This document shows positions 1-64,000 of a DNA stretch of 64,000 nucleotides, piece by piece. The notes beneath the pieces were generated by a model, which saw only the letters and a program-made list of their open reading frames with translations, ran no database searches and was not told the origin of the DNA. The position numbers were made by a program, and so were the translations under genes. The stretch is from an uncultured Planctomycetales bacterium. Lineage in GTDB: Bacteria; Omnitrophota; Gorgyraeia; Zapsychrales; Fredricksoniimonadaceae. The stretch is taken from positions 99,552 through 163,551 of the forward strand of contig CAZOXU010000001.1 of assembly GCA_964583975.1 (NCBI GenBank), given 5' to 3'. The first letter of the stretch is position 1. Every line of letters begins with the position of its first letter.

Positions 1-55
1 GGCGGTTATTATATATCAGAAATAAAGGTATGGAATAAAAAACTGCGGGATAGTT

Positions 56-1921
56 CTATTGTTTGAGGTATACGCTCAAATTGGCGGCTGCGGGATCTTC
101 AGACCAAATTTTCTTGAATTGACCATTATTGCCCTGCCAAGGATCTTTAGATGTAGTTGTGGATATTAACATACATGGATTGAAATTTCCCAATGGATAG
201 CTTAATTTTCCTGAAACATTATCTACTCCCACATGCTCTAAACGAATAGCTTTGTTTCCCTTATGCAAAAGGAGCCACAAAGGATATTCCCAGTCATCGG
301 CCGCCATTAACAGGCCAATATCCTTGCATTTATAATATAAAACACCTGAAACGGCATTATTGTAAGCAGGAGCTAAAGGTATTTTCTTAACAAAATATCG
401 GCCAAAACGAGGAACTTTGAGCCAATTCCCCTTTCCTATTAATTTCCTGGGATTTCCTGTAAACAAATACGCTTGGGAAAAAATAAAGAGAATAGCAAAA
501 ATAACAATAAAACTGCCACGTAGATTAAGACGTTGCCAAATGGCCCCCAACCAGGGTGATGCCAATACCAAAAAAGGAAGATGAAAACGATTAATCCACG
601 GTTGCCAATTTACTCCCCACGAAAAAGCAATGGCTGATGCTGCCAGACAAAACATATAAATATTCAGATTCTTATCTTTTCGATAGAAAAAGAACCATAA
701 AACTATTGTCAGACATCCTAAAAGAACATGCTGAAAGCTTCCGGCATAATCTTCATCCCGCGATATCTCTCCAATTAAAGTTTCATGACCAGTTTCTGAA
801 GGATCTATTTTATGAATTAAACCCACTAAAGGTTTGTTCACTGCCGCATTAAGAGATTCTATGGACGTACCTAAATTTGATCCAAGATTACATAATAAAT
901 TCACCGCCAGGGTCCGAACGTCGAATTGACGATTTTCTGTCCCCTCGGTTGATCCATAGATATTGCCAAATGTCGATATATTGCGTGCAAAATAACCTGT
1001 ATTGAGCAATAAAGCCAAAATTAAAACCATCACTACCATGGCAAATCTTTTAAATGGCTCTGACTTAACGACACTAAAAAACATTAATAGTAAAAAAGGC
1101 ACAGCATAAAGATAGGCATAAGCTTTTGTTAAAAAAGCGAGTCCTAGACCTAAGCCTGCGAATACCGCATTGGTCCATGAAGGATTAAGACGCCAGCGTA
1201 AAACACAATAGACAAAACTGACAAGCCAGAATGAAGCTACATAATCTGTCTGGGTGCTTGATCCTTGTAAAATACCCATAGGAATCGTTGCCGCAAAGAA
1301 CATAGATAATAATTGCCCTAAACGATTGGCTCCTAAGAACCCAGCAATTGCATACACTCCTACCCAAGAACCGATCATGGCAAAGAATTGTACAAAATTT
1401 GCTAAATAATCTGTCCCCGTCAAAATCAATGTCAGAAAAATAACGTATTCAGCAAAGGGACAATACGATAGTTGCCGAAGGATATGGGTAGGATAATGTT
1501 CTAAGCTATGATTTTGCACCCAATGAGCTACACGACTCAAATGGTACGTCATTGAGTCCCACGTATTAGGAGGAAAACTCCATGCCGTAAAGGCGATGAC
1601 TAGAGCTATAAAAACAATGCTTATTAAAAGAGCTCTTTCCTTCCACGACAATCGACGAAGCTTACCTAAATCTAATGAAAGACGATAAGCTTGATTTTTC
1701 CAAACCAACGCTCCCAGGAAAATAGTTACAATAAGCCATCCTGCCGACAAACCTGCAAACGACAAGCTATGGCCGAGACTTAAACCTTCTGTTAAAACAA
1801 CTAAAACAACACTCCAGAGAATAGAACCTAACAAAAAACTATCTTTCCAGGTAAGCTTAGAATCATATTTTTTTATTAAAGAAGAAATAAAAATGAAGGC
1901 GAGGACAGGAACGAGGATCAT
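56..1921 (-). CDS. Large polytopic membrane protein, possibly a GT-C-type (ArnT/PMT-like) glycosyltransferase
   Basis: The track ORF 56..2008 starts at a TTG. An internal ATG at 1919-1921 overlaps the stop of the upstream gene as ATGA. There are many hydrophobic helices in the N-terminal half, followed by a large soluble C-terminal domain. No sharp motif was found. Confidence 0.45.
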   Translation of the reverse strand: MILVPVLAFIFISSLIKKYDSKLTWKDSFLLGSILWSVVLVVLTEGLSLGHSLSFAGLSAGWLIVTIFLGALVWKNQAYRLSLDLGKLRRLSWKERALLISIVFIALVIAFTAWSFPPNTWDSMTYHLSRVAHWVQNHSLEHYPTHILRQLSYCPFAEYVIFLTLILTGTDYLANFVQFFAMIGSWVGVYAIAGFLGANRLGQLLSMFFAATIPMGILQGSSTQTDYVASFWLVSFVYCVLRWRLNPSWTNAVFAGLGLGLAFLTKAYAYLYAVPFLLLMFFSVVKSEPFKRFAMVVMVLILALLLNTGYFARNISTFGNIYGSTEGTENRQFDVRTLAVNLLCNLGSNLGTSIESLNAAVNKPLVGLIHKIDPSETGHETLIGEISRDEDYAGSFQHVLLGCLTIVLWFFFYRKDKNLNIYMFCLAASAIAFSWGVNWQPWINRFHLPFLVLASPWLGAIWQRLNLRGSFIVIFAILFIFSQAYLFTGNPRKLIGKGNWLKVPRFGRYFVKKIPLAPAYNNAVSGVLYYKCKDIGLLMAADDWEYPLWLLLHKGNKAIRLEHVGVDNVSGKLSYPLGNFNPCMLISTTTSKDPWQGNNGQFKKIWSEDPAAANLSVYLKQ

Positions 1922-3057
1922 ACACCATCCATCCAATTCAAAACCTTTTTTAAACGTGGCAGAATAAGTGCTAAGAGCGCCGCCCAAACAATAATTCTTA
2001 CCCACCAAGTCTTTGAACGTTTGATTAATTCAAGAGCACCAACAGTAAAAATAATAATTCCCAAGGGTGTTAACGACATCAAATAGCGATTGGAGACTTC
2101 AAAGCCCTGAGCGGGAGTTTGAACAAGGAATAAATAGCCAAGAAATGCGACGTAACCAGCTAGCGTTACCCATCCCCAAATAAAAAAAGGCCAAAGAATA
2201 AATTCTCTATTCTTATTGATACGCCAATCCCATACCCAAATCAAAATTGGAATAATAAAAAACGCTGCCAACCGTCCAGAAGGAATATTGGAGAAAATAA
2301 GATTGAATGGCTGACCATAAGAGGCAAAATAAAAAGAATAGTGATCGGCTCTTAAATAATAAATGATACTGACAAGTGCCGGTAAACCAACACAAGCTAA
2401 CAAAGTCCTTACTCGACGTTCTCCCTTAAACCACAAAACAACCGTGGAGGCAGCAATTTGAATAATGCTCAAAGTGGAAATCAACGATAAGAACAAGTTG
2501 GCAATTCCTATCCCCCAACAGTTCGGCTTGCGATCAAAACGGTAATAATAAAGTAAAAAGAGTGCCTGAATGGTAGTTCCTAAAAAAACTAATGCGTACG
2601 GTCTGGCTTCGGCCCAGTAATACCAAAGCATATAAGAAGACACCGCAACAATAAAAGCAATTAACCCGCCTATCCAAGAATAATACGTACAAAAAAACCA
2701 CACCAACAAAGCCAAACCCAGAGATATGCAAACGACAGGAGCTATTCTTAAAATAAAACGAGCTTCCATATCTTCTTTATGCCACAGATCATTGGATTGA
2801 TAATGAAACAGGTTACAGATGATCTTTTGAATCGAATAAAATAAAGGAGAATTATTTCCCTCCCCAATCTCCCCTTTCCAAATATCCCCCCAAGAGATAA
2901 CCTCCACACTGGAGATCTGCGTAAAAATCTCATCATTCCAAAGCGGCTTATTCATCGCCAGGTTAAATCCTTGGCACAGACCTAACGTGAAAATAAACAA
3001 AGCCACAAGCAAAACACAAAATTGTCGGGATAATTTCATAGGAATCCTATTTAACAA
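1918..3057 (-). CDS. Membrane glycosyltransferase, GT-C / PMT_2 (ArnT-like) family
   Basis: Multi-TM protein with an early-loop 'WNDEIF' (a D-E motif typical of ArnT/PMT-like GT-C enzymes). It sits in tandem with another polytopic membrane protein. Confidence 0.5.
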   Translation of the reverse strand: MLNRIPMKLSRQFCVLLVALFIFTLGLCQGFNLAMNKPLWNDEIFTQISSVEVISWGDIWKGEIGEGNNSPLFYSIQKIICNLFHYQSNDLWHKEDMEARFILRIAPVVCISLGLALLVWFFCTYYSWIGGLIAFIVAVSSYMLWYYWAEARPYALVFLGTTIQALFLLYYYRFDRKPNCWGIGIANLFLSLISTLSIIQIAASTVVLWFKGERRVRTLLACVGLPALVSIIYYLRADHYSFYFASYGQPFNLIFSNIPSGRLAAFFIIPILIWVWDWRINKNREFILWPFFIWGWVTLAGYVAFLGYLFLVQTPAQGFEVSNRYLMSLTPLGIIIFTVGALELIKRSKTWWVRIIVWAALLALILPRLKKVLNWMDGV

Positions 3058-4150
3058 ACACCTTTACCATGCGTTGAGAGTATTGATTCAAATTATAAAC
3101 TGAGTCGAAACGTGAGCGACTGGCGCTAGACATTCGTTTACGCAAATCTGGATTAGATAAAAGTTCGAGAGTTTTTTGGGCAAACTCTTGAGAATTTCCT
3201 TTGGAACATAGGAATCCTGTTTCTGCCTCCATAACAATTTCAGGAATTGTCCCCTCTTTCGAGGCAACAATAGGAATGCCTTCGGCCATCGCATGAAGCA
3301 AAACAAGGCCAAAAACATCTCTTAAAGTGGGAAAAATAAAAACATCAGCCCCTCGGAAAATAGAGGTCCTCTCTGTAGCATCTTCGACATAACCTAAATA
3401 TCGAACTCGGGCAGGATATTCTTTTTGTAATTTCTCTAACCGCAAAGCTACCTCTTCATTCTCCATAGGTCCAGCAAAAGTGATCACAACCTTTCTATTG
3501 GCTTGAAGAATTAAGGCACAAGCATCAAAGGCTACAAAAACACCTTTATCCTTACTCATGTGAGAAAAATACAATACATTTAAAAAGTCATGATCTGGTC
3601 TATTGGGCTGCGCCTTCCAATCATGACTGTCTTCGACAACCCCAGGCACAGAAAAGATTTTTGAATCATCCATGAGTCCCTGATAAGTTTTACGGACATT
3701 TTCTCCCATGACAATACTTCCCTCTGCATTTTTAAGCATCCAACGCAGCATATTGCGTTGCCAACCCGACAAGCTCTCATACAACTCAGCCACATATTGC
3801 CCAAAATCATGAAAAATAACCTGACGTCTTAGTACAATCCCTGTGCCACAAAATAAAAGGTCTTTCAAAAAAGGCATCCGATAAAAGCTGCTATTGTAAA
3901 GAACGTACTGAGGCTGCCAGAAAATAATAAGACCAAGATACTGGATATAGTACTTGGCCATCTTAAATATCTTCTCAAAAGTGACCTTCTTATTAGTCTG
4001 ATATGACCAAAAATGCATATTAAGAAAGCGAACATTAACACTCTCAGGAAAAGCGGATTTCATCAGCATCTCATACATAACGCTGTGGCCGAAATAAGGC
4101 GGTGGTAAAACTCCACAAACAAGAATTTTTGGTCTAATGTTGTTGGGCAT
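3047..4150 (-). CDS. Glycosyltransferase family 4 (GT-B, retaining)
   Basis: C-terminal EX7E-type motif 'GADVFIFPTLRDVFGLVLLHAMAEGIPIVASKEGTIPEIV'. Confidence 0.8.
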   Translation of the reverse strand: MPNNIRPKILVCGVLPPPYFGHSVMYEMLMKSAFPESVNVRFLNMHFWSYQTNKKVTFEKIFKMAKYYIQYLGLIIFWQPQYVLYNSSFYRMPFLKDLLFCGTGIVLRRQVIFHDFGQYVAELYESLSGWQRNMLRWMLKNAEGSIVMGENVRKTYQGLMDDSKIFSVPGVVEDSHDWKAQPNRPDHDFLNVLYFSHMSKDKGVFVAFDACALILQANRKVVITFAGPMENEEVALRLEKLQKEYPARVRYLGYVEDATERTSIFRGADVFIFPTLRDVFGLVLLHAMAEGIPIVASKEGTIPEIVMEAETGFLCSKGNSQEFAQKTLELLSNPDLRKRMSSASRSRFDSVYNLNQYSQRMVKVFVK

Positions 4151-4955
4151 AATATTGATAATAACGACGCAAACCTTCTTCTAGATTAATCGAAGGCTGC
4201 CAACCAGTCGCTCGCTTAATTTTGTCACAAGATACTTCCATTTTAGGCTGCGAACCTTCATCGGTAAATGTTATATCTGATGATGACTTACAAATTTTCT
4301 TAATCATCGATGCCAAGTCTTCAAGTCGTACAAGTTCAGAGGAAGCTAAATTAAACACACCATGGACCTGAGGATTTGTTGCCACATTTAAAATAGCACT
4401 GATTAAATCATCAATATAAACAAACTGTAGCCAAGTTCCTTTTGGACCAAAGACCTTGATAGGCTCATTACTCATAGCCTTGCTAAAAAATATAGGAATA
4501 ACAGCTTTCTCTGGCTGACCAGGCCCAAAAACATTCGTACATCTTAAAATAACCAACTCCTGGGCAGGCTTCAAATTCAAACATGCCTGCTCAGCCTGCC
4601 ATTTGCTTTGTTCATAAGCATTTTGAGGATCAATATCGCTGTCCTCACGAATGATCTCTATGCCTTTACGATAAAATTTAGTAGTTGATAAAAAAATGTA
4701 CTTCTTGGCCTGCACACCAGATAAAACATGCTTAGTCCCTTCAATATTCACACGCGAATAGATTGAAGGATCGGTATTCCCCACATTTGTAATGTTGTAA
4801 GCAGCTAGATGAATAACAACATCAAATGGTTCGATGACTGTAAAAGGAGTTGTAATGTCAAATCTTCGTGCATCGACCTCATGTCCAGCATGGGTAAGTT
4901 GCTCAACTAGATATTGACCAACAAAACCACTGGCTCCGGTTACAAAGATTTTCAT
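4134..4955 (-). CDS. NAD(P)-dependent sugar reductase/epimerase, RmlD-like (dTDP-4-dehydrorhamnose reductase family)
   Basis: Rossmann 'MKIFVTGASGFVGQYL'. Length is about 273 aa measured from the internal ATG at 4953-4955, which makes an ATGA overlap with the upstream stop. The gene sits adjacent to rmlA/rmlB-like genes. Confidence 0.6.
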   Translation of the reverse strand: MKIFVTGASGFVGQYLVEQLTHAGHEVDARRFDITTPFTVIEPFDVVIHLAAYNITNVGNTDPSIYSRVNIEGTKHVLSGVQAKKYIFLSTTKFYRKGIEIIREDSDIDPQNAYEQSKWQAEQACLNLKPAQELVILRCTNVFGPGQPEKAVIPIFFSKAMSNEPIKVFGPKGTWLQFVYIDDLISAILNVATNPQVHGVFNLASSELVRLEDLASMIKKICKSSSDITFTDEGSQPKMEVSCDKIKRATGWQPSINLEEGLRRYYQYYAQQH

Positions 4956-5677
4956 TTTTGACTTAATGTATGGATAAGGACAGTAGCATTGTACAGAGAC
5001 TCGAAAGATCCAGCATCTGTCCAAGGTGATTTTAGAATGGAATATGACAACTGACGTTCTTTAATGTAGTGAGCAAGCACATCAGTCACTTCATACTCAC
5101 CACGAGGACTCTTTTTTAAGTTCTTTAAAAGTTTAAATACATCGGGTGAAAACATCCACAACCCTGTATTAACATAATTAGATTTTGGATTTCTTGGTTT
5201 CTCCACAATATTAACAATACGATCACCTTTAATAGTGACCACTCCGTATTTCTGAGGATCTTTGACCTTGGCTACCAAGACCTTTGCTTTAACGGCATCT
5301 TTTCTCTTTTTGAAATCCTCTACAAAGCCTCGTGCACTCTCAACAATAATATTATCACCTAAAATAACCATACAATCTTGGTCCTTCACAAATGATTCAG
5401 CCAACAGCAAGGCTGCTCCAGTGCCCCCACTACCTTCTTGGATTTCATAACTAAAATGCGCACCCCATTCCTTGCCAGAACCTAATAGACGAAAGAAATC
5501 ACCAATATGTTCCCCACCCGTAACAATCAAAATATCTTTAATCCCAGCATTAATTAATGTTTGCAAAGGATAATAAATCATGGGCTGTTTATAAACAGGC
5601 AATAAATGTTTATTAGTGACCTTGGTCAAGGGCAATAATCGAGAACCTGTTCCGCCTGCAAGTAGAACGCCTTTCAT
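4952..5677 (-). CDS. rfbA: Glucose-1-phosphate thymidylyltransferase-like sugar nucleotidyltransferase (short form)
   Basis: 'LLAGGTGSRLLPLTKVTNKHLLPVYKQPMIYYPLQTL' matches the RmlA N-terminal signature. At 241 aa it is shorter than canonical RmlA. Confidence 0.7.
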   Translation of the reverse strand: MKGVLLAGGTGSRLLPLTKVTNKHLLPVYKQPMIYYPLQTLINAGIKDILIVTGGEHIGDFFRLLGSGKEWGAHFSYEIQEGSGGTGAALLLAESFVKDQDCMVILGDNIIVESARGFVEDFKKRKDAVKAKVLVAKVKDPQKYGVVTIKGDRIVNIVEKPRNPKSNYVNTGLWMFSPDVFKLLKNLKKSPRGEYEVTDVLAHYIKERQLSYSILKSPWTDAGSFESLYNATVLIHTLSQK

Positions 5678-6687
5678 TTTTTATCCCCCCAAAAACCCCT
5701 TTGATATCGCTGATCCATGCTCTGCTTAATTGGACGCCACCAGGGTTCATTGTTTTGATACCAATCCACAGTCACTTTTAATCCTTGATCAATGCCATGG
5801 GTTTGCTTCCACCCTAACTTCTTAAGTTTAGAACAATCTAAGCTATATCTAAAATCATGTCCTGGTCGATCCTGAACATATTTAATAGAAGATTCGTTTT
5901 TCCCCATCAACTTCAATATTCGCTTTGTTAAATCAATATTGGTTAATTCTTGTTCTCCGCCAATATTATATACTTCTCCATTAACACCTTTGTGAATCAA
6001 AAGATCGATACCACTACAATGATCTTCGACAAAAAGCCAATCTCTAATCTGCTGACCCTCCCCAAAAACAGGCACTTGTTGGCCATCAATCAGATTGGTT
6101 ATAAACAAAGGAATAACTTTCTCAAGATAAGCCGCAGGTCCGTAATTGTTAGAAGCCCTTGTGACGATGACTGGTAAACCATAAGTGGCAAAGAAACTAT
6201 AGGCTAAGCGATCACCGCCTAATTTTGAAGCCGCATAGGGATTACGAGGCCGTAATTCCGAAGTTTCCGTAAAACTTCCTTCTAGTATTTGCCCATAGAC
6301 TTCATCCGTTGAAATTTGGATAAAGCGCTCTAATTGTTTTTGATTACGGGCTTCCTGCAATAGTGAGTAGACCCCCAAGACATCGGTTTTAAGAAAAGAA
6401 TCAGGATCATCAATAGATCTATCCACCGCAGCTTCAGCAGCAAAATTAACCACTATATGCGCACCCTGCATGGCTTTTTTGACAATTACTGGATCACAGA
6501 TATCTCCTTGGATAAATGAAAATCCAGAATAACGTTGCATGCCTTTAATATTTTGAATATTGCCCGCATAGGTCATCTTATCAAGAACAACGACTTCGAT
6601 ATCTTTATGTTGTTGATATAGATAATGGACGAAGTTACTTCCAATAAAACCTGCAGCGCCAGTTATTAAATATCTTTTTTTAACCAT
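5674..6687 (-). CDS. rfbB: dTDP-glucose 4,6-dehydratase
   Basis: 'YLITGAAGFIGSNFVHYL', catalytic 'YAASK', and 337 aa length typical of RmlB. Confidence 0.85.
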   Translation of the reverse strand: MVKKRYLITGAAGFIGSNFVHYLYQQHKDIEVVVLDKMTYAGNIQNIKGMQRYSGFSFIQGDICDPVIVKKAMQGAHIVVNFAAEAAVDRSIDDPDSFLKTDVLGVYSLLQEARNQKQLERFIQISTDEVYGQILEGSFTETSELRPRNPYAASKLGGDRLAYSFFATYGLPVIVTRASNNYGPAAYLEKVIPLFITNLIDGQQVPVFGEGQQIRDWLFVEDHCSGIDLLIHKGVNGEVYNIGGEQELTNIDLTKRILKLMGKNESSIKYVQDRPGHDFRYSLDCSKLKKLGWKQTHGIDQGLKVTVDWYQNNEPWWRPIKQSMDQRYQRGFWGDKK

Positions 6688-6692
6688 AGGAC

Positions 6693-8402
6693 CTATTTAA
6701 CAACCTTCTCTTCGAGTTGATCACGATAAGCCCAAGTAAGGCCGAACAATGACCAAAATAAGACAGCATTATAAGGCAATTCCAAAATGACAAGGAAATT
6801 TGATAAAACCAGCCAATAAACTAATGCGCCCACCAAAAAACCTCCCTCAACGGATTTCATTTTATAAAAATCTTTAGCCAGCCTAGCCACTAAAAGTAAT
6901 AACATAATAATCAAGCCTACTCCCAAAACGCCTGTACGATAAATGATATGAAAGAAAGAATTATGTGGCGTAATCCACCCATCTCTATTCCACTCAATAA
7001 ATCCCCATTCCAAAGCTTCGATCGATGGCGAACGCTGCGGTTTACCAAAACCAACTCCAAGAAATTTATGGCTGGACCTCAATTCTTCAAACATATCTTC
7101 CCAAATAAAGACGCGAAATAAAATATTATTAACCGCGATATCTAAATCACGCGGGGTTGCACCTTTTGTTGGCACAACGTCCTCGGTCGTCTCATTTATT
7201 ATAGAATTTTGTTGTGTTAATTGCCCACTCTTAGAGGAATTCTCACTGGATGCTTCTAAAAAAGTATTTAATTTTGCCATTTTATAATTTAATTCATTCA
7301 TAAAAGCATCTGGCATATTAGGATTGTATAAATTATATGTTGGGTGTTGAGATGAACTTCTTTCGTTCACTTTATCAGGAACAGATTGGGAAACTTCATT
7401 AATCATTACTTTTTCTTGTGGTACTGATACTTGTTGGGGCTTTAAGATCTCTGCTCTTGATGAAGGATGAATCTCATTCTTAAAAATCTCTCCACCTTGA
7501 GTGCTTAACTGATTGTCAGAACTTTTCCGATTAGGATTATACAATTTATAAGAAGCAATCTGCGGATTACTGGATTTCTTAATTGTTAAAATATGCTTTT
7601 TTTCATATTTATACCTTTTCACTAAAGTATCCCACTTCAACATAGAATTTACGGCATTTTGATCTGAAACCTTAGTGACACCAATAAAAAAAGCAATAAC
7701 GAAAACTGCAACCAAACACACACGAATCTTAAAAGGAACCTTGTAAATCAAACCTCTATTCGCATAGATTAAAAATAATAAGGCGCCCCAAATAGCCACC
7801 ATATGCGTTCGGCTACCTACAAATAAATTGTCCATATGAGAAAGAACCAAAACAAGGATAATGGCAGGAAAACGCCAAGAAAAAGGAAGGATCTTAAAAA
7901 TGAAGATTACTATTAAAAGAAGATAAGTAAACCAGAAGTAAGCTTGAACTTGATTTAAAACCATGAGTAAAACCAAAATACCAAAGATAGGAAAGCTTAA
8001 CATTTTGTTAGCAAAAATACGTCGGTTATAAAAACTATACCCTAAGAAAGCAAACCATGGGTAGTAAAACAATGCTGCATTACGTAAAGCTAGCGGTCCC
8101 CATTCCAAATATCCCACCAAGGCAAGAATCAGCACCCATACAAAATAAACAACCCACAACCAATACCATTTAAGCCAACCTTGAGTAAGCCAAAGCTTTA
8201 AGAACAAAAGAATAAGACAAAAACTCAGCAACCACTCACTAATAAAAATAGGAAAATTTAAAAAAGAAAATCGGGTATTCAGTTCTGCAAAACTAGAACC
8301 AAACACAGAGGATCCCAAAGCATAAAGAGAGATTCCCAATACACCTAAAATATCAATGTAATCTGTTTTAGATAAATCTTTAAAATTATGATTCTGTGTC
8401 AT
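6693..8402 (-). CDS. O-antigen ligase / Wzy_C family membrane protein (WaaL, Wzy or an O-oligosaccharyltransferase-like protein)
   Basis: Polytopic protein with a large periplasmic loop. The Wzy_C-type motif 'PHNSFFHIIYRTGVLG' (HN..L...E.G..G) lies in the C-terminal part. The loop carries repeated 'YKLYNPN' and 'YNLYNPN' segments. Confidence 0.6.
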   Translation of the reverse strand: MTQNHNFKDLSKTDYIDILGVLGISLYALGSSVFGSSFAELNTRFSFLNFPIFISEWLLSFCLILLFLKLWLTQGWLKWYWLWVVYFVWVLILALVGYLEWGPLALRNAALFYYPWFAFLGYSFYNRRIFANKMLSFPIFGILVLLMVLNQVQAYFWFTYLLLIVIFIFKILPFSWRFPAIILVLVLSHMDNLFVGSRTHMVAIWGALLFLIYANRGLIYKVPFKIRVCLVAVFVIAFFIGVTKVSDQNAVNSMLKWDTLVKRYKYEKKHILTIKKSSNPQIASYKLYNPNRKSSDNQLSTQGGEIFKNEIHPSSRAEILKPQQVSVPQEKVMINEVSQSVPDKVNERSSSQHPTYNLYNPNMPDAFMNELNYKMAKLNTFLEASSENSSKSGQLTQQNSIINETTEDVVPTKGATPRDLDIAVNNILFRVFIWEDMFEELRSSHKFLGVGFGKPQRSPSIEALEWGFIEWNRDGWITPHNSFFHIIYRTGVLGVGLIIMLLLLVARLAKDFYKMKSVEGGFLVGALVYWLVLSNFLVILELPYNAVLFWSLFGLTWAYRDQLEEKVVK

Positions 8403-9292
8403 TTTACAGTATCAATGCGTCCTAAAATAACCTTCCCTATACCTTCCCAGTCCCCTTGGATTTTCTGGAAATCTAAACATATTAAATCTCGCAATACATA
8501 CCCCAACACACACCAGGCATAAGCACCAACAAAAATATTATTCTTCTTAGTTAAATAATACATATTTTGTATCCATTCTCTTCTATACTTGCGGCCAGAG
8601 TCCTTACCTGGAGGATTCTTGGTCTGAAAACAAATAGATTTAGGCTGAAAAAAAAGTTTGTGATGGCGTGAGATTCGATACGAAACATCAACATCATCTC
8701 CGTGACCAGTGCCGCATATACGCTCATCAAAACGATACTTACCAATTATCTTGCGTCGCCAGAACGTGCAACCACCTGAGACAAATTCGGTTTCACAAAA
8801 TTCTTTCTTCCAATGAGGATAGGTTTGCATCCCACTGATCAAAAAACGACCACTACCTTCGTGCGGCATCAGAAAAAAAGCCTGAAAAGGTTTTGGACGA
8901 TAATTCCATCCCTGTATCGTCCCCATTCCTCCGGCATACTTCTCTATGCGGTCATCCATAAACACTTTAACAATACTCTCACAAAATAGAGGATCTAAGG
9001 TAATATCATCATCCAAAAAAGCCACCAAATCCGTTTCACAAGCATCTAAACCAGCATGACGCGCCAAAATGAGTGATTTAACCTGGCGATGGATATATGT
9101 CTTATTGATCTGCGGATGATTCCATGCATTAAAAATATCACGCGTTAGATGATTGTCACTTTGATCAACCACAACGATCGCAGCAGGCAAAAGGGTTTGC
9201 TGTTCAATGGAGGATAAAAGATTTTTGACAAGTTCGGGACGATTTAATGTAGGAAGAATAATGCTATAGGTCATAGGGGTTTCTTCAAACAA
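8399..9292 (-). CDS. Glycosyltransferase family 2
   Basis: N-terminal 'YSIILPTLNRPELVKNLLSSIEQQT...VVVDQSDN' and 'FLDDD' (DxD). Confidence 0.75.
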   Translation of the reverse strand: MFEETPMTYSIILPTLNRPELVKNLLSSIEQQTLLPAAIVVVDQSDNHLTRDIFNAWNHPQINKTYIHRQVKSLILARHAGLDACETDLVAFLDDDITLDPLFCESIVKVFMDDRIEKYAGGMGTIQGWNYRPKPFQAFFLMPHEGSGRFLISGMQTYPHWKKEFCETEFVSGGCTFWRRKIIGKYRFDERICGTGHGDDVDVSYRISRHHKLFFQPKSICFQTKNPPGKDSGRKYRREWIQNMYYLTKKNNIFVGAYAWCVLGYVLRDLICLDFQKIQGDWEGIGKVILGRIDTVK

Positions 9293-9983
9293 CCTGACGG
9301 ACTAAGCGGAACGCTTCAGCTTTTTTAATCCCTACAGACAAGCCTCTAAAAGTAGCCAAGGTTTCCAGTCCTTTATCTGAACGAAAATGTGGAAATGGCC
9401 TTGCTTCCCCTCTATAGCAATGCCAAGCTTTCATTTTTTTCTGCCAGACTTTCTCAACATCAACAAAAACATTTGGCCTGAAATGGGGATCAAATTTCCA
9501 ATTCCCACTGCATATAATTTCAAAAGCATAAATTTCGCGAGGGGCCCAGATATTCACAGGACGGCAGGCAACCTCAACAGCTTCATAGGTAATGCGATGG
9601 TCGATATTCACTTCAGATGGGTTATGTGTCAAAAGAATGGTCGGACGAAAAGACCTCATTTCTCCTTCAATATCTTTAACAATGGAAAGAAAAGGGTACG
9701 TATCAAATTGCGTGCATAATCTTTCAGAGAAACGGACATGTTTGACCCCTAAAACCTTGAGGGCTGCTTGTGCTTCCCTCTGTCTTTGGGCTGTCTGTGC
9801 AAAGAATTCTGGCGAATCATATTGTCCAATAGGAAAACGTGCTGAAATCCCTTCGCCCAGAAATACCACCTTGACCTGTGCACCTTGCTGCAAGGCCTTT
9901 AAAATAGTGCCTCCACAACCGAGCACTTCATCATCAGGATGGGCAGCAATGACTAAAAGACGTGTTTTAGAAGTAAAATGCAT
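9285..9983 (-). CDS. PIG-L/LmbE family N-acetylglucosaminyl deacetylase
   Basis: 'LVIAAHPDDEVLGCGGT' (AHPDDE motif). Confidence 0.8.
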   Translation of the reverse strand: MHFTSKTRLLVIAAHPDDEVLGCGGTILKALQQGAQVKVVFLGEGISARFPIGQYDSPEFFAQTAQRQREAQAALKVLGVKHVRFSERLCTQFDTYPFLSIVKDIEGEMRSFRPTILLTHNPSEVNIDHRITYEAVEVACRPVNIWAPREIYAFEIICSGNWKFDPHFRPNVFVDVEKVWQKKMKAWHCYRGEARPFPHFRSDKGLETLATFRGLSVGIKKAEAFRLVRQVV

Positions 9984-9986
9984 ACT

Positions 9987-10793
9987 CTAATTTAGTTTAC
10001 CAACCAGACAAGAGATCTGTTTTTTAATAACAATCGGATTTTGTCGTGAGACTTGTTTTAATGTTTCTTGTTTTAAAGCTTCAACTTTTTCTTTAGAAAA
10101 ACTTTGAATACTTTCTCGCCATAACAATGTCGACCAATAATACTGGCCAAAGCTTTCAGCATCAGGAAAAGTCATGACTGAATCTATTTCTTGATAAGTC
10201 ACATTGGTCTTACCAAACAAATCCTTAAATTGAGGATAAAATTCATTACAAATTCTTTCAATTCTTTGGAAATGTTCATTATTAGGAGCTTGTCCGGTCA
10301 ATTTTTGGCTAAAATCAGTCAAATCTCTGACATTCTTTGGTCCTGGTCCTATAACAACAAAAGTTCCATTTTTGGCCAATAAACTCTTTGTTTTTTCAAG
10401 AAGTTTATTGCTGTCTTCGGTGTAATACAACGAAAAAATAGAAAATATCCAGTTAAAGGACATGCCAAAATCCGGAAAAGGTTTATCAAAATCATGGACG
10501 AAAAACTTAACCTTATCTTGAGGTAAATTCTTCTTTTGCTCCTTGGCCTCTTCAATGACAGAGGCATTCTTATCTAGCCCAATAATGGCCCCTTGCGGCT
10601 GGACAAAATCCCAAAAAAGGTTGGTAAAATTACCATTTCCGCAGCCCAAATCAAGGATCTTGCTGCCAGAAGCGATGTCAAAGTTTTGTTTAATCCAATT
10701 ATGAAGGTTGAAATCACTGAACTGCAAATGTGCAGATATTCTTGAGGATAAAGCGTCTTTTTTCTCTTCGTAACTAAATTTCTGATTAGACAT
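9987..10793 (-). CDS. Class I SAM-dependent methyltransferase
   Basis: Motif I 'ILDLGCGNGNFT'. Confidence 0.7.
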   Translation of the reverse strand: MSNQKFSYEEKKDALSSRISAHLQFSDFNLHNWIKQNFDIASGSKILDLGCGNGNFTNLFWDFVQPQGAIIGLDKNASVIEEAKEQKKNLPQDKVKFFVHDFDKPFPDFGMSFNWIFSIFSLYYTEDSNKLLEKTKSLLAKNGTFVVIGPGPKNVRDLTDFSQKLTGQAPNNEHFQRIERICNEFYPQFKDLFGKTNVTYQEIDSVMTFPDAESFGQYYWSTLLWRESIQSFSKEKVEALKQETLKQVSRQNPIVIKKQISCLVGKLN

Positions 10794-10898
10794 ATTTACT
10801 CCTTAAATGTCATTTTAAAAATTGAATGCAGGATAATATCATCCCACATCCCCACTGTCAATACAATGCCACTTCTCGTCAATCTGAGGGTTACAAAA
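10794..10898 (-). promoter_or_regulatory. 105-bp intergenic spacer, candidate internal promoter or processing region
   Basis: One of only three gaps longer than 90 bp in the locus. It is AT-rich. No consensus -35/-10 could be assigned with confidence. Confidence 0.15.
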
Positions 10899-11909
10899 TC
10901 AAAGATTACGCGTATTTCCAATAAAACGATCTGCATCACTAAAGCCTAAATGCGATGCAGGCCTTACCATTTCAGCGCAACGGTTAAAAATTTTTGCTAG
11001 TAAAGAACGCCCCCATAAGCCTGGCATACCCCACGAAGAAGCTTCTTTACGAATAAGCCCGCTTAACTGTTGAAATTGCGAAACTTCCAACCATCCTTTG
11101 GCATTGGCTTGGTCCAAAAGGTCGATGGCATAATCAGGTAAACGATAAACCATGGATATTGTTGCAGCTTTAATGATCTTAGCCGTACGCACAGCTTGGT
11201 CTTTTTGTTTTAAGGCATTTAACAGACTATCAATCTTACGAAAATACAAAGCATCACCAAAAACCAATTGTCCACTACCAATATAGCCAGTATATTTCTT
11301 TCTCTTCCACCAAGACCGACGCAAATTCATCAATTGAAAACCTTTTTCATCCATAAAAGCATCAACATCACGAAATAAAGCTTGGCCCTTATATAACGGG
11401 GCAAATTCAACCTCTAGTTCCACCCCACAAAGCAAATCTAAATTTGCTTTTGCACCTTTTAAGATATCCAATTCACTGCCTTGGGTATCAATTTTGATAA
11501 AATCAACCTCTTTAATACCGGCTGTAGCTAGGGCCTCATCCAAAGATTTGACTTTTTCTCGGCTAAATTCAATCTCTTGTATGGTTTCATACCTTTGATC
11601 ATCGGGAAAATCCTTTAATAAAGCCATATTGGGTGGATAAATAGAAGATTTACCCTGATCACGAGAGATATAAAAACGTAAATCTTGGCTAGAATGATAA
11701 AGGGCGTAGGGTAAATAAGTTATATGAGCGTCAGATTTTAATTTAATGAATTCTCGTTCATCCGGTTCAAAGGCAATCACATGGCAATGATTCAACAATT
11801 GCTTCCAATATAAAGAAATGCCGCCCATCGCTCCGACATCAATGTAATGCAGCACAATCTTCGAGTCACAAAACTCATCAAAAAAGTTCTTAAAAGTGGA
11901 TTTTCCCAT
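10899..11909 (-). CDS. FkbM-family methyltransferase
   Basis: 'IDVGAMGG' and 'FIKIDTQGSELDIL' (FkbM domain). Confidence 0.7.
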   Translation of the reverse strand: MGKSTFKNFFDEFCDSKIVLHYIDVGAMGGISLYWKQLLNHCHVIAFEPDEREFIKLKSDAHITYLPYALYHSSQDLRFYISRDQGKSSIYPPNMALLKDFPDDQRYETIQEIEFSREKVKSLDEALATAGIKEVDFIKIDTQGSELDILKGAKANLDLLCGVELEVEFAPLYKGQALFRDVDAFMDEKGFQLMNLRRSWWKRKKYTGYIGSGQLVFGDALYFRKIDSLLNALKQKDQAVRTAKIIKAATISMVYRLPDYAIDLLDQANAKGWLEVSQFQQLSGLIRKEASSWGMPGLWGRSLLAKIFNRCAEMVRPASHLGFSDADRFIGNTRNL

Positions 11910-12652
11910 TATAAAACAATCTTTCCATTGGTCACCGTTAGATTGATAGAGTATGGAATATCAGTTTTCTCTAACGTAAAAGATCCCCCGGCAGCTATTA
12001 ATATGGGTAATGCACCTGCAATATCCCACAACATAATACCTTTTTCACAATACACTTCTGCTCTAGCACAGCTAACATAACTTAAAGATAAAGCCGCAGA
12101 GCCGAGCCAGCGTAATTTTTGATAGGCTTGAACATCTTTCTTAAATTGTTCGAAGAACGCGGTTGAATAGTTGGTATTCAATGCAAAACCTGTGAGCAAC
12201 ATCGCTCTATCTTTATGGGTAACATCACTAACCTTAATGGGAGCGTCATTAAGCCATGCGCCTTTGCCTACTAGGCCTGAGAATAATTCTTCGTTTCTAG
12301 GTGAATACACAGCTCCTAAAACCGGTTGATCTTCCTCCCATAAACCAATAGAAACACCATACATCGGAATTCCACGATAATAATTAATAGTGCCATCCAA
12401 AGGATCAACAATCCAACGAAGACCATCGGATTTACCTGAGATCAAACCTTCCTCTTCAGATAAAATAGGATAATTAGTCTGTTTTAATTTTTCTAAAATG
12501 AATGATTCAGACATTTTGTCGGCTTTTAATTTAAGATCATGATGCTGCCACTGGTCAATTTTCTTAAAATCTTTTGGAGCATTAGCTAAAAGAGTCCCTG
12601 CTTCTCGTACTGTATTTTTAACTAGTTCTAAAAGGCTTTGCAAATCTGCCAT
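11909..12652 (-). CDS. Inositol-monophosphatase family phosphatase, candidate 3'(2'),5'-bisphosphate nucleotidase (CysQ-like)
   Basis: IMPase motifs 'LSEEEG', 'WIVDPLDGTINY' and 'WDIAGALPILIAAGG'. Its context with ATP sulfurylase, APS kinase and a sulfotransferase suggests removal of the sulfotransferase by-product PAP. Confidence 0.75.
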   Translation of the reverse strand: MADLQSLLELVKNTVREAGTLLANAPKDFKKIDQWQHHDLKLKADKMSESFILEKLKQTNYPILSEEEGLISGKSDGLRWIVDPLDGTINYYRGIPMYGVSIGLWEEDQPVLGAVYSPRNEELFSGLVGKGAWLNDAPIKVSDVTHKDRAMLLTGFALNTNYSTAFFEQFKKDVQAYQKLRWLGSAALSLSYVSCARAEVYCEKGIMLWDIAGALPILIAAGGSFTLEKTDIPYSINLTVTNGKIVL

Positions 12653-13572
12653 TACCGTAATCCTAACTCTTGGAAACCCTGCAATAAGTTCTCAGCTGCT
12701 TCCAATTCCATTCGTTGACGACATTCATGGGTTAATGAGCCCACATGGGGTGTTAATAACACTTGAGGGCATGATAACAAAGGTCCCGAATATGGCTCAT
12801 CGACAAATGTATCAATCCATGCCCCGGCAATTTTATTTTGATTTAATGCCTGTAACAGGGCCTGCTCGTTAACCACTCCGCCCCGAGCCACATTTAGAAT
12901 AATAGCGCTGGGCTTAATTAAAGAAAATTCGTTGGCGCCTATGATTTCCTGTTGCCCACTTGCATGAATGGAAATAATATCAGCTAAAGGCAAGGCTTCT
13001 TTGATAGACACATATTTATAATCTGGATGGGAATTCTTAACATGTGGATCAACAACAAGGATTTTAGCTTTAAATGCTTTAAGAATCTCAGCAACTCTTA
13101 AGCCTATTCTGCCACAACCGATAATAACTACAGTTTTACCTTCTAATTGGTTTCCTAAAATCTTATTCCAAGCTCCTTTATGTAGCTGATCATTCATTTG
13201 AGGAATTTTCCTTAATAAAGACAACATGGCACCAATGGTCAATTCGGCGACAGCATTGGTTGGAGCATCAGGGGTAGAGAAAAATTTAATCCCCTGGGCT
13301 TGAGCTGCCTGAACATCCACATTAGAAATACCAGCCCCACAACGGGAAATGACTTTTAAGCGGGATTTTTCTAAAACTTCTTTGTCTAATATTTCCAATC
13401 CAGCAATCAAACCATCAAAATCTGGGAGTAAATTCAGCGATTCTTGGCGGGTAAGTTTTCTTTTGAAAGGATTTAAAATAACTTCAAACCCTGCTGCTTC
13501 TAAAGTCTTGATGGGCGTAGGATCACTTTCACCAAATGTGGAGGTAGAGATTAAAACTTTCCCTTTAGGCAT
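12652..13572 (-). CDS. D-isomer-specific 2-hydroxyacid dehydrogenase (PGDH/GyaR-like)
   Basis: 'VVIIGCGRIGLRVAEIL', 'ILNVARGGVVNEQAL' and 'HVGS'. Start set at the internal ATG 13570-13572; the track ORF extends to 13644. Confidence 0.8.
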   Translation of the reverse strand: MPKGKVLISTSTFGESDPTPIKTLEAAGFEVILNPFKRKLTRQESLNLLPDFDGLIAGLEILDKEVLEKSRLKVISRCGAGISNVDVQAAQAQGIKFFSTPDAPTNAVAELTIGAMLSLLRKIPQMNDQLHKGAWNKILGNQLEGKTVVIIGCGRIGLRVAEILKAFKAKILVVDPHVKNSHPDYKYVSIKEALPLADIISIHASGQQEIIGANEFSLIKPSAIILNVARGGVVNEQALLQALNQNKIAGAWIDTFVDEPYSGPLLSCPQVLLTPHVGSLTHECRQRMELEAAENLLQGFQELGLR

Positions 13573-13579
13573 ATATTGA

Positions 13580-15145
13580 TTATTTGTTCGAACCAGCGGC
13601 AGAAATACCTTCTGATTTTTGCGCGGGGGCAGAATCAGGAGCACCGGGTTGAATCATATATTCCGTCAGAAAGATTTCTCTCAATTCATTGAAAATACGG
13701 TCGCCTTCCTCATCGAAGATTTCAGCTCTTTTAATCTTAGGCCAATAGGATTTGGGCATTTTACAATACAAAACAAATGTCCTTCGCATTCCTTGAATTT
13801 CCTTTTTAGAAAGCTGAGGCATATCCAATGGAGCATCCACATTGATCGAACCAAAAACCGTATCTTCTTTAATGTATCCTCTTTTGACACATTCCTTCTG
13901 CAACGGAGTGCCGTGAAAAGGAGCAAAAACCGAACAGTTGGTTGAATCGCTCACTAAAAGTCGATTTAATTCAATGGTATCAAAGATTAGCTCTCTTGTT
14001 TCGTCTGGAAATCCAATCATATTATTAACCGTTAAAGGAACCTGATATTTCTCCAATACCTTCGAAGCATCGACGAATTTCTGATTATCAAATGTCTTCT
14101 TAAGGATTTTCCTTCTAAAATCGATATTTCCATGTTCTAAACCTAAAGAGGCTCTGTGCACGCCAGCTTCTTTCAGTCTTTTCATTCTATGATCAGTGAT
14201 CAATTCTGCACGTATTTGCATCCAGAAAGGAATTTTAAATTCACTGTACATATCGACAAATTCGTCAAACTCCTGGTCTGAACCGACTAACAAGTTATCG
14301 GAGGTGAAATAAACATACTCAGCACCCCATTGTTTGATCAAGGTCCTAAGCTCTTTGCGTAAAACATCATTACTTTTCTTTCTAAAAAATTGAAAAGTAT
14401 CATCTTTATACATTTTTAATGACGAAGGCGAATTACAAAAGGTACATAGGTATGGGCACCCACGGGTGGTTTCTACAGGAATGGTCCTATAGACCTTACC
14501 AGCCATAGGTCGATAAAAACGTTCGATAGGAAAAAGGCTAAAATCTGGAATAGGTAAGGTATTGATATCAACCGGTGGTCTTAATTTATTCTTTCTAACC
14601 TTGCCGCCGTTTTCTCCTCTAAAACACAGATTGTCGATATCATCCAAACTTTCACCCTTGGCCAAGCGCTTACAGGAATCTATTAAAGCCCCTTCTCCTT
14701 CACCTGAACAAATGAAGCTTATATTCTTGTTTCTAAATACGATTTCTGGAGCAAATGTAGGAAACACGCCGCCTGCAATGATAGGAACCTTGATTCCATC
14801 AAGAGCTCTAAGCATATCCAAAGAATTCGCATAGGTGCATTCTAAGATGGAGATAATAATGATATCTGGATTAAATGATCTAACCTTTTCTAGCAGATCA
14901 TCTTCCATTCGTGTTGTTTTGACTTTAATACCTCGTTCAGCCCAATCAAAGGGACGAACTTGTAAATTTTGCTTTTTGGCATCATCTGAACTTAAGGTCA
15001 TTGGATCAGCATAAAGTGTGGAATCAAAAAGATCGACTTCAAATTCATTTTGACGCAATAAAGCTGTAAAAAGTCCAATGCTAATAGGGGGTGGATTCAA
15101 TAAAGTTCCATTGGGGTAAAGAAGCAGTACTTTCGTTTTCTTCAT
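13580..15145 (-). CDS. B12-binding radical SAM enzyme (class B; likely a methyltransferase or other radical modification enzyme)
   Basis: N-terminal cobalamin-binding-like domain ('KVLLLYPNG...IIIISI'). Radical SAM 'TTRGCPYLCTFCNS' (CxxxCxxC). Start set at the ATG 15143-15145. Confidence 0.8.
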   Translation of the reverse strand: MKKTKVLLLYPNGTLLNPPPISIGLFTALLRQNEFEVDLFDSTLYADPMTLSSDDAKKQNLQVRPFDWAERGIKVKTTRMEDDLLEKVRSFNPDIIIISILECTYANSLDMLRALDGIKVPIIAGGVFPTFAPEIVFRNKNISFICSGEGEGALIDSCKRLAKGESLDDIDNLCFRGENGGKVRKNKLRPPVDINTLPIPDFSLFPIERFYRPMAGKVYRTIPVETTRGCPYLCTFCNSPSSLKMYKDDTFQFFRKKSNDVLRKELRTLIKQWGAEYVYFTSDNLLVGSDQEFDEFVDMYSEFKIPFWMQIRAELITDHRMKRLKEAGVHRASLGLEHGNIDFRRKILKKTFDNQKFVDASKVLEKYQVPLTVNNMIGFPDETRELIFDTIELNRLLVSDSTNCSVFAPFHGTPLQKECVKRGYIKEDTVFGSINVDAPLDMPQLSKKEIQGMRRTFVLYCKMPKSYWPKIKRAEIFDEEGDRIFNELREIFLTEYMIQPGAPDSAPAQKSEGISAAGSNK

Positions 15146-15219
15146 ATGGTCTCCTAGGATTTTGAATGGCAATATTATGAATTTAATTCTTTGAATAAAC
15201 AAGCCAAATTTTTGCCATA

Positions 15220-16014
15220 TTAGCCTTTATATTGGGCAAATAGCCTGTCGTTTTGCATCATTGCAACTGCATTTTTTAAGTCATCAATCGTATCTACACC
15301 TATGGTAGGCTGATCACAGCATACCGTACGCACCTTTACCCCCATCTCTAAAATACGCAACATATCGACCGATTCAGTCTTCTCTAAGCTAGTTCTTGGC
15401 CAGGCTGTAAATTGCAAAAGCGATTCTTTGCGATAAGCGTTAATTCCATACTGTTTATAGACCGGCATAGGGGCATTTTTATCGGATTTTTTGGCTGAAG
15501 GAATAGGTTCCCGCGAATAATAAAGGGCATTGTTAAATTTATCAACGACAACTTTGACAACATTAGGACTGGTGAAATCCGCCATATTGGTAATAGGCCC
15601 AATCATGTCTGTATACTGAACATTGCGATCATTTAATAATGGCTGTATCAATTGGTCTAAAGATTCTGGTTGGACAAATGGCATATCTCCTTGAACATTA
15701 ATGATGATATCAGCCTTTAATTTCTGTGCTGCTTCGGTCACTCGGTCTACACAACTTTCATGGGTTGCAGATGTCATAACCGCCTTACCCCCAAAACGTT
15801 GCACCTCATCAACAATTTCCTTATCACAGGTAGCTACCACCACATCATCCATTAAGGTTGATCGCATCACACGGCGTCTGACGTGTTCAATCATAGATAA
15901 ACCCATAATTTGGGCCAAAGGTTTGCCTGGAAAACGGCTGGACGCCATGCGGGCAGGTATGATAGCAACAACAGACATTAGGATTTCCATTTTTTGAGAT
16001 AAGCTTTTTTCCAT
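15220..16014 (-). CDS. CMP-ulosonic acid synthetase family cytidylyltransferase (KdsB/NeuA-like)
   Basis: 'AIIPARMASSRFPGKPLAQIMGLSMIEHV' matches the KdsB N-terminal signature (IPAR..S.R.PGKPL). Confidence 0.75.
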   Translation of the reverse strand: MEKSLSQKMEILMSVVAIIPARMASSRFPGKPLAQIMGLSMIEHVRRRVMRSTLMDDVVVATCDKEIVDEVQRFGGKAVMTSATHESCVDRVTEAAQKLKADIIINVQGDMPFVQPESLDQLIQPLLNDRNVQYTDMIGPITNMADFTSPNVVKVVVDKFNNALYYSREPIPSAKKSDKNAPMPVYKQYGINAYRKESLLQFTAWPRTSLEKTESVDMLRILEMGVKVRTVCCDQPTIGVDTIDDLKNAVAMMQNDRLFAQYKG

Positions 16015-17012
16015 TGCCTATCAGCCCCGTAAATATCATAAACCAGCTTCATGGTTTCATAAGCATCGTTTACATGGCCAGAAACAATAGGTTTATTTTT
16101 GGCAATAGCATCAGCAAAATCATCAATTTCATCTCGCCAAGAGTTATCGGTCAGATATTTAATGACCTCCTCGGCATCTGATCCTGTAGTTCCCTCATTC
16201 TTGCGACCAATAATTAGCTTCTCTTCCCCGTAACTTTTGGTGCTAGAGAGAATTCCTTGCAACTTCAAGTAGCCTTTGGTTAAAGCTATATCCAATGAAA
16301 AGCAATGTTGCCACTGGGTAGCACTCGAATGAAGAATAGCTATTCTTCCGCGATTATCTTTCATCAAGGCGTAAGCATTATCTTCTACATCATGTTTCCA
16401 AAATTGATTGGAAACAAAACTTTTAACTTCCGTGAATTCGCCAGAAAACAATCGCATTAAATCAACCATATGAATACCTTGATCTAGCAAAATCCCCCCA
16501 CCCGCATATTTTCTTTCAGAGCGCCAATTTCCATCAAAAGGAGTAATACTGCTTTTGCCGTATACACCACGCAAATTAATAATCGTCCCTAAATCGCCGG
16601 ATTGAATGATCTTTAAAGCAGCGCGCACCGAGTCATGGTAACGATGATTAAAACCATATTTTAACTTCAATTTGGGCAATGTCTTTTTGACCTTCACAAC
16701 ATCTTCAATATCTTTAACTGTTTTTCCAGGTGGTTTCTCACAAAACACATGCATCCCTGCTTTTAAACCGGCAATGGTCACTTCAGGAGCCAGATAGTTA
16801 GGAAGGCTGACAAAAATCACATCTAACTTTTCTTTTAACAATTGTTTATAATTCGGGAAATATTTCACACCATCCGAGAACTCCCCCGAGCTTGTAAATT
16901 TCTGATCACATACGGCAACTGTCACCATATCAGGACGCATATCAATATATTGCCGACGGCGTTTTCCAACCAGCCCATAACCTGCAATACCGACCTTAAG
17001 TTTGTTAGCCAT
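15978..17012 (-). CDS. Gfo/Idh/MocA family sugar oxidoreductase
   Basis: N-terminal Rossmann 'KVGIAGYGLVGKRR', 'EKP' motif, and C-terminal alpha/beta domain. Confidence 0.75.
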   Translation of the reverse strand: MANKLKVGIAGYGLVGKRRRQYIDMRPDMVTVAVCDQKFTSSGEFSDGVKYFPNYKQLLKEKLDVIFVSLPNYLAPEVTIAGLKAGMHVFCEKPPGKTVKDIEDVVKVKKTLPKLKLKYGFNHRYHDSVRAALKIIQSGDLGTIINLRGVYGKSSITPFDGNWRSERKYAGGGILLDQGIHMVDLMRLFSGEFTEVKSFVSNQFWKHDVEDNAYALMKDNRGRIAILHSSATQWQHCFSLDIALTKGYLKLQGILSSTKSYGEEKLIIGRKNEGTTGSDAEEVIKYLTDNSWRDEIDDFADAIAKNKPIVSGHVNDAYETMKLVYDIYGADRQWKKAYLKKWKS

Positions 17013-17860
17013 TATTTACCCCTCGCCCAAATTTGATTCCTAGTTTGATCGTTTTGACTCCACGTTAATTTAAAACCATAGGATTTTAACAAATCTGCAC
17101 ACAATTGGCTGTTCTTAGGATCTGGCGGCATTTCTAAAACCAGACTTCTTAACCTAGGGTCCTGTAATATCTTTTTAGCACCTGTTAAAACCTTCATTTC
17201 ATTACCATCGGTATCGATCTTTAAAGCATTGGGGACTACATTCAATTGTTCACAGGCCCTATCTAAAGTAATAACGCTGATTCCTTCTCGAAAAACAACT
17301 GAAAATCCTTCTTCGGTCTTAGTAATTTTTGTCTTACTTTCGGTATGAGCTGCAGCTCCCACAGCAGTATCTTGCATGTTTAGAAAACTTAAACCTTCAA
17401 AATCTCCAACAGCCACACTATTGATGGTCACCTTATTAGCCAAGCCGTTTAAAAACACATTATCTTTAAGGTGATTCAAATTCGAATACTCTGGCTCAAA
17501 ACTATATACAGAAACATTGGAATGTTTCTTTGCACAATAGACTGAGAAAATTCCAACGTTAGCACCAATATCAAAGAAAACATCGCCTTCTTTAACGAAT
17601 TCATCGATGTAATAACATATTTCTGACTCTTTTTTACCAAATAAATACCAACGAAAATGGGTGATCCAATTCACGCAAGAAAGTGTAAAACTAACGTTAT
17701 TAGCCCTCACTGTTCTTCGTGGTACTAAACATTTTGCTAAAAACCAGCCTAAGGCAATATGAGGATAGCGCCAATCACCATAGGAATGGATTAAAAATTG
17801 TCCAAGGGGTGTTCTTTTTAAATACTGCTTAAATTGGAGGGATGAATTATTTGAGCTCAT
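17012..17860 (-). CDS. FkbM-family methyltransferase
   Basis: 'FFDIGANVGIFSV' and 'LKIDTDGNEMKVLTGAKK'. Confidence 0.7.
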   Translation of the reverse strand: MSSNNSSLQFKQYLKRTPLGQFLIHSYGDWRYPHIALGWFLAKCLVPRRTVRANNVSFTLSCVNWITHFRWYLFGKKESEICYYIDEFVKEGDVFFDIGANVGIFSVYCAKKHSNVSVYSFEPEYSNLNHLKDNVFLNGLANKVTINSVAVGDFEGLSFLNMQDTAVGAAAHTESKTKITKTEEGFSVVFREGISVITLDRACEQLNVVPNALKIDTDGNEMKVLTGAKKILQDPRLRSLVLEMPPDPKNSQLCADLLKSYGFKLTWSQNDQTRNQIWARGK

Positions 17861-18618
17861 TTCTTAATTAACTTTAATCCCTCTCTACATTGATCTCCTA
17901 ATAAAAGAAAATCAACACTGTAAGCGATAAACCTAAAGCCTTTTTTAATTTTATCTTTAACCATACGAGTGTCTGTTGGGACACAATGAATACCTGCAGT
18001 TACACCCTTTTCCTTGGCTTTCAACATAATCCTCTTTAAAGCTGCGATTAATTTGGGGTTTTCAAACTCGCCGGCAATTCCCATCGATCCAGAAAGATCA
18101 TAAAGTCCAACTAGAAAGCCATCAATTCCTTGCACAGCAAAAATTTTATCGAGATTTTCCACAGCTTCGATATGTTCGATTTGAACAATAACGACGCTTT
18201 CGTTCTTGACCCATCGTTTATATTCATTAAATGTAGTGCCATACCCTTGAGCTCGTGAAAGGCCGATGCCTCTAGTTCCTTCTGGCGGATATTTAACAGC
18301 GTTAACAGCTTTTTGAGCTTCCTGAGCCGTGTTCACCATGGGAACGATGACCCCCGTGGCCCCCGCATCCATCACTCTTTTAATTAAGGTAGGATTATTA
18401 TCCCCGACTCGTACCAAAGCTGGGATACCACATAAATCAATGGTTTGAATAAGTTTCATGGCATGCTGGACGGTTAAAGCAGAGTGTTCCATATCCACCG
18501 CCAACCAATCAAAACCTGCTTTAGCCATAATTTCAGCAATGCAAGTATCGGTCATGGTAATCCATGATCCAATGGTCAGTTGATTTTTCTTAAGTTTTTG
18601 TTTGAGTGAAGCTTTCAT
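17857..18618 (-). CDS. HpcH/HpaI-family class II (pyruvate-dependent) aldolase
   Basis: 'LTIGSWITMTDTCIAEIMAKAGFDWLAVDMEHSA' is a typical HpaI/RhmA-type TIM-barrel start. It contains 'VRV' and 'IEHIEAVEN'. Confidence 0.75.
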   Translation of the reverse strand: MKASLKQKLKKNQLTIGSWITMTDTCIAEIMAKAGFDWLAVDMEHSALTVQHAMKLIQTIDLCGIPALVRVGDNNPTLIKRVMDAGATGVIVPMVNTAQEAQKAVNAVKYPPEGTRGIGLSRAQGYGTTFNEYKRWVKNESVVIVQIEHIEAVENLDKIFAVQGIDGFLVGLYDLSGSMGIAGEFENPKLIAALKRIMLKAKEKGVTAGIHCVPTDTRMVKDKIKKGFRFIAYSVDFLLLGDQCREGLKLIKK

Positions 18619-20513
18619 CGGATACTCACAGATTTATCTTCGATGGCTCCTGAAGGAAGATATCCCTGCCCTTTCTTAAGATTTGAATTTAATAAAAAGA
18701 CCTTTAAATTTTCTTCTGACGGTTGTGTAAAATATTCATTCAAGACTTGTTGGGCCATCTGTTCAAAACCAAGTTTATCTTGGGCATTCATCGTTTCGAT
18801 CCAACGAATCTGATTTTTCAATTCCAATGGTGCAACTACTGGCTTTAAAGCATATCCTTTTAGATGAAATGGATCATGATAAATCGCATTATCTGGAATA
18901 ACACGTATCACTGGGACCGCCATCATCATGGCTTCTAAAATAGCAATTGATCCACCAGTTGTTACAACAGCATGTGTCAGAGTCAAACTTTCCTGAATCG
19001 GCCGTGGCTGATCAAATTCCCAATGCGAAAGATTCAGCGTTTCAAGGAATCGTAAAATTCGATCCTTTGATAGTAACGGATGCATTCTAACAACCACTTT
19101 ATACTCGTTGCTATCTTGCAAAGCTGCTTTTAACTTTGTAAATAATTCAAAAGCCAAATCATAGCCAAATGTCAATGGTAGCAAAAGCATTTTCTTAGCA
19201 TCAGAAACCCCACTAGATCGGCGTATTGTCTTATAAACTGCCGCAAAACGCAAGTTGGATCCCATGACTATGCGCTCTTGAGGAAATCTTGCTTCGATAT
19301 GTAATTGTCTGTATTTAGGACCAGAACATATAATCTGATCTGGCAAAGGATGATCTTTCCACTCTCCATCTGCGAGATGATAGGTCAGTTGATTGCCGAA
19401 AAATGTTGTGTGTTGGAATCCTATGATTTTAGAATCTGGATAATATTGGCGGCACGCCAAGATAAAAGGATTCTCAGAAGCATTACATTCAAATGGATAG
19501 TAGAAAGCATCGACTTCGAATCCTCTTTCACTTAATCGTTTCAGGGTGGGTACACACAAATTAAGAATGGATAGGTGAACGTTGAATCCTGCCTTCTTTA
19601 ACACCTCATTAAAAATAGGACTCACATCCAGACCTGCGATTTGGACATTAGTGATAACACGATTAAATCCCTGATAACTGCTCTTAAGTACTCCCAAATA
19701 ATCTGAAAGTTTCAGATATTGTTCAGGCATCACTAATTTCAGATTTTGCGCTTTTAATTTCTGGATGATAACGCTTAAGGGTGATTTTAGATTAAAAAAT
19801 GTCGGAAGAAGCAAAACTTCATACTGTTTGTCCTCTAACCAGGAAGCAAGCTCTCCAAAATTTCGATCATTGTATTTCCCAGAAGCACTAAATGTATCTT
19901 CAGTTATCCAGCTTCGAAGAACCACTCTCTTAGATGCCTCGGTCTTACTTTTCAAGGACATTTCTAGATTATTTGACACAGCCAGTTTATTGCGAAGATT
20001 AATCCGAATAAAATTAAGAATTTGAGCAAGGTAATAAAACTGATGCTGGATTGGCTCAAGCAGTCTTTTGAATAGACTTGTTCGCCATTTGATATCTAGA
20101 TTTAAAGAATGACCATATTCCACAATACACTTAGACAAAACCATGCTATCGGTAATGAAAACAATGTCGCTTTGGGATTGCGCGATAATTTTCTTGGCAC
20201 AGATCAAATAAAGAATATTCTGGGTCAAAGGCGTAGCGGTCGTGCTTTTGGTAGAAACTTGATTGGCCCACCACTCCAACGAATGATTGGCCGTATTAAC
20301 TCGATGATACAACTTAAGTAGATCTTCTTTATACTCTTGGAAGGTTGTATCTAACATTTCCCCCAGAGTTCGAATTTCTCCTGGTATCTGGGATTTTAAT
20401 TGAACCAATCTTTCCCAATCATTAGATAAATACCAGCACGTAACGTCCTTACCCATAAATTTAGGGAGAAGTCCTGATAAATTAAGATGATCTATTACGG
20501 TAATTCTCTTCAT
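18615..20513 (-). CDS. Large conserved hypothetical protein, possibly a GT-B-like or capsule-type transferase
   Basis: 632 aa with no sharp motif. The C-terminal 'HAVVTTGGSIAILEAMMMAVPVI' resembles a GT-B C-domain. Confidence 0.4.
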   Translation of the reverse strand: MKRITVIDHLNLSGLLPKFMGKDVTCWYLSNDWERLVQLKSQIPGEIRTLGEMLDTTFQEYKEDLLKLYHRVNTANHSLEWWANQVSTKSTTATPLTQNILYLICAKKIIAQSQSDIVFITDSMVLSKCIVEYGHSLNLDIKWRTSLFKRLLEPIQHQFYYLAQILNFIRINLRNKLAVSNNLEMSLKSKTEASKRVVLRSWITEDTFSASGKYNDRNFGELASWLEDKQYEVLLLPTFFNLKSPLSVIIQKLKAQNLKLVMPEQYLKLSDYLGVLKSSYQGFNRVITNVQIAGLDVSPIFNEVLKKAGFNVHLSILNLCVPTLKRLSERGFEVDAFYYPFECNASENPFILACRQYYPDSKIIGFQHTTFFGNQLTYHLADGEWKDHPLPDQIICSGPKYRQLHIEARFPQERIVMGSNLRFAAVYKTIRRSSGVSDAKKMLLLPLTFGYDLAFELFTKLKAALQDSNEYKVVVRMHPLLSKDRILRFLETLNLSHWEFDQPRPIQESLTLTHAVVTTGGSIAILEAMMMAVPVIRVIPDNAIYHDPFHLKGYALKPVVAPLELKNQIRWIETMNAQDKLGFEQMAQQVLNEYFTQPSEENLKVFLLNSNLKKGQGYLPSGAIEDKSVSIR

Positions 20514-20517
20514 AGAT

Positions 20518-22326
20518 TTAAGTTACCTTGGCCATCTTACGAAACTGCTGATTATTCTCTAAAAGTTGCTGATAGGTCCCTTGCTCAACAATCTTTCCTT
20601 TTTCTAAAAGGTAAATCACATCACATTCCTTGACCGTACTTAGTCGATGCGCAATGATCACAATAGTCTTCTTATGGGCTAAACGATTAATGGCCTCTAA
20701 AATAACGTCTTCCGTAATTCCATCCAAGGCGCTTGTGGCTTCATCAAATACAATGACCGAAGGATTTCGGTATAAGGCCCGTGCAATACCAATACGCTGT
20801 CTTTGTCCTCCACTTAAACGCACACCTCGCTCACCTACTTCCGTCGCATAACCGTTAGGCAATTCCTTTTCAATAAAATCATGGATATTAGCCATCTTAG
20901 CCGCTGCCTGTACAGCCTGCGCATCGATCTGATCATCAGGAATACCAAAGGCAATATTGCGCGTAACAGTATCATCACAAATATAAATATGTTGGGGAAC
21001 ATAACCTATATTTCGTTGCCACATCGGCAAATTATCTTCCGATATTCTTACGCCATCGACACGAATTTCACCGGCCTGAGGCGATAAAAGACCTAATAAA
21101 ATATCAATCACTGTTGTCTTTCCAGCCCCTGTACCGCCTACAAACCCAACAGTTGTGTTGTGCTTAATAACTAAATTAAAATTCTCAATCACATTGGTTT
21201 GAGCTTTAGGATATTTGAAATTGATACCGCGAAATTCAAACTCCTGATTAAAAGGCATTGTCTGATCAGGCCCTGTGGATTTTTCTTTCCTATAATCTTT
21301 GTAGTTAATCATATCCTCATACAAAGAATCTAAGGCAGATTGGCCAAAACGTATCGAACTAATCGATTGAAAAATTTGCTGTAAAGCCGGGATTAATCGA
21401 TAGGCAGCTAAGGTATATAAACCAATCATGGGCACGGCTTCTTGATAGTTTTTACTGATAACCACACAATAAACCGTGACCAATAAAAGCCCTCCAAAGG
21501 TCAACGATTCAAAAATGTAGCGTGGGGTCGTTGTAATTAAGGCTTGCGCCACATAACCATCGACTGTTTTAATCGCTGGCTGATAAAATCGGTCAATAAA
21601 GATATTCTCTTTACCTAAAAGCTTAATATCTTTAACGCCACCAAAAGCCTCATTAATGACTCTAAACATGGTTGCTGTATGCGCCCTATTGGTAGCCCCT
21701 ATGGAAGCTAGCTTATTTCTAAAACAAAAATAAATAAGCCCATATCCTCCACCCATCACAGTCAATACAATGCCCGTTACTACAGGATTGACAACTACTA
21801 ATAAAATAATGACCGTTGCAACAAACACAGTCTTGGCAAACATTTCAAGCGAAGGAATCAGGACATAACCAACCACTCTTCCTACCTCAGCCATTAAATG
21901 ATGGGTCAATCCCGCGCTGTTGCGGTTAAGAAAGAATGCATACGGTTCATAAAGGTATTGGGTCAATAATCGAGAAGCTATTGTTCCCTGCTGCGTCCAT
22001 GTCATACGTGTTAACACAGCCGTAGTCAGAGTGCGAAAAATATTGCTGGATATAAAAATAGCAAACATGGTGATGGCCAAGGCCACAATAAAGTCCGTGG
22101 CGTTTTGAAAACTAAAGAATTGATAACACCAGCGTAATTTATCATTAGTTTCAATAATGCTTGGAGTAGCCACCACTTTCAAAAAAGGAAAAATAGAGGC
22201 TACTCCCAACATATCTAAAAAGGCCACAAAGACCATCGCCACCGCCAGCCAGTAGAGCTTACGACGATCTTTTGGCATGATGATTCGATGTAACTTATGA
22301 TAAACATCAAAGCGGTGGATTTTCAA
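20518..22326 (-). CDS. ABC transporter, fused permease/ATPase type I exporter (MsbA/PglK-like)
   Basis: Six-TM N-domain, Walker A 'GGTGAGKTT', signature 'LSGGQRQRIGIARAL', Walker B 'IVFDEATSALD'. Confidence 0.85.
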   Translation of the reverse strand: MKIHRFDVYHKLHRIIMPKDRRKLYWLAVAMVFVAFLDMLGVASIFPFLKVVATPSIIETNDKLRWCYQFFSFQNATDFIVALAITMFAIFISSNIFRTLTTAVLTRMTWTQQGTIASRLLTQYLYEPYAFFLNRNSAGLTHHLMAEVGRVVGYVLIPSLEMFAKTVFVATVIILLVVVNPVVTGIVLTVMGGGYGLIYFCFRNKLASIGATNRAHTATMFRVINEAFGGVKDIKLLGKENIFIDRFYQPAIKTVDGYVAQALITTTPRYIFESLTFGGLLLVTVYCVVISKNYQEAVPMIGLYTLAAYRLIPALQQIFQSISSIRFGQSALDSLYEDMINYKDYRKEKSTGPDQTMPFNQEFEFRGINFKYPKAQTNVIENFNLVIKHNTTVGFVGGTGAGKTTVIDILLGLLSPQAGEIRVDGVRISEDNLPMWQRNIGYVPQHIYICDDTVTRNIAFGIPDDQIDAQAVQAAAKMANIHDFIEKELPNGYATEVGERGVRLSGGQRQRIGIARALYRNPSVIVFDEATSALDGITEDVILEAINRLAHKKTIVIIAHRLSTVKECDVIYLLEKGKIVEQGTYQQLLENNQQFRKMAKVT

Positions 22327-22335
22327 TTCTTCCCC

Positions 22336-23172
22336 TTATTTCTTATCAGATGCAAGCTGATAAGAATGTATTAAGTTTTCCTTGCGAGCACTATTTAATG
22401 TTCTAAAAGGACTAAACTCAGGATTACCAAGCTTTTTATGGATCTTAGCCAATGCTGAAAAATGAAACGGAAACCAGATCTGAAATTCTGGAACTCCTGA
22501 ATCTGTATGATAGAAATTCTTCACAAAAATAGAAAGTCCAAATCGCGGATATTTATGTCGATTAACCACGGTGCGATGCAAGGTAAAGGTATGCATAAAC
22601 AAACCATCTCCTTCTTCCATCTTCGGGGTCAAATATTGAGCAGACTCAGGAATTTCAAGAGGCTCTCTATTACGGTGCGGAATATGACCCCACTCATGTG
22701 AGCCTGGGATTAATTCAAGCCCTCCCATTCCTTCTTCCATAGATACGGGAAACCAAAAATTGACCGTATGTACACCACAGCCAGACCAATATTCTTGATG
22801 CCATTTCTTAACTAGGAAATCATCTTTGACCTCTGTTACGTTAATTGGGAATCCTGGATATTCAGTGAAGCATAAATCTGGCCCTAAAAGAGTAATGAAC
22901 TTATTTAAAACTTCTTTTTGATTTAAGATCCTCGTTGCAAAATTGTTATACGCAAGATCCCGGTATAAATACTCCTGCACCTCAAACTGACGATCTTTCT
23001 TAATTGCTTCTAAAAATCCTTCGTTGTAGTTAACCTTTTTGCCTAATTTCTTCGATAAGGTCTCTGACATAATTTGCTTAGCTTCATTGAGAAGATTTTT
23101 ATCAATACAATTCCTAACAATTGCGAATCCATCCTTTAGAAAGGATTCTTCAAAATTCTTCAAATCGTCCAT
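22336..23172 (-). CDS. Phytanoyl-CoA dioxygenase (PhyH) family Fe(II)/2-oxoglutarate-dependent oxygenase
   Basis: 'FLKDGFAIVRNCIDK' PhyH-type start, and an HxD...H arrangement ('HEWGH...H'). Confidence 0.65.
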   Translation of the reverse strand: MDDLKNFEESFLKDGFAIVRNCIDKNLLNEAKQIMSETLSKKLGKKVNYNEGFLEAIKKDRQFEVQEYLYRDLAYNNFATRILNQKEVLNKFITLLGPDLCFTEYPGFPINVTEVKDDFLVKKWHQEYWSGCGVHTVNFWFPVSMEEGMGGLELIPGSHEWGHIPHRNREPLEIPESAQYLTPKMEEGDGLFMHTFTLHRTVVNRHKYPRFGLSIFVKNFYHTDSGVPEFQIWFPFHFSALAKIHKKLGNPEFSPFRTLNSARKENLIHSYQLASDKK

Positions 23173-23212
23173 CTTTACCCCCTTCTTTGCTGTTCTACTT
23201 CATGGTTAATAA

Positions 23213-24325
23213 TTATATTAATTTAAAACTTTTCAACTGATACTCTCTGGAAAATCTTTTCTTAATACTGCCATTCGCAGGACCATAAGGAAGAATTAAA
23301 TGGACGGAAGAATCAAGTAGCGCCGGATTGATGACCGGTTTGCCTCTAAATCGTCTCGACTCATTCTTACTCTTCATATTTTCATCTACAAAGAATTCAA
23401 TTCGATTACCTAACACACTCTCTACAAACGCTGCAGTTGTTGTTGTTCCTAAAACACATGTCTTTGGCTGCGAAATTGTAAGCAATTGTCGTTTCACTCG
23501 GTCTAAATATTTCATGGTCCTATAAATGCTTGTATCTTTTTTGATCTGACTGGTCTTATTTGAAGATGTCGCTTGGGCTATGGCAACGATATCTCTAGGG
23601 AAATGCTCATTGGGCAATAAAACCATATCAAAACCAGCCTTATGAAGAACGTTCCTTAAAATAGACGGCGTAAAATAATAATACTGATCAGCCAAAAGGA
23701 TCGAACAAGGATTGTTAGTGACATCCGGCAACTGGATAAAGAGTTTGCCTTCTTTTTTTAACAATCGTCGAACATTCACCAATAGTCCTTGGATGTCCTT
23801 GATATAGATCATCGACAGGGACATACAAATCAAGTCAAACTCACCTTTAATCTTTGAAAGATCGGCTAAATGAAAAACAAAATTCTTTTTCGAAGGAAAA
23901 CATTTTTTTAAATGTCGATTAACATCAAAGCCATGAAATTCAGCTTTAGGAAAACGGCCATTTAACTCTAGTAACAATTCCCCCTTAAAGCATCCAATGT
24001 CTAATACCTTGGTCTCCTTGCTATTACGTAAAAACCCCTTTAGTAGTTCTCCTTGTAAAAAAAATCGTGTTACACGTCGATTAGGTTTCAATAAAAATGT
24101 CTGATTAGTGATCGGCGCCTTAGCATAGTCTAAACTTTCATAAATCTGAGCCTGCTTTTTCTCATCCGCCTCACTCATGATATTAATGAGCAACTGACAA
24201 TCCTTACACCGACCTATCATTCCACTTTTTCTATAATCTACAAAACCTAGATGTCTAAACAAAGTATACGGAAGTTTAATCAATTCTATTTTTGATCCCT
24301 GACAAAACGCGCACCTTTTACTCAA
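23213..24325 (-). CDS. SAM methyltransferase with N-terminal Zn-ribbon (TylCIII/NDP-hexose C-methyltransferase-like architecture)
   Basis: 'CAFCQGS...CKDCQLL' Cys pairs, followed by 'VLDIGCFKGELLLEL'. Confidence 0.6.
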   Translation of the reverse strand: MSKRCAFCQGSKIELIKLPYTLFRHLGFVDYRKSGMIGRCKDCQLLINIMSEADEKKQAQIYESLDYAKAPITNQTFLLKPNRRVTRFFLQGELLKGFLRNSKETKVLDIGCFKGELLLELNGRFPKAEFHGFDVNRHLKKCFPSKKNFVFHLADLSKIKGEFDLICMSLSMIYIKDIQGLLVNVRRLLKKEGKLFIQLPDVTNNPCSILLADQYYYFTPSILRNVLHKAGFDMVLLPNEHFPRDIVAIAQATSSNKTSQIKKDTSIYRTMKYLDRVKRQLLTISQPKTCVLGTTTTAAFVESVLGNRIEFFVDENMKSKNESRRFRGKPVINPALLDSSVHLILPYGPANGSIKKRFSREYQLKSFKLI

Positions 24326-25898
24326 GTTGACTTAAAACCTCCCCTATAGGTAATAAAGCTGCATGTTTTCTTAAGAAACTTCGTCCGATTCTGCTATTGA
24401 CCGTAACTTTTTCATCAGCATAAGCCTTTCCTACTTCAGCCATGGCTGCCTTGAACCTCTCTTGCAAGATTTCATCTTCATCCACATATTTTAAAGTGCC
24501 CTTGCACTTATCTAACATTTCTTCCACCACTGCTTTTATTTCTTCAGCTGAATTTCTTATAACTTCTAATCCCATGGTGTCATAGGTGTACTGTTCGCAA
24601 GCAGCTCCCACAGGTGGACTCACCAATTCTTCAAAGTTTAAATATCTTTTTTCTAGCGAATGCCAACAGAGCCCGGGTAAGAATAAATCCTTCGCTGATA
24701 AACAATAGATAGCATGTGCAGGTAAAAGATTTGTTACAACTGCCGGAACGCCAAAAGCAACTGATACCATAAAATAACCAGAAGAAGTACCAACCACAAA
24801 ACGACATTGTGACGACAAAAAGACATCCATCCAATCACTTTTGAGATTGCTGTGAGCATAATCAATCACATGCGACATTTTCTTTAACGGTTTCATCGAA
24901 GGATCACCCATACGAATCACCCATCCTCCCGCAGACACAATCGATTCAATAGCAGGAATATAGGTATCGATATCCGCATTACGGTAATCTTCTACAAGAG
25001 ATTTTTCATGCCATCCTGCTTCTCGGACATGAAAACATACAAACCATGCAGTCTCAGGAACTCCCAATAATTTTAAATTCTGCCAGCCACGATTAAAGTC
25101 TTCTTGGGTTAACGTCAATAAAGGAGGTCGGTTTTCTTTATCCCATTGCTCCTGCACAATCCCAATGGCCGTATGACTAACAATGACTTCATCGCGCAAT
25201 TTCATAGCGTAATTAAAAGGATAGTCCAAAGCTTTTTCCAAAGGTTCCAAGGTCTCAATAGTTTGCGGATCAGTAATAACGGTGATGTATTTACTCCAAT
25301 AATTGAGGTAGCATCGATTATTGATCTTGGTATTAGGAGGCAAAAGCAAAATCATTTTCTTTAAAGGACGCCAACCAAGGAGTGCTGCCATCACATAGGT
25401 GCTAAGCGTTTCGTAAAGACCAATAGAACCACTTACAAGGATTCGTGGCACAAATTCAACGTTTAAGTTATCTAATTGATGAGATTTCAAAAGATAAAAT
25501 CTTGTTCTTTCAAAATCTTTAAAAACGACTCTATGCTTCTGGTATTCTCCGCTAAAAAAATATAATACCGCAAGACCTACATTAGCAGCTGCCCAAGAAG
25601 ACATATTTTCTAAATCTGGTGTTCTAGCAACTGTCTTTCTTAATATCTCTTCTGCTTTTCTTTGCGCCCTAACCAAGGATTCGCCCTCAACCCTCTGGGT
25701 ACGCAGTTTTCGGTAATCTTTTAATAACTTCACAGAAAGAAAATCGTATGCCTGAGGCCAATTAAGATTCCACTGTACAGCCAAACCTGCAAAAAGATTT
25801 AAAAGGAGCTTGTTTTTCCCATTAGAAATCTTTTGACTGAAAGCTCTCCAACCTCCCTTTTTGATCTGAAAAAATTGACGTTTAAGAAAAACAAACAT
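24318..25898 (-). CDS. Conserved protein of unknown function, paralog of 32520..33776 (TIGR04372-like putative glycosyltransferase)
   Basis: Shares the blocks 'VIDYAHSNLKSDWMDVFLSSQCRFVVGTSSG' and 'GLEVIRNSAEEIKAVVEEM' with 32520..33776. Confidence 0.45.
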   Translation of the reverse strand: MFVFLKRQFFQIKKGGWRAFSQKISNGKNKLLLNLFAGLAVQWNLNWPQAYDFLSVKLLKDYRKLRTQRVEGESLVRAQRKAEEILRKTVARTPDLENMSSWAAANVGLAVLYFFSGEYQKHRVVFKDFERTRFYLLKSHQLDNLNVEFVPRILVSGSIGLYETLSTYVMAALLGWRPLKKMILLLPPNTKINNRCYLNYWSKYITVITDPQTIETLEPLEKALDYPFNYAMKLRDEVIVSHTAIGIVQEQWDKENRPPLLTLTQEDFNRGWQNLKLLGVPETAWFVCFHVREAGWHEKSLVEDYRNADIDTYIPAIESIVSAGGWVIRMGDPSMKPLKKMSHVIDYAHSNLKSDWMDVFLSSQCRFVVGTSSGYFMVSVAFGVPAVVTNLLPAHAIYCLSAKDLFLPGLCWHSLEKRYLNFEELVSPPVGAACEQYTYDTMGLEVIRNSAEEIKAVVEEMLDKCKGTLKYVDEDEILQERFKAAMAEVGKAYADEKVTVNSRIGRSFLRKHAALLPIGEVLSQLE

Positions 25899-25899
25899 G

Positions 25900-27252
25900 T
25901 TATGAACTCACTTTTTGGATTAAAACATCTTTACTAGACGCTCTTGTAGTATCTGTGGACCAGTTAAACTTTGTTAACATTTCTTGAGGAATCATCCGCG
26001 TGGCTCGATCGATCTGAGCCGCAGTAAAATCCTTCTTCCATTCATCGACCCCTCCTGAACGCATACGTGTATTCTTTTTAAATTCAGGTGATTTGGGGTA
26101 AGTAAATTTTGATTCCTCAATGTCATAAAATTTAAGGATCTTTTGAAATAGTTCTTTAGGTTGAGCTACCAATTCTTCTTGAGTAACAAATAATATCTCC
26201 GGTTCAAATGTTGGATCTTTTTGTGCATCCATCCATGATTGAATCCATTTGATCGAGGCAGGTAAATAAAAATGATCAATTTGCCAAGAAATCTGATCTT
26301 CCAGAGACATAAGGAAATACCCATCAGGAATGTGTGATTCTAAAAGGCCTTCGATATTATTAATCGATCTCATATACGTGTTGATATAGTGCACGTAGGA
26401 AATCAACCCTTGGCGAGGATCACGAACATTGACAATCATACGATCTACGCACAAATTAAGAATAGCTAAATTAGAAGGTGCCCCTGAGGTATGATCCACT
26501 GAAAGCATATCTTCAATGGGTGCGGTGCTTAATGCATAATTAGGAAGCGGAACTGTAATGTCTGGATACCACCACCAGGTCGCAGGTGTAACCTGACCAA
26601 TATCTTCAGCTAATTTTAAACCTTCTTTGAGCGATGTCTGGATATAACCTGAAGCTGAACGATGCTGAGAAGCCACAAAAATAGGGCCAACCCCTCCCTG
26701 TGCACGACGCTGGAATATTCTTAACTTGGTGGCTTTATGAAAATAATGATTTGCTTCATTACGGTTTCCTTGGGCCATGAGAACCGCATTGCCTCTAATA
26801 AAATTGGCTTGCACAGAATCTGGAAATATTTCCACCATTTTCTTTGTACACGCCAGATGTTTCTCTACTGATGCCTGATCCAGAATTAAATTTCTATGAT
26901 CATGCATTCTATTACCTTTGCTATCTGTCCTTTTCTCTTGTCCATTATAGCGAACCAACATTTCTAATTTTAAATGAGCCTCTAGCAGATTCGGATCAAG
27001 AGCAATGGCCTTTTCACAGTGCTTAATTGCTTGGGCCAATTGATCCAATTTATAACAAACTTCCGCCATCTCCATCTGCGCCATGGCAGAGCCAGGGTGA
27101 GCTGCTATTTTCTTAGTCAATACGAATTTCTTTAAGCGATAAAGTAACTTTACGCACTTGCGACTCCAAGGAAGGAACTCTTTCCTGATGAATCGGATCA
27201 AGTCAGAAGGCAAATGTTTTAATAACCATAATCGCAAACTACGCTTCTTCAT
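25900..27252 (-). CDS. TPR-repeat / PAPS-dependent sulfotransferase fusion
   Basis: N-terminal TPR-like helices ('AIALDPNLLEAHLKLEM'). C-terminal sulfotransferase motifs: a 3'-PB-like 'VNVRDPRQGLISYVHY' and a terminal 'RMRSGGVDEWKKDFT' (cf. RKGxxGxWKxxFT). Confidence 0.65.
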   Translation of the reverse strand: MKKRSLRLWLLKHLPSDLIRFIRKEFLPWSRKCVKLLYRLKKFVLTKKIAAHPGSAMAQMEMAEVCYKLDQLAQAIKHCEKAIALDPNLLEAHLKLEMLVRYNGQEKRTDSKGNRMHDHRNLILDQASVEKHLACTKKMVEIFPDSVQANFIRGNAVLMAQGNRNEANHYFHKATKLRIFQRRAQGGVGPIFVASQHRSASGYIQTSLKEGLKLAEDIGQVTPATWWWYPDITVPLPNYALSTAPIEDMLSVDHTSGAPSNLAILNLCVDRMIVNVRDPRQGLISYVHYINTYMRSINNIEGLLESHIPDGYFLMSLEDQISWQIDHFYLPASIKWIQSWMDAQKDPTFEPEILFVTQEELVAQPKELFQKILKFYDIEESKFTYPKSPEFKKNTRMRSGGVDEWKKDFTAAQIDRATRMIPQEMLTKFNWSTDTTRASSKDVLIQKVSS

Positions 27253-27269
27253 ACTGTTTAAGACTCTCC

Positions 27270-29483
27270 TTATTCTTGGAATATTTCCTTGCCCGCATCA
27301 ATTTGGTTGATGATCAATTCTGATAAATCTTTACGCATAAACCATTCCGGAGGCAGATTTTTATCCATCAACATCTTTCGTCCTTGCGTTCCACTGATGG
27401 AAAGAATATCTTCTTGTTTATGGTCGCATGTCTCTACGTAACTTTCGCATTTGCGGCAATAATTGATTTCATTAAAGAAAATTGGTTCAATTCCAATATC
27501 TCCCAAGCTTTCAAATAATTGACGAACGCTATCTTTCTGATAGTACCCCTCGATCCCAGAATGATCGCGTCCCACCACAAAATGGCTGCAGCCATAATTC
27601 TTACGGCAAATCGCTGTAAATACTGCTTCTCTAGGGCCCGCATAGCGAGGGTAATTTAGCCAGGCTGCAAGCAAAACTTTATGAGCCGGATAATATTTGC
27701 TAATAATAATTTCATAGCTTTTTAGAATGATTTCAGAGAGATAATCGCCCTTCTTCTTTGGTCCAGACAAAGGGTGAATGAAAATGCCATCACAATGGTA
27801 TTTCTCGATGGCTGTCTTCTGGATGTGTTCGTGAACCCGGTGGGCTACATTGCGTGTATGAAAACCAATAATTCTCGACCAACCTTTATGCTCAAATATT
27901 TTTCGGACCTGCCTAGGCGTCATTTCAAACTGTTTGTTTTGAGAAGGCAGCCTTTTAATTAAAGTAATCTCTCCACCCAAAAAATGATTAGGTCGTTTTA
28001 AAATATCTTCAACACCAGGATGTTTAGAATCATTCGTACCAAATAACTGGCTGGTCAATTGTTGCAAATCATAGGTATATATATCTTTAATATCCAAGAT
28101 GGCATATACCAATCCATCATTCTTAAAACACAGAGCAACTTTCTGGCCAATACTTAATTGCTCAGCATTTTTCTGATCAATTTGTAAAACTATGGGCATG
28201 GGCCAGATGACACCCGTAGGAAGTTTAAAATCCTTCAATACCCCATCTAACTCTTCCTTGCTCATAAAGCCTTTAAGCGGAGAAAATGCTCCAATGGCAA
28301 TCTGCTCGGCATTAATCAAATCTTTTTCTTCGACTACAATCTTCTTGTATGCATTAATTAGCTCTAAATCAGGACTATCTTCATAGCGATGAATTAACTC
28401 TCCACCGTGAGGCTTAATCAAAAAAGAATGGTCGTCACTATCTAAATTCTCTAGAAAACCATTGGGTCCCTGACAATACTCATGGAATTGTTGCATCACA
28501 CGTGAAACCATGCTGGCGCATTCTACCGGATAGGAACCAATTGCTGTTTCCGCAGCCAAAACCAAACCATCGGCACCATCTACCAAGGTATTAAAAATAT
28601 CATTAACTTCAGCTCGAGTTGGATTAGACATAGTGATCATGGATTCCAATAAATTGGTAGCTACAAACATTTCCACATTAGCTTGCTTTGCTCTTCTAAT
28701 TATTTCTTTTTGCACCCTAGGGATTTGTTCGATCGGTACCTGCCTGGACATGTCTCCTCGATCCAACAAAAGGGCATGGCTACGACCTGCAATGGCTTCT
28801 AAATTCTTAATACCCATCAGTGATTCAATTTTAGAAATAATATAGGTCTGAGGAGCAACGTGCTTCTTTAGCTCATCGATATCTTCAGCTTTATTAGCAA
28901 AGGACAATGCCACATGTTTAATTCCCATCTTTTTGCCAATAGCAAATGCCTGGATATCTTTTTCTGTTAATGCAGGCAGGTCAATTTCACGATCTACACT
29001 GACAGCTTTATTACGTCCAATAAAGCCGCCGGTCAAAACCTTAATCACCAAACCATTTTGGTCCTTAGCAATCACCTTGACCAAAACAGAATTAAAATCA
29101 ATGCTGACAATGTCTCCGACTTCTATTTTGTCAACGCAATCTAAAGGATACAAATTAAATGAACTACCGCTTCCCTCAACTGCTTGTCTTGGTATTTTGA
29201 TGATTTGATTTTCTTCCAACAGGATTTTAATATCAAGGAAGTCTCCTGTTCTAATCTGTGCGCCTTCGCTGTCTAAACACACAGGGACCTTGGTCCTGGA
29301 CTGAATAAACTTAATCACTTCTGGAAGATCTTTAATCTTAGTATGCGAAAGATTGATCCGAAAAAGACTGACCCCCACATCAGTTAATCGCGCAATGACA
29401 CGATCATTCATTGATGCAGGACCTAAAGTGCATAATATTTTTTTCGGCACACTCATATTGAAGATATTCTTTCCTTTAAGCAC
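27270..29483 (-). CDS. Pyruvate kinase catalytic domain fused to ATP sulfurylase (sulfate adenylyltransferase)
   Basis: PK N-terminal part: 'KILCTLGPAS', 'RINLSHT', 'IISKIES', 'LLDRGDM', 'ATNLLESMITMSNPTRAEVNDIFN'. ATP sulfurylase C-terminal part: 'LIKPHGGELI', 'GFHTRNVAHRVHE', 'VVGRDHSGIEGYY'. Confidence 0.8.
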   Translation of the reverse strand: MLKGKNIFNMSVPKKILCTLGPASMNDRVIARLTDVGVSLFRINLSHTKIKDLPEVIKFIQSRTKVPVCLDSEGAQIRTGDFLDIKILLEENQIIKIPRQAVEGSGSSFNLYPLDCVDKIEVGDIVSIDFNSVLVKVIAKDQNGLVIKVLTGGFIGRNKAVSVDREIDLPALTEKDIQAFAIGKKMGIKHVALSFANKAEDIDELKKHVAPQTYIISKIESLMGIKNLEAIAGRSHALLLDRGDMSRQVPIEQIPRVQKEIIRRAKQANVEMFVATNLLESMITMSNPTRAEVNDIFNTLVDGADGLVLAAETAIGSYPVECASMVSRVMQQFHEYCQGPNGFLENLDSDDHSFLIKPHGGELIHRYEDSPDLELINAYKKIVVEEKDLINAEQIAIGAFSPLKGFMSKEELDGVLKDFKLPTGVIWPMPIVLQIDQKNAEQLSIGQKVALCFKNDGLVYAILDIKDIYTYDLQQLTSQLFGTNDSKHPGVEDILKRPNHFLGGEITLIKRLPSQNKQFEMTPRQVRKIFEHKGWSRIIGFHTRNVAHRVHEHIQKTAIEKYHCDGIFIHPLSGPKKKGDYLSEIILKSYEIIISKYYPAHKVLLAAWLNYPRYAGPREAVFTAICRKNYGCSHFVVGRDHSGIEGYYQKDSVRQLFESLGDIGIEPIFFNEINYCRKCESYVETCDHKQEDILSISGTQGRKMLMDKNLPPEWFMRKDLSELIINQIDAGKEIFQE

Positions 29484-31053
29484 CCGTAAAGTGATCTGTT
29501 GCTAAATGTCCTGTTGCTCGATTAATCAAAAACCAATTGCCATTAAAATTCGTGGTGGGATGCTCGAACCAGACAACCGCAGCCTCATTCATCGAATCTC
29601 CAATCTTTTTGATCAAATCATCACCATGAATCGTAGAAATACCATCAGGAATATTCAAAGGATAATTGTTAAACACATGCTCAGTTCCCTTATCCGTAAA
29701 AATTCGTAAATTAATGGTCTTATCTGGATTTGTTCGAGCTCCACCTGCAGTCGCTAAGGCATAAATACTTCGAAATTCCTTAAATAAAGGCGCCATTTTT
29801 AAACAGCGATAAGATTTAGGTAGGCCACAGGAATCATTATGGTAGCCAAAAGAATATTGGGTATGAACCTGATCAGCAAAGCTCTCTCCCCGGCGATAAT
29901 ATAAATGCAGATAACATGGAGGTTTTTGTTCAAACTCATTTTGATCGCGCTGAAAATCGACCACAAAATAAACACCGCCTTTGATCTGTTTTCCCTCAAA
30001 GACCTTAGCCAAATCAAAACCCAGCTCTTCATCACTTAATGTAACAAATTTCTCTCCTAACAATTCACCAGACTCTCGATACCCCTTGATCAAGAAGGAT
30101 CGGGTTTGAAAACCAATTTCTTCTTCATTCACATTAATCAGTGGAGCATTAAGTTCAAAATCTGGTACATAAAAAGCAGTGACACAAGATTGTACGGTTT
30201 TCTCCTTTGATGGAATATGTCGAATGTTCTTCATATGGCCTGAACAGTTATCATGCCAAAGAGTTGTTGGATCGCCACTCTCATCATGCACGATACAAAA
30301 ACCCATTGATCCTTTAATAGGCCCTTGGCTTTGGGCTCTTCTAAAAGCACCCTTGGCCCCCTCAGTCTGAAGAACTTGGTAGGGATCAGCAAAGTTACAA
30401 TAATAGGCTAGCTGCTGCCCTGGAATAAATGCACGGTAGCAAAATTCATCACGTTTGACATAAGGCTTCAAAAGAACAGGTATCGAATGAATACCCGAAA
30501 TCGTACCTTTGGCCGTATTGTTGAGAAACATAAAAAAACGAAATTCATTACCTGGGGTTTTAAGCCGAGGATGAAAGGCTTCTAACATCACAATTCCCTG
30601 CTTTGGTAAGGCGTTCTGGTCAGCCTCCTGGGTAAAGTTCTTAAGATATTTAACTTCATTAGGGGCCAAAAGATATTGTTTAGACCAAAAACACTGCTCA
30701 CCTACCAAGATAGACAAACGAATGAGGATAGGATCACGAAGGCCATAGTTACGTTGCAAAAAGTTAAAAATCAAAATATCTGTCATGCCTCTATGATAGG
30801 GAACATGAACCGAGGCTCGAGGAACCGAAACATCCGGAACAATTTGTTCAGGCGTCTTCTTACCATAATAAATATTAAATAACTCAGGCAATATTTTGGA
30901 GGCGGCAACGCTCTTGGCTGCAGAGTGTTCTTTTAAATAATATTGCTCGGTAAGGGTTGGATTATACCCAGGGCAGGCCTTGAAAAACTTGACCGCTAAC
31001 TTCTCAGCATTGCTCTTTCCTATAATCCTTGAAACCATTTCGAATTTTTGCAT
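29476..31053 (-). CDS. Hypothetical protein (525 aa), no recognisable motif
   Basis: Long uninterrupted ORF, co-directional, with an 8-nt overlap with the upstream gene. Cys/His-rich and probably soluble. Confidence 0.5.
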   Translation of the reverse strand: MQKFEMVSRIIGKSNAEKLAVKFFKACPGYNPTLTEQYYLKEHSAAKSVAASKILPELFNIYYGKKTPEQIVPDVSVPRASVHVPYHRGMTDILIFNFLQRNYGLRDPILIRLSILVGEQCFWSKQYLLAPNEVKYLKNFTQEADQNALPKQGIVMLEAFHPRLKTPGNEFRFFMFLNNTAKGTISGIHSIPVLLKPYVKRDEFCYRAFIPGQQLAYYCNFADPYQVLQTEGAKGAFRRAQSQGPIKGSMGFCIVHDESGDPTTLWHDNCSGHMKNIRHIPSKEKTVQSCVTAFYVPDFELNAPLINVNEEEIGFQTRSFLIKGYRESGELLGEKFVTLSDEELGFDLAKVFEGKQIKGGVYFVVDFQRDQNEFEQKPPCYLHLYYRRGESFADQVHTQYSFGYHNDSCGLPKSYRCLKMAPLFKEFRSIYALATAGGARTNPDKTINLRIFTDKGTEHVFNNYPLNIPDGISTIHGDDLIKKIGDSMNEAAVVWFEHPTTNFNGNWFLINRATGHLATDHFTGA

Positions 31054-31064
31054 AGTTTTTCCGC

Positions 31065-31931
31065 TTAGATACTTGATTGAAATTCATGGACCCGCTTTTT
31101 CATTCTAAAAACTTCTCCAGGATATTTAAGCCATTTAATATTCCCTCCAAGAGGGCCCGCCATCACAGAATACACTAAAGGACTTTTAAGTTCAGGCACC
31201 TTGGTGAATCGCACTGTATAGCGCGCATAATCTTTTTGGCCAACAAGTTCTGGAGCCATATACGCATCACTTTGAGGATCAGAGGAAATAGGCTCAAGCT
31301 TCCCCCAATACAAAATACGAATATGATTAAAGCCTTCTGCTAAAGCAACTTTTACAATTTCAGGAACACTGATAATGTCAAAGTACACAAGTCCCTGGCC
31401 CGCATTTTTATGATGGCACTTATCCAAATCAGAAATCGTCCCTTCTTGAATGCAGCCTATAAAAGTCATGATAAAACTGATATTAATATGTTTTAAAACC
31501 TTCTTTAGTTGTTCGAGGGGCTCAGGCATATGGTGGATCGAATGTCTTTCATAGCCATAATCATAATTTCGAGTAAATTCATACTTAGTAAAATCTGCAT
31601 GCACCCACTTGGCTTGAGGAAAACGTTCACGAGCAGCAGCAACACCCTTGTCAGAAACTTCAATTCCGGTATAGTCGCTCACATCAATAATACCCTTACT
31701 CTTTAATGCATTAAATCCCTGCCCCATAGCTGAACCAATCTCAACTATACTTTTCTTTTGAACAGGTTTTGTAACCTCATAACGCCAAGCACGATTTGGT
31801 CGTTCGAAATCATCATCAAAAGGCAGATGGATCCAGTCCCATTGCACTTGACCGTATTTGCCATAGGCATCAAAGGTCCATACTTGACCCAAATTCTGTT
31901 CATAATATTTTTCTTTATGATTCATAATCAC
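31065..31931 (-). CDS. Class I SAM-dependent methyltransferase
   Basis: 'IVEIGSAMGQGFNAL' motif I. Confidence 0.6.
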   Translation of the reverse strand: MIMNHKEKYYEQNLGQVWTFDAYGKYGQVQWDWIHLPFDDDFERPNRAWRYEVTKPVQKKSIVEIGSAMGQGFNALKSKGIIDVSDYTGIEVSDKGVAAARERFPQAKWVHADFTKYEFTRNYDYGYERHSIHHMPEPLEQLKKVLKHINISFIMTFIGCIQEGTISDLDKCHHKNAGQGLVYFDIISVPEIVKVALAEGFNHIRILYWGKLEPISSDPQSDAYMAPELVGQKDYARYTVRFTKVPELKSPLVYSVMAGPLGGNIKWLKYPGEVFRMKKRVHEFQSSI

Positions 31932-31940
31932 CTTTCAATC

Positions 31941-32468
31941 TTACTTAGCCTTAAAGGCCTTTTTTCTTTCGCGCAATTGATCCATATAATCTTTAGCCCG
32001 TCCGGAATCTTCCATCGATGGCGACCATGGAGCAACCACGGTATCTCTGTCTCGATCAAAAGGGCCCTTGGTTGTCTCGTGAAAAACGCAAGTATCGGAA
32101 TCAATCAAAACCGTATGGTAAAACTCACCGTCCATTCGGTAATAAAAACGTCGACCTGAACGATATTCTCCCATATTAACTACGTCCTTAATTTCACCAT
32201 GATTGTCAAAAATAATAATGTCAGCGGCACCTTCAATAATATGAATAGATTCGGGCTTACCAAGATGCTTATGCGGTCTCACATAGGTGTCTCTAAAATG
32301 AACAATAAACATTTCATGCAAATCTGAATTGGGATCTTCATGCATACATAATCGACTGCGAACAGTTTTAGCGACGTGAGCCTTTGCTATCAACACCCCT
32401 ATATCTTTTTGATCAACCTTAACGATCGGCTTGTCAGCATAAAATATACAATCCGTTATTTCTTTCAT
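31941..32468 (-). CDS. Cupin-fold protein (WbuC-like)
   Basis: 'CMHEDPNSDLHEMFIVHFRDTYVRPHKH...ESIHIIEGAADIIIFD' cupin His/Glu pattern. Small (175 aa) and located inside a polysaccharide locus. Confidence 0.45.
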   Translation of the reverse strand: MKEITDCIFYADKPIVKVDQKDIGVLIAKAHVAKTVRSRLCMHEDPNSDLHEMFIVHFRDTYVRPHKHLGKPESIHIIEGAADIIIFDNHGEIKDVVNMGEYRSGRRFYYRMDGEFYHTVLIDSDTCVFHETTKGPFDRDRDTVVAPWSPSMEDSGRAKDYMDQLRERKKAFKAK

Positions 32469-32519
32469 AAAACTCCTTTTAAAAAAACCATTTATCTACG
32501 CCTTTTCGCTGATAGCGAT

Positions 32520-33776
32520 CTACACTTGATTTATAGACGAATTAAAGGCATTTTTCGATTCATTTAAATCTTGTAAATATTGATATTTTTCCAAAAACAA
32601 TGCCCCTATTCTGGAATAATTATGCGGGCCGTGCACACCATTTGTAAAAGGGAAATCTCCCCAGAATTGCGACTGTAACTCTTCTTGTTCTTCGGTAGTT
32701 TTCCATTGACCCTTTAAACGTTCTTCCATTTCTAAGACTACATCACGAATCTCTTCAGGAGAGTTTTTGATCACCTCTAATCCTTGATCTTCAAACATCT
32801 TGGTCTGTACACCATATCTGATATTTTCATTTAACATTTCTTTAAAACTCAAAAGTCTGCCATCTTTCTTGTTTCTCAAAAGTTTGAGAATGCTTAAGAA
32901 TTGATCTGACCAGGTAAAGAGAAAACCAACGGGAATAACATTGATATAAACAACCGGTTTTCGGAAAAGTCTGGCCACAGCTTCAATACCGCCCTCTCCG
33001 ACAAAGAAATGACACTTGGAAATTAAATAGATATCAGCAAAATCACTTCTAAAAGAGCTGTTGGCATAATCAATGACTTGCGGATGAACCAACGGAAACT
33101 TCTCTTCAACAACTCGCCCCATACGAATGATGTAATAACCTCGAGCTATCAACTCTTGAGCTGCCAATACAAAATCTGCAACAGGAAAATTACGATAATG
33201 ATGATAGCTCCAATCTCGGCCAGGGCTATGCTGACTTAAATACAAGCCATCGCGTCCTTGAATACAAACAAACGGCGTTCCTTTGGGAATGCCCATGCAA
33301 CGCAATAAGGTCTCACCCTGCTCTTGTTCGGAAGGAGTAAAAGTAACCTGAGGTGGAGTTTTATACGTTAAAGAAAAAATATCCCTGCTCTGAAAGGTGC
33401 GCCACTTATGAAGATGTGCTTTTCCACCAGGAACTTTTATATTGATTCGAAAAACCCAATAGGCCAAATTTGATACAGGTAAAACTCGACTCCATAACTT
33501 CACCATCTGCTTATTGACCTTGTTGGGACGATTAGGAAAGAAAATATTGATGGCTTGTGGCTGATGCATACCCATTTTTCTTTCTAAAACATAGGTATCT
33601 AACTCTCCAGCTGCATGTCCAATGCGATCTTTGATAGGAATAAGCCGCACCAAAACAAATGGACGGAGAATTCGCATCAACACAACACAAGGCAAGGCTA
33701 AAAACAAGACTGGAATTTTAGGCACTACGACTGATACTAACCATTGAAATGAATATTTAGGTGGAACACTCGACAC
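32520..33776 (-). CDS. Conserved protein of unknown function, paralog of 24318..25898 (TIGR04372-like putative glycosyltransferase)
   Basis: 'VIDYANSSFRSDFADIYLISKCHFFVGEGG' and 'GLEVIKNSPEEIRDVVLEM' are shared with 24318..25898. It lies immediately downstream of an FkbM methyltransferase. Confidence 0.45.
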   Translation of the reverse strand: MSSVPPKYSFQWLVSVVVPKIPVLFLALPCVVLMRILRPFVLVRLIPIKDRIGHAAGELDTYVLERKMGMHQPQAINIFFPNRPNKVNKQMVKLWSRVLPVSNLAYWVFRINIKVPGGKAHLHKWRTFQSRDIFSLTYKTPPQVTFTPSEQEQGETLLRCMGIPKGTPFVCIQGRDGLYLSQHSPGRDWSYHHYRNFPVADFVLAAQELIARGYYIIRMGRVVEEKFPLVHPQVIDYANSSFRSDFADIYLISKCHFFVGEGGIEAVARLFRKPVVYINVIPVGFLFTWSDQFLSILKLLRNKKDGRLLSFKEMLNENIRYGVQTKMFEDQGLEVIKNSPEEIRDVVLEMEERLKGQWKTTEEQEELQSQFWGDFPFTNGVHGPHNYSRIGALFLEKYQYLQDLNESKNAFNSSINQV

Positions 33777-33787
33777 AATGACGCTCC

Positions 33788-34774
33788 TTAATCGGGATTC
33801 AACTCCAATGATTGATTGAACTCGTGTAATCCCTTCATATCTTTGCCAAAAATGGCATGGTAAGTTTCATGATGCTTCTTTAAGGATTGGCCTGGCTGCC
33901 ATTTCAATGAATAAAAAAGTTTATGAAGACCAATATCCATGAATGAATACAATTGGGTACCTTTGAGACTATTGAAATTGACCCCATGTTTCTTTCGAGC
34001 CTCCAATAAAACATCGACAGCCACATCACTGGCTGAATTTAATAGACAAAAAGCAGCATATTTTAAAGCTTTAATAGCAGCGCTCTGGTTTTTCTTAAAA
34101 GCAGAACGAAAAAGATAATCTTTGCGCTTCATCCAGATCGCATCGCCATCAAGCATGACTCCGTATTGGCCATGCACATTGACAAATTCATTTAAAGGAT
34201 GGCCTTGGCCTTTATAACTTAAGTTCATCAAAAAGAAATCGTGCTGCAGCATAAACTCATGGATGGTTGAAAACATAGGCATGCCCTCAAACACATAATC
34301 AAAGCTGACCTCGCAACGAACACCCATTACATTATTTTTTAACTGAGATAATCCACCATTTAGAATTTGAAATTCAGTTCCTTCGGTGTCTAATTTTAAG
34401 AAATCAAGTTCAATTTTATTCTTCTGACAGAAATCATCGATCGTGGTCATTGGTACTCGTTCTTTAGAAACCACCTGGGTCTCCTTTTGTTTTTCTCCAA
34501 CAAAGGTAAATCGATCTTTATATCGCTTGCAGCTGGTACTCATGGCTCGGTTATGAAAGAAATTAATCTCTAACTCTCCCGCCTCTTGACCTAAAGCTTG
34601 ACCATAAATAAAGATTTCTTTAGAACGCGCCTTGTATTTTTGTTTAAGCCTTTTGACCTCGATGGAATCCGGCTCAAACAAGTAATAGCCCAACTCACCT
34701 TTAAAAGGTTTCCAATTGGGATGCAATCCATAACGTCCGCCTGCATCAATAACCGTTGTTACAATGTTTTTCAT
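33788..34774 (-). CDS. FkbM-family methyltransferase
   Basis: 'VIDAGGRYG' and 'FLKLDTEGTEFQIL'. Confidence 0.7.
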   Translation of the reverse strand: MKNIVTTVIDAGGRYGLHPNWKPFKGELGYYLFEPDSIEVKRLKQKYKARSKEIFIYGQALGQEAGELEINFFHNRAMSTSCKRYKDRFTFVGEKQKETQVVSKERVPMTTIDDFCQKNKIELDFLKLDTEGTEFQILNGGLSQLKNNVMGVRCEVSFDYVFEGMPMFSTIHEFMLQHDFFLMNLSYKGQGHPLNEFVNVHGQYGVMLDGDAIWMKRKDYLFRSAFKKNQSAAIKALKYAAFCLLNSASDVAVDVLLEARKKHGVNFNSLKGTQLYSFMDIGLHKLFYSLKWQPGQSLKKHHETYHAIFGKDMKGLHEFNQSLELNPD

Positions 34775-34780
34775 ATTTTT

Positions 34781-35503
34781 CTACCAAGGAATTGGACTGC
34801 CATCATAGTTATAAAATACGCCGTTTTTCTCCGGAGTAAATGCGCTAATAATATTTCGCATCGATTGTATGCTATGCTCCACGGTTATGTCTGCCCTGTT
34901 CCCTACCCTTTCTGTCTTTACAAATCCTGGATGCATCACAATGACGCTAATACCCATTGGCGTATAATCAAACGCCAAACTTTGAGTAACAGCATTTAAA
35001 GCTGCTTTTGAAGAGCGATAAATATAAGTTCCCCCACGCACATGATGCGGCAATTTTCCTCGTTCAGCCAAAGATCCAGCTCGGCTGGATATAAAAACTA
35101 TCTTTTTTTCACGACTACGTTTGACTAAATCAAAAAACATCTCAGTAAATTTAATCGTCGAAAAAAGATTCGTATGCATCACTTCAGTCCATCTTTGAAT
35201 ATCAAGGTGACCAAAGGTAGCTTTCTCATCCTCCGGTCCTCGAATTGCCGCGTTATTCAAAAGAACATCAATACTTTCATCTTTGATCTGATTTCTCACC
35301 TGCTCTACGGCCTTGATATCAGTGATATCCAAACGAAACAAGTGCAGATCACCTTTTAATGACTTAAGCTCACCAGCCAACTCTTCTTTGCGATAGGTTC
35401 CATAAACGCGACATCCATCATTTAGATACTGCCGCGCAAACTCTAATCCAAGTCCACTATTAGCACCAGTTATAAAGATATTTGACTTCGCAACATTCTT
35501 CAT
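34781..35503 (-). CDS. Short-chain dehydrogenase/reductase (SDR)
   Basis: 'IFITGANSGLGLEFARQY', 'NNAA', 'YRSSKAALN'. Confidence 0.8.
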   Translation of the reverse strand: MKNVAKSNIFITGANSGLGLEFARQYLNDGCRVYGTYRKEELAGELKSLKGDLHLFRLDITDIKAVEQVRNQIKDESIDVLLNNAAIRGPEDEKATFGHLDIQRWTEVMHTNLFSTIKFTEMFFDLVKRSREKKIVFISSRAGSLAERGKLPHHVRGGTYIYRSSKAALNAVTQSLAFDYTPMGISVIVMHPGFVKTERVGNRADITVEHSIQSMRNIISAFTPEKNGVFYNYDGSPIPW

Positions 35504-36744
35504 TTGCTATAGATTTTCCACTCTGGAAGAAAAACAACAAACTTCCCACCATTTTCCAGGAATTTTTGGTGGCGTTTTAAAATGGGATCAATATAACGCC
35601 AAGAAAACACTATGACATAATCTGGTTTTTTCTCATATAAAACATCTGAAGAATATGCTGCGAGATGGTGCCCTGGCGTAAATAAATTAAATCGATCTGG
35701 ATTATCATCAACCACATACTCAAGCTTATCTCCTAAATCAAATAAGTGCGCCAAGGTCGTTATGCCTACAGAAGCGCCATAAGCGGCAATCGTCTTACCT
35801 TGTTTTTTCCATCCTGAAATTTCAGAATGAAGACGTTTATGCGTCTGTTCAATAAATTGATTAAATGGCCCAAAAGCTTCAATTTGATCAATTCCCTTAC
35901 TCTTTTCCAAAGCAATCATCTGAGCTACGGATGGCTGAACCTTCCTTGGCCCATTTCTTCTTTGCACATAATTACGAATACATCCACCTTTAGAAACAGT
36001 ATGTTGAACATGGATCAATTCCAAATCAAATTTAGACAATGAACACTGAAGTGACTTTACTGTAAAATATGAAAGATGTTCATGGTGAATAACATCTAAA
36101 AGTCTTTTATCAACGGCGTCTAAGCCGTAGCCCGTTTCAAAAACAAAACATCCCTCTGGACTAAGAAGCTCTCTAATACCAAAAAAGAAATCCTCAAGTT
36201 CATCGATATTAGCCACCACATTATTGGCTGTAATCAACTGAGGCATTCCCCTTTTGTCTTTTAACTCTTTAGCTACCTTGGTAGTAAAGAATGTTTGTAT
36301 GGCTTCAATACCTGATTTATTAACAACCTGAGCAATCGGAGCAGGATCAATGCCTAACACCTTAAATCCGCGATCTTTAAAATACCGCAGCAAAGTCCCA
36401 TCATTGCAGCCAATATCAATAATGAACGCACCTGGTGCGGGCGCCACAAAACTCAAAACATCATCGGCATATTTCTTAAAATATTCGGTAAGACCATATG
36501 ATATTTCTGTTCGGTAGATATAGTTTGCATATAAAGTTTTTGGCGAAACCACATCCAATAACTGTACATTGCTACAAGAGTTGCACAGAAATAAATCTAA
36601 CAAGAAAGTCTTCTCTGTTTGCCCAAGTTCATCAGCTTTAATAAATATATCCCCTGGAGGCGTGGGAGCTAGTTGTGAACCCAATACAACCTTATCGCTT
36701 CCACACAGACGACAATTCTTTCTACGATAATAATCAATCTCCAT
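35500..36744 (-). CDS. NDP-hexose C-methyltransferase-like (TylCIII architecture: Zn-ribbon + SAM methyltransferase + C-terminal domain)
   Basis: 'CRLCGSD...CNSCSNVQL' Zn-ribbon and 'IIDIGCNDGTLLRYF'. Confidence 0.65.
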   Translation of the reverse strand: MEIDYYRRKNCRLCGSDKVVLGSQLAPTPPGDIFIKADELGQTEKTFLLDLFLCNSCSNVQLLDVVSPKTLYANYIYRTEISYGLTEYFKKYADDVLSFVAPAPGAFIIDIGCNDGTLLRYFKDRGFKVLGIDPAPIAQVVNKSGIEAIQTFFTTKVAKELKDKRGMPQLITANNVVANIDELEDFFFGIRELLSPEGCFVFETGYGLDAVDKRLLDVIHHEHLSYFTVKSLQCSLSKFDLELIHVQHTVSKGGCIRNYVQRRNGPRKVQPSVAQMIALEKSKGIDQIEAFGPFNQFIEQTHKRLHSEISGWKKQGKTIAAYGASVGITTLAHLFDLGDKLEYVVDDNPDRFNLFTPGHHLAAYSSDVLYEKKPDYVIVFSWRYIDPILKRHQKFLENGGKFVVFLPEWKIYSK

Positions 36745-36760
36745 CTAATCACCTTTCATT

Positions 36761-37957
36761 CTATGCTATTTTCTTAAAGCTAATGTAGGGACTTGCCATT
36801 CCCCAAGATCTACGTAAATAATTTGTTTTCTTATAAGAGGCAACCATCTGTTGGTCTGAGCCTGTCTTTAAAACCTCCAACAATCCTTTAAGTTCTGTAT
36901 TCAATACAGATAGTTCAGGCTTTCGACTTCGACTAAAATACTTATCCATCAATGCAGGATAAGACACCGATTCAAACGGCATCTGTAAAAAATTATATGA
37001 TGAAAGATCTTTAATAAAGTCTGACACTGCTTGTACCTCTTGAGGGGTGATGATCTCTCCATCTTCAGAAGGAGTTGGTGCTCCCACTAAAAAGAATGGG
37101 AATGCTTTATAAAAATGATCCAGAAAACGTTGATAACGTTCTTCGAAAGACAAAACATTCTTATACCACAGATAATAATCCATCGTGGTCCATCCTGGCG
37201 AAGTTGCATGAATCTCACAATTAGCTTTTTTTAGAATAGATAAAAATTCAGGATATGTTCCCAAGTGATCCCAGGACACATACTGATTAAGCAAAACATC
37301 CTGCCACCAAGCTTCAAAAGGACGTGAAGCTTTTAATTGTGCGAAATCTTCCCCATAAAGCTCTTTCGCAACGGCTAAGGCTTGTTCGCTATGAAGATCT
37401 TTGATATTTCTCGTTTGACAAACACGTCTAAAAACCATTTGTCTCAATACTTCAAAAAAAGATCCATACAGATCGTCAAAAGAAATAGACCCATATCCAC
37501 CTGGAGCTATTAAACTACAGATCTTCAGAAGCATTGCCTCACGATTAGGAATCATCGTCAGGAATCCTTCAGCAATCATAATGTCATATTGCTTTTTTGC
37601 ATTAAACCCAGCGATATCAGTGTTAGCTAATTCTACAATACTGCCTTCCATACCGAAATTTTGAAATAAACTACGCAGTCGTGGGAGAACTTGTTCATTA
37701 GGTTCAACGAGTGTCAACTGCGCCCCAAGAGAAGCAAGATATAAAGCATTCTCACCAGAATTACAGCCAAACTCAATCACTGAACGATCACGAAACATCG
37801 ACAGGGGAATTTTAAGATGTCGTTCATAAAGGTTCTGACGCTTGATTTGATGATTCTCCCAGATTTTCTTATCTTCGATCTTAATCGGCACAGGATTGAT
37901 CTGATGGCTTTGATAATATTCAAGGATAGACATTAATTTATTAGAAGATTCTGGCAT
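36761..37957 (-). CDS. Class I SAM-dependent methyltransferase
   Basis: 'VIEFGCNSGENALYLA'. Confidence 0.6.
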   Translation of the reverse strand: MPESSNKLMSILEYYQSHQINPVPIKIEDKKIWENHQIKRQNLYERHLKIPLSMFRDRSVIEFGCNSGENALYLASLGAQLTLVEPNEQVLPRLRSLFQNFGMEGSIVELANTDIAGFNAKKQYDIMIAEGFLTMIPNREAMLLKICSLIAPGGYGSISFDDLYGSFFEVLRQMVFRRVCQTRNIKDLHSEQALAVAKELYGEDFAQLKASRPFEAWWQDVLLNQYVSWDHLGTYPEFLSILKKANCEIHATSPGWTTMDYYLWYKNVLSFEERYQRFLDHFYKAFPFFLVGAPTPSEDGEIITPQEVQAVSDFIKDLSSYNFLQMPFESVSYPALMDKYFSRSRKPELSVLNTELKGLLEVLKTGSDQQMVASYKKTNYLRRSWGMASPYISFKKIA

Positions 37958-37993
37958 TTACTCCTCCTATATTCTTGTTAGACACCCTCATGA

Positions 37994-39088
37994 CTACTTT
38001 TTTCCGTAAAATCGCTTAATACGGTCGATGATATAATCAATTTGTTTATTCGTTAGATTCGCTTCATTGGGAATACAAACCAGTTGTTTGACAAGGCGTT
38101 CTGCTACCGGAATCTTAGGAGAAAACTTACCACGATAGGCCGTATGGTATGGCATTAAAATCGGATGCTGGATCTTAGTTTCAATGCCATTCTTCATTAA
38201 ATATTCTCTAAGCTCATCTCGACGTGGAGCAAGGATCGTATAAGAATAGTACACATGGTCATCGCCTTTATCCTGAGGACATGTCACAACCCCTTTGAGA
38301 GCTGCTGTATAGCGCTTGGCAATTTTCCTAAGTTTTTCTAATTTAGCTTGGAAATGTTTCAAATTAACAGAAATCATGGCAGCCTGAATAGTATCGATAC
38401 GGCCATTAAGACTTGGAAAATGGCAATCATCACGGTTCACAGTACCCGCATAACGCAGCGATACCAAACGTTCGCATAATTTTGGGTAATCCGTCACAAC
38501 CGCCCCAGCTTCCCCATAAGCACATAATACCTTCATTGGATTCATACTAAAGCAACTAATGTCTCCAAATGATCCTGCGACACCAGAGGGAAGTCTGGCA
38601 CCGAATGCCTGGGCAGCATCTTCAACCAAAAAAAGTTTATGACGATTAGCAATGTCCTTAATGCGCGGCATATCACACATTTTGCCGGTGAAATGAACAG
38701 GCACAATGGCTTTGGTTTTTGGCGTAATAGCTTTTTCAATTAAATTTGCATTGATATTCAAATCTTTGCCAATGTCCACATAAACAGGTGTTGCACCCGC
38801 TAAGACAATGGCATTGGTCGTAGCGATCCAAGAAAGTGGAGTTGTGATGACCTCATCTCCTGGGCCAACTCCCAAGGCACGAAGTGCCAGATATAGAGCA
38901 TCCGTACCTGAACCCACCCCTACAGCATATTTCTTATCACACAAAGCCGCGATTTCACGTTCTAAGGTTTCGACTTCATCGCCTAAAATAAACCAGCCAT
39001 GGTCTAAGACTTTTTCTACGGCTTGCATTAATTCTTTCTTAAGAACCGGGTCTTTAACACTCAAATCTCTATAACGAATATAGATCAT
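37994..39088 (-). CDS. DegT/DnrJ/EryC1/StrS family PLP-dependent sugar aminotransferase
   Basis: 'YAVGVGSGTDALYLALRALGVGPGDEVITTPLSWIATTNAI' and 'FSMNPMK' (PLP lysine). Confidence 0.85.
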   Translation of the reverse strand: MIYIRYRDLSVKDPVLKKELMQAVEKVLDHGWFILGDEVETLEREIAALCDKKYAVGVGSGTDALYLALRALGVGPGDEVITTPLSWIATTNAIVLAGATPVYVDIGKDLNINANLIEKAITPKTKAIVPVHFTGKMCDMPRIKDIANRHKLFLVEDAAQAFGARLPSGVAGSFGDISCFSMNPMKVLCAYGEAGAVVTDYPKLCERLVSLRYAGTVNRDDCHFPSLNGRIDTIQAAMISVNLKHFQAKLEKLRKIAKRYTAALKGVVTCPQDKGDDHVYYSYTILAPRRDELREYLMKNGIETKIQHPILMPYHTAYRGKFSPKIPVAERLVKQLVCIPNEANLTNKQIDYIIDRIKRFYGKK

Positions 39089-40164
39089 AGTTTAATTACC
39101 ACCCTTCCGCTTTGGCCGCTGCGTATTTTATCCAAAGCTACATTTATTTGGTCTAATGAAAATTCATCAGTAATCAAACCATCAAGGGTCATCTTACCTC
39201 GTTTCATTAAATCAATGTAACGCGGGATCTCTAAATTTGGCTGAATGCTTCCCCCATGGGATCCTTTTAAAACTTTTTTAAAATGCAAAGGTAAGGTATA
39301 GATAGAAACATTGTCCCCCTTACGTGGAACACCAACGAGAATGGTCTTTCCATCAGGATGAGTTAATTCATAAGCTACTTCAATGACTCTTGAATTGCCT
39401 GTTGTATCAATAACAACATCTGCACCTTTTTCACCAACAATCTTGCGTATCTCGGCTAGATATTCTTTATTATCCTTGGTATTAAAACAATGCGTGGCAC
39501 CAAAACGCTTGGCCATATCCAATTTCTTATCAAATAGATCAACGGCAATGATGGGATTCGCACTCACCATGCTAGCGGATTGGATAATATTTAAACCAAC
39601 CCCTCCAACCCCAAAAACTACTACCGATTGACCGATTCGTACATGAGCATCATTATTAATGACGCCCATGGCGGTGGTCACTGCACAACCAAATAGAGGC
39701 GCGATCTTCAAATCAAAATCATTAGGGATCACTGTCAATCTGTTTTCTGAAACAATGGCATGATCATTAAAGGTTGTTACCCAACCAGAATTGACCTTCT
39801 GTCCATTCCAATTGTAGGTTGGTGTCGGAGCTTGAATACCATCACTTTGACGCCAGTGCATGACCACACGGTCATTAGGTTTAAGACGTGTGACGCCTTC
39901 TCCAATAGCTAAGACTGTTGCTGAACCTTCATGCCCTAAAAGATGTGGCAAGAATTTATCTGGCCCTTTGGCTCCTTCGATTTCATTAAACTGTGCCCCG
40001 CAAATTCCGCTGTAATGGACTTTCACGAGAACTTGACCAAAAGACAATCGCTTAGGCAACTCAATTTGAGCCACAACCAAAGGTTTATTAAGCTCGGTTA
40101 AAATAGCTGCCCTCATCGTTTTAACGGGAAGACCAGCTTCTACTGTCATCTGTGCTTGTTCCAT
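39085..40164 (-). CDS. Zinc-dependent alcohol dehydrogenase (MDR family)
   Basis: 'GICGAQFNE', 'GHEGSATVLAIG', and Rossmann 'VVFGVGGVGLNIIQ'. Start set at an internal ATG; the track ORF runs to 40224. Confidence 0.75.
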   Translation of the reverse strand: MEQAQMTVEAGLPVKTMRAAILTELNKPLVVAQIELPKRLSFGQVLVKVHYSGICGAQFNEIEGAKGPDKFLPHLLGHEGSATVLAIGEGVTRLKPNDRVVMHWRQSDGIQAPTPTYNWNGQKVNSGWVTTFNDHAIVSENRLTVIPNDFDLKIAPLFGCAVTTAMGVINNDAHVRIGQSVVVFGVGGVGLNIIQSASMVSANPIIAVDLFDKKLDMAKRFGATHCFNTKDNKEYLAEIRKIVGEKGADVVIDTTGNSRVIEVAYELTHPDGKTILVGVPRKGDNVSIYTLPLHFKKVLKGSHGGSIQPNLEIPRYIDLMKRGKMTLDGLITDEFSLDQINVALDKIRSGQSGRVVIKL

Positions 40165-40183
40165 ATTTTTTGACTCCACTTTC

Positions 40184-40849
40184 TTATTCAAAATAAATAA
40201 ATTCATAATCACCGGTATAACCAAATTCTTTCGCTAACCATACCCAAGCCTCATTATCAAAAAACGCTTCAGCGGTTAACGCCCAACATTGCAAATTAAA
40301 TTGTTCTTGTTCATTGCGGTAACTTTCCACCATAAAAAACTTTTGCTTACCCAAGCGTTCAATTTCACCGAATGCCTTTTTTAAATCAAAAATACGTAAA
40401 TTGTGTAAACAGCCTAGTGAAATGACCAAATCAAAATATTTGTCTGGCCAGGGATAAGGAACATCTTGAGCTTTACGAATAGAAAGGCTCTTTTTTATTC
40501 CTTCAGGAGCATCAGCAATACCGTGTTTAGAAATATCAAAACCATGTAATTCCGCATTAGGAAGCAATTGCTTTAATTCATATAGCACATGCGCTTTACC
40601 ACAGCCAACATCCAAAATCTTACAACCATCTTTGAGATTATATTTCTTGATAAGCACTTCAGCGATAGGCTTCCATCGTCCATCATATTTGTAACCGCCA
40701 TAACCGTAACGGCGATCGCCATCCCAATAATCAGCTTCATACTCTTTGGCTTTGAGCATGCAATGGACCTTATCATCCACCATACGATCGAGATATTTTC
40801 TTGCTGTCTTCTTGTGCAACGGTGTAAAAACTTCAACAAAACTTCCCAT
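40184..40849 (-). CDS. Class I SAM-dependent methyltransferase
   Basis: 'ILDVGCGKAHVLYEL'. Confidence 0.65.
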   Translation of the reverse strand: MGSFVEVFTPLHKKTARKYLDRMVDDKVHCMLKAKEYEADYWDGDRRYGYGGYKYDGRWKPIAEVLIKKYNLKDGCKILDVGCGKAHVLYELKQLLPNAELHGFDISKHGIADAPEGIKKSLSIRKAQDVPYPWPDKYFDLVISLGCLHNLRIFDLKKAFGEIERLGKQKFFMVESYRNEQEQFNLQCWALTAEAFFDNEAWVWLAKEFGYTGDYEFIYFE

Positions 40850-40851
40850 AC

Positions 40852-41379
40852 TTACTGACTCCTTTTGATGGTTTTAATAAAATTTAAAAAATTGGCTAAA
40901 GAATCTGCCTCGGATTTAACACCCGTCTCAATGATCAAATCTGGATTCTCTGGCGGTTCATACGGGTTTTCTGTATCGACCCCAATAAAATTTCGAATTT
41001 CTCCAGCTAAAGCTTTTTTATACAGTCCTTTTACATCTCTTTGGATGACTTGCTCTAAAGTTGCCTTCACATAGATTTCTGCATATTGTCCTGCGAAGGT
41101 CTCTCTTAATTCCCTACGTATCTGACAATAAGGAGTAATCACAGAAACAAATATATAATCAAACTCCGCTAAACGTTTTCGACAAAGATCAGCAATAAAC
41201 CTGTTATTTTGAAGGATATCTTCTCTAGTGAAACCTAAGGCTCGTGGATATTGCGAGCGGATCTCATCTCCATCTAATAACAGAACCTTCTTTCCTTCAC
41301 CCTCCAAAACCTCTTTGGCCTTTCTTGCGATGGTTGTCTTGCCCGCTCCTGAAAGACCTGTAAACCAGAAAATTCTCAT
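40852..41379 (-). CDS. cysC: Adenylylsulfate (APS) kinase
   Basis: 'IFWFTGLSGAGKTTIA' P-loop and 175 aa length typical of CysC. Confidence 0.85.
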   Translation of the reverse strand: MRIFWFTGLSGAGKTTIARKAKEVLEGEGKKVLLLDGDEIRSQYPRALGFTREDILQNNRFIADLCRKRLAEFDYIFVSVITPYCQIRRELRETFAGQYAEIYVKATLEQVIQRDVKGLYKKALAGEIRNFIGVDTENPYEPPENPDLIIETGVKSEADSLANFLNFIKTIKRSQ

Positions 41380-41381
41380 AT

Positions 41382-42344
41382 TTAAACAAGCTCTTGAATA
41401 CTCGCACTTCGATTAACTTTTAAATCTTTTAATTCTTTGACGGTACTTATCAAATGTTCGGTCGAAATTTGAAAACCTTTCATCAAACTTGACTGTGAAC
41501 CATACTTCTCAGCAAAAACATCAGGAATACCAATACGTTTGAAACGTTTAACGGTTGAGAAATTAGCTTCGGTAATAACTTCAGCAATAGCACTACCCAG
41601 TCCACCAATAATCGAATGTTCTTCAATCGTCACAATCACTGGCACGCGTGCAGCATATTTGGTAATTGTCTCGACATCCAAAGGTTTAATCGTAGGCACA
41701 TGCAATAATGCACACTTCAATCCTTGATCACTTAATTGATCAGCAGCTTCCAATCCGTTTTTAAGCGTAATGCCGGTTGTCATAATCAAAGCATCGGAGC
41801 CTTCACGCATAGCTAAAGCTCGTCCTATTTTAAAAGGAACTGTATCATTTGTAACAATAGGATCTCCGCCCTTAGCAACGCGAATATACATAGGTCCTGG
41901 ATAATCCACTGATTGCAGCATCGCGCGGCGCATCTCATCTGCATCAGCAGGTGCAATTACGGTCATATGAGGGATCGTACGCATGATCGCAATATCTTCA
42001 ATCGCTTGATGCGTTGGACCTAACGGAGCGTAAACCAATCCTCCACCATTACCAATTAAACGAACATTGAGATTATGTAATCCTAGATCGACCACTACTT
42101 GTTCAAAACAACGACGCGTTAAGAACGTAGCAATGGTATTAACGTAAGGGATCTTTCCATCCATGGCAAAACCAGCAGCCATCCCGATCATATTAGCTTC
42201 ACTGATTCCTTCCATAAAAAAACGGTCAGGCATTTCTTCTTTAAATTTCTGTAAGGTCCCGACTCCTAAGTCAGAACCGATAAAGAAAATTCGCTTATCC
42301 TTACGCGCCAGTTCATGGACCATCTCAAGACACAATTTACGCAT
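41382..42344 (-). CDS. Transketolase, C-terminal (pyrimidine-binding) subunit
   Basis: Split-transketolase C-half: 'FFIGSDLG', 'GMAAGFAMDGKIPYVNTIATF'. Confidence 0.85.
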   Translation of the reverse strand: MRKLCLEMVHELARKDKRIFFIGSDLGVGTLQKFKEEMPDRFFMEGISEANMIGMAAGFAMDGKIPYVNTIATFLTRRCFEQVVVDLGLHNLNVRLIGNGGGLVYAPLGPTHQAIEDIAIMRTIPHMTVIAPADADEMRRAMLQSVDYPGPMYIRVAKGGDPIVTNDTVPFKIGRALAMREGSDALIMTTGITLKNGLEAADQLSDQGLKCALLHVPTIKPLDVETITKYAARVPVIVTIEEHSIIGGLGSAIAEVITEANFSTVKRFKRIGIPDVFAEKYGSQSSLMKGFQISTEHLISTVKELKDLKVNRSASIQELV

Positions 42345-43174
42345 TACGCAATCTCCAATTCTGTCAAAAGCTGCTGAATTTCTTCATCCTTCAGGCCGCT
42401 TTTATGGTGCCACTTTAAATTACCTTCAGTACAATTCATGCCCTTACCTTTAAGCGTGTGACAGATGATGGCTGTTGGCTTATCAGATACCAAAGGGATC
42501 GCCTTTAAAGCGCTGCGCAAATCTGCCACATCATGACCATTGACTTCACGAACAGCAAAACCAAAGGCCTTCCACTTATCAGCAAATGGTTCAAGATTTT
42601 GCACTTCATGGACTGGGCCATAGGATTGAAACTTGTTATAATCTACCAAAACAACAAGATTATTTAATTTATGCTTACTAGCTGATAATGCCGCTTCCCA
42701 AACTGATCCTTCATTGCATTCACCATCACCTAATATGACAAAGATACGATGACTTGCTTTATCATGACGAGCACTGAGTGCCAGTCCAACTCCAATAGGT
42801 AAGCCATGTCCTAAACTTCCAGTAGAAGCCTCAACCCCTGGGATTTTAACCTCAGGATGACCTCCTAAAAGCCCTTCAGCTTCACAAAACCTCCATAATT
42901 CATCTTCAGGAAAAAATCCTTTGTCTTGTAAAACAACGTAAAGCGCCAAGCATCCATGGCCTTTGCTTAAAATGCAACGGTCCCGGCCCAACCACTTAGG
43001 ATTCTTTGGGTCATATTTCAAAACATCATCGTAAAGCACACGTAAAATTTCAATCAAAGACAAGGCTGGTCCGACATGTCCACGTCTGGTGGCATTGAGG
43101 ACATCAATGATTCTTCGACGTAAATATTTGGAACGTTGATCTAATTTGGTATTCTTAGCTCTATCTAGATGCAT
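42344..43174 (-). CDS. Transketolase, N-terminal (TPP-binding) subunit
   Basis: 'SKGHGCLALYVVL', 'GSLGHGLPIGVGLALSA', 'ILGDGECNEGSVWEA'. Confidence 0.85.
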   Translation of the reverse strand: MHLDRAKNTKLDQRSKYLRRRIIDVLNATRRGHVGPALSLIEILRVLYDDVLKYDPKNPKWLGRDRCILSKGHGCLALYVVLQDKGFFPEDELWRFCEAEGLLGGHPEVKIPGVEASTGSLGHGLPIGVGLALSARHDKASHRIFVILGDGECNEGSVWEAALSASKHKLNNLVVLVDYNKFQSYGPVHEVQNLEPFADKWKAFGFAVREVNGHDVADLRSALKAIPLVSDKPTAIICHTLKGKGMNCTEGNLKWHHKSGLKDEEIQQLLTELEIA

Positions 43175-44219
43175 AAGGAAAATTCCTGTAGGTTTCTTTG
43201 ATTTGACTGCTTAAATTCTTGGCCTTCACTAATTGTTCGAATCTAATAGTGGCTTTATCCTTAAGTATTGAACCTGCAAAATCCCGTCGTTTGGCATCTG
43301 AAGCGACAAATTCATTCAAACAAATCAAACACCATTTGAGTCCAAACACAGGAAAGTAAGTTTCTAATCGTGTTTGAAAATGCGTATCATCATTAAATAA
43401 ATCCTGCATACGCTTGGTAAACTGATGTTTATATTCCTCTTTAAGGTTCATGGCTGGATGCCACAAAAAATCAGCGGTCATCTTCACCGGATCATCCCAA
43501 CCAAAATATTCAAAATCTAAAAAACACAAATGTCCGTCAGGACGGCGAATAGCATTATGAAAACCAAAATCCGAAGGACTCAACGTTCTGTATTTCGAAT
43601 CAAGCGTTTGTTCCCAGGCAATACCAGCATCAGCCAATTTCTTCTGGGCCCACTGTTCAACTTGGTCCAACAAGGGCATAAATTCATTATACAAATATTC
43701 TTTAAGCGCTTTGTACTCGGGTTCTTGATGAAAACCAAAACGTTTTAAACGATTCCTTACTCCTGCCACAATATCTTTAGGTGAAAAAAACGCTTCAGAG
43801 GCAGAAGAAAATTCTTTAGCAGCCGCTTCGGTCTTTAATGTCTTTAAATTCACTAAAAAATCTGCAGCTGTATCAATATCTCGGCTGCTGATCTCTTGGA
43901 TTAAAGCACCATCAACGCATTCATACAAGGCACAGGATTGTTGGGGCCAGGCATTGATGCATTGCGGCACCTGACGATTGCCTCGGTCCCACAAAAACGA
44001 CAAACTTTTAAATTCTGTCCCTAATCGATCGCGCGTATCTGAAGGGTGCTGAAAATAAAACTTCATCACGCACTCTTGATTCGAAATTTCCAATCGAAAA
44101 AGCCTGCTGTTGCCTCCATGACGAATAGGAGTAACACGAGTCACCAGCTTGTCGGTCAACTCGCCAGCCAACTTTCCCACATCTTCCAAGGCTTGTTTAT
44201 CAACTAAAGAAGTGCTCAT
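43161..44219 (-). CDS. Phosphotransferase of the APH/choline-kinase family (candidate sugar kinase)
   Basis: 'GFHNAIRRPDGHLCFLDFEYFGWDDP' (H.N and D.E..G.DDP Brenner-type motifs). Confidence 0.6.
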   Translation of the reverse strand: MSTSLVDKQALEDVGKLAGELTDKLVTRVTPIRHGGNSRLFRLEISNQECVMKFYFQHPSDTRDRLGTEFKSLSFLWDRGNRQVPQCINAWPQQSCALYECVDGALIQEISSRDIDTAADFLVNLKTLKTEAAAKEFSSASEAFFSPKDIVAGVRNRLKRFGFHQEPEYKALKEYLYNEFMPLLDQVEQWAQKKLADAGIAWEQTLDSKYRTLSPSDFGFHNAIRRPDGHLCFLDFEYFGWDDPVKMTADFLWHPAMNLKEEYKHQFTKRMQDLFNDDTHFQTRLETYFPVFGLKWCLICLNEFVASDAKRRDFAGSILKDKATIRFEQLVKAKNLSSQIKETYRNFPYASR

Positions 44220-44841
44220 AAATCTCTTTCCAATGGTGCATAACCTTCATATTCTTCCTAGCAGCAACATTCTTAGAAGAATAAAGAATTTTAAAGGTAC
44301 CTTGGGGAAATGACTTCTCTAAAAAGATCTCCTCTAAATCATCAATAAAATGCGAACAATTTAACTGCTTGATTCTGCTAATTTTTTCTTCACGGGTGTT
44401 CTCAAAGAAAACCTGATCGCGTGATAAACCTAATTTTGAAGCTTCAAAGAACCCCTGATCCTTCATCCACTTCAAAGCAGCTTGCTGCAAATCAATTTTA
44501 TCGGTATCCTGAGCAGCATGCTTCGATTTATGGCTAACAATGAAGGTTGCAATATGCTGATCCTTACAAGCTCTAAGGAATCGCTCAACCCCTTCAATCA
44601 AACGCGCGCGGTTCATTTGCTTGCCATAAACCTCGGCCTGCAATTTTTGCCACTTGATTTCCCCTGCCGGCAGTCCTCGAAGATAATCTCGAATCTGTTG
44701 TTTATTTTCAACCGCCGCCTTTGCATCAATCAAATCTAATTCTAAGGCCGTTTGAACCATGGCCTCGTCATAACTCACTATCGTGTTATCAAAATCTAAA
44801 CCAATGATGAATTGGGTTTTAGGCATTAGCAGCAACCGCAA
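44200..44841 (-). CDS. HAD-superfamily hydrolase (candidate phosphatase)
   Basis: 'FIIGLDFDNTIVSYDE' (DxD motif I). Confidence 0.55.
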   Translation of the reverse strand: MRLLLMPKTQFIIGLDFDNTIVSYDEAMVQTALELDLIDAKAAVENKQQIRDYLRGLPAGEIKWQKLQAEVYGKQMNRARLIEGVERFLRACKDQHIATFIVSHKSKHAAQDTDKIDLQQAALKWMKDQGFFEASKLGLSRDQVFFENTREEKISRIKQLNCSHFIDDLEEIFLEKSFPQGTFKILYSSKNVAARKNMKVMHHWKEIYEHFFS

Positions 44842-45994
44842 TATTTTTCTTCGTATAAAAAGAACGTACTGTTTTGACCATATACTCCATCATCTCAGTG
44901 CTTAAATGTTGGTGTACTGGCAGGGTAATCATTGTACGGGCATCTTCTTCAGCCACAGGAAAATCGCCTTCTTTGTATCCCAGATAAGCCGATGCTTCTT
45001 GTAAATGCATCGCAATTGGATAATGAATCTTGGCGCGTATCTCATTCTTCAATAAATATTCTAAAAGTTGATCACGTTGTTTCACACGCAAGACATAAGT
45101 ATGATAAACCCACTTATAACCTGCAGGACGTTTAGGAACCTTGATAAAATCTCCTAAGTCTTTAAAAGCTTCATCGAGATAACGCGCATTTTCGATTCTC
45201 TTATCGGTAATCCAATGCACATCTTTGATCAGACGAAGACCAATAGCAGCATGGACAGAATCCAAACGACTGTTGTGCCCGAAGATTTTAATTTCTTCAC
45301 GGGTATTCATGCCGTGATTACGCAATAAACGTAAATGATCGCGCATTTCTTTGGAATTGGTCAGGATAATGCCACCATCTCCCCAGACATTTAAATTTTT
45401 CAAAGGATGTAAACTAAAACCAGCAGCTTCACCCCACATGCCAACATGTTTTCCATCAATGGCTGCCAAAATAGCCTGGGCCGCATCTTCGATGACCTTT
45501 AAGTTATGCTTCTTAGCAATGCGCATAATCTCGGGCATATCAGCAGGACATCCGCTTAAATGCACCGGCATAATGGCTTTGGTACGAGGTGTAATGGCCT
45601 TTTCAATTTGAGCAACATCAATGGTGTATCGTTCATTATTATCGACAAAGACCGGAGTGGCTCCGCACATGGCGATTGCACCAACGGTGGCCACAAATGT
45701 ATTGGCCGCAGTAATAACCTCATCACCTGGACCAATCCCGATAGCTTTTAAAGGCAAAATCAATGCATCTGTTCCAGAGCCAACACCAACGGCATAGGCG
45801 ACACCGGTTAATTTGGCAAACTGTTCTTCAAATTGGGTCACAGCCTCACCTAAAGTAAAGTCTCCTTTTAAAACCACCTTCTTGACCTCTGCGAGGTATT
45901 GATCGATATCAGCAAACTGCTCATTAAGATAGGAATATGGAACTTTCATGATGAACCTTTCATTTTTTATAAAACTCTTGCACACATTGGACAA
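44819..45994 (-). CDS. DegT-family sugar aminotransferase (tandem copy 1)
   Basis: 'YAVGVGSGTDALILPLKAIGIGPGDEVITAANTFVATVGAI' and 'KKHNLKVIEDAAQA'. Confidence 0.85.
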   Translation of the reverse strand: MSNVCKSFIKNERFIMKVPYSYLNEQFADIDQYLAEVKKVVLKGDFTLGEAVTQFEEQFAKLTGVAYAVGVGSGTDALILPLKAIGIGPGDEVITAANTFVATVGAIAMCGATPVFVDNNERYTIDVAQIEKAITPRTKAIMPVHLSGCPADMPEIMRIAKKHNLKVIEDAAQAILAAIDGKHVGMWGEAAGFSLHPLKNLNVWGDGGIILTNSKEMRDHLRLLRNHGMNTREEIKIFGHNSRLDSVHAAIGLRLIKDVHWITDKRIENARYLDEAFKDLGDFIKVPKRPAGYKWVYHTYVLRVKQRDQLLEYLLKNEIRAKIHYPIAMHLQEASAYLGYKEGDFPVAEEDARTMITLPVHQHLSTEMMEYMVKTVRSFYTKKNIAVAANA

Positions 45995-47075
45995 TATATT
46001 CCATTTGATCTTGGGTCAATTCTGGATAAATCGGAAGACTTAAAATTTTCTGAGATTGTTGTTCTGTAACAGGCAAATCTCCTTGTTTATACCCCAAATC
46101 ACTGGCAGCGGGTTGTAGATGCACAGGCACTGGATAATGAATTTTAGTCCCCACCCCTTTTTCAGCCAGATAAGCGCTTAACTCATCGCGCCGTTCAGCT
46201 TGAATAACAAAGGTATGATAAACAGCCTTTTCATGAGCTTGCTCAAGAGGAAATTTAATACAATTCGATTTAGCGAATGCTTGTTGATAAAACTTAGCAT
46301 TCTGAATTCTCTTGTCCGTCCACTGCTCGAAATGATCTAGCTTGACTAATAAGATGGCTGCTTGAATCGAATCCAAGCGAGAATTGCTACTCCAAGCAAC
46401 ACATTCACTACGGTTCTTCATTCCATTGTCGCGTAGAACTCTACACTTCTCATACACCTGTGTATCATTCGTCACCATCACGCCACCATCACCGCAAGCA
46501 TTGAGAGTTTTTAAAGGATGTAAACTAAAACACCCCACATCACCGAAACTTCCTACCTTCTGCCCCTTATATTCAGCGCCAACCGCTTGAGCACAATCTT
46601 CAATGACCTTCAAGTTATGTTTCTTGGCAATGCTCATAATGGCAGACATATCAGCAGGTCGGCCGGTTAAATGAACAGGTAAAATGGCCTTAGTTTTTTT
46701 CGTAAGGGCCTTTTCAATAAGCTGAGGATCAATATTATAATCACCTCGTACATCTACCAAGACTGGTCGAGCTCCAACAAGCGCAATACTGCTGATCGTT
46801 GAAACAAAGGTATTAGAGACACTAATGACTTCATCACCAGGTCCAATACCTAATGCTTTGAGCGCTAAAATAATGGCATCGGTACCGTTTCCAACCCCGA
46901 TGGCATACTTGGTTTTACAAAATTGAGCAAAGCGAGATTCAAATTCTTCAACTTCAGAGCCAAAAACAAAATGAGCATGATCAAATACACGTTCGACCGC
47001 AGCCACCAGTTGCTCTTTGAGTTGGGCATGCTGAAGGGCAAGATTGCTATAAGAAATTTTAGTAGCACATGTCAT
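45960..47075 (-). CDS. DegT-family sugar aminotransferase (tandem copy 2)
   Basis: 'YAIGVGNGTDAIILALKALGIGPGDEVISVSNTFVSTISSI' and 'KKHNLKVIEDCAQA'. Confidence 0.85.
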   Translation of the reverse strand: MTCATKISYSNLALQHAQLKEQLVAAVERVFDHAHFVFGSEVEEFESRFAQFCKTKYAIGVGNGTDAIILALKALGIGPGDEVISVSNTFVSTISSIALVGARPVLVDVRGDYNIDPQLIEKALTKKTKAILPVHLTGRPADMSAIMSIAKKHNLKVIEDCAQAVGAEYKGQKVGSFGDVGCFSLHPLKTLNACGDGGVMVTNDTQVYEKCRVLRDNGMKNRSECVAWSSNSRLDSIQAAILLVKLDHFEQWTDKRIQNAKFYQQAFAKSNCIKFPLEQAHEKAVYHTFVIQAERRDELSAYLAEKGVGTKIHYPVPVHLQPAASDLGYKQGDLPVTEQQSQKILSLPIYPELTQDQMEYIVQCVQEFYKK

Positions 47076-48073
47076 TTAAGAGTCGAGGCTTTCATAACTT
47101 TAATATTGAAATAACGATCTTCAGTCATCGAATTAGGAAGCTTGCCATCTTTAAAGGCGTTGACGAGATCTTTAACGGCATCTTCAATCGTATGCACAGG
47201 AACAAATCCTAATTCTTTTTTAATTTTCTCAGAAGAGACATGGTACGAACGATTATCATCGGTTGGTTCGGTCGCAATCACAATATTAGGATCGCCGATC
47301 ACATCCTTGACCATCTTAGCAATTTGACTGACCGTATGGTTTTCGTAACCTGCATTAAATGTTTTGCCAGCGATCTTTTCCTTAGGATATTCCAAACATT
47401 TCACATACAGATCGGTGATATCTTCAATATGAATATTAGGGCGTTTTTGCGCACCGCCAAAAACACGGATCTTACGATTATGGAAGCCATGATTAGTCAA
47501 AATATTCACGGTCAAATCCATGCGTTGACGAGTGGAGTATCCACAAACGGTGGCAGGTCGTAAAATAAGAACGGTAAAATCATCGGATTGATGTTCTAAA
47601 AGATAATCTTCGCATAAGGCTTTAAATTTAGAATAATCGGTCAATGGAAGGCGTTCCATATCTTCGGTAACATTCTCGACTTCCTTAACACCATAAACAC
47701 TCGAAGATGAGGCATAGATGAAACGTTTAACTTTATTCTTCTTAGAAATCTGAACGAGCGGCAAGAAAGCATCATAGTTAATCGATTTTCCTAAATCAGG
47801 ATTTAATTCAAAACTCGGATCATTGGAAATACAAGCCAGGTGAATAACGACATCGCTTCCTGGAATAGTTTTTTCCAAAAGGGCCACATCACGCATATCC
47901 CCTTTGATTTCGGTTAGATTAGGATGACCTTTTACCGAAGCTAACACATCATCGCCATAAATATACAGATCAAGTACCCTGACCTTATAACCCTTATTCA
48001 AAAGTTTAGGAACCAACATAGCTCCCACATAGCCTGCGCCACCTGTGACAAAAACAGTCTTTAACTCACTCAT
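47072..48073 (-). CDS. NAD-dependent epimerase/dehydratase family protein
   Basis: 'VFVTGGAGYVGAMLVPKL' and 'YSKFKALCEDY' (YxxxK). Confidence 0.8.
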   Translation of the reverse strand: MSELKTVFVTGGAGYVGAMLVPKLLNKGYKVRVLDLYIYGDDVLASVKGHPNLTEIKGDMRDVALLEKTIPGSDVVIHLACISNDPSFELNPDLGKSINYDAFLPLVQISKKNKVKRFIYASSSSVYGVKEVENVTEDMERLPLTDYSKFKALCEDYLLEHQSDDFTVLILRPATVCGYSTRQRMDLTVNILTNHGFHNRKIRVFGGAQKRPNIHIEDITDLYVKCLEYPKEKIAGKTFNAGYENHTVSQIAKMVKDVIGDPNIVIATEPTDDNRSYHVSSEKIKKELGFVPVHTIEDAVKDLVNAFKDGKLPNSMTEDRYFNIKVMKASTLK

Positions 48074-48093
48074 TTAAATCCTCCTACGGTAAA

Positions 48094-49626
48094 TTATTTT
48101 AATAATCTGGTGATAAATTTAATAAGATCGACGGATTTAACCGGCTCGCGATTACACACAATTTGTACCGCTAATGATCCGACCGCATTTCCAATTAGAG
48201 AAACAATTTCCTGCGGCAGCCTGGAAGCAAAACACGGAGCAATGAAGGCAAAAAAGGCATCGCCAGCTCCAATAGTATCAATGACATTATTCGAAAAAGC
48301 TGGGGTTTCATGAAATCCATGTTTTTTAGAATAGCAAATAGATCCTGCAGCCCCGCGCGTGGCAATAATATGCTCACAACCCATTTGTTCATACACCTTC
48401 TTGGCATGGCGCTTAAGATCACTGACTCGATCATGGGTAGCATAGCGTAGTTCCAATTCATCAACGCAAACACAATTGGCCCGACGATATTTGGTCACCA
48501 AGTTAAAACCGATGTTTGCACTATTGGTCTGCACATTTAAGGCCAAATATTTAGCCTTAGCTCCAATTAAATCACGGATTTTCTTGGTTAAAAATCCATG
48601 TCCAAAATCAGAAATGATGACTGCATCATAGTCTTTGATGACCTTATTCAAATGCTCCAGAACCTTCTTTTCTTCACGTTCAGCAATATCGGTATCATCA
48701 ATAAAACAGATCTCAAATAACTTACGATTATTGTCCTTGCTGACATATCTTCTTTTAACAATGGTCTCGGTGTCAGGACGGAAAAAGAATTTAGGTTTAA
48801 TATTGGAACTTAAACGCGATTCGATAAAGGCTTGATGAGATCTTTGTTCACCTAGGATGGTCACCAGATCTACTTTGCCGCAAACACTCGCAGCATTATT
48901 GGCTGTTGCCAAACTACCGCCCGCAAAAGCTTCTTTGGATTTATAACGATTGACCACTAAATGTTCCTTGGATGATTTTCCCATCGGTGTGCAATAGTGG
49001 TATTCATCGATAATCGTATCGCCAATGACCAATACTTTGAGCTTCTTTAAAGCTTCTAAGGACTGAATAATATAATCAATCGGATATCGCTTGGCCATGG
49101 CCCGCAGATACTTAACAGTCCGTGGTGGGTAAGCATCCAAATAATCATTGATCAATTTCGAAGAGCTAAAGGTGATATCATCAGTAATAAATAATTTCCC
49201 ACCCACCGCCTTAACAGCTTCTTCCTCTTCAAAGATCTTACCTGTAACGTCTTTTCCTTTAGCTCGGTAATCAGGACCTTTGGCATAGATATCAGGACGG
49301 ACCTTACGGATAAATTCGGTAGCTTCAGGAGCATCGACGATCGCTACGTAATCGGTGACTGACAAAGAGGCCAACGCTTCGGCACGCAAGCGACCTGTAA
49401 AATAGGGGCGGCCTGGTCCGCGTTTAACATATTTATCTTGAGTGACAGAAGTGATTAAAACATCACCTTGTTTTTTGGCTTGATTAAAGTGGCGGATATG
49501 TCCTAGGTGCACAATGTCAAATACACCATGACAAAGAACCACTCGTTTTCCTTTTTTCTTTAAATCTTCAACGATCTTGGCCAGCCTGGCTGGGGATTGT
49601 ATTTTTCTTAAAACTTTCTGGTCCAT
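48094..49626 (-). CDS. Bifunctional sugar-phosphate nucleotidyltransferase / PfkB-family sugar kinase (HldE-like, reversed domain order)
   Basis: N-terminal cytidylyltransferase-like 'VLCHGVFDIVHLGHIRHF' (HxGH). C-terminal PfkB kinase 'DTIGAGDAFFA'. Confidence 0.75.
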   Translation of the reverse strand: MDQKVLRKIQSPARLAKIVEDLKKKGKRVVLCHGVFDIVHLGHIRHFNQAKKQGDVLITSVTQDKYVKRGPGRPYFTGRLRAEALASLSVTDYVAIVDAPEATEFIRKVRPDIYAKGPDYRAKGKDVTGKIFEEEEAVKAVGGKLFITDDITFSSSKLINDYLDAYPPRTVKYLRAMAKRYPIDYIIQSLEALKKLKVLVIGDTIIDEYHYCTPMGKSSKEHLVVNRYKSKEAFAGGSLATANNAASVCGKVDLVTILGEQRSHQAFIESRLSSNIKPKFFFRPDTETIVKRRYVSKDNNRKLFEICFIDDTDIAEREEKKVLEHLNKVIKDYDAVIISDFGHGFLTKKIRDLIGAKAKYLALNVQTNSANIGFNLVTKYRRANCVCVDELELRYATHDRVSDLKRHAKKVYEQMGCEHIIATRGAAGSICYSKKHGFHETPAFSNNVIDTIGAGDAFFAFIAPCFASRLPQEIVSLIGNAVGSLAVQIVCNREPVKSVDLIKFITRLLK

Positions 49627-49629
49627 GTT

Positions 49630-50625
49630 TTACTTAACCAAATATTTAAACCAATCTTCAGTTGCCTTTTCGATAGTTTGAGGAGTCCAGACTGGAGCAT
49701 CCTTCCAATAATCAATATGTTTAAGAATTTCCTCTACGCCTTGCTCAAAAGAGATCTTGGGAGACCAACCGAGCACCGATTTGATTTTACGGATATCAGC
49801 CCAGGTGCAATCGGGTTCGCCAGGACGCTTAGGAATGTGAGTCTTCTCACCGCCTAACAAAGCGACCAGCTTATTAATGCTTTGAGCCTCGCCAGTTCCG
49901 ACATTAAAAATCTCATTTTTGACGGGTGAAAAAGCAGCAGCCACAATCGCACGGGCCACATCGGTGACAAAGGTAAAGTCGCGTGTCTGATTTCCATCAC
50001 CAACAATGGTGTAGGGTTTGCCATCGAGTTTCTGGGCTAAAAATACTCCAAACACCGCACCATAGGTTCCAGAAGTTCTGGAGCGTGGACCATAAACGTT
50101 AAAGAATCGCAAAGAAACCACTGGCACATCATAGACCTGTCCCCAATGAAGCAATGTCTGCTCTCCTAAATATTTCGTTAAAGCGTAAGGATATTGTGGA
50201 CTGATAGGTGCTGTTTCGGGAGTTGGATAATATTCTTTTGAAGGAATGCCATAACAAGACGATGAGGCGGCATAAACGATCTTTTGAACCTTGGCTAAAC
50301 GCGAAGCTTCAGCCACATTCATGGTTCCAAGCACATTGGATGCATAATACCCGCGAGGCTTAACGATCGAAGGAACAATGTCTGCTAAAGCAGCTATGTG
50401 AAAAACAATCTCCTGACCTTCAAAATAAGGGGCAATCAGATCAAAATTGGTAATATCAGCTTCAATAAGCTTGATATTTCCTTTTTGATGAGTCAAATTG
50501 CCCGGTCGGCCAGTGGAGAAATTATCAAGGACCGTGACCGTATGACCCGCTTCAACCAATTGATCGACCAAATGACTTCCAATAAAACCTGCCCCACCTG
50601 TAACTAAAACTCTCTTCTGACTCAT
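49630..50625 (-). CDS. NAD-dependent epimerase/dehydratase (candidate nucleotide-heptose or hexose epimerase)
   Basis: 'VLVTGGAGFIGSHLVDQL' and 'YALTKYLGE'. Confidence 0.8.
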   Translation of the reverse strand: MSQKRVLVTGGAGFIGSHLVDQLVEAGHTVTVLDNFSTGRPGNLTHQKGNIKLIEADITNFDLIAPYFEGQEIVFHIAALADIVPSIVKPRGYYASNVLGTMNVAEASRLAKVQKIVYAASSSCYGIPSKEYYPTPETAPISPQYPYALTKYLGEQTLLHWGQVYDVPVVSLRFFNVYGPRSRTSGTYGAVFGVFLAQKLDGKPYTIVGDGNQTRDFTFVTDVARAIVAAAFSPVKNEIFNVGTGEAQSINKLVALLGGEKTHIPKRPGEPDCTWADIRKIKSVLGWSPKISFEQGVEEILKHIDYWKDAPVWTPQTIEKATEDWFKYLVK

Positions 50626-51257
50626 TGGATTTCTTTCTTTAATTCCAGCATGAAGTAAGAAACAATCATGTGGTTTAGGATTAAATGGATATCTTCCACA
50701 GGGCCATATTCTCCCTTTTTGCTCTTAATATGGATGGTATAATCGCAAATTTGAGCCAAACGGCCGCCATCAAAACCAACTAAAGCTACGGTTTTACCTC
50801 CTCGTGATTTGGCTAATTCGACCGCCTTGATCACATTGGGGCTGTTGCCGCTCGCTGAGATAACGACTAAAACATCACCAGGATTAAAACTGTATTGAAT
50901 TTGGAGGGAAAATACATCTTCGTAGCTGTAATCATTGCTAATAGCGGTCAAGGCTGACACATTATCATTGATACTTAAGGTCCTAAAACCCTTACCCTGG
51001 ATCTTGCGTCCAACCTCGTTCATATCCTGGGAAAAATGTGAAGCAGTGGTAGCACTTCCCCCATTGCCTGCAAAATAAATAGTTTTATTGTTTTTTCTAG
51101 CTTCTAGGAAGCATTCGGCTACTTTTTGGACTGATTCGACATCTATTTCGGAGATAAGCTTTTGGAGATAATCCCCATATTTTTTAAAATAATTGGCTTG
51201 TAAACTGCTTTCCTTATAGATTTCTTCTAGGGTATTCATGGGCATCTCCTGTTTCAA
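50622..51257 (-). CDS. gmhA: SIS-domain sedoheptulose-7-phosphate isomerase
   Basis: 'IYFAGNGGSATTASHFSQDM' and 'ISASGNSPNVIKAVE'. The start is ambiguous: a TTG at 51257, or an ATG at 51245 or 51239. Confidence 0.8.
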   Translation of the reverse strand: MKQEMPMNTLEEIYKESSLQANYFKKYGDYLQKLISEIDVESVQKVAECFLEARKNNKTIYFAGNGGSATTASHFSQDMNEVGRKIQGKGFRTLSINDNVSALTAISNDYSYEDVFSLQIQYSFNPGDVLVVISASGNSPNVIKAVELAKSRGGKTVALVGFDGGRLAQICDYTIHIKSKKGEYGPVEDIHLILNHMIVSYFMLELKKEIQ

Positions 51258-51350
51258 GCTCGGTTAGAACTTCTTTGTATATAAGGGGTTGAGAGTTTAG
51301 AGTTCAATTTTTGAACATAATTATAAAAGAATAAGTTACCCTGTCAAGAA
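51258..51350 (-). promoter_or_regulatory. 93-bp intergenic spacer upstream of gmhA, candidate internal promoter
   Basis: One of the few gaps longer than 90 bp. It is AT-rich ('tataaaagaataag' region). No confident -35/-10 assignment was possible. Confidence 0.15.
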
Positions 51351-52199
51351 TTAACTCTTCGTCGGCATTGTCTCATAATCGGTGACTTTAACGCCACCCA
51401 CCCCACAACGGATAAACATCTGTTTTCCTACACTAAAAGGTACTCCTATTTTTTTGGTAGAAAAGAGCTTGGGAACATAACATTCTTCCACCCACCACAG
51501 CTGATATTTAAGACCTTTATGGAAGAAAAAAGCTCCTGGATAAGGTCGGGTCTGAGCTCGGACCCAATTATAAACCTTGCGAGCAGACCAGCCAAAGTCA
51601 ATCAAACCATCGCTTGGCACCCGTTTGCCGCAATAGCTGTGCTTATTCCAATCCTGCTTTTGTCGCTTAAGTCTACCTTGGGCAATATCGCTTAAGACCT
51701 TATTTAAAATAATAGGATAACGCGGACTCATGCGCTTAATCAAAGACCCACCTGTATCGGTATTGCTGATCGCTAATTTTTCCTGATAAAGAATATCGCC
51801 GGCATCAACCTCTTCGATCATTTCATGAACGGTAATCCCTGTTTCGATTTCATCATTGATAATGACCCATGTATTTGGCGTGCGCCCTCTATATCGAGGC
51901 AGCAGTGCATCATGAATATTGATCGCTAGCGGCGCTGCAGCTAAGACAGCCTTAGGAAGCAAGAACAAATAATTAAGAGATAAAAGCACATCCGCTTTTG
52001 GCATTTGGCGAGCGGCTAATTTCTTAGGCTTACCAACATACAATGGAATCCGTGACTCTTGGGCCCAATCGATAATCCCTTGAGAATCTTTATTCGTCCA
52101 CACGGCTGTAATGTTCCAGCGAGGATTTCGAGCCAAAGCTTTTAAACTGACTTCTCCCAAATGCCCTCCACAACAAATCCATAAGGATAATTTACGCAT
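51351..52199 (-). CDS. Sugar N-formyltransferase (Fmt/ArnA-N-domain family)
   Basis: 'NIHDALLPRYRGRTPNTWVIINDEIETGITVHEM..VDAGDI' formyl-transferase core. Confidence 0.75.
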   Translation of the reverse strand: MRKLSLWICCGGHLGEVSLKALARNPRWNITAVWTNKDSQGIIDWAQESRIPLYVGKPKKLAARQMPKADVLLSLNYLFLLPKAVLAAAPLAINIHDALLPRYRGRTPNTWVIINDEIETGITVHEMIEEVDAGDILYQEKLAISNTDTGGSLIKRMSPRYPIILNKVLSDIAQGRLKRQKQDWNKHSYCGKRVPSDGLIDFGWSARKVYNWVRAQTRPYPGAFFFHKGLKYQLWWVEECYVPKLFSTKKIGVPFSVGKQMFIRCGVGGVKVTDYETMPTKS

Positions 52200-52962
52200 G
52201 GCTGTCTCCTACTGGATCAGCCATCTCTACAAAAGCCTCGGCGAACTTCACTTGAGATTCATCGCCACGCATGGCTCCTAGCTTTTCAATGAATTCCACC
52301 GAACGAAAATCCGGATAAACGCGTCTTTCGCTTTCATAAGCAGCCAAGGCTTTTAATTTCAAGGCAAATGTCACGCTTACATCCACATAATGGTTAGGTT
52401 TAAAGGATTTTTGTCTTTCAGGTACCGACAAATAGGTCGATTCAGGGACTTCAAAATGCAACACGCGCGTATTGGCCTGTCCTGGTTTTGGTCGAAAAGC
52501 TGTCAATACCGAGCGGCAGACAATCTGATGGTCTAAATTCAGATCTCCCCAAAAATGCGTATAAACAATCGATGGTGATACGCGATTTTTAATGCTTTCA
52601 ATGCGCTTGATCACATCTAATAACAAGTATTGATCGAGCCGCTGATCTGCTAATTTCAAGAAAACAACATCTTCTTTCTTCAAACCTAATATAGTCGCAG
52701 CCTGACAGGCTTCCTTGGTACGCCGCTCGAGCCCCTGGCGATTTAACTCAAGTTCCTCTTGGCGAGATACCAGACGATCAGGATCATAGGTCCTCGAGGT
52801 TACTCCATCAGCCACCAATACCAACGTGACATGATCTCCAGCAGCCGCATGCTTGGCCATGGTAGCTCCGCAACCTAAAATTTCATCATCCGGATGAGCA
52901 GCGATAACTAAAATCTCTTTTGCCTTTGACATTTGCTTAACCTTTCTTAAGACGAGGCACAT
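52192..52962 (-). CDS. PIG-L/LmbE family deacetylase (second copy)
   Basis: 'ILVIAAHPDDEILGCGAT'. Confidence 0.8.
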   Translation of the reverse strand: MCLVLRKVKQMSKAKEILVIAAHPDDEILGCGATMAKHAAAGDHVTLVLVADGVTSRTYDPDRLVSRQEELELNRQGLERRTKEACQAATILGLKKEDVVFLKLADQRLDQYLLLDVIKRIESIKNRVSPSIVYTHFWGDLNLDHQIVCRSVLTAFRPKPGQANTRVLHFEVPESTYLSVPERQKSFKPNHYVDVSVTFALKLKALAAYESERRVYPDFRSVEFIEKLGAMRGDESQVKFAEAFVEMADPVGDSHA

Positions 52963-53650
52963 AACTACGGCCTTGATGTGTAATACAAATAAAATTCTGT
53001 AAATTAACAGCTGTTAAAACACCAAAACCTTCTGAAACAGGATATGTAGCTCCTGTATCGATACCCAATTTATAACCATCCCAAAAAGCTTGGCTGAATG
53101 ACGTATGTCCAAATACAACAATCTTGCCACGAAATTTTCTACGTACTGGCAGAAAATCCCGACGAGCAAAGACCATCTTTTCTAAATTACCAATGCGAAA
53201 TCGATTGCGACGATCTGATGGAATACCTCCATGCACTATAAAATAATCCTTGGTCTCATAATATGATCGTAACGACCGAAAAAAATTTAAATGTTTTTCT
53301 AGAAGTATTTTAAACGTCCCTTCTTTGATCATCTGCGCACATTGAACATCTGAAATCTTCTTGCCCAAATAACTTTCCAAAGTGTTTTTAAAACCATAAG
53401 CCATCATAAATTCCTGGGCTTGCTTGTGTCCTTCCCAAGCCTGCAGTAATTTAAATTCATGGTTGCCAATCAAACAGATGACATCGCGTCGCGCTTTAAG
53501 TTTAATAAGAAAATCAACAACAGCCTTAGAATCCTTGCCCTTATCAATGTAATCGCCTATAAAAATGAGACGCGCTTTAAGGGGAATTCTTTTAAGCAAG
53601 GCCTTTAACTTATCTATTTCGCCATGAATGTCCCCAATAACAAACTCCAT
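52937..53650 (-). CDS. Calcineurin-like metallophosphoesterase
   Basis: 'FVIGDIHGE', 'LIFIGDYIDKG', 'LIGNHEF'. Start set at the internal ATG 53648-53650; the track ORF runs to 53752 and overlaps the upstream gene. Confidence 0.65.
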   Translation of the reverse strand: MEFVIGDIHGEIDKLKALLKRIPLKARLIFIGDYIDKGKDSKAVVDFLIKLKARRDVICLIGNHEFKLLQAWEGHKQAQEFMMAYGFKNTLESYLGKKISDVQCAQMIKEGTFKILLEKHLNFFRSLRSYYETKDYFIVHGGIPSDRRNRFRIGNLEKMVFARRDFLPVRRKFRGKIVVFGHTSFSQAFWDGYKLGIDTGATYPVSEGFGVLTAVNLQNFICITHQGRSYVPRLKKG

Positions 53651-54552
53651 CAATGCAATTCCTCTAATAAACGCTTCAGGCCGCGGGCTCGACTTAAATT
53701 CCATGGTTTTAAATGCTTTTTTAACGCAGCAACGTCCATCGCACAAGGACAATAATCCTGTTGATTTAAAACGGTGACCTTGGATTTGGACTGATAATAG
53801 GTCTGCATCTGTTTTAACAATGCATTTAAATCCATGCGATCGCCATAACCGGCATTGAGGACACTAAATTTGCCATCCAAAGCAGGTTTATTCAATAATT
53901 TAACCAAAGTATGAACAGCATCTTGGACATTCATCACATCCCAATTACCCAAATTCTTGAGATCCAATGTAATGTCCTCATTGTTCTTAAACTTCTTGGC
54001 GGTGTTATACAGCATACCGTTTTTACGGCTGCCACCAAATAAACCAGGAAAGCGTACAACCAATCCGCTTTGGATATCCTTATTCGCACAAAATAAACGC
54101 AGGATCTGTTCGCCCCAGAGTTTGGATAAACCATAAAAATGTGAAGGATCTAAAGGAGTTGTATGTTGCAAACGACCCTTAGGAGGATTATTTTTATAGA
54201 CGGTCATTGAGGAAGCCAAGATAAATTTCTTAACTTGATTATCCTTAGCCCAATTAAGTACATTGTAGACTAACATCATATTGTAATTAAGAAGGTTCTG
54301 GACCTCTTGGCGATTATCGGTATTGATCTTAACCAAGGCGGCCAAATGGATGATCGCATCAACCTGACTTATTTGCCCCATGGACGTCGGCGATAACAAA
54401 TCACATGTTCTTTTCTTAAAACGTAAATGTGAAGGAGTATCTGAATCCCAACGACGGCTAACCCCAATCACTTTATGTTGGGTGTTTTCTAAAATGTATT
54501 GGACCATTTCTTTGCCTAAATAACCGTTAGCCCCTGTAATTAAGATATTCAT
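53650..54552 (-). CDS. NAD-dependent epimerase/dehydratase family protein
   Basis: 'MNILITGANGYLGKEMVQYIL' and 'YGLSKLWGE'. Confidence 0.75.
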   Translation of the reverse strand: MNILITGANGYLGKEMVQYILENTQHKVIGVSRRWDSDTPSHLRFKKRTCDLLSPTSMGQISQVDAIIHLAALVKINTDNRQEVQNLLNYNMMLVYNVLNWAKDNQVKKFILASSMTVYKNNPPKGRLQHTTPLDPSHFYGLSKLWGEQILRLFCANKDIQSGLVVRFPGLFGGSRKNGMLYNTAKKFKNNEDITLDLKNLGNWDVMNVQDAVHTLVKLLNKPALDGKFSVLNAGYGDRMDLNALLKQMQTYYQSKSKVTVLNQQDYCPCAMDVAALKKHLKPWNLSRARGLKRLLEELH

Positions 54553-55526
54553 AAGACTTTCTCCACAGGTACATAATGTTGTGACATGTATCGAAGCATG
54601 ACTAAATTTTCTTTAAAATGCAGCTTGCCTGGTTGTGAGATGCCTGAAAAATCTTTAATTAAACAGCCCACCTCATCAATTCCAGCCGCGATCGTATGCG
54701 CTACTGTAGTTGAAAAACGCGGATTGACTTCCAACACATATAACTTCTTAGCTTGCTGGATCAATTGCACATTAAATGGGCCTTGGGGATGAAATTCTTG
54801 TTGAATTTTCGATACTAACTGTTCAATAGGTTGATGACGCTCGGTCACTGACTGATAGGTAATCCCCTTTTTGGTAATGATTCGCTTTGGCACAACCGCA
54901 TACACATGATCCCTCTTTCCCACCACAGCACTGACGGTATACTCCTGGCCTTTAATGTACTCTTGCACCATCACATCTCGTTTCTGATACGAATGGTCTT
55001 TGAAATATTGCTGCCATTGTTGATAAGAACGGATCAATGCCACTCCACGACTGCCTCGGCCAACGATGGGTTTAATAATTTTTGGCGTTCTAAAGGATTG
55101 TTTATTAACATGCGATGGCAAAATGGTTGCAGGACAAGTAATCCCAGATGCTGAAAATTCTTTGACCATTTGATATTTATTTAATGTTAATTTTATAAAA
55201 TCCTCAGTTGGCGTGATGACTTTCAGGTTCTTAACCGACTTCTCTAAGCTCTTAGCACCAAGTAATTCTTCGTCAATCAAAGGAACATACACATCTATCT
55301 TATATTTTTGGATAATCTTCTTAACTTGATTCCAATAGCTGGCTGAATTTACAGATGGGACTACAATTCCACGATCAGCCATATATAAACCAACTGCATA
55401 TTTATTCATATCCAAAGCAGCAATCCAAAACCCTTTGGATTTGAGTTCCTTGATGATCTCAATAGTCCCTGCGCCACCGGCTCCTGAAATCAATACACGC
55501 ATCTGCTTCATTAAATGTTCTCCCAT
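54549..55526 (-). CDS. ATP-grasp domain protein (carboxylate-amine ligase type)
   Basis: 'MRVLISGAGGAGTIEIIKEL' pre-ATP-grasp region and 'YVLEVNPRFS' ATP-grasp C-terminal motif. Confidence 0.7.
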   Translation of the reverse strand: MGEHLMKQMRVLISGAGGAGTIEIIKELKSKGFWIAALDMNKYAVGLYMADRGIVVPSVNSASYWNQVKKIIQKYKIDVYVPLIDEELLGAKSLEKSVKNLKVITPTEDFIKLTLNKYQMVKEFSASGITCPATILPSHVNKQSFRTPKIIKPIVGRGSRGVALIRSYQQWQQYFKDHSYQKRDVMVQEYIKGQEYTVSAVVGKRDHVYAVVPKRIITKKGITYQSVTERHQPIEQLVSKIQQEFHPQGPFNVQLIQQAKKLYVLEVNPRFSTTVAHTIAAGIDEVGCLIKDFSGISQPGKLHFKENLVMLRYMSQHYVPVEKVL

Positions 55527-56548
55527 GTAATCGCAGTATCTTCTTCAATATCCACCTTGGATATTTTACCAATCACCTGATCTATAAACTTAGGCTTTAT
55601 CCCATATCCCGGTCTTTTAATTGTTAGCTTATCGGCCGTGATAACACTTCCCTTGGCAATATTGGCAGCTGCATGAATGCTGCGACGAGCCTTGGTAAAC
55701 ATTTCTTGTTCTTGCTTAGAAGGGCCATTTTTAACGCCATCGCCTAAGGCTGCCTCGACATCACGAATATATTCCACCATCTGCTTTAATTCATGCGGCT
55801 CGATGGCAAAAGGATGATCAGGTCCTTTTAATTTACGACTGATCGTAAAATGCTTTTCAATGACCTTGGCGCCCATGGCCACCGCAGCTGGTGCAATATG
55901 GACTCCTGGTGTATGATCGGATAAGCCTATCTCAACTTGAAATGCCTTTCGTAAAGTAGCCATGCTGTTTAAATTCATAATGGATGCTGGCGAAGGATAC
56001 ATCGAGGCGCACTGTAAAAGGATCAAATCTTTGTTTCGGGTTTTTTGCACAGCCTCAAAAGCATCCTGAATCTCTTCCATATTGCATAAACCTGTTGATA
56101 GGATGACTGGCTTTCCTTTGGCTGCCGCATAGGTAATCAGCGGCAGATCAACAATTTCAAAAGAAGCTAATTTAAAAAGAGGCAAACCTAATCGGTTAGC
56201 CAAATCTATATCTTCCTTCGATGTGACTGAACAAAAGAAAATAATACCAACCTTCTTGGCATAATCTCTTAGTTGCTCGACCCATTCTAAAGGAAGTTCA
56301 ATCTCTTTAAGCAAATCGACAATATTCTTCGTTATCCCTTGTTTGGCTAGGTATTCAAAAGGCGGTGTTTTACGTGAATAATGTTTTTCACCTGTAAACA
56401 ATTGAAATTTGACCGCATCCGCACCTGCGTCTTTAGCTGCATCGATGAGCTGACAGGCTAATTTGAAATCACGATTATGATTACTGCCTGCCTCGGCAAT
56501 AATAAAACAAGGATATTGGCCCCCTACATTCTTACCAGCAATCTTCAT
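55511..56548 (-). CDS. Nonulosonic acid synthase (NeuB/PseI/LegI family)
   Basis: 'CFIIAEAGSNHNRDFKLACQLIDAAKDAGADAVKFQ' plus a C-terminal SAF domain 'ITADKLTIKRPGYGIKP'. Confidence 0.85.
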   Translation of the reverse strand: MKIAGKNVGGQYPCFIIAEAGSNHNRDFKLACQLIDAAKDAGADAVKFQLFTGEKHYSRKTPPFEYLAKQGITKNIVDLLKEIELPLEWVEQLRDYAKKVGIIFFCSVTSKEDIDLANRLGLPLFKLASFEIVDLPLITYAAAKGKPVILSTGLCNMEEIQDAFEAVQKTRNKDLILLQCASMYPSPASIMNLNSMATLRKAFQVEIGLSDHTPGVHIAPAAVAMGAKVIEKHFTISRKLKGPDHPFAIEPHELKQMVEYIRDVEAALGDGVKNGPSKQEQEMFTKARRSIHAAANIAKGSVITADKLTIKRPGYGIKPKFIDQVIGKISKVDIEEDTAITWENI

Positions 56549-57588
56549 ATGGCTTCTCCTATCAAAACATCTAACATCTCATGGATCTTGGGACGCTTCA
56601 CACATTCATGCAATGACCGAGCCAGAGACTCTCTTAATGGAACATCATTAAATATCTTCTTAAGAGCAGTGGCCCAATCTTCTACAGATCTCTCATTAAA
56701 CCAGCCTAAGGAAACAATAGCCCCAATTTTATCAAGCTCTTCGATAATGCGTTGCTGATTATCAATCAAAATAATCCCAGCCAAAGGGGTTGATAGATGT
56801 GCATATTCCCAAACTGTACTGCCGCCTGCGCTAATGGCCACATCGGCCCATTGCATAAGTTCGGGCATCTGACGATGCACATTCTTGATAAGCTCCATAT
56901 CCAAAGAAGTCTTCTGTATAAAATCTCTGAGCGAAGCTTCATTTTTATTTAAATGACCAAAAACGATCTTTACCTTAAGCTTAGGATCCTTCAAAGAATC
57001 CAAGGCCTGCAAAACTTTTAAGGTCACATTATTAGGATCCACACCCCCTAAGGTAACCAAAACATGCTTAACCTCTGGGTTTATGACCCTACGAAAGCTT
57101 TTGGCTGCATCTAAGAAATCTCGACGGACTAAGGCATGTTCGGAACCTAAAAAGAAACGGGTATATTCTTCAGCTGTATACGCCTCGCGCTTAGCTCCAA
57201 AATTTTGATTCAAAACCATATCAGCCACATAATGACAAGAAGCCATATCATCAATACACAAAACTTTTAAACCAGCTTGCTTTAATGAGCGTTGATATTC
57301 TACTCCAAACAAATATCCGTCTAAAATCACCCATGTGGCTCGATATTGCTTAGCTAATTCAACCGTTTGCCGAGCATCTAGCATTGAGCCACGCTCGACA
57401 TTGGAGTGGATCGCTACTAATGCAAATCCTTCTTCTTCAATGCGACGTAGAAAATCTCGGTTATAGGCAATCGAATGAAAATAAGAAGTGACACCTTTTT
57501 GTTGCAATATTTGGGCTAAGGCAATACATCTAATGACATGCCCAATACCAATATGTTCTGCTGCATCTGTACGAATAATAACGTTCAT
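56545..57588 (-). CDS. PseG-like UDP-sugar hydrolase (UDP-2,4-diacetamido-2,4,6-trideoxy-hexose hydrolase family)
   Basis: 'MNVIIRTDAAEHIGIGHVIRCIALAQ' matches the PseG N-terminal signature. Confidence 0.7.
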   Translation of the reverse strand: MNVIIRTDAAEHIGIGHVIRCIALAQILQQKGVTSYFHSIAYNRDFLRRIEEEGFALVAIHSNVERGSMLDARQTVELAKQYRATWVILDGYLFGVEYQRSLKQAGLKVLCIDDMASCHYVADMVLNQNFGAKREAYTAEEYTRFFLGSEHALVRRDFLDAAKSFRRVINPEVKHVLVTLGGVDPNNVTLKVLQALDSLKDPKLKVKIVFGHLNKNEASLRDFIQKTSLDMELIKNVHRQMPELMQWADVAISAGGSTVWEYAHLSTPLAGIILIDNQQRIIEELDKIGAIVSLGWFNERSVEDWATALKKIFNDVPLRESLARSLHECVKRPKIHEMLDVLIGEAI

Positions 57589-59630
57589 AAGCTTGTATTG
57601 ATCGCCAATATTTTATCCTTGCCCCACATTTTAGCGTATCGCTCAGCTACATCAGCTAATACGATATCTCGATCTAGATTGGCTTTAAGTCCATCTCTAA
57701 CCCATTCTAAATATGTACCCATACGCTCGGCAGCTCTTCCATCTCTAAAAGGATCGATATCCTCGATCATGGCTGACCAATCCCCAAATCCAGGCCCACC
57801 AGACTTCCAATGGTCCTGGCAAGCTTGCCAAAGATCATTCCAATTTCTAAAAACAACACGACCTTCACCTAATTCATAGATAGGGCTCTTAGAACAGCCT
57901 TCTCGATCTAACATCAAGGTTGGCACGCCAGCTAAAGCAGATTCAACGCCGGCGGTAGCTCCAAAAAGATGTCCATGAATAGCAATATCCGAAGCCAAGG
58001 CGGCGATGGCTGGCGTATGCGAGCCAAAATGAAACTCACCCTCAGTAAATATATAGCATCGGCCGCTCGCTTGAGCGCGATCTAAAAGATCAGTAACGGG
58101 GCCTAATCTTCGGCGCAAGGTTGAACTGACCTTGGGCTTAAGTACCAGGCCAAGCGAAGGCGTATCTAAAACCTTCTTAAGTAAGAATTCATAATTCTCC
58201 TGGGTTATATTATGCCCTTCGACCCATCGCGGATCATCCGCCGTATTCTCATCAAAATAAGCCAGAATGCGATTAGCACCATGACTCATTAACTGCTCGC
58301 GGATCTGCAATGCTTCTTTTTTAACTAAAGGGAAACGGTAATCTCCCAAATAACCTGTGACCACATAATAAGGAATCAGAGAATCCTTGTCTTTCCCCAG
58401 ATGCGCGCCGAGCTTAGAAAAACCAAAAAATAAATCAGCCTTGGTGACCATCCATGGATTTGTATCACTTTCAAAAGACCTTTGATACATGGCGGATACT
58501 CCCCCAAGATCCTGCAAGGCATCAGCCATTGGAAAATATCTGGTTTCACTACGATACCAAGTGACATGCATCTTAATATTGTGTTTAGAAAAAAACTGAT
58601 ACCAATAATCTTTCTGTCTATAATATTCCACGATTTGGGTATTCAAATCTCGGCTGATATCATCCTGGTCTTTGGTATGAATAACAAAAACTTCTTCATG
58701 ATTGATTTTGCCATTGTAATGAAACAACGGAACCCGCGAAGAACTTGTAGCCCTGGGATTAAGAACTACGGCTGACATTCCATGGGTCTTGATTTCCGCC
58801 CATTTCTCATCAGAAAGCGGAAGTGGTGGATGCTGAAAATAAACTAAAACGTTCTTATTTAAGCTGTTATTAGTTTGGCAAAAAAATAAATCTGAATTCA
58901 GTTGGGGATAATCCAAATTAAGATGCCCGTAGAATTCCACAGCTATCTTAAGTGAATCGTTACTGGCCTCTTGCTGATCGCCCTGTGCCATTTTAGAAAT
59001 ATTCTGTTTAATTCCCACTGCTACAAACACGGCCTGCTTAAGAAAGTCTTTAATAAAATCCAATCGCATCATGATCTCTTTCCTACTAAAACGATGTCCG
59101 CCACGCATAGGAATAATATGCACATGGCGCGTAGCAGCCCATTTGGAAAGTTCAGACAGCCAAGGTCGCTTATAAGAATAAAGAAAGAAATTAATGGTTT
59201 GGGGTTCTTTGTGTTCTAAGCGAGCCACACGAAAGAGCATTAGAATACGCATCAATGTCACAGGGCTTGAATTAAAATATAAAATACGGCGCATGAGAAA
59301 TAACTTTAAGTGCTCTTGGGCTTCATGACTTTTGAAAATCTCCTGTAAAGCCGAATACTGTGACATATACTTCTGCACCTCGGCTAGATCCTCAAACATC
59401 ATGATCCACCAAAGAAAGTCACCCTTTTCATCCTTGGCATCAAAGAAAGTAAATTCTAAACGCTTAATCTCAATCTTAAAATTTTTAGCCATGGCCTGGG
59501 CCAACCACAGCCCTGGTCCGGAAGCATCCACATAATAGACAAGCGCGGATTCCGCTTTATGTTGGCGCTTAATTTCAGGAACAATAGATACGATCCACGA
59601 AAAAACTGTTAATTTCTCTACATAATACAC
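57585..59630 (-). CDS. Large hypothetical protein (681 aa), possibly a transferase
   Basis: No sharp motif. C-terminal 'HGHLFGATAGVESALAGVPTLMLDREG'. Co-directional with a 4-nt overlap. Confidence 0.45.
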   Translation of the reverse strand: MYYVEKLTVFSWIVSIVPEIKRQHKAESALVYYVDASGPGLWLAQAMAKNFKIEIKRLEFTFFDAKDEKGDFLWWIMMFEDLAEVQKYMSQYSALQEIFKSHEAQEHLKLFLMRRILYFNSSPVTLMRILMLFRVARLEHKEPQTINFFLYSYKRPWLSELSKWAATRHVHIIPMRGGHRFSRKEIMMRLDFIKDFLKQAVFVAVGIKQNISKMAQGDQQEASNDSLKIAVEFYGHLNLDYPQLNSDLFFCQTNNSLNKNVLVYFQHPPLPLSDEKWAEIKTHGMSAVVLNPRATSSSRVPLFHYNGKINHEEVFVIHTKDQDDISRDLNTQIVEYYRQKDYWYQFFSKHNIKMHVTWYRSETRYFPMADALQDLGGVSAMYQRSFESDTNPWMVTKADLFFGFSKLGAHLGKDKDSLIPYYVVTGYLGDYRFPLVKKEALQIREQLMSHGANRILAYFDENTADDPRWVEGHNITQENYEFLLKKVLDTPSLGLVLKPKVSSTLRRRLGPVTDLLDRAQASGRCYIFTEGEFHFGSHTPAIAALASDIAIHGHLFGATAGVESALAGVPTLMLDREGCSKSPIYELGEGRVVFRNWNDLWQACQDHWKSGGPGFGDWSAMIEDIDPFRDGRAAERMGTYLEWVRDGLKANLDRDIVLADVAERYAKMWGKDKILAINTSL

Positions 59631-59644
59631 TTTTCCATCACCTA

Positions 59645-61642
59645 TTAAATTAAAGCAGGCTTGCCTTCATCCTTTTTAGCCTTGCTCATTTTTATACCTT
59701 CTAAAGCTAATTTGTACTTCCCTAGAAATGTCGAATCATAAGCGAATTGGGGCGCATACTGTTCATGAATATTCACAATTTCAATAACCGTATTGGCCAA
59801 ACTCTTTAATTGAGAATGATACTTCGCCCCCATTTTTGAATCGAGCCAGTCAGCAATGCTTAAAGCTTCCGCAGCAAATTCCAAAGTTATACGATCGTAT
59901 CTCATGGAATAACGTGAATGTGATCCAAAACGCAATGTTTCTCGAAAATACCAGAAGATGGTCGTGATCAGACGTTCATGACATTGCGGTCCCTGGGCCA
60001 AATGTTCATGAAGAGATCGCTCTACATTGCTGATGATTCTTCGAATCCACTGATCATCTTCGCTCGCCTTTAAAACCGGCTGAGCCTCGTTGATTTCTTT
60101 AATTTGATCATGGTCAGGAAGAATAGATGACAGGACTTGGGAACTATGCAATAGCGCCAGCGAGGCAGGAAACAATCGCTCATATTGAGAGTCTTGCTCG
60201 ATCGCTTTTAAATATGGAATCATTTGTCTAACTAAGAAGTATTCTGGAAAACGTCCTATATCAAAAGAGAACCGTGGAGGAAAACGGCAAATATCAATGC
60301 TTTGAGTAAAGCACGGATGCTTGCGGTGATATTCAATCGCCCTTTGCATCTCAGTTGAAATAAAAGCCAACGAATGATCGGTAAACTGACCATTAGTTTG
60401 GAAATCCTCTTTGAGCCTAACTACGTCATTTTCAATTTGCGCTTCAGAGTATGGCGCATAGGTTTTATAGTAGTCATGGAATCGACTTGTATTGCCTAAA
60501 GCTAATTCCAAATTTAAAAGATCATTGTTAATAGTAGCTCGGGATTGTCCATTAAGCAGATTCAATTTCTTTAAAATGGCTGCTACACGATCTTGCATGA
60601 GCCTCTGTCCTACAGGCAAAAGATGACAATGATCGATAAACAAGTTATCATCTAGGTCTGCCATAGAAACAACGTTAACGTTCTGAGCGAACTCATGGGC
60701 AATCTGGTCCATTTGAGTCAGATAACTATTTTTGACACGATACATAGATGTATCAATCTCATAGGCTTTGTGCAAATAGCTCTTAAAGCCTTCTTGATCA
60801 GCTTGCTTTAAAAGTAACATGGCATAATTAAATAAAAAGATCTCCTGACGAGCGTTCCACTCTTTAAGTAACATCCCAAATACAACTTCGGCTTCTACAA
60901 ATTTTCCTAACTGAGCGCAGGCCAGCGCATAGTTATGCGCGACTAACAATGGGTATTCCATAGAGCTTTTGCCCGAGGTTTCTAAAATCTTTTTATATAG
61001 CTTTCGACTGACCTCAAAATCACCATCTTCATAGGATTGATAAGCCTTTAAGAAATTAGGATCAGGATGTGTTAAAAGACTGGCAAATTTAGTTGTCAGG
61101 TTTAAATAATGATAGTAGATAAAATTCCCTTTTCCGATACCTGCTGGAAAAAGTTCATGTGCCTTTGGACGGATCAAAATGACAGGGATATTACGTTGTT
61201 GGCAGGTAGAGACAATGCGACGCAGATTGTATTTAAAATCCTCAGGCGATTCAGGCTGCTCTAGAGATGGATTGTACGAATGCTCATTCCATTCATAGCG
61301 TAAGATTTTATTATATAAAGAACTTTTAGGAGTCTTGATGTTCAAAGCCTCACGGCATTGTTGAGATAACTGACGAAAAGGTGTAAATCTCGCTCTTTTT
61401 AATTCACTGGCATTGGCATCGCAATTACCCAAATAAATAATGATTGCTGCGATATCTTGGACGGATGCTTTACGAAAGAAATAGGCAGCTGCATCAGCAG
61501 CCGTGATCCCTGGTTGAGATATATTGATAAACTGGCAGCCACTGGGCCACACAGCTTGATCAGCCAAAAGAAAAGGATACGATCGTCTTTCTAAACCAAT
61601 CGTCATGCTAGTTGAATCACCTAGGATAAGAATATTCTTCAT
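59645..61642 (-). CDS. SGNH/GDSL-type hydrolase with an inserted TPR-like helical region and a C-terminal domain of unknown function
   Basis: Block I 'ILILGDSTS', block III 'YLGNCDA', block V 'DHCHLLP' at about residue 340. A helical-repeat insert lies between blocks III and V. The last ~300 aa are unassigned. Confidence 0.55.
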   Translation of the reverse strand: MKNILILGDSTSMTIGLERRSYPFLLADQAVWPSGCQFINISQPGITAADAAAYFFRKASVQDIAAIIIYLGNCDANASELKRARFTPFRQLSQQCREALNIKTPKSSLYNKILRYEWNEHSYNPSLEQPESPEDFKYNLRRIVSTCQQRNIPVILIRPKAHELFPAGIGKGNFIYYHYLNLTTKFASLLTHPDPNFLKAYQSYEDGDFEVSRKLYKKILETSGKSSMEYPLLVAHNYALACAQLGKFVEAEVVFGMLLKEWNARQEIFLFNYAMLLLKQADQEGFKSYLHKAYEIDTSMYRVKNSYLTQMDQIAHEFAQNVNVVSMADLDDNLFIDHCHLLPVGQRLMQDRVAAILKKLNLLNGQSRATINNDLLNLELALGNTSRFHDYYKTYAPYSEAQIENDVVRLKEDFQTNGQFTDHSLAFISTEMQRAIEYHRKHPCFTQSIDICRFPPRFSFDIGRFPEYFLVRQMIPYLKAIEQDSQYERLFPASLALLHSSQVLSSILPDHDQIKEINEAQPVLKASEDDQWIRRIISNVERSLHEHLAQGPQCHERLITTIFWYFRETLRFGSHSRYSMRYDRITLEFAAEALSIADWLDSKMGAKYHSQLKSLANTVIEIVNIHEQYAPQFAYDSTFLGKYKLALEGIKMSKAKKDEGKPALI

Positions 61643-61644
61643 AA

Positions 61645-61836
61645 TTAGAATAAAGGATACACGTCATCCCCCGAGGCACTAAGAGATGTTGAACTATTGT
61701 CCTTATTAGTTTTGGCCAAATCGCGCATCAAAAATGGCATAAAAATGATACCTTGGATCATATATTTAAGACGTTCATTAAAAGTTTTCTTACGAGCGGC
61801 CATTTTCATAACATTACTCAATAGATTAGATTTCAT
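61645..61836 (-). CDS. Small hypothetical protein (63 aa)
   Basis: The ATG at 61834-61836 overlaps the upstream stop as ATGA. The stop is 3 nt before the next gene's ATG. No motif. Confidence 0.3.
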   Translation of the reverse strand: MKSNLLSNVMKMAARKKTFNERLKYMIQGIIFMPFLMRDLAKTNKDNSSTSLSASGDDVYPLF

Positions 61837-62813
61837 AACCACTGCCTCTTCTTAAGTTCTACCGTCAGGCATTCAGCCACCTTTTGGTGGCCATGACTGT
61901 TGAGATGACCATCAGATACAATCACTGGTTTGCCATTCTTTTGTTCACTGATAAGTTCTTGAGATAAATTCACGTAAGGAACCTGATATTTTTCTAAAAC
62001 AGCAACCAACTTCTTAGAAGGCAAATCGTAATCAACTAACTCACTAGCATTCTTAGGATAAAAATGCTGTAGATGTGCCGTTAAGAAAATGAGCAACTTG
62101 ATGTTATGCTCATCACAATAATTCTTGATTCGCTGGGCAATCTTTCCATATAGTTCATAGGCATATTCGTAATATTGGCTTTTCCATAAAACAAATACGG
62201 GATCCAAGGCTGGATCATAATTTTCTTTAATATTGATATTACCGCACATCTCAACAAATTCTTTTTTATACGAACGGTAGGTCCCCACAATGTTGCGGTA
62301 CACTTTAAAACGCGCCAAGGCTGGTACAGGCACAAATTTTAATTCGCCATCAGGAAGCAAATAATAATAAGGTTTAAGATACCCGTTAACATAAGAATTT
62401 AAAACGCGATGAAAAGCCCACGGGTATTGTTCAATGACAATCCCCTCAGGTTTATAGATACTGCTTCGCTTTTCAATATCTAAGGCTATTTGATCAAAAC
62501 CAAGGCTGGCGTGACCGACGTTTAAAAATCTCTCTTTCGTTAATTGCGTTAATTTGTCGCTATAACGCTCATCTTGCTCAACGTAAGCGCCCCAGGTATG
62601 AGAGCCGCCATAACATAAAAATCGTCGCTCATTTAAGTTGACATCGACTGATTTATCACGGTTTCCATAATCATTATGCACAACTACAGACGAATCACTA
62701 TCCCCGGCTGTAAACTTCACTCGTCGGTTAACATTGGCCATGCCCCAAAATCCAGTTAACGCATCATAGCGGTAAATGGAATGGGATGTTGGATCCGATT
62801 TTTGATTGCTCAT
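61833..62813 (-). CDS. SGNH-hydrolase-like protein (candidate glycan esterase or O-acyltransferase)
   Basis: Block I-like 'LCYGGSHTWG' and block V 'VIVSDGHLNSHGHQ'. Confidence 0.5.
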   Translation of the reverse strand: MSNQKSDPTSHSIYRYDALTGFWGMANVNRRVKFTAGDSDSSVVVHNDYGNRDKSVDVNLNERRFLCYGGSHTWGAYVEQDERYSDKLTQLTKERFLNVGHASLGFDQIALDIEKRSSIYKPEGIVIEQYPWAFHRVLNSYVNGYLKPYYYLLPDGELKFVPVPALARFKVYRNIVGTYRSYKKEFVEMCGNINIKENYDPALDPVFVLWKSQYYEYAYELYGKIAQRIKNYCDEHNIKLLIFLTAHLQHFYPKNASELVDYDLPSKKLVAVLEKYQVPYVNLSQELISEQKNGKPVIVSDGHLNSHGHQKVAECLTVELKKRQWL

Positions 62814-62960
62814 AAGAGAGATTATTTCTTAATTTCCCAAAGGGAGATTCGTCTTCTAGAAAAAGAGACGCTTAAGATTCTCTTTAAAAATCCCAAAGGG
62901 GTCAAAACTACAAAGAAAATAATGCCCAGGACAAAATCGATAGCTAATTTCTTTATCATA
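62814..62960 (-). promoter_or_regulatory. 147-bp intergenic region with a 10-bp direct repeat; candidate promoter or operator
   Basis: 'tcccaaaggg' occurs at 62835-62844 and again at 62891-62900. This is the longest non-coding gap in the window. Confidence 0.2.
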
Positions 62961-64000
62961 TTAATCTAACTCAAACTCTTTCTGCCATTCAACATGGTCT
63001 TCAAACTTCGGTTGTTGTTTTCTATATAGTAAAAAATTTCCCAAAACCAAAACATCCATGTTCGTACGCATAAAACATGTATAGGCCTGTTCGGGAGATT
63101 CGACAATGGGTTCGCCTCTAACGTTGAAAGATGTATTGATCAACATAGGGCATTGGGTTTTCTCATAAAAACTTTTTAATAACTGGTAGAACAAAGGGCT
63201 TTGCCGGGCTGATACAGTCTGAAGACGCGCTGAGTAATCCACATGCGTGATAGCAGGAACTTCTGAGCGAATGCTATTAAGCTTACTTAAACCTTGAAGC
63301 TTTGCCTCTTCAGCTGATAAGGCACGACAACGTTCTTTTTTGACATTCACTACGGTCAACATATAGGGACTTTTAGCATCGATCTCAAACCAGTCTCCCA
63401 CCTTCTCTTGCATAATTGCTGGAGCAAACGGACGAAAACTTTCGCGAAATTTAATTTTTAGGTTCATCGTCTTTTGCATTTGAGTCGAACGCGGATCCCC
63501 TAAGATCGATCGACCTCCCAAGGCACGTGGGCCAAACTCCATACGACCTGAGAACCAACCAACCACCATCTCTTTGGTTAGCAAATCGGCCACCCGATCG
63601 ACCAAGGCAGCATCGTCATATCGTTCATACACTGCACCTTCTTTTTTTAAATACGCTTCGATAGCAGCATTATCGTGCGAAGATCCCAAATAAGATCCTC
63701 TTTGCAAATCTTCACCATTCTTAGGGGGTAATTGTCCTTTAAAATAATGGCAATGGGCCATGTAGGCTGCACCTAACGAACCGCCTGAGTCACCCGAAGC
63801 TGGCTGGATCCAGATATCATCAAATATTTTGGATTTCAAAATCTTGCCGTTAATTACACAATTTAAAGCAACCCCTCCTGACAAACATAGATAGCGTTCC
63901 TGAGTCACTTGTCTTATATGCTTAACCATGCGCATGACAATTTCTTCCGAAACAACTTGGATCGATTTAGCTAAGTCCATGTCTCGCTGCGTTAATTTTG
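62961..64000 (-). CDS. Carbamoyltransferase, NodU/CmcH family (5'-truncated at the window edge)
   Basis: 'LCLSGGVALNCVINGKI...IWIQPASGDSGGSLGAAY' Kae1-like core. The reading frame stays open upstream of the ATG at 63980 to the end of the window. Confidence 0.8.
   Translation of the reverse strand, partial: KLTQRDMDLAKSIQVVSEEIVMRMVKHIRQVTQERYLCLSGGVALNCVINGKILKSKIFDDIWIQPASGDSGGSLGAAYMAHCHYFKGQLPPKNGEDLQRGSYLGSSHDNAAIEAYLKKEGAVYERYDDAALVDRVADLLTKEMVVGWFSGRMEFGPRALGGRSILGDPRSTQMQKTMNLKIKFRESFRPFAPAIMQEKVGDWFEIDAKSPYMLTVVNVKKERCRALSAEEAKLQGLSKLNSIRSEVPAITHVDYSARLQTVSARQSPLFYQLLKSFYEKTQCPMLINTSFNVRGEPIVESPEQAYTCFMRTNMDVLVLGNFLLYRKQQPKFEDHVEWQKEFELD

Follow-up and report, generated by a model that had tools for sequence, protein, structure and literature searches.

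A three-gene sulfation module, made up of a pyruvate kinase (PK) core fused to an ATP sulfurylase (PK-Sat), a TPR-sulfotransferase and an APS kinase (CysC), lies within a gene cluster for surface-glycan biosynthesis. The overall view, a glycan supercluster with this module embedded, ATP regeneration by the PK core and an IMPase-family gene separate from the module, is based on sequence comparison and has in our estimate a probability of about 70%. The novel element of the locus is the fusion of PK to ATP sulfurylase; PAPS genes inside capsule clusters are already known.

The window, the whole stretch of 64,000 nucleotides analysed, has Omnitrophota MAGs as closest named relatives. Pfam and NCBIfam annotation showed it to belong to a supercluster spanning 64 kb or more, in which one strand carries every gene. 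Its contents include a nonulosonic-acid synthase, a heptose pathway, dTDP-sugar genes, numerous methyltransferases, an ABC exporter and a Wzy-like protein. The block of about 58 genes is 99.6% coding. Gene junctions overlap in 33 of 57 cases, and the largest intergenic gap within 11909-41379 is 51 bp. This dense packing of genes in the same direction is compatible with co-transcription. The initial annotation had described four parts of a PAPS economy interleaved with sugar-modifying genes. The four minus-strand ORFs were found at exactly the positions given, with Pfam matches to the families named (Table 1), and the gene layout confirms the interleaving.

Table 1. Features of the sulfation module and of neighbouring genes in the window.
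Feature	Position	Strand	Basis and remarks
IMPase-family phosphatase	11909..12652	-	Pfam Inositol_P, E 7.7e-50; doubtful module member
D-2-hydroxyacid dehydrogenase	12652..13644	-	Pfam; upstream partner of the IMPase-family gene, outside the sulfation module
TIGR04372-family glycosyltransferase	24318..25898	-	NCBIfam, 225.6 bits (cutoff 45)
TPR-sulfotransferase	25900..27252	-	Pfam TPR and Sulfotransfer_1; 17 bp downstream of PK-Sat
Sulfotransferase domain, approx. aa 190-430	25963-26685	-	Pfam Sulfotransfer_1 at aa 271-425
TPR region of the sulfotransferase, approx. aa 42-189	26686-27129	-	Pfam TPR repeats at aa 45-96
PK-Sat fusion	27270..29483	-	PK catalytic core with A and B domains, fused to PUA_2 and ATP-sulfurylase domains; Pfam, NCBIfam and PDB matches
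ATP-sulfurylase catalytic sub-domain, aa 518-725 of PK-Sat	27309..27932	-	Pfam PF01747, E 3e-73
PK barrel sub-domain, aa 15-322 of PK-Sat	28518..29441	-	Pfam PF00224, E 1.4e-63
Rare orphan protein	29476..31053	-	Predicted N-terminal helices, then several beta-sandwich domains (TM1070/ASRT- and CBM-like)
Second TIGR04372-family member	32520-33776		NCBIfam, 226.5 bits (cutoff 45)
APS kinase (CysC)	40852..41379	-	Pfam APS_kinase (PF01583), E 4e-42; 11.4 kb upstream of PK-Sat

The sulfurylase part of PK-Sat passes the NCBIfam model TIGR00339 (338.5 bits, cutoff 322.95), and the protein passes NF003166 (409.1 bits, cutoff 387). Pfam scores are 246 bits for PF01747 and 142 bits for PF14306; the PUA_2 domain covers aa 356-511. 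The best PDB matches are the Methanothermococcus ATP sulfurylase 8a8d with 318 bits and bacterial pyruvate kinases with 175 bits. The motifs of the fusion show no variation across an alignment of 24 sequences; those of the Sat part are FHTRNVAHRVHE, HRVH and GRDHSG, and a Cys cluster, YCRKC...C.H, is present in the sulfurylase domain. Nearly all fusions have FHTRN as the first Sat motif, a histidine replacing the glutamine of the usual FQTRN, which is found in the unfused Sat of locus L083. The sequence indicates that this domain would make APS from ATP and sulfate.

The PK part has kept the motifs RINLSH, D-x-EGAQIR, NKAV, SKIE, DRGD, ATNLLESM, PTRAE and AAETA. The residues R42, N44, S46, D71, R78, K159, K218, E220, D244 and T276, together with PTRAE/AAETA, show no or almost no variation among 24 fusions and align with the PK of M. 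tuberculosis and a second bacterial PK. We take them to serve catalysis, metal binding and nucleotide contact. Only the barrel is matched: PK-Sat fails the model of full-length pyruvate kinase (TIGR01064, 264.2 bits, cutoff 306.4), and the C-terminal regulatory domain PK_C is absent according to Pfam and NCBIfam. The PK core probably regenerates ATP from ADP and PEP. It is possible, though doubtful, that it serves something other than ATP for PAPS synthesis, namely pyruvate supply, for example to an HpcH-type aldolase or for ulosonic-acid chemistry, phosphorylation of another acceptor, or oligomerisation as a scaffold. The loss of the regulatory domain suits such a role, as does the presence of HpcH aldolase genes close to PK-Sat, both in the window and in loci L062 and L012. 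About a quarter of the comparison loci (approximately 14 of the 50 full-length ones) contain no gene for CysC or a sulfotransferase up to 10 kb away, thus PK-Sat may have other uses too. The invariance of the PK motifs across 24 diverse fusions, however, favours catalysis and disfavours a pure scaffold. The commonest partner of PK-Sat is CysC, an ADP producer, and one protein, P0088, even combines CysC, PK and Sat in one chain; both argue for ATP regeneration.

The APS kinase passes the apsK equivalog-domain model TIGR00455 of NCBIfam (157.7 bits, cutoff 138.7). Its motifs are the P-loop GLSGAGKTT, LLDGDEIR (LDGD), KGLYKKA.AGEI.NF.G and KGLYKKALAGEIRNFIGVD. Conversion of APS to PAPS is the indicated, predicted reaction. 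A homologue of CysC encoded in a capsule locus may act on another substrate: Campylobacter Cj1415 phosphorylates cytidine diphosphoramidate. A kinase of this kind, acting with the 'sulfurylase' on a non-sulfate substrate for O-methyl-phosphoramidate decoration, for example, would be in line with the sequence QNNRF at the position of the usual ENIRR of CysC. This is extremely unlikely for the window: the kinase scores above the equivalog cutoff, its partners across genomes are true Sat and sulfotransferases, and the GATase-type amidohydrolase and the glutamine kinase of the phosphoramidate pathway are absent from the window.

PAPS-dependent sulfotransferases typically have a 5'-PSB loop, a 3'-PB motif and a C-terminal RxGxxGxWK motif for PAPS binding. 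The TPR-sulfotransferase clearly has the 3'-PB motif with the catalytic histidine (RDPRQGLISYVHY) and the RxGxxGxWK-type motif (RSGGVDEWKKDFT). Its 5'-PSB loop deviates: the variant HRSASGY is atypical in comparison to P[KR]SGT. The Sulfotransfer_1 score (PF00685) is 37.2 bits with a gathering cutoff of 22, and the alignment comprises profile positions 92-251 only, leaving the N-terminal half of the model unaligned. We propose that the enzyme is PAPS-dependent and would act on a sugar or glycan of the cluster. A search with two sulfotransferase profiles against all ORFs of 70 aa or more in the six frames of the window matched this protein alone, in agreement with the initial annotation, which had seen no second canonical sulfotransferase. 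For its suggestion of possibly more than one sulfation step we found no evidence.

PK-Sat is a widespread, unstudied architecture, with Methyloversatilis universalis, Mesorhizobium and Ensifer adhaerens among its cultured carriers. Approximately 506 related stretches are present in GTDB species-representative genomes; the best 80 are nearly all full length. Clustering at 50% identity or more yields over 120 clusters, all with the identical three Pfam domains. CysC adjoins PK-Sat in 31 of 76 comparison loci, a sulfotransferase adjoins it in 29 and is present in 35. Among 93 immediate neighbours other than CysC, Pfam detected Sulfotransfer_1 in 26 and Sulfotransfer_3 in 24. An iterated profile found relatives of the sulfotransferase of the window in 32 of 81 PK-Sat loci. 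Arrangements include PK-Sat, CysC and sulfotransferase in a row (L001) and a Sat beside a separate PK-barrel gene (L083). The juxtaposition of the genes exceeds chance, because across phyla PK-Sat most often has a sulfotransferase or an APS kinase as its neighbour. Of the proposed syntenic co-occurrence of four genes, the part with sulfotransferase, PK-Sat and APS kinase recurs in dozens of unrelated genomes; the IMPase-family gene does not take part.

The adjacency of CysC and sulfotransferase in the 76 loci therefore speaks for a dedicated PAPS supply, as the initial annotation had assumed, rather than for housekeeping genes. Sulfurylase, APS kinase and sulfotransferase are co-located with glycan genes in the window and recur together elsewhere, the pattern of a PAPS supply belonging to a glycan cluster. 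Sat-type sulfurylases do serve assimilation in many bacteria, and genes for sulfate assimilation may have come to lie in a glycan locus by chance. Yet this is very unlikely with a sulfotransferase only 17 bp from PK-Sat, an association with CysC that recurs across phyla, and neither cysH nor sulfite-reductase genes among the genes annotated in the window by Pfam and NCBIfam. PK-Sat also occurs in Mesorhizobium and Sinorhizobium, and Ensifer adhaerens and Sinorhizobium chiapasense carry it on secondary replicons; sulfate activation in rhizobia is usually ascribed to CysDN/NodPQ.

A dedicated second copy of sulfate activation feeds one sulfotransferase in rhizobia (NodP/NodQ with NodH) and in Xanthomonas (RaxP/RaxQ with RaxST). 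The window resembles these systems in the dedication of sulfate activation to a specific sulfotransferase. The NodPQ and RaxPQ systems differ by a CysDN-type sulfurylase, by the target, a lipo-chitooligosaccharide or a peptide, and by having no PK domain. Glycan clusters with their own genes for PAPS synthesis and sulfotransferases, as in the window, include the sulfated capsule cluster of Cobetia marina KMM 1449 with about 70 genes (PMC11766843) and a reportedly similar one in Vibrio sp. KMM 8419 (PMC11641403). In Cobetia, one operon combines CysD and a CysN/CysC fusion, a GTP-coupled sulfurylase, with a sulfate permease and a true cysQ (PMC11766843). In contrast, the sulfurylase of the window is of the Sat type and fused to a PK core, its CysC is a separate protein encoded 11 kb away, and both CysQ and sulfate permease are absent from the window.

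Fusions of ATP sulfurylase to helper enzymes are known from eukaryotes: to APS kinase in PAPS synthase, to APS reductase, and to pyrophosphatase, the latter in stramenopiles and haptophytes being a precedent for a helper-enzyme fusion (PMC2275785). In these fusions, the partner removes a product or passes on an intermediate and pulls an unfavourable reaction forward (PMC2275785), a proposed likeness to PK-Sat. The partner in PK-Sat is a PK catalytic core, which would act on the ADP of the next step and not on PPi or APS. A PK partner is not mentioned in the fusion survey (PMC2275785), and our literature search found no paper on a PK-ATP sulfurylase fusion. In vitro, PK and PEP are used in PAPS cascades to regenerate the ATP used by APS kinase and to prevent inhibition by ADP (PMC9885120). 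Such cascades are engineered mixtures of separate enzymes, whereas the coupling in PK-Sat would be a natural fusion.

The pathway may start with the formation of APS and PPi from ATP and sulfate by the sulfurylase domain of PK-Sat. Phosphorylation by the APS kinase would yield PAPS and ADP. With PEP, the fused PK core could turn this ADP back into ATP, so that the kinase would be less inhibited by ADP and the unfavourable pathway would be drawn forward. The TPR-sulfotransferase would then move the sulfate from PAPS onto a sugar or glycan that the cluster produces. The kinase lies about 11 kb from its module partners, unlike in most comparison loci, and the module may be a rearranged copy of the compact sulfotransferase/PK-Sat/CysC cassette of many phyla.

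Two proteins flanking these genes had been considered as an additional, novel sulfotransferase. Both candidates were rejected. The protein downstream of the TPR-sulfotransferase is a glycosyltransferase by its strong TIGR04372 match; none of the 81 PK-Sat loci has a homologue. For the orphan protein, an all-beta structure of multiple sandwiches was predicted, which is not a sulfotransferase fold, and its homologues sit in glycan clusters in which PAPS genes are absent up to 10 kb away.

The IMPase-family phosphatase had been viewed as the CysQ of a complete recycling system. As a PAP phosphatase it would recycle the by-product of the sulfotransferase in a four-part PAPS economy. It shares the superfamily fold and the metal-binding motifs DPxDGT and WD.A(A/G)G with the nucleotidases CysQ, Hal2 and BPNT1, and IMPase-type enzymes are often promiscuous. 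Its score with the CysQ model TIGR01331, however, is 90.7 bits with a cutoff of 228.8, below the scores with the NCBIfam models for FBPase/IMPase (120.8), HisN (112.8) and SuhB (107.1). PDB matches are 136 and 108 bits for IMPase/SuhB and 45 bits for CysQ. PAP phosphatases have the motif DGT-K-[EG]-F. This site reads DGTINYY in the protein of the window and INYS, MNYS, FNFV or LNFS in its relatives. A positive control is the CysQ encoded directly after PK-Sat in L014, with 279.4 bits for TIGR01331 and the motif DGTKEFI. HMM, PDB and motif comparison thus place the protein closer to IMPase/SuhB than to CysQ, the first half of what the initial annotation had named as speaking against its proposal, and the identification as CysQ was rejected.

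The gene neighbourhood points in the same direction. The closest relatives adjoin a 2-hydroxyacid dehydrogenase and/or an SIS sugar isomerase; dehydrogenase homologues with 52-58% identity immediately precede the IMPase relative in L082, L083, L084, L087 and L089. PAPS genes stand beside the relatives in L083 alone among the informative loci, where Sat, PK, 2-hydroxyacid dehydrogenase and IMPase genes are consecutive. PAP phosphatases can join the PK-Sat module, since a true CysQ follows PK-Sat in L014, and a relative of the window protein lies three genes from PK-Sat in the near-duplicate Nitrospina loci L062/L064. Yet these are the only IMPase-family genes among 81 PK-Sat loci, which makes them less frequent there than generic glycan genes, DegT or NeuB for instance. 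A PAP phosphatase function is therefore unlikely, and PAP would most likely be removed by a CysQ encoded elsewhere in the genome. The protein is probably a phosphatase for a sugar phosphate, or a phospho-acid, of glycan-precursor synthesis, and its gene may be one half of a conserved dehydrogenase-phosphatase pair for this purpose.

The ~58 genes of the window all lie on the minus strand. The sequence is 99.6% coding at a G+C content of ~39%, 33 of the 57 gene junctions overlap, and the widest gap within 11909-41379 is 51 bp. Four open reading frames had been read in the initial annotation as a PAPS economy of phosphatase, sulfotransferase, sulfurylase and APS kinase; their boundaries proved exact and their families match by Pfam. 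Annotation of the other genes revealed a surface-glycan supercluster filling the remainder of the window. It encodes NeuB and two CMP-sugar synthetase-like proteins, a heptose set (SIS isomerase, bifunctional kinase/nucleotidyltransferase, epimerases), three DegT aminotransferases, a split transketolase, RmlA/RmlB, a formyltransferase, an ATP-grasp enzyme and a carbamoyltransferase. Among more than ten methyltransferase genes, three are of the FkbM type, one encodes a C-methyltransferase and another a B12 radical-SAM enzyme. Glycosyltransferases of the GT1, GT2 and TIGR04372 types are accompanied by a Wzy-like protein and an ABC exporter. The cluster extends past both window ends. Omnitrophota MAGs are the closest named relatives for two of the proteins.

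Features of the window discussed in the text, in window coordinates
Feature	Position	Strand	Assignment
Plus-strand ORFs, 107-133 aa	e.g. 9387-9990, 31758-32159, 34598-34999	+	inside minus-strand genes; probably spurious
Boundary-like site	10824-10861 (within 10793-10899)	-	promoter-like, with hairpin
IMPase-family protein	11909-12652	-	Pfam Inositol_P, E 7.7e-50
D-2-hydroxyacid dehydrogenase	12652-13644	-	
TIGR04372-family glycosyltransferase	24318-25898		
Sulfotransferase	25900-27252	-	Pfam TPR + Sulfotransfer_1
PK-Sat	27270-29483	-	Pfam PK barrel, PUA_2, ATP-sulfurylase
All-beta protein	29476-31053	-	predicted multi-domain beta-sandwich protein
CysC	40852-41379	-	Pfam APS_kinase
Split transketolase and neighbours	41382-44841	-	two transketolase half genes, APH-family kinase, HAD-like ORF
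HAD-like ORF, 213 aa	44200-44841		weak match (E 0.005)
HldE-like enzyme, 510 aa	48094-49626	-	cytidylyltransferase-like aa 32-123, PfkB kinase aa 197-488
GT-B protein, 681 aa	57585-59630	-	no Pfam domain
Carbamoyltransferase	truncated at 63980		

The sulfurylase part of PK-Sat exceeds the NCBIfam cutoffs of TIGR00339 and NF003166, and CysC is above that of TIGR00455. The sulfotransferase begins 17 bp downstream of PK-Sat. Its catalytic histidine lies in a clear 3'-phosphate-binding motif, RDPRQGLISYVHY, and a C-terminal motif, RSGGVDEWKKDFT, is also present; its 5'-phosphosulfate loop is a variant, HRSASGY. No cysH or sulfite-reductase genes were found within the 64-kb window. Scans of 10500-48900 for promoters and terminators gave neither an enrichment nor a convincing boundary between the parts of the module. 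The sole boundary-like site lies in a 105-bp gap and combines an 11/12 sigma-70-like promoter, which has an extended -10 TG, with an overlapping hairpin of a 12-bp stem and a T run on the minus strand. Co-transcription of the module parts is plausible.

PK-Sat is widespread. Among 5.8 billion protein clusters searched, more than 120 matched it with at least 50% identity; every one has the three Pfam domains of PK-Sat, and their names at source are only "sulfate adenylyltransferase" or "pyruvate kinase". When GTDB was scanned with a single genome for each species, ~506 related stretches were found, and the best 80 were nearly all full length. Carriers belong to Omnitrophota, Planctomycetota, Elusimicrobia, Nitrospina, Deltaproteobacteria, Anaerolineae/Caldilineae, Acidimicrobiia, Gemmatimonadota and Verrucomicrobia; cultured carriers are Mesorhizobium, Sinorhizobium saheli, Ensifer and Methyloversatilis. 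Genes were called in 81 fetched loci and compared with the window proteins; the simple longest-ORF procedure, which called the fusion gene in 76 loci, makes the counts approximate. By BLAST, 41 of the 81 loci have an APS-kinase homologue no more than 10 kb from PK-Sat; such a homologue directly adjoins the fusion gene in 31 of 76. The immediate neighbours other than CysC (n = 93, Pfam) were most often Sulfotransfer_1 (26) and Sulfotransfer_3 (24), followed by Na_H_Exchanger (10) and TauE (3). Iterated profiles, seeded with the window sulfotransferase domain and one Sulfotransfer_3 neighbour, detected a sulfotransferase in 35 of the 76 loci, adjoining PK-Sat in 29. An Anaerolineales chromosome carries PK-Sat, CysC and sulfotransferase consecutively, and the related protein P0088 unites APS kinase, PK and Sat on a single chain.

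Our conclusion is that a dedicated sulfation module is made up of PK-Sat, CysC and the sulfotransferase, as predicted from families and synteny. This is based on the recurrent association across genomes, the linking gene forms, the 17-bp spacing and the lack of cysH and sulfite-reductase genes in the window. The claim of sulfate-activation and transfer genes inside a glycan cluster thereby stands. The window carries a rearranged version of the module, with the kinase 11.4 kb upstream. Alternatively, housekeeping genes of sulfate assimilation could lie in the glycan locus by chance; the one line of evidence that opposes this is the cross-genome synteny, which argues for the dedicated module. 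A Cj1415-like phosphoramidate pathway was considered as an alternative for the window kinase and rejected.

A conserved gene set surrounds PK-Sat in rhizobia (L025, L034, L047, L056, L063, L067, L068, L077 and L102): three uncharacterised genes (~430, 280 and 350 aa) precede PK-Sat, CysC and a membrane protein of the Na+/H+-exchanger family, possibly a sulfate carrier. No sulfotransferase was recognisable beside PK-Sat in these loci. Two rhizobia have PK-Sat on secondary replicons (megaplasmids/chromids); L102 is the 2.78-Mb plasmid of Ensifer adhaerens. The database record of the rhizobial plasmid hit contains no annotation. A 4-kb metagenome contig (L083:94-3770) encodes consecutively an unfused ATP sulfurylase, a PK-barrel gene, a 2-hydroxyacid dehydrogenase and an IMPase. 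Its PK-barrel-only gene is separate and divergent (DLPGNKIR, SKIET, DRGDLS), and the contig is a split form of the fusion.

Alignment of the N-terminal 340 residues of PK-Sat with bacterial pyruvate kinases covers the A and B domains completely (175 bits with the Mycobacterium tuberculosis enzyme); the C-terminal regulatory domain is absent. In an alignment of 24 sequences with 51-82% identity, the motifs RINLSH, D-x-EGAQIR, NKAV, SKIE, DRGD, ATNLLESM, PTRAE and AAETA are invariant or nearly so. In pyruvate kinase, they carry the contacts to PEP, K+, Mg2+ and the nucleotide. Such strong conservation suggests that the phosphotransfer site works and is not a decayed scaffold. ADP is a product and inhibitor of APS kinase, hence pyruvate kinase and PEP are added to in vitro PAPS systems (PMC9885120). 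Fusions of ATP sulfurylase with "pulling" enzymes are on record for pyrophosphatase, APS kinase and APS reductase (PMC2275785). We found no paper on a natural fusion with pyruvate kinase. Given the motif conservation, the ADP inhibition and the precedents of helper-enzyme fusions, the most economical mechanism would be a PEP-driven ATP regeneration by the fused PK core beside two ATP-consuming steps. ADP released by APS kinase would be recycled by the PK core, and sulfate activation would be powered by PEP. PK-Sat may be a natural self-recharging, PEP-driven PAPS synthase that forms, together with CysC and a sulfotransferase, a portable sulfation cassette in ~500 bacterial species of at least ten phylum-level groups, including the cultured Mesorhizobium, Ensifer and Methyloversatilis. 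We assign this reading a probability of about 0.45.

The recycling part of the proposed PAPS economy did not withstand analysis. The IMPase-family protein scores under every NCBIfam equivalog cutoff, and the model ranking is FBPase/IMPase (120.8 bits), HisN (112.8), SuhB (107.1) and CysQ (90.7, cutoff 228.8). Best matches among solved structures are inositol monophosphatases and SuhB (136 and 108 bits), with a CysQ at only 45 bits. As a positive control, the gene directly after PK-Sat in the Omnitrophota locus L014 reaches 279.4 bits on the CysQ model. This CysQ has DGTKEFI where the IMPase-family protein and its relatives have DGT-x-N-[YF]; DGTKEF is the motif of PAP phosphatases. Cutoff and control settle the CysQ question, a warning that an IMPase-family gene near sulfur genes is not always CysQ. 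With an iterated profile, IMPase-family genes were detected in just three of the 81 PK-Sat loci: L014, with its true CysQ, and L062/L064, two near-duplicates from Nitrospina. Generic glycan genes are commoner in these loci.

The gene context of the IMPase-family protein was sampled in 15 metagenome loci with relatives of 30-52% identity. In five (L082, L083, L084, L087, L089), the relative immediately follows a homologue of the 2-hydroxyacid dehydrogenase (52-58% identity). In nine, a GmhA-like SIS isomerase adjoins it or immediately precedes the dehydrogenase. The pattern is seen in glycan clusters that share synteny with the left end of the window (L082, L087) as well as in an unrelated SIS-IMPase-DUF386-epimerase context (L090-L095). 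Of the 15 loci, L083 alone also has Sat and PK. Despite the heptose-type pathway, the window has no clear HAD-family GmhB, only the weak HAD-like ORF. Model scores, structure matches, motif, gene contexts and the missing clear GmhB make a sugar-phosphate or phospho-acid phosphatase of precursor synthesis the most likely function on sequence grounds; a PAP-phosphatase side activity is unlikely. The pair of D-2-hydroxyacid dehydrogenase and non-CysQ IMPase is conserved, often with the SIS isomerase ahead, and may stand in for GmhB or provide a hydroxy-acid substituent. Near Sat and PK, it occurs only in L083 and L062/L064.

The initial annotation had also suspected novel sulfotransferases among the proteins flanking the sulfation genes, which does not hold. 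For the all-beta protein, a multi-domain beta-sandwich architecture that includes a TM1070/ASRT-like domain is predicted. It lacks a signal peptide, and its homologues are always located within nonulosonic-acid-type glycan clusters. It belongs to a very rare orphan family with 14 homologues in 5.8 billion clusters. Similarity to the TIGR04372-family glycosyltransferase was not detected. Another candidate, the 681-aa protein, represents a family with at least 253 members, all 'hypothetical' and free of Pfam domains, which flanks PK-Sat-CysC in L002, L011 and L012. Its AlphaFold2 model (pLDDT 87) adopts the GT-B fold, with TarL/TagF, the Bcs3 capsule polymerase and a polysialyltransferase as the closest structures. 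Elsewhere, the family is usually located beside NeuB and a CMP-sugar synthetase, in clusters without PAPS genes, and L011 and L015 possess canonical sulfotransferases of their own. Model, PAPS-free contexts and these sulfotransferases led us to reject a hidden sulfotransferase. The protein is probably a CMP-sugar or TagF-like transferase and may be a nonulosonic-acid transferase or polymerase. Profile comparison revealed no relationship of the family to the proteins at 18615-20513 and 24318-25898. Directly after PK-Sat, the MAG 'uncultured bacterium SRP200020_co3_325' has a 738-aa ORF (L015:12163-14379) in which an APS kinase (aa 6-174) is fused to the C-terminal two-thirds of this family.

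The classic examples of dedicated sulfate activation are NodPQ/NodH and RaxPQ/RaxST. PAPS genes inside a glycan cluster have a precedent in Cobetia marina, whose capsule cluster of ~70 genes includes cysN/C, cysD and cysQ together with a sulfate permease and sulfotransferases (PMC11766843); a Vibrio capsule cluster appears similar. In contrast to these systems, the sulfurylase of the window is of the Sat type and fused to a PK core, CysQ and a sulfate transporter are lacking, and the kinase is displaced from sulfurylase and sulfotransferase. Bacterial sulfated polysaccharides are usually regarded as rare; a 2026 paper described sulfated polysaccharides as made exclusively by cyanobacteria (PMC13390465). 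If the cassette reading is true, sulfated surface glycans are far more common in bacteria than the literature supposes, and the cassette in hundreds of species would be a simple genomic marker for them. Enzymatic synthesis of heparin- and chondroitin-type products is limited by PAPS supply and ADP inhibition, so a natural fusion with built-in ATP regeneration would be a useful biocatalyst.

Two further gene arrangements of the window recur elsewhere. The N and C halves of the split transketolase adjoin the APH-family kinase and the HAD-like ORF, a set that may catalyse a two-carbon branching or phospho-sugar step; the kinase/HAD pair was seen again near PK-Sat in L066 and in the syntenic Omnitrophota locus L103. 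The HldE-like bifunctional enzyme has the cytidylyltransferase-like domain N-terminal and the PfkB kinase C-terminal, opposite to the domain order of Escherichia coli HldE. L103 carries the same 510-aa domain arrangement.

Follow-up and report, generated by a model that had tools for sequence, protein, structure and literature searches.

The stretch of DNA analysed here (64 kb, in the following called the window) carries on its minus strand a tight operon of nine genes (10899-20513), in which neighbouring genes overlap by 1-4 nt or are separated by gaps of less than 20 nt. These nine genes, and two further ones discussed below, are:

18615-20513, minus strand: TIGR04326-like protein of 632 aa with a GT-B fold, candidate transferase for the CMP-activated acid (weak TIGR04326 match, AF2 model)
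17857-18618, minus strand: class II HpcH/HpaI-family 2-keto-acid aldolase, proposed ulosonic-acid synthase (Pfam)
17012-17860, minus strand: FkbM-family methyltransferase, tailoring (Pfam, TIGR01444)
15978-17012, minus strand: Gfo/Idh/MocA sugar oxidoreductase (Pfam)
15220-15978, minus strand: KdsB-like CTP:ulosonate cytidylyltransferase, CT (ORF to 16014, likely start M13; CTP_transf_3, NF009905, TIGR00466)
13580-15145, minus strand: B12-binding radical SAM enzyme, probable C-methylase of the sugar acid (ORF to 15202; Pfam B12-binding and Radical_SAM)
12652-13572, minus strand: D-2-hydroxyacid dehydrogenase of a distinct non-PGDH subfamily (ORF to 13644; Pfam)
11909-12652, minus strand: inositol-monophosphatase-family sugar phosphatase (Pfam, 170 bits)
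10899-11909, minus strand: second FkbM-family methyltransferase, tailoring (Pfam, TIGR01444)
20518-22326, minus strand: PglK/MsbA-type fused ABC exporter, possibly associated (Pfam, NCBIfam)
50622-51257, minus strand: GmhA-like SIS isomerase, membership uncertain (Pfam SIS_2)

Pfam and NCBIfam searches found the six genes named in an earlier note on this DNA where that note had put them, all on the minus strand. The note was right in describing a compact gene block, but the extent it gave was too small. The gene at 18615-20513 shares 4 nt with the start of the aldolase gene, and the dehydrogenase is followed downstream by the phosphatase and then by the second FkbM gene, both with 1-nt overlaps. 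The likely true starts of the CT, the B12-radical SAM enzyme and the dehydrogenase are 15978, 15145 and 13572, respectively. This grouping is not a matter of chance, since members of the aldolase clade are accompanied by these genes again and again, in dozens of phylogenetically distant genomes.

The aldolase scored 138 bits against the HpcH_HpaI Pfam model (cut-off 25), and its PDB matches were HpaI, YfaU and GarL (E-values between 1e-38 and 1e-44). Its scores against the NCBIfam equivalog models of HpaI (198 vs. a cut-off of 369), GarL (173 vs. 393) and RhmA (164 vs. 441) were too low for any of these assignments. Sequence identity was 50-65% to members of its own clade, which extends over many phyla, and about 36-38% to annotated hpaI and catabolic homologues. 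Across this clade H45, R70, E148 and D174 are invariant, and we take these to be the catalytic and metal residues of HpaI. Using crude in-house ORF calling and single-linkage clustering, we compared 83 related loci and found a CT on the strand of the aldolase in 68 of them; the two genes are a median of 41 bp apart, and in 41 loci the gap is at most 100 bp. When only loci with at least 7 kb of flanking sequence on both sides were considered, a CT was present in 45 of 46. The low equivalog scores, the separate clade and this synteny place the enzyme outside the catabolic HpaI/GarL/RhmA group, as its proposed biosynthetic role had implied.

The CT passed both KdsB models (NF009905, 302.5 vs. 255; TIGR00466, 189 vs. 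155) and scored only 40 bits against the PseF model (cut-off 206). Its best PDB match was KpsU (1gq9, about 45% identity), and its homologues are automatically annotated as KdsB. All characterised members of the CTP_transf_3 family known to us activate 2-ulosonic acids. Compared with three gammaproteobacterial KdsBs, the CT clade has kept the catalytic residues but the sugar-binding domain is changed (H172Q; LEQLR to [VI]DMLR). CT orthologues adjoin the aldolase in archaea, Dehalococcoidia and Saccharibacteria, and Firmicutes loci have a NeuA-like type instead; to our knowledge, none of these four lineages makes LPS. The neighbourhood of the orthologues, the replacement by a NeuA-like enzyme and the altered motifs make this CT look unlike a housekeeping kdsB, the case that the earlier note had named as damaging to its proposal. 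In profile searches of the window no KdsA, KpsC, KpsS, KpsM or KpsT was detected.

The dehydrogenase scored 219 bits against the PGDH model (cut-off 454) and its closest PDB entries are short PGDHs. It has retained the Arg/Glu/His triad and carries A-G-x-E in place of the PGDH motif VRSATK. This gene is present in 63 of the 83 loci. It co-varies with a phosphate-removing enzyme: the two occur together in 34 loci, both are lacking in four, and there is no locus in which the phosphate remover occurs alone. The phosphatase reached no NCBIfam equivalog, and its homologues (38-49% identity) directly follow the dehydrogenase in nine loci. In other loci a HAD phosphatase stands in its place, or an SDR together with an AroB-like phospholyase, and one alternative phosphate remover passes TIGR04425 (AroB-related sugar-phosphate phospholyase). 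The substrate of AroB itself is a 3-deoxy-2-ulosonate 7-phosphate.

Homologues of the first FkbM gene (17012-17860) lie between aldolase and CT in L016, L028 and L073 and nearby in others, and those of the second (10899-11909) were found near the aldolase in seven loci. A Gfo/Idh/MocA gene (up to 68% identity) is present in 25 of the 83 loci, usually beside a GmhA-like SIS isomerase; the nearest structures to the window protein are inositol 2-dehydrogenase and glucose-fructose oxidoreductase. The SIS gene of the window scored 123 bits against the gmhA model (cut-off 209) and is 41-54% identical to the SIS genes beside the Gfo/Idh/MocA gene in 20 loci; it is located 32 kb from the operon and its membership of the cassette is uncertain. 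The B12-radical SAM enzyme, which reached no NCBIfam equivalog, has homologues (32-45%) inside the cassette in L026, L028, L033, L034, L045 and L049 and also in L086, and it is probably a C-methylase of the sugar acid.

For the 632-aa protein the Pfam search gave no match and the TIGR04326 match was weak. Its TIGR04326-like family (about 610 aa, members 40-47% identical) includes several members that share contigs with aldolase and CT homologues, and hits of the family profile came from 22 related aldolase loci (19 of them at E < 1e-10), in many cases right after the phosphatase gene. The AF2 model (pLDDT 88, pTM 0.90) retrieved generic GT-B proteins (UDP-GlcNAc 2-epimerase/NeuC, GT1) in a Foldseek search of the PDB at TM values of 0.3-0.6. 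H478-P479 is invariant in this family, and an HP dipeptide is also found in sialyl- and Kdo-transferases (PMC9587256). This dipeptide is weak evidence, and the protein is a candidate for the transferase that uses the CMP-activated acid. The ABC exporter is possibly tied to the operon, and in L013, L016, L020, L050 and L071 the gene immediately upstream of the aldolase encodes a homologous ABC protein.

Across phyla the aldolase shows a conserved and mutually exclusive pairing with a dedicated CT. This partner is either KdsB-like or belongs to NeuA-like clade II, never both, and in about a quarter of the loci it is a NeuA/PseF-like enzyme. NeuA-like CTs of clade I were found in surroundings of the legionaminic type, and these loci have the KdsB-like gene as well. 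The hosts of the cassette include Dehalococcoidia, Saccharibacteria, Peptococcaceae, Acetivibrio, an actinobacterium, Hadarchaeia, Methanoperedens, Methanomicrobiales and Woesearchaeota, and it was also found in a Spirochaetia locus (L046). A polysaccharide plasmid of Acuticoccus carries a self-contained operon of five genes (aldolase-CT-dehydrogenase-HAD-SDR); no NeuB is annotated on this plasmid in the PLSDB gene table, but the table is incomplete and its silence on NeuB counts for little. In one variant (L087) aldolase and CT are kept without dehydrogenase and phosphatase, and an aminotransferase and an acetyltransferase lie between them. We found no paper on this cassette in the literature. 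The operon is one version of a widespread, uncharacterised bacterial and archaeal cassette, the product of which is most likely a keto sugar acid resembling Kdo or sialic acid.

The NeuB gene of the window (55511-56548) is real (291 bits), and a NeuB was found within 10 kb of the aldolase in 20 of the 83 loci; L019 and L041 hold the cassette without NeuB within this distance. That the proposed aldolase pathway is separate from the NeuB module, as the earlier note had suggested, is supported by the legionaminic-type loci, which hold a further CT, and by L085, in which NeuB and aldolase each have their own CT. The CT of the window is the orthologue of the aldolase-side enzyme of L085 (63% identity) and is unlike the NeuB-side one. 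Profile searches of the 58 window ORFs of at least 150 aa identified no CT besides the KdsB-like one, and it is possible that this enzyme also serves the NeuB product.

Taken together, these data suggest that the product of the operon is a nucleotide-activated ulosonic (2-keto sugar) acid and that no PEP-dependent KdsA/NeuB synthase takes part in its formation, and we put the probability of this reading at roughly 0.6. The route as a whole is our inference, from the direction in which the aldolase works and the donor and the acceptor it uses to the sequence of the tailoring steps and the final transfer. The class II HpcH-type aldolase would form the C-C bond between the enolate of a 2-keto acid and an aldose or aldose phosphate. 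The donor would be pyruvate, or hydroxypyruvate provided by the conserved D-2-hydroxyacid dehydrogenase. The IMPase-family enzyme (elsewhere the HAD phosphatase or the AroB-like phospholyase with its SDR) would take off the phosphate, and the Gfo/Idh/MocA oxidoreductase, the two FkbM methyltransferases and the B12-radical SAM enzyme would tailor the sugar acid. The KdsB-like enzyme would then join it to CMP, the adjacent HP-dipeptide GT-B protein would move it onto a glycan, with the nearby ABC exporter perhaps taking charge of the product. An activated keto sugar acid made by an aldolase, the core of the original proposal, is supported by the aldolase clade and its CT linkage, but the 3-deoxy structure it had assumed, with pyruvate as donor, is not established, since the conserved dehydrogenase is easiest to explain with hydroxypyruvate. 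With pyruvate this enzyme has no necessary role; the obvious expectation is that it would reduce the 2-keto group of the aldol product, and the CT would then lose the very group on which it depends.

Such a reduction is part of a different scenario, which we consider unlikely. The aldolase, dehydrogenase, phosphatase and methyltransferases would build a 3-deoxy-aldonic acid (pyruvate plus glyceraldehyde-3-phosphate, followed by 2-keto reduction, dephosphorylation and O-methylation) as N-acyl side chain of a NeuB-derived nonulosonic acid, and the CT would activate that nonulosonic acid. The flagellin glycan of Treponema denticola is a 2-methoxy-4,5,6-trihydroxy-hexanoyl nonulosonic acid (PMC13439194), and its side chain is the exact output expected from this enzyme set, the members of which would obtain sequential roles matching the gene order. 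The 20 loci with a nearby NeuB and the presence of the cassette in Spirochaetia fit as well. However, the conserved genes of the cassette include no acid-amine ligase, ATP-grasp, AMP-ligase or carrier protein, and the aldolase comes with a CT of its own also in loci whose legionaminic-type module is already supplied with one. Moreover, no NeuB lies within 10 kb of the cassette in L019 or L041, none is annotated on the Acuticoccus plasmid, and L087 dispenses with just those enzymes that would reduce and dephosphorylate the side chain.

Two other explanations concern the CT. Because it passed the curated KdsB models, it could make ordinary CMP-Kdo, either as a housekeeping enzyme or as a KpsU-like capsule type, from Kdo provided by a canonical KdsA elsewhere in the genome, and the aldolase would be an unrelated neighbour. 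The KpsU match and the automatic annotations point in the same direction, but this explanation is quite improbable in view of the close aldolase-CT adjacency across phyla, the orthologues in archaea, Dehalococcoidia and Saccharibacteria, the NeuA-like clade standing in at other loci, the clade-wide consistency of the residue changes in the Kdo-binding domain, and a window without KdsA and the Kps proteins searched for. We give very little credence to the idea that the NeuB/PseI-like module, 40 kb away, relies on the KdsB-like enzyme as its missing CMP-nonulosonate synthetase, although no second CTP_transf_3 gene was found among the 58 ORFs and the module shows no PseF, LegF or NeuA gene. Its scores (40 bits for PseF, 302 for KdsB), the different CT on the NeuB side of L085 and the separate NeuA-like CT of legionaminic-type loci argue against it, and with only 7.5 kb of the window left upstream of NeuB, a PseF gene may sit just outside.

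When the proposed ulosonic-acid route is compared with known systems, the canonical Kdo pathway (the SIS isomerase KdsD, the PEP-dependent Kdo8P synthase KdsA, the HAD phosphatase KdsC and the CMP-Kdo synthetase KdsB) shares with the cassette a KdsB-family CT, a phosphatase and, as far as the long form is concerned, a SIS isomerase, and its logic is matched step by step (isomerisation, condensation with a C3 keto acid, dephosphorylation, CMP activation). The condensing enzyme, however, is a metal-dependent HpcH/HpaI aldolase instead of KdsA, a PEP synthase of the DAHP_synth_1 family that is absent from the window and from the annotated related loci. As to the SIS protein, it resembles GmhA and not KdsD, the phosphatase is of the IMPase or HAD-IA and not of the KdsC type, the sugar-domain motifs of the CT are altered, and the cassette adds the 2-hydroxyacid dehydrogenase and oxidoreductases and is found in monoderm bacteria and archaea. 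With the nonulosonic acid pathways (NeuB/PseI/LegI plus NeuA/PseF/LegF) it would share the type of end product, an alpha-keto sugar acid that is activated with CMP and destined for surface glycans, and it often lies beside legionaminic-type modules. In contrast to these pathways it has no NeuB-family synthase, its NeuA-like enzymes form their own clade, and no set of dehydratase, aminotransferase, acetyltransferase or hydrolysing epimerase is conserved with it. In Shewanella, Kdo8N is formed from KdsA-derived Kdo by oxidation (KdnB) and transamination (KdnA). The cassette resembles this system in the proposed tailoring of an ulosonic acid by oxidation, and L087 adds an aminotransferase and an acetyltransferase, but the families differ (Gfo/Idh/MocA, class I/II aminotransferase).

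The catabolic class II aldolases (HpaI/HpcH, GarL, RhmA/YfaU) have the Pfam family, the fold, the catalytic Arg and His and the metal ligands in common with the cassette enzyme, whereas its context is glycan biosynthesis and not the catabolism of aromatics or sugar acids, and the proposed direction is synthetic. HpcH enzymes that accept hydroxypyruvate have been characterised as biocatalysts, and we know of no glycan role for such hydroxyketoacid aldolases. PDB entry 6r62, which we take to be an HpcH-family member using hydroxypyruvate as donor, matched the aldolase with 115 bits, and HpaI is closer (155 bits). If hydroxypyruvate were the donor in the cassette, its conserved 2-hydroxyacid dehydrogenase would gain a role as donor supplier.

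All 58 open reading frames of at least 150 amino acids in the window are located on the minus strand and the G+C content is even across it (37-42%). A Pfam scan of all 58 indicated one very large glycan-biosynthesis region, which involves glycosyltransferases, many methyltransferases, dTDP-/NDP-sugar enzymes, a sulfation set, a heptose-like set and a NeuB module at 55511. Nine consecutive genes, which are separated by gaps of less than 20 nt or overlap by 1-4 nt, occupy the stretch between 20513 and 10899. An earlier note on this DNA had grouped an aldolase, a cytidylyltransferase and several accessory genes in a block at 12652-18618. All genes it named were recovered by Pfam/NCBIfam and they are indeed grouped, but the extent was too short, since the operon covers 10899-20513. 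Its nine genes and the exporter preceding them are:

20518-22326, minus strand: PglK/MsbA-type ABC exporter, directly upstream of the nine-gene operon
18615-20513, minus strand: TIGR04326-like protein
17857-18618, minus strand: HpcH/HpaI aldolase
17012-17860, minus strand: FkbM methyltransferase
15978-17012, minus strand: Gfo/Idh/MocA oxidoreductase (GFO), 344 aa
15220-15978, minus strand: KdsB-like cytidylyltransferase
13580-15145, minus strand: B12-radical SAM enzyme
12652-13572, minus strand: D-2-hydroxyacid dehydrogenase
11909-12652, minus strand: IMPase-family phosphatase
10899-11909, minus strand: second FkbM methyltransferase

The aldolase matches Pfam PF03328 with 138 bits (cut-off 25), covers positions 3-215 of the 221 profile positions and aligns to HpaI 4b5s over residues 2-241 and 2-240. 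Among 24 members of its clade H45, R70, E148 and D174 are invariant, and we take these residues to be the counterparts of the catalytic Arg70 and His45 and of the metal ligands Glu149 and Asp175 of HpaI. The proposed biosynthetic role implied that the enzyme is separate from the catabolic HpaI/RhmA aldolases, and this was borne out. Its scores remained below the NCBIfam equivalog cut-offs for HpaI (198 vs 369), GarL (173 vs 393, 171 vs 407) and RhmA (164 vs 441), plasmid-borne genes annotated as catabolic hpaI share about 36-38% identity with it, and no catabolic neighbours (hpa, gar, rhm genes) surround the aldolase either in the window or in any of 83 related loci. The actual neighbours there are cytidylyltransferases, methyltransferases, glycosyltransferases and exporters. 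A protein search yielded more than 7,000 relatives, the best 120 of which are 58-66% identical (the query's own sequence aside). When two clade peptides were searched against species-representative genomes, at least 577 matching stretches were obtained. The best 80 of these originate from bacteria (Omnitrophota, Dehalococcoidia, Planctomycetota including Brocadiaceae, Nitrospirota, Desulfobacterota, Acidobacteriota, Elusimicrobia, Saccharibacteria, Firmicutes, one actinobacterium and cultured Nitrosomonas) and from archaea (Hadarchaeia, Methanoperedens, Methanomicrobiales, Woesearchaeota). These sequence comparisons indicate a distinct and widespread aldolase clade.

The 83 related loci were collected by tblastn with the window proteins, neighbouring reading frames were clustered and recurrent clusters annotated; simple in-house scripts were used for ORF calling and clustering. 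Here, we found that a CTP_transf_3 cytidylyltransferase accompanies the aldolase in 68 of the 83 loci, in every such case on the same strand, with a median gap of 41 bp. For loci with at least 7 kb of flank on both sides the corresponding count was 45 of 46. The D-2-hydroxyacid dehydrogenase is present in 63 of the 83 loci and is directly followed by a phosphate-removing enzyme, which can be a HAD phosphatase (29 loci), an IMPase-family enzyme of the window type (9 loci) or, in about 11 loci, a 'sugar phosphate phospholyase' related to AroB (TIGR04425, 440 bits vs 400) together with a FabG-like SDR. In the related loci a phosphate remover never occurred without the dehydrogenase. In L012, L017, L019, L053, L059, L069, L070, L073 and L074 the SDR and this cyclizing phospholyase were seen in the place of the phosphatase, and an omega-deoxy acid, or even a carbocyclic one, could be the product of such loci. 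A sugar oxidoreductase is usual near the aldolase, which is either a GalE-like extended SDR (32 loci) or a GFO (25 loci, at most 68% identical), the latter often together with a GmhA-like SIS isomerase. Methyltransferases, cassette-internal B12-radical SAM enzymes, a PF04199 'cyclase' hydrolase and an upstream ABC exporter are optional members, as are TIGR04326-like proteins, which lie downstream of the core genes in 22 loci. In one variant (locus L087) dehydrogenase and phosphatase are missing, and an aminotransferase and an acetyltransferase are inserted between aldolase and cytidylyltransferase.

The minimal form of the cassette consists of five genes. It occurs in two cultured species of Nitrosomonas, N. 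europaea and N. eutropha, and in Acuticoccus sp. I52.16.1, also cultured, where a 97-kb polysaccharide plasmid carries it. On this plasmid the operon encodes the aldolase, an acylneuraminate-cytidylyltransferase-family protein, a 'phosphoglycerate dehydrogenase', a HAD hydrolase and an NAD(P) oxidoreductase, and it is flanked by unrelated genes. The PLSDB gene table of the plasmid, which is incomplete, lists an MptE-like protein and a member of the sialidase family but no NeuB. In Nitrosomonas the same five genes adjoin a GT2 gene and an O-antigen-ligase-like gene. In the N. eutropha locus (L066) a gene that by its sequence is 6-phosphogluconolactonase-like (13261-13947) overlaps the cassette end and a glucokinase-like gene is nearby; this may be either a housekeeping neighbour or a hint to a sugar-phosphate precursor. 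Two further protein families of about 465 aa (L019 8592-9989, L041 8635-10029) and about 400 aa (L002 8697-10004, L039 6389-7567; with an 'AAHP' motif) were observed directly beside the aldolase or its cytidylyltransferase. Neither matched a Pfam or NCBIfam model, and both are candidate transferases. For the neighbour families c25 and c26 a Pfam search at E <= 1 gave nothing decisive, and BLAST detected no similarity between c25 and the MptE-like protein that the plasmid of Acuticoccus encodes.

The cytidylyltransferase of the window passes the curated KdsB models (NF009905, 302.5 vs 255; NF003952, 281 vs 193; TIGR00466, 189 vs 155) and is about 45% identical to KpsU. With the PseF equivalog it scored 40 bits (cut-off 206), over the N-terminal half only. 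The CTP- and Mg-binding residues R10, R15, K19, QGD and D225 (KpsU numbering) occur without exception (100%) among 53 members of the clade. In the C-terminal part we observed H172Q (94%), E201D (100%), Q202M (100%) and Y178F (92%), with KpsU and the KdsBs of V. cholerae and H. influenzae as the only comparators, and the LEQLR motif of these three canonical enzymes reads [VI]DMLR in the clade. The C-terminal domain of KdsB binds Kdo (PMC3149649). Because the C-terminal changes are uniform while all nucleotide and metal residues are kept, the comparison with these three enzymes is suggestive of an altered sugar specificity.

Other observations speak against an ordinary KdsB. The orthologues of the enzyme adjoin the aldolase in archaea, Dehalococcoidia and Saccharibacteria, which to our knowledge are not makers of LPS or Kdo, and Pfam detected no DAHP_synth_1 (KdsA) gene in the window, in L001-L003 or in L085-L087. 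In a neighbour-joining tree without bootstrap, the NeuA/PseF-like enzymes found close to the aldolase form two clades. One of them, in legionaminic-type contexts (NeuB, NeuC-like, PtmE-like and amidotransferase neighbours), is confined to loci that also carry a KdsB-like gene, whereas the other, which adjoins the aldolase, is confined to loci without one. Therefore, each aldolase has exactly one dedicated cytidylyltransferase of either type, and the swap of KdsB-like and NeuA-like enzymes would fit a non-orthologous replacement. L085 is the closest relative with long context that was found. There, a separate and divergent cytidylyltransferase lies on the NeuB side, and the aldolase-side enzyme is 63% identical to that of the window. 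This arrangement speaks for the proposal that the aldolase route is distinct from the NeuB module. Taken together, the clade exclusion, the separate enzymes of L085 and the five-gene operon of Acuticoccus support the assignment of the cytidylyltransferase to the aldolase pathway. Two KdsB-like paralogues occur in tandem in L001-L003, a further point against an ordinary KdsB; in L001 (10786-13258) and L002 (10768-13242) the pair is split by an SDR gene and both members carry ES[VI]DMLR. Such pairs imply that two related acids are activated with CMP, or that activation takes two steps.

The nearest PDB relatives of the dehydrogenase are short phosphoglycerate dehydrogenases (PGDHs), and it scored 219 against the PGDH equivalog TIGR01327 (cut-off 454). 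Our reference was human PGDH, in which R54 of the VRSATK motif is the cationic phosphate-binding residue. A-G-x-E takes the place of this motif in 95% of 57 clade members, with the catalytic R/E/H triad intact. The idea of a true PGDH that feeds phosphohydroxypyruvate was rejected, since the phosphate-binding motif is absent. 2-Hydroxyacid dehydrogenases interconvert only 2-hydroxy and 2-keto acids. Because of this restriction, and because the enzyme and the phosphatase co-vary and the L087 variant does without the former, we favour a supply role, for instance of hydroxypyruvate as aldol donor. HpcH aldolases accept hydroxypyruvate, and with this donor the product would therefore be 3-hydroxylated and not 3-deoxy. 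Between hydroxypyruvate and pyruvate we consider the odds roughly even. The IMPase-family phosphatase was also considered as CysQ for the sulfation genes; this was rejected, as its orthologues hold the fixed place after the dehydrogenase in loci without detected sulfation-gene homologues.

The B12-radical SAM enzyme has class B architecture (N-terminal B12-binding PF02310, 46 bits; PF04055, 78 bits) and reached no NCBIfam equivalog (best HpnJ, 90 vs 578); it is a putative methylase. The structural model of the TIGR04326-like protein (pLDDT 88) showed a GT-B fold with an N-terminal extension. Foldseek against the PDB gave generic matches and Pfam at E <= 1 nothing decisive for its family, in which a His-Pro dipeptide is invariant. 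In sialyltransferases and in the Kdo transferase WbbB, the histidine of the HP motif serves the CMP phosphate (PMC9587256), and the analogy is a hint, but only a hint, to a CMP-sugar transferase.

The strongest competing explanation is that aldolase, dehydrogenase, phosphatase and methyltransferase make a 3-deoxyaldonic acid that is attached as N-acyl group to a nonulosonic acid. It accounts neatly for the dehydrogenase, and the flagellin sugar of T. denticola carries a group of this sort (2-methoxy-4,5,6-trihydroxyhexanoyl; PMC13439194). However, it leaves the dedicated cytidylyltransferase unaccounted for and the cassette does not contain a conserved ligase. Ordinary CMP-Kdo synthesis would be in line with the KdsB family scores, and a function for the NeuB module of the window with the lack of any other cytidylyltransferase there, but synteny and clade data speak against both and we disfavour them. 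A phosphonate pathway with Fom1/Fom3-like CMP chemistry was rejected, as there is no PEP mutase in the window, and so was a group 2 capsule Kdo linker, as KpsC, KpsS, KpsM and KpsT are absent from it.

The reading with the best support is a route that runs parallel to Kdo synthesis, and its functions are all inferred from sequences and gene context. Its starting aldose or aldose phosphate would be supplied, by the SIS isomerase where one exists, and condensed by the aldolase with a C3 2-keto acid. A phosphate would then be removed. The acid may be tailored by GFO or SDR redox reactions, O-methylation and C-methylation by the B12-radical SAM enzyme before it would be CMP-activated and transferred by the GT-B protein. 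The natural substrate of AroB is a 3-deoxy-2-ulosonate 7-phosphate. Since this compound resembles the aldol product of pyruvate and a tetrose phosphate, an AroB-like substitute for the phosphatase fits such a pathway.

Other glycan genes of the window showed unusual features. A single 737-aa protein (27270-29483) combines a pyruvate-kinase barrel, an unusual fusion partner, with PUA_2 and ATP-sulfurylase domains, and a TPR-sulfotransferase (25900-27252) and an APS kinase (40852-41379) are located near it; judging from these genes the glycan is probably sulfated. An HldE-like bifunctional protein (48094-49626) carries the nucleotidyltransferase N-terminally and the PfkB kinase C-terminally, which is the reverse of HldE, and both halves score below the HldE cut-offs. 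At 41382-44219 a split transketolase, with N- and C-terminal halves as separate genes, lies with an APH-family kinase within the glycan cluster and suggests a two-carbon transfer onto a sugar. The NeuB module (51351-57588) includes a PIG-L deacetylase, a formyltransferase, an ATP-grasp enzyme and a PseG-like protein; no CMP-nonulosonate synthetase for it was found in the window. Pfam at E <= 1 gave no family for the reading frames 57585-59630, 59645-61642, 61833-62813, 24318-25898, 29476-31053 and 32520-33776 (326-681 aa). For three of them (59645, 61833 and 29476) L085 encodes counterparts with 43-64% identity, and two of these keep their order there, beside a carbamoyltransferase. The carbamoyltransferase gene of the window (62961-64000) runs past its end; the listed start is an internal Met and the frame is open to 64000.

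We found no description of this gene combination in the literature. A 2026 preprint on environmental bacteria reports unassigned CMP-linked alpha-keto acids, including C10 backbones, and does not mention aldolases. The cassette products could be behind some of these mass-spectrometric signals, and the cassettes would then offer candidate genes for them. Genome surveys for such sugars look for KdsA- or NeuB-type genes. If our reading is true, they miss a whole class of acidic surface sugars, also in archaea, Dehalococcoidia, Saccharibacteria and Firmicutes, which are not thought to make Kdo-like compounds. Glycoengineering would also gain new families of cytidylyltransferases and transferases, and there would be a natural case of a pyruvate aldolase working in the synthetic direction.

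The deacetylase-formyltransferase pair of the window (51351-52962) matches that of the legionaminic-type cluster of Kuenenia stuttgartiensis (2026 preprint), a hint to an anammox-like or related source. By size and family the GFO (344 aa) is similar to the 'oxidoreductase' PtmF (326 aa), and the FabG-like SDR of the related loci (253 aa) to PtmA (254 aa). GFO and the SIS isomerase were also considered as possible homologues of the PtmF/PtmA enzymes of legionaminic acid clusters. At slightly less than even odds (about 0.45), class II pyruvate-type aldolases make up a third family of ulosonic-acid synthases, next to KdsA and NeuB but independent of PEP. Each of them would be accompanied by a cytidylyltransferase and transferase families of its own, and they would occur in many phyla of bacteria, in the candidate phyla radiation and in archaea. 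Their sugars would be chemically undescribed, with 3-hydroxylated (hydroxypyruvate-derived), C-methylated and omega-deoxy or carbocyclic acids (AroB-like phospholyase instead of phosphatase) as candidates. Every described route to a CMP-activated keto sugar acid that we know of (Kdo, Kdn, sialic, pseudaminic, legionaminic) starts with a PEP-dependent KdsA- or NeuB-type synthase. We rate the cassette as CMP-ulosonic acid biosynthesis, and thus as a pathway of known kind, with another type of synthase and with cytidylyltransferase and transferase families of its own.

What the first reader, a model, noticed from the sequence alone, without database searches (positions are those of the whole stretch)
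25900..27252. TPR-repeat N-domain fused to a PAPS-type sulfotransferase inside a glycan locus
The C-terminal half carries sulfotransferase hallmarks: a 3'-phosphate-binding-like 'RDPRQGLISY' and a terminal 'RMRSGGVDEWKKDFT' resembling the conserved RKGxxGxWKxxFT. The N-terminal ~150 aa are TPR-like helices. Together with the sulfurylase, APS kinase and CysQ-like genes, this predicts a sulfated surface glycan. That is rare in bacteria; the known cases are mostly rhizobial LPS/K-antigen, Nod factors and mycobacterial sulfolipids. The TPR fusion suggests protein-protein docking onto the assembly machinery.
Basis: partly seen in the sequence, partly recalled or inferred. Interest (0 to 1): 0.75.

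Follow-up and report, generated by a model that had tools for sequence, protein, structure and literature searches.

The report
TPR-fused sulfotransferase in glycan locus
This gene encodes a genuine PAPS-type sulfotransferase with a short TPR domain in front, sitting inside a 64-kb surface-sugar gene cluster next to its own sulfate-activation genes, so the (uncultivated, probably Omnitrophota-like) bacterium very likely puts sulfate on a surface glycan: a known kind of chemistry carried out by an unstudied enzyme family.

Summary

The sulfur-activation context is real. A pyruvate-kinase/PUA/ATP-sulfurylase fusion lies 17 nt upstream, and an APS kinase lies 13.6 kb upstream. The 'CysQ-like' gene is an IMPase/SuhB-type phosphatase, so that assignment is weak.

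- The sulfotransferase is syntenic, from Omnitrophota to Microcoleus, with a TIGR04372 protein. That protein's model is a GT9 (heptosyltransferase-like) glycosyltransferase.
- The PK-sulfurylase fusion recurs beside sulfotransferases in other glycan loci.

Best reading: a cytoplasmic, membrane-proximal glycan O-sulfotransferase working with the adjacent glycosyltransferase on a lipid-linked surface glycan, with PAPS made locally. The acceptor and the role of the TPR domain remain inferred.

It is a new member of a known kind. Interest is moderate.

The parts
25900..27252 (-). Whole gene: TPR-sulfotransferase, 450 aa
   Evidence: ORF. Pfam TPR_2 and Sulfotransfer_1 score above their cutoffs. 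AlphaFold model has pLDDT 85.1 and pTM 0.80.
27100..27252 (-). aa 1-51: cationic amphipathic N-terminal helices; probable peripheral membrane or partner contact; not TPR
   Evidence: 16 K/R against 2 D/E, pI 11.5, maximum KD19 hydropathy 1.06, so no transmembrane segment. muH 0.5-0.6 with net charge +5 to +8. Helices 2-13 and 16-51 in the model. The pattern is conserved in the close homologs.
26698..27099 (-). aa ~52-185: about three TPR repeats plus a capping helix, with a conserved ~20-aa insertion (aa ~105-125, 'DSKGN..DHR')
25960..26697 (-). aa ~186-431: PAPS-dependent sulfotransferase domain. PSB loop HRSASG is at aa 197-202, the putative catalytic base is His254, the 3'-phosphate motif is R277...S285, and the C-terminal R398-x-G400...W405...F409-T410 motif follows.
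27270..29483 (-). Pyruvate-kinase barrel + PUA_2 + ATP sulfurylase fusion, the first step of PAPS synthesis. The true start is probably Met10 at about nt 29456.
   Evidence: Pfam PK 1.4e-63, PUA_2 1.8e-41, ATP-sulfurylase 3e-73. NCBIfam sulfate adenylyltransferase scores above its cutoff. The PK part aligns full length to solved PKs at 2e-50 with catalytic motifs kept. The database copy is 728 aa. The same gene lies directly upstream of the TPR-ST in L001/L002 and L058.
24318..25898 (-). TIGR04372-family glycosyltransferase, with a GT9 (heptosyltransferase-like) GT-B fold and a helical N-domain. It is the conserved partner of the sulfotransferase.
32520..33776 (-). Second TIGR04372-family glycosyltransferase (418-aa type)
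   Evidence: NCBIfam 2.2e-67. 31% identical to 24318..25898. Its orthologue lies directly upstream of the TPR-ST, or of the PK-Sat/TPR-ST pair, in L003, L057 and L058.
40852..41379 (-). APS kinase (CysC), the second step of PAPS synthesis
   Evidence: Pfam APS_kinase 4.2e-42. NCBIfam TIGR00455 scores 157.7 bits against a cutoff of 138.7.
11909..12652 (-). IMPase-family phosphatase; a possible PAP (3',5'-bisphosphate) phosphatase, assignment weak
   Evidence: Pfam Inositol_P 7.7e-50. It scores below the cutoff of every NCBIfam model; CysQ gives 90.7 bits against 228.8. PDB best hits are IMPase at 1e-38 and CysQ at 5e-11.
20518..22326 (-). PglK/MsbA-type ABC exporter (fused TMD and NBD); the likely flippase for the lipid-linked glycan
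   Evidence: Pfam ABC_membrane and ABC_tran. NCBIfam best hits are PglK and then HepA and MsbA, all below their cutoffs. Orthologues at 72% and 57% identity in L001 and L003 sit at the same relative position.
48094..51257 (-). Heptose-type nucleotide-sugar genes: nucleotidyltransferase+PfkB kinase fusion, epimerase, and a SIS/GmhA-like isomerase. A possible donor pathway for the GT9-like transferases (inferred).
   Evidence: Pfam. Homologs of these genes co-occur with ST homologs in L033, L036 and L017.

Best explanation
The gene encodes an active, cytoplasmic PAPS-dependent sulfotransferase that O-sulfates (less likely N-sulfates) a sugar of the surface glycan built by this 64-kb locus.

Proposed pathway:
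1. PAPS is made locally. The adjacent PK-PUA-ATP-sulfurylase makes APS, and the locus-encoded APS kinase makes PAPS. The fused pyruvate-kinase domain plausibly turns ADP back into ATP at the expense of PEP.
2. The IMPase-family phosphatase may remove the PAP by-product.
3. The sulfotransferase acts at the inner face of the membrane on an undecaprenyl-linked oligosaccharide. It works together with its conserved neighbour, a TIGR04372 (GT9-fold, heptosyltransferase-like) glycosyltransferase, which probably adds the residue that is sulfated or the residue next to it.
4. The glycan is then exported by the PglK-type ABC transporter.
5. The cationic amphipathic N-terminal helix holds the enzyme at the membrane. 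The three TPR repeats, packed against the catalytic domain, either contact the partner glycosyltransferase or form part of the acceptor groove.

Shown: the fold, the motifs, the PAPS genes and the synteny. Inferred: the acceptor, the order of steps, and the roles of the TPR and PK domains.
For: Enzyme identity:
- Pfam PF00685 scores above its cutoff.
- PSB loop, His254, R277/S285 and R398/G400 lie in invariant or nearly invariant columns in 14 close and 29 distant relatives.
- The 'KSAS' variant of the PSB loop recurs in several family members, so the G-to-A change is tolerated.
- Profile-to-PDB alignment puts these motifs on the SULT motifs.

Dedicated PAPS supply:
- Sat is 17 nt upstream and CysC is in the locus.
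- PK-Sat directly precedes the TPR-ST in L001/L002 (49% identity) and in L058 (60% identity).
- PK-Sat + CysC + an unrelated sulfotransferase form a cassette in two further glycan loci, L055 and L056.
- No CysH or sulfite reductase was found in the window.

Glycan context:
- All 58 ORFs are on one strand, with NDP-sugar enzymes, glycosyltransferases, NeuB, a CMP-transferase and an ABC exporter.
- There is no excess of promoter-like or terminator-like sites.
- Among 49 loci with ST-domain relatives, the recurrent neighbours are TIGR04372/TPR proteins (18 loci), NDP-sugar dehydratases/epimerases (12) and DegT aminotransferases (6).

Partner: TIGR04372 has a GT9 fold.

Cytoplasmic, membrane-proximal location: there is no transmembrane segment or signal peptide, and there is an amphipathic cationic helix.
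Against: - No chemistry exists for this organism, so the acceptor is unknown.
- The PSB loop departs from the canonical PKSGTT (H-R-S-A-S-G), so reduced or altered activity cannot be excluded.
- TPR domains in OGT-like enzymes recognise proteins, not glycans.
- GT9-fold enzymes include protein heptosyltransferases (TibC), so a protein-linked target is possible.
- APS kinase and the phosphatase lie 13 kb away from the sulfotransferase.
- The phosphatase is not a CysQ orthologue.
- The Omnitrophota relative L003 has no PK-Sat within 10 kb.
Confidence: 0.65

Rival explanations
1. Protein-directed system. The TPR domain recognises a protein substrate (S-layer protein, pilin, flagellin or adhesin), as in OGT. 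The enzyme then sulfates a protein-linked glycan, with the GT9-like neighbour acting as a protein glycosyltransferase like TibC/AAH, or it sulfates a Tyr/Ser side chain directly.
For: - The TPR part is most similar to peptide-binding TPRs: OGT, Pex5, HOP and MamA.
- In Microcoleus both the ST and the TIGR04372 protein carry long TPR arrays.
- The locus has nonulosonic-acid genes, which are typical of protein glycosylation islands.
Against: - No candidate acceptor protein gene, Maf or FlmG-type gene, or flagellar gene is in the 64-kb window.
- The locus has a PglK-type exporter, a Wzy_C-like protein and a GT-C protein, which fit lipid-linked assembly.
- WaaF/WaaC-type GT9 enzymes match the neighbour better than TibC does.
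- The window protein has only about three TPRs.
Confidence: 0.15
2. Precursor-level sulfation. The enzyme sulfates a soluble nucleotide-activated sugar (for example a CMP-nonulosonate or an NDP-heptose) or another small metabolite, before any transfer to the glycan.
For: - The closest solved folds are small-molecule sulfotransferases: cytosolic SULTs, StaL, and the olefin-synthase ST.
- PK-Sat/CysC/ST cassettes co-occur with CMP-sugar synthetase genes in the window, L055 and L056.
Against: - To my knowledge, all characterised carbohydrate sulfotransferases (NodH, Stf0, the heparan sulfate enzymes) act after glycosyl transfer.
- The tight, repeated pairing is with a glycosyltransferase rather than with a nucleotide-sugar enzyme.
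- The amphipathic membrane-type helix fits a lipid-linked acceptor.
Confidence: 0.12
3. Degenerate enzyme. The altered PSB loop (HRSASG instead of PKSGTT) has abolished PAPS use, and the protein is a scaffold or regulator.
For: Three of the six PSB positions differ from the family consensus LPKSGS.
Against: - Arg in place of Lys is normal in bacterial sulfotransferases (my own knowledge of NodH and Stf-type enzymes).
- The 'KSAS' variant recurs across the family.
- All other catalytic and PAPS residues are invariant.
- A sulfate-activation gene is translationally adjacent in three separate lineages.
Confidence: 0.04

Closest known systems
Cytosolic/PF00685 PAPS sulfotransferases (SULT1B1, SULT3A1, SULT7A1; StaL/Teg12 of glycopeptide antibiotics)
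   Different: Only 14-18% identical. This protein carries an N-terminal amphipathic helix and a TPR domain. Its acceptor-binding loops are unrelated. Its context is a glycan locus, not xenobiotic or antibiotic metabolism.
Sulfated-polysaccharide clusters with their own sulfotransferases: synechan xss cluster of Synechocystis (XssA/XssE; PMC8205485) and Vibrio sp. KMM 8419 CPS cluster with cysNDC plus three sulfotransferases (PMC11641403)
   Same: A sulfotransferase is embedded in a polysaccharide biosynthesis cluster. In Vibrio the PAPS-synthesis genes are in the same cluster, which those authors call a hallmark of sulfated polysaccharide synthesis.
   Different: Here the sulfurylase is the monomeric Sat type fused to a pyruvate-kinase domain, not CysDN. 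The sulfotransferase carries TPRs and is paired with a TIGR04372/GT9-like transferase. No glycan chemistry is available. Sequence relatedness to XssA/XssE or to the Vibrio enzymes was not tested.
Rhizobial and mycobacterial glycolipid/LPS sulfotransferases (NodH, LpsS, KpsS, Stf0)
   Same: These are bacterial PAPS-dependent enzymes that sulfate sugars of surface glycoconjugates in the cytoplasm.
   Different: NodH is Sulfotransfer_3 type, and the target scores only E 0.085 on PF13469. These enzymes have no TPR domain. Their partner genes are different.
TPR-plus-transferase enzymes (OGT/GT41; Xanthomonas XCC0866)
   Same: The architecture is an N-terminal TPR followed by a nucleotide-dependent transferase. 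The TPR part is structurally similar.
   Different: The catalytic domain is a sulfotransferase, not a GT-B. There are only about three repeats. No evidence exists for a protein substrate.
Database relatives: 'sulfotransferase domain-containing protein' MBF0523084.1 (Ca. Omnitrophota nDJH15bin6) and Microcoleus 'tetratricopeptide repeat protein'
   Same: Same family and same architecture. Identity is 42% to the Omnitrophota protein and 31-36% to the Microcoleus proteins, over 85-94% of the length. The TIGR04372 neighbour is also shared.
   Different: These carry automatic annotation only, and none has been studied. The Microcoleus versions have much longer TPR arrays and occur as paralogue arrays.

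Membership tests
PAPS-dependent sulfotransferase superfamily (Pfam PF00685 Sulfotransfer_1) | Profile HMM score above the curated gathering threshold | tested here: met
   37.2 bits against a cutoff of 22, E 2.8e-9. All precomputed Pfam annotations of the relatives list PF00685.
PAPS-dependent sulfotransferase superfamily (Pfam PF00685 Sulfotransfer_1) | 5'-phosphosulfate-binding (PSB) P-loop after strand 1 (PKxGTT-like, with a basic residue and Ser/Thr) | tested here: met
   The loop is 'HRSASG' at aa 197-202, following strand 190-195. It aligns to PKSG of the family and of SULT7A1. It is a variant: Arg replaces Lys and Ala replaces Gly. 'KSAS' is seen in other members.
PAPS-dependent sulfotransferase superfamily (Pfam PF00685 Sulfotransfer_1) | 3'-phosphate-binding motif: Arg at the start of a helix and Ser eight residues later | tested here: met
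   R277 and S285 are invariant in A1. R277 is also invariant in A2, and S285 is conserved in at least 90% of A2 sequences. They align to RNPKDTAVS of SULT7A1.
PAPS-dependent sulfotransferase superfamily (Pfam PF00685 Sulfotransfer_1) | Catalytic base His | tested here: met
   H254 is invariant in both alignments and aligns to the SULT 'THL' His.
PAPS-dependent sulfotransferase superfamily (Pfam PF00685 Sulfotransfer_1) | C-terminal adenine/3'-phosphate motif RKGxxGxWKxxFT | tested here: met
   R398-S-G400-G-V-D-E-W405-K-K-D-F409-T410. R398 and G400 are invariant in A1 and conserved in at least 90% of A2 sequences.
PAPS-dependent sulfotransferase superfamily (Pfam PF00685 Sulfotransfer_1) | Single alpha/beta domain with a central parallel sheet, as in solved sulfotransferases | tested here: met
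   [not shown]
PAPS-dependent sulfotransferase superfamily (Pfam PF00685 Sulfotransfer_1) | PAPS binding and sulfuryl transfer | not testable with these tools
   This needs a biochemical assay.
TPR repeat proteins | Tandem 34-residue helix-turn-helix repeats recognised by TPR profiles and by fold | tested here: met
   [not shown]
NodH/Sulfotransfer_3-type bacterial carbohydrate sulfotransferases | Match to PF13469 above threshold | tested here: not met
   13.5 bits against a cutoff of 27, E 0.085.
Polysaccharide-cluster sulfation system (sulfotransferase plus PAPS genes in a glycan locus; Vibrio KMM 8419 type) | ATP sulfurylase and APS kinase encoded in the same glycan cluster as the sulfotransferase | tested here: met
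   Sat at 27270..29483 and CysC at 40852..41379 lie in a single-strand glycan locus.
Polysaccharide-cluster sulfation system (sulfotransferase plus PAPS genes in a glycan locus; Vibrio KMM 8419 type) | Sulfate ester demonstrated on the polysaccharide product | not testable with these tools
   The organism is not cultured and not identified, and no chemistry is available.
   TIGR01331 gives 90.7 bits against a cutoff of 228.8. PDB best hit is IMPase at 1e-38, with CysQ at 5e-11. It is a member of the IMPase superfamily, so PAP phosphatase activity remains possible.
GT9 heptosyltransferase-like glycosyltransferases, for the TIGR04372 partner | GT-B fold most similar to WaaC/WaaF | tested here: met
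   [not shown]

The most novel reading that the evidence does not exclude
Two linked readings go beyond the ordinary one.

1. The PK-PUA-Sat fusion is a PEP-driven PAPS synthase module. In one relative it is also fused to APS kinase. The pyruvate-kinase domain recycles the ADP made by APS kinase, or otherwise couples PEP to sulfate activation. Together with a sulfotransferase it forms a portable 'sulfation cassette' spread through glycan loci of Omnitrophota, Nitrospina, Deltaproteobacteria and Bdellovibrionales MAGs.

2. Within this cassette, the TPR-sulfotransferase and the GT9-like TIGR04372 transferase form a physical two-enzyme complex through their helical-repeat N-domains. This complex installs a sulfated heptose-type residue.

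If both hold, sulfated surface glycans are common in uncultivated, non-cyanobacterial phyla.
Probability: 0.3. Interest if true: 0.6.

Novelty: new member of a known kind. Interest (0 to 1): 0.4.

Why it matters
Sulfated bacterial glycans are reported from only a few genera. A 2024 review counts six (PMC11625862), and one paper states they are essentially confined to cyanobacteria (PMC8205485). Very few polysaccharide sulfotransferases have a known acceptor.

This locus gives a clear, testable prediction of a sulfated surface glycan in an uncultivated lineage whose nearest named relatives are Omnitrophota. It identifies a compact module that could be expressed heterologously: PK-Sat, CysC, TPR-ST and a GT9-like transferase. 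It also links about 1,000 database cluster representatives of this sulfotransferase subfamily to glycan biosynthesis.

The self-contained PAPS-supply fusion could be useful for engineering sulfated polysaccharides, where PAPS regeneration is the bottleneck. The result does not overturn any concept.

Tried and rejected
- A first genome-contig scan with the single protein found no relative. The exact protein is not on record in the contig index and carries no name or accession. The source organism therefore could not be named; only nearest named relatives (Omnitrophota) are available.
- I tested whether the two ~525-aa ORFs flanking the Sat/ST pair are paralogues. They are not. ORF 29476..31053 has no family even at E 0.5.
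- A search for a second sulfotransferase in all six frames found none.
- The promoter/terminator scan shows no signal above shuffles, so no operon boundaries could be defined.
- Literature searches for TIGR04372, for bacterial TPR-sulfotransferases, for a pyruvate-kinase/ATP-sulfurylase fusion, and for Omnitrophota sulfotransferases found nothing relevant.
- A transmembrane anchor is rejected. No hydrophobic segment is present.
- Assimilatory sulfate reduction as the reason for Sat/CysC is rejected. No CysH or sulfite reductase is in the window, and Sat-ST adjacency recurs.
- PAPS-site geometry could not be measured, because model coordinates are not exposed to scripts.
Full report
**Observation**

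The window holds one ORF at exactly the stated coordinates. It is on the minus strand, runs 25900..27252, starts with ATG and encodes 450 aa. An AGGAG lies 13 nt before the start. The stop codon of the upstream gene is 17 nt away, and the next gene's ATG follows the stop after one base. All 58 ORFs of 150 aa or more in the 64-kb window are on this strand. GC content is about 0.39 throughout. Promoter-like and terminator-like sites between 20 and 34 kb are no more frequent than in shuffled sequence. The gene therefore sits inside a very long co-directional gene array.

**Is it a TPR-sulfotransferase?**

Sequence evidence:
- Pfam gives Sulfotransfer_1 (E 2.8e-9, 37.2 bits, cutoff 22, aa 271-425), TPR_2 (37.1 bits, cutoff 27) and TPR_1 (31.1 bits, cutoff 27.8).
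- An alignment with the 13 other proteins found in a 5.8-billion-protein database shows invariant H254, R277-D-P-R-Q281, S285, R398 and G400.
- A wider alignment of 28 TPR-less relatives gives the family consensus LPKSGS...H...VRDPRQAxLSW...FRxGxxxEWRxVFT.
- A profile of that alignment hits mouse SULT7A1 at 5e-11. Each motif aligns to the corresponding SULT motif: PKSG, THL, RNPKDTAVS and FRKGVVGDW.
- The target's 5'-phosphosulfate loop is a variant, HRSASG at aa 197-202. 'KSAS' occurs in several other family members, and the closest homologs share 'HRSAS', so this is family variation and not decay.

Structural evidence:
- The AlphaFold model built from the 14-sequence alignment has mean pLDDT 85.1 and pTM 0.80.
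- It shows two N-terminal helices (2-13 and 16-51), six TPR-type helices (56-184) with a low-confidence hairpin insertion at about 105-125, and then an alpha/beta domain (190-430).
- Foldseek saw only the TPR part.

N-terminus: the first about 51 residues are not TPR. They carry 16 Lys/Arg against 2 acidic residues, have no hydrophobic stretch, and have a helical hydrophobic moment of 0.5-0.6 with net charge +5 to +8. This is the signature of an in-plane membrane-binding helix (inference).

Only one sulfotransferase is encoded in the window.

**Sulfate activation genes**

The upstream gene (27270..29483) is a three-part fusion of a pyruvate-kinase barrel, PUA_2 and ATP sulfurylase.
- The kinase part aligns end to end with solved pyruvate kinases (2e-50). 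The RxNxSH, SKIE, RGD, ATxxLESM and PTRAE motifs are kept, and the C-terminal regulatory domain is missing.
- The database copy starts at Met10.

An APS kinase lies at 40852..41379.

It scores far below the CysQ model cutoff and is much closer to IMPase/SuhB (1e-38) than to CysQ (5e-11). A role in PAP removal is possible but not supported specifically.

No PAPS reductase or sulfite reductase was found among the window's ORFs. The PAPS genes therefore serve sulfation and not assimilation (inference).

**Related loci**

The nearest named relative is a 'sulfotransferase domain-containing protein' of a Candidatus Omnitrophota MAG (42% identity). Microcoleus and Oscillatoriales proteins come next (31-36%). 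TPR-less domain relatives occur in Chlamydiales, Planctomycetota, Alphaproteobacteria and others. An exhaustive search with the catalytic domain finds 1,017 cluster representatives (676 at E 1e-10 or better). Of the best 150, 65 carry an N-terminal extension of 100 aa or more.

Synteny:
- The PK-Sat fusion directly precedes the TPR-sulfotransferase in a JGI metagenome contig (49% identity; L001/L002) and in L058 (60% identity).
- A TIGR04372-family protein is the immediate downstream neighbour in the window (24318..25898).
- A TIGR04372 homolog also lies next to the sulfotransferase in the Omnitrophota locus L003, in L057 and L058, and in every Microcoleus locus. In Microcoleus both genes are multiplied and both proteins carry long TPR arrays.
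- In a census of up to three genes on each side of the sulfotransferase gene in 49 loci, the recurrent families were TIGR04372/TPR proteins (18 loci), NDP-sugar dehydratases/epimerases (12) and DegT aminotransferases (6).

**The partner**

The window also encodes a heptose-type nucleotide-sugar set: a SIS isomerase, an epimerase, and a nucleotidyltransferase+PfkB kinase fusion at 48094..51257. Homologs of these genes accompany the sulfotransferase in L033, L036 and L017. The idea that the partner is a heptosyltransferase and that the sulfated residue is a heptose is a lead, not a result.

**The wider PK-Sat cassette**

At least 120 full-length clusters of the PK-PUA-Sat fusion exist. They are named only 'sulfate adenylyltransferase' or 'pyruvate kinase', and one has an added APS-kinase domain. 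In two unrelated genomes the fusion is flanked by APS kinase and a sulfotransferase of a different subfamily. These are Sulfotransfer_1 in an Omnitrophota MAG (L055) and Sulfotransfer_3 in L056. Both sit among CMP-sugar and other glycan genes. I found no paper on this fusion.

**Mechanism proposed**

1. Sat makes APS and CysC makes PAPS. The fused kinase domain may regenerate ATP from ADP with PEP (inferred).
2. The sulfotransferase is held at the inner membrane face by its amphipathic helix (inferred). It sulfates a residue of the lipid-linked glycan, in concert with the GT9-like transferase. This is inferred from the synteny.
3. The PglK/MsbA-type ABC exporter at 20518..22326 flips the product.

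TPR role: the high pTM suggests a fixed orientation of the TPR against the catalytic domain. The TPR might therefore line the acceptor groove rather than act as a free docking arm. This could not be examined further.

**Rivals**

- Protein-directed sulfation is supported by the OGT-like TPR, and by TPST and TibC among the fold matches. It is weakened because no acceptor protein or protein-glycosylation gene is seen in 64 kb.
- Sulfation of a soluble precursor is supported because the closest folds are small-molecule enzymes and CMP-sugar genes recur nearby. It is weakened by the repeated pairing with a glycosyltransferase.
- A dead enzyme is unlikely.

**Comparison with what is known**

Sulfotransferases inside polysaccharide clusters are described for synechan in Synechocystis (PMC8205485). 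A Vibrio CPS cluster also carries cysNDC, and its authors call the co-occurrence of PAPS genes and sulfotransferases a hallmark of sulfated polysaccharide synthesis (PMC11641403). A 2024 review counts six bacterial genera with sulfated polysaccharides (PMC11625862).

The present case is the same kind of system. It differs in four respects: the TPR fusion, the Sat-type sulfurylase fused to a pyruvate kinase, the TIGR04372/GT9-like partner, and its occurrence in an uncultivated lineage.

**Verdict**

It is a new member of a known kind, of moderate interest. The more novel leads are the PK-Sat cassette and the conserved sulfotransferase-glycosyltransferase pair.

Noticed in passing
window 27270..29483 (-); also L001 7763-9958, L055 8001-10181, L056 8001-10172, L058 642-2843: A pyruvate-kinase barrel without the regulatory C-domain is fused to PUA_2 and ATP sulfurylase. 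At least 120 full-length clusters exist in metagenomes (51-82% identity), named only 'sulfate adenylyltransferase' or 'pyruvate kinase'. One relative (P0251, 879 aa) adds an APS-kinase domain. In L055 and L056 the fusion sits between or next to APS kinase and sulfotransferases of other subfamilies inside glycan loci. No literature was found. It is possibly a PEP-driven PAPS-supply module.
   Followed up: partly
[not shown]
   Followed up: partly
window 40184..44841 (-); L006 1162-6658, L009 2493-7929, L013 2-5110, L017, L028: A module recurs next to the sulfotransferase/TIGR04372 genes in cyanobacterial and other loci. It consists of a split transketolase (N and C halves), an APH-family kinase, a small weakly HAD-like protein and a methyltransferase. 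In the window the APS kinase is inserted into it. It suggests a pathway for a branched or two-carbon-extended sugar; the function is unknown.
   Followed up: no
window 1..64000: The whole 64-kb window is one co-directional glycan megalocus of 58 ORFs on the minus strand. It contains a nonulosonic-acid set (NeuB 55511..56548, PseG-like 56545..57588, CMP-transferase 15220..16014), a B12-radical SAM (13580..15202), sugar C-methyltransferases (35500..36744), at least nine further methyltransferases, a WbuC cupin, a formyltransferase, an ATP-grasp protein, a carbamoyltransferase (62961..63980, cut at the window end), rmlA/B-like genes, a Wzy_C-like protein and a GT-C protein. Family models first described from Leptospira O-antigen regions (TIGR04372, TIGR04326) are present.
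   Followed up: partly
window 29476..31053, 57585..59630, 59645..61642, 18615..20513, 1918..3057, 61833..62813 (all -): Six sizeable ORFs (326-681 aa) have no Pfam family even at E 0.5. Only 18615..20513 has a weak, below-cutoff TIGR04326 hit. ORF 57585..59630 has a 30%-identical homolog directly after the PK-Sat/APS-kinase pair in the Omnitrophota locus L055 (10714-12858).
   Followed up: partly
window 26878..26940 approx. (aa ~105-125 of the target): A ~20-residue insertion between TPR helices has the consensus 'DSKGNxLFDHRTY' and is strongly conserved in the ten closest homologs. It is absent from the Microcoleus relatives. It is modelled as a low-confidence beta-hairpin. Its role is unknown.
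   Followed up: no
L012 3091-15495; L009 8990-19544; L006 7718-16042: Microcoleus loci carry tandem arrays of two TPR-sulfotransferases (up to 1172 aa) and two or three TPR-TIGR04372 proteins (up to 1345 aa). This suggests several sulfation/glycosylation steps, or a multi-enzyme scaffold, for the sulfated EPS typical of cyanobacteria.
   Followed up: no
window 11909..12652 (-): The phosphatase taken as CysQ-like is closer to IMPase/SuhB than to CysQ. It scores below the cutoff of every NCBIfam equivalog. In a glycan locus it could equally be a sugar-phosphate phosphatase.
   Followed up: yes
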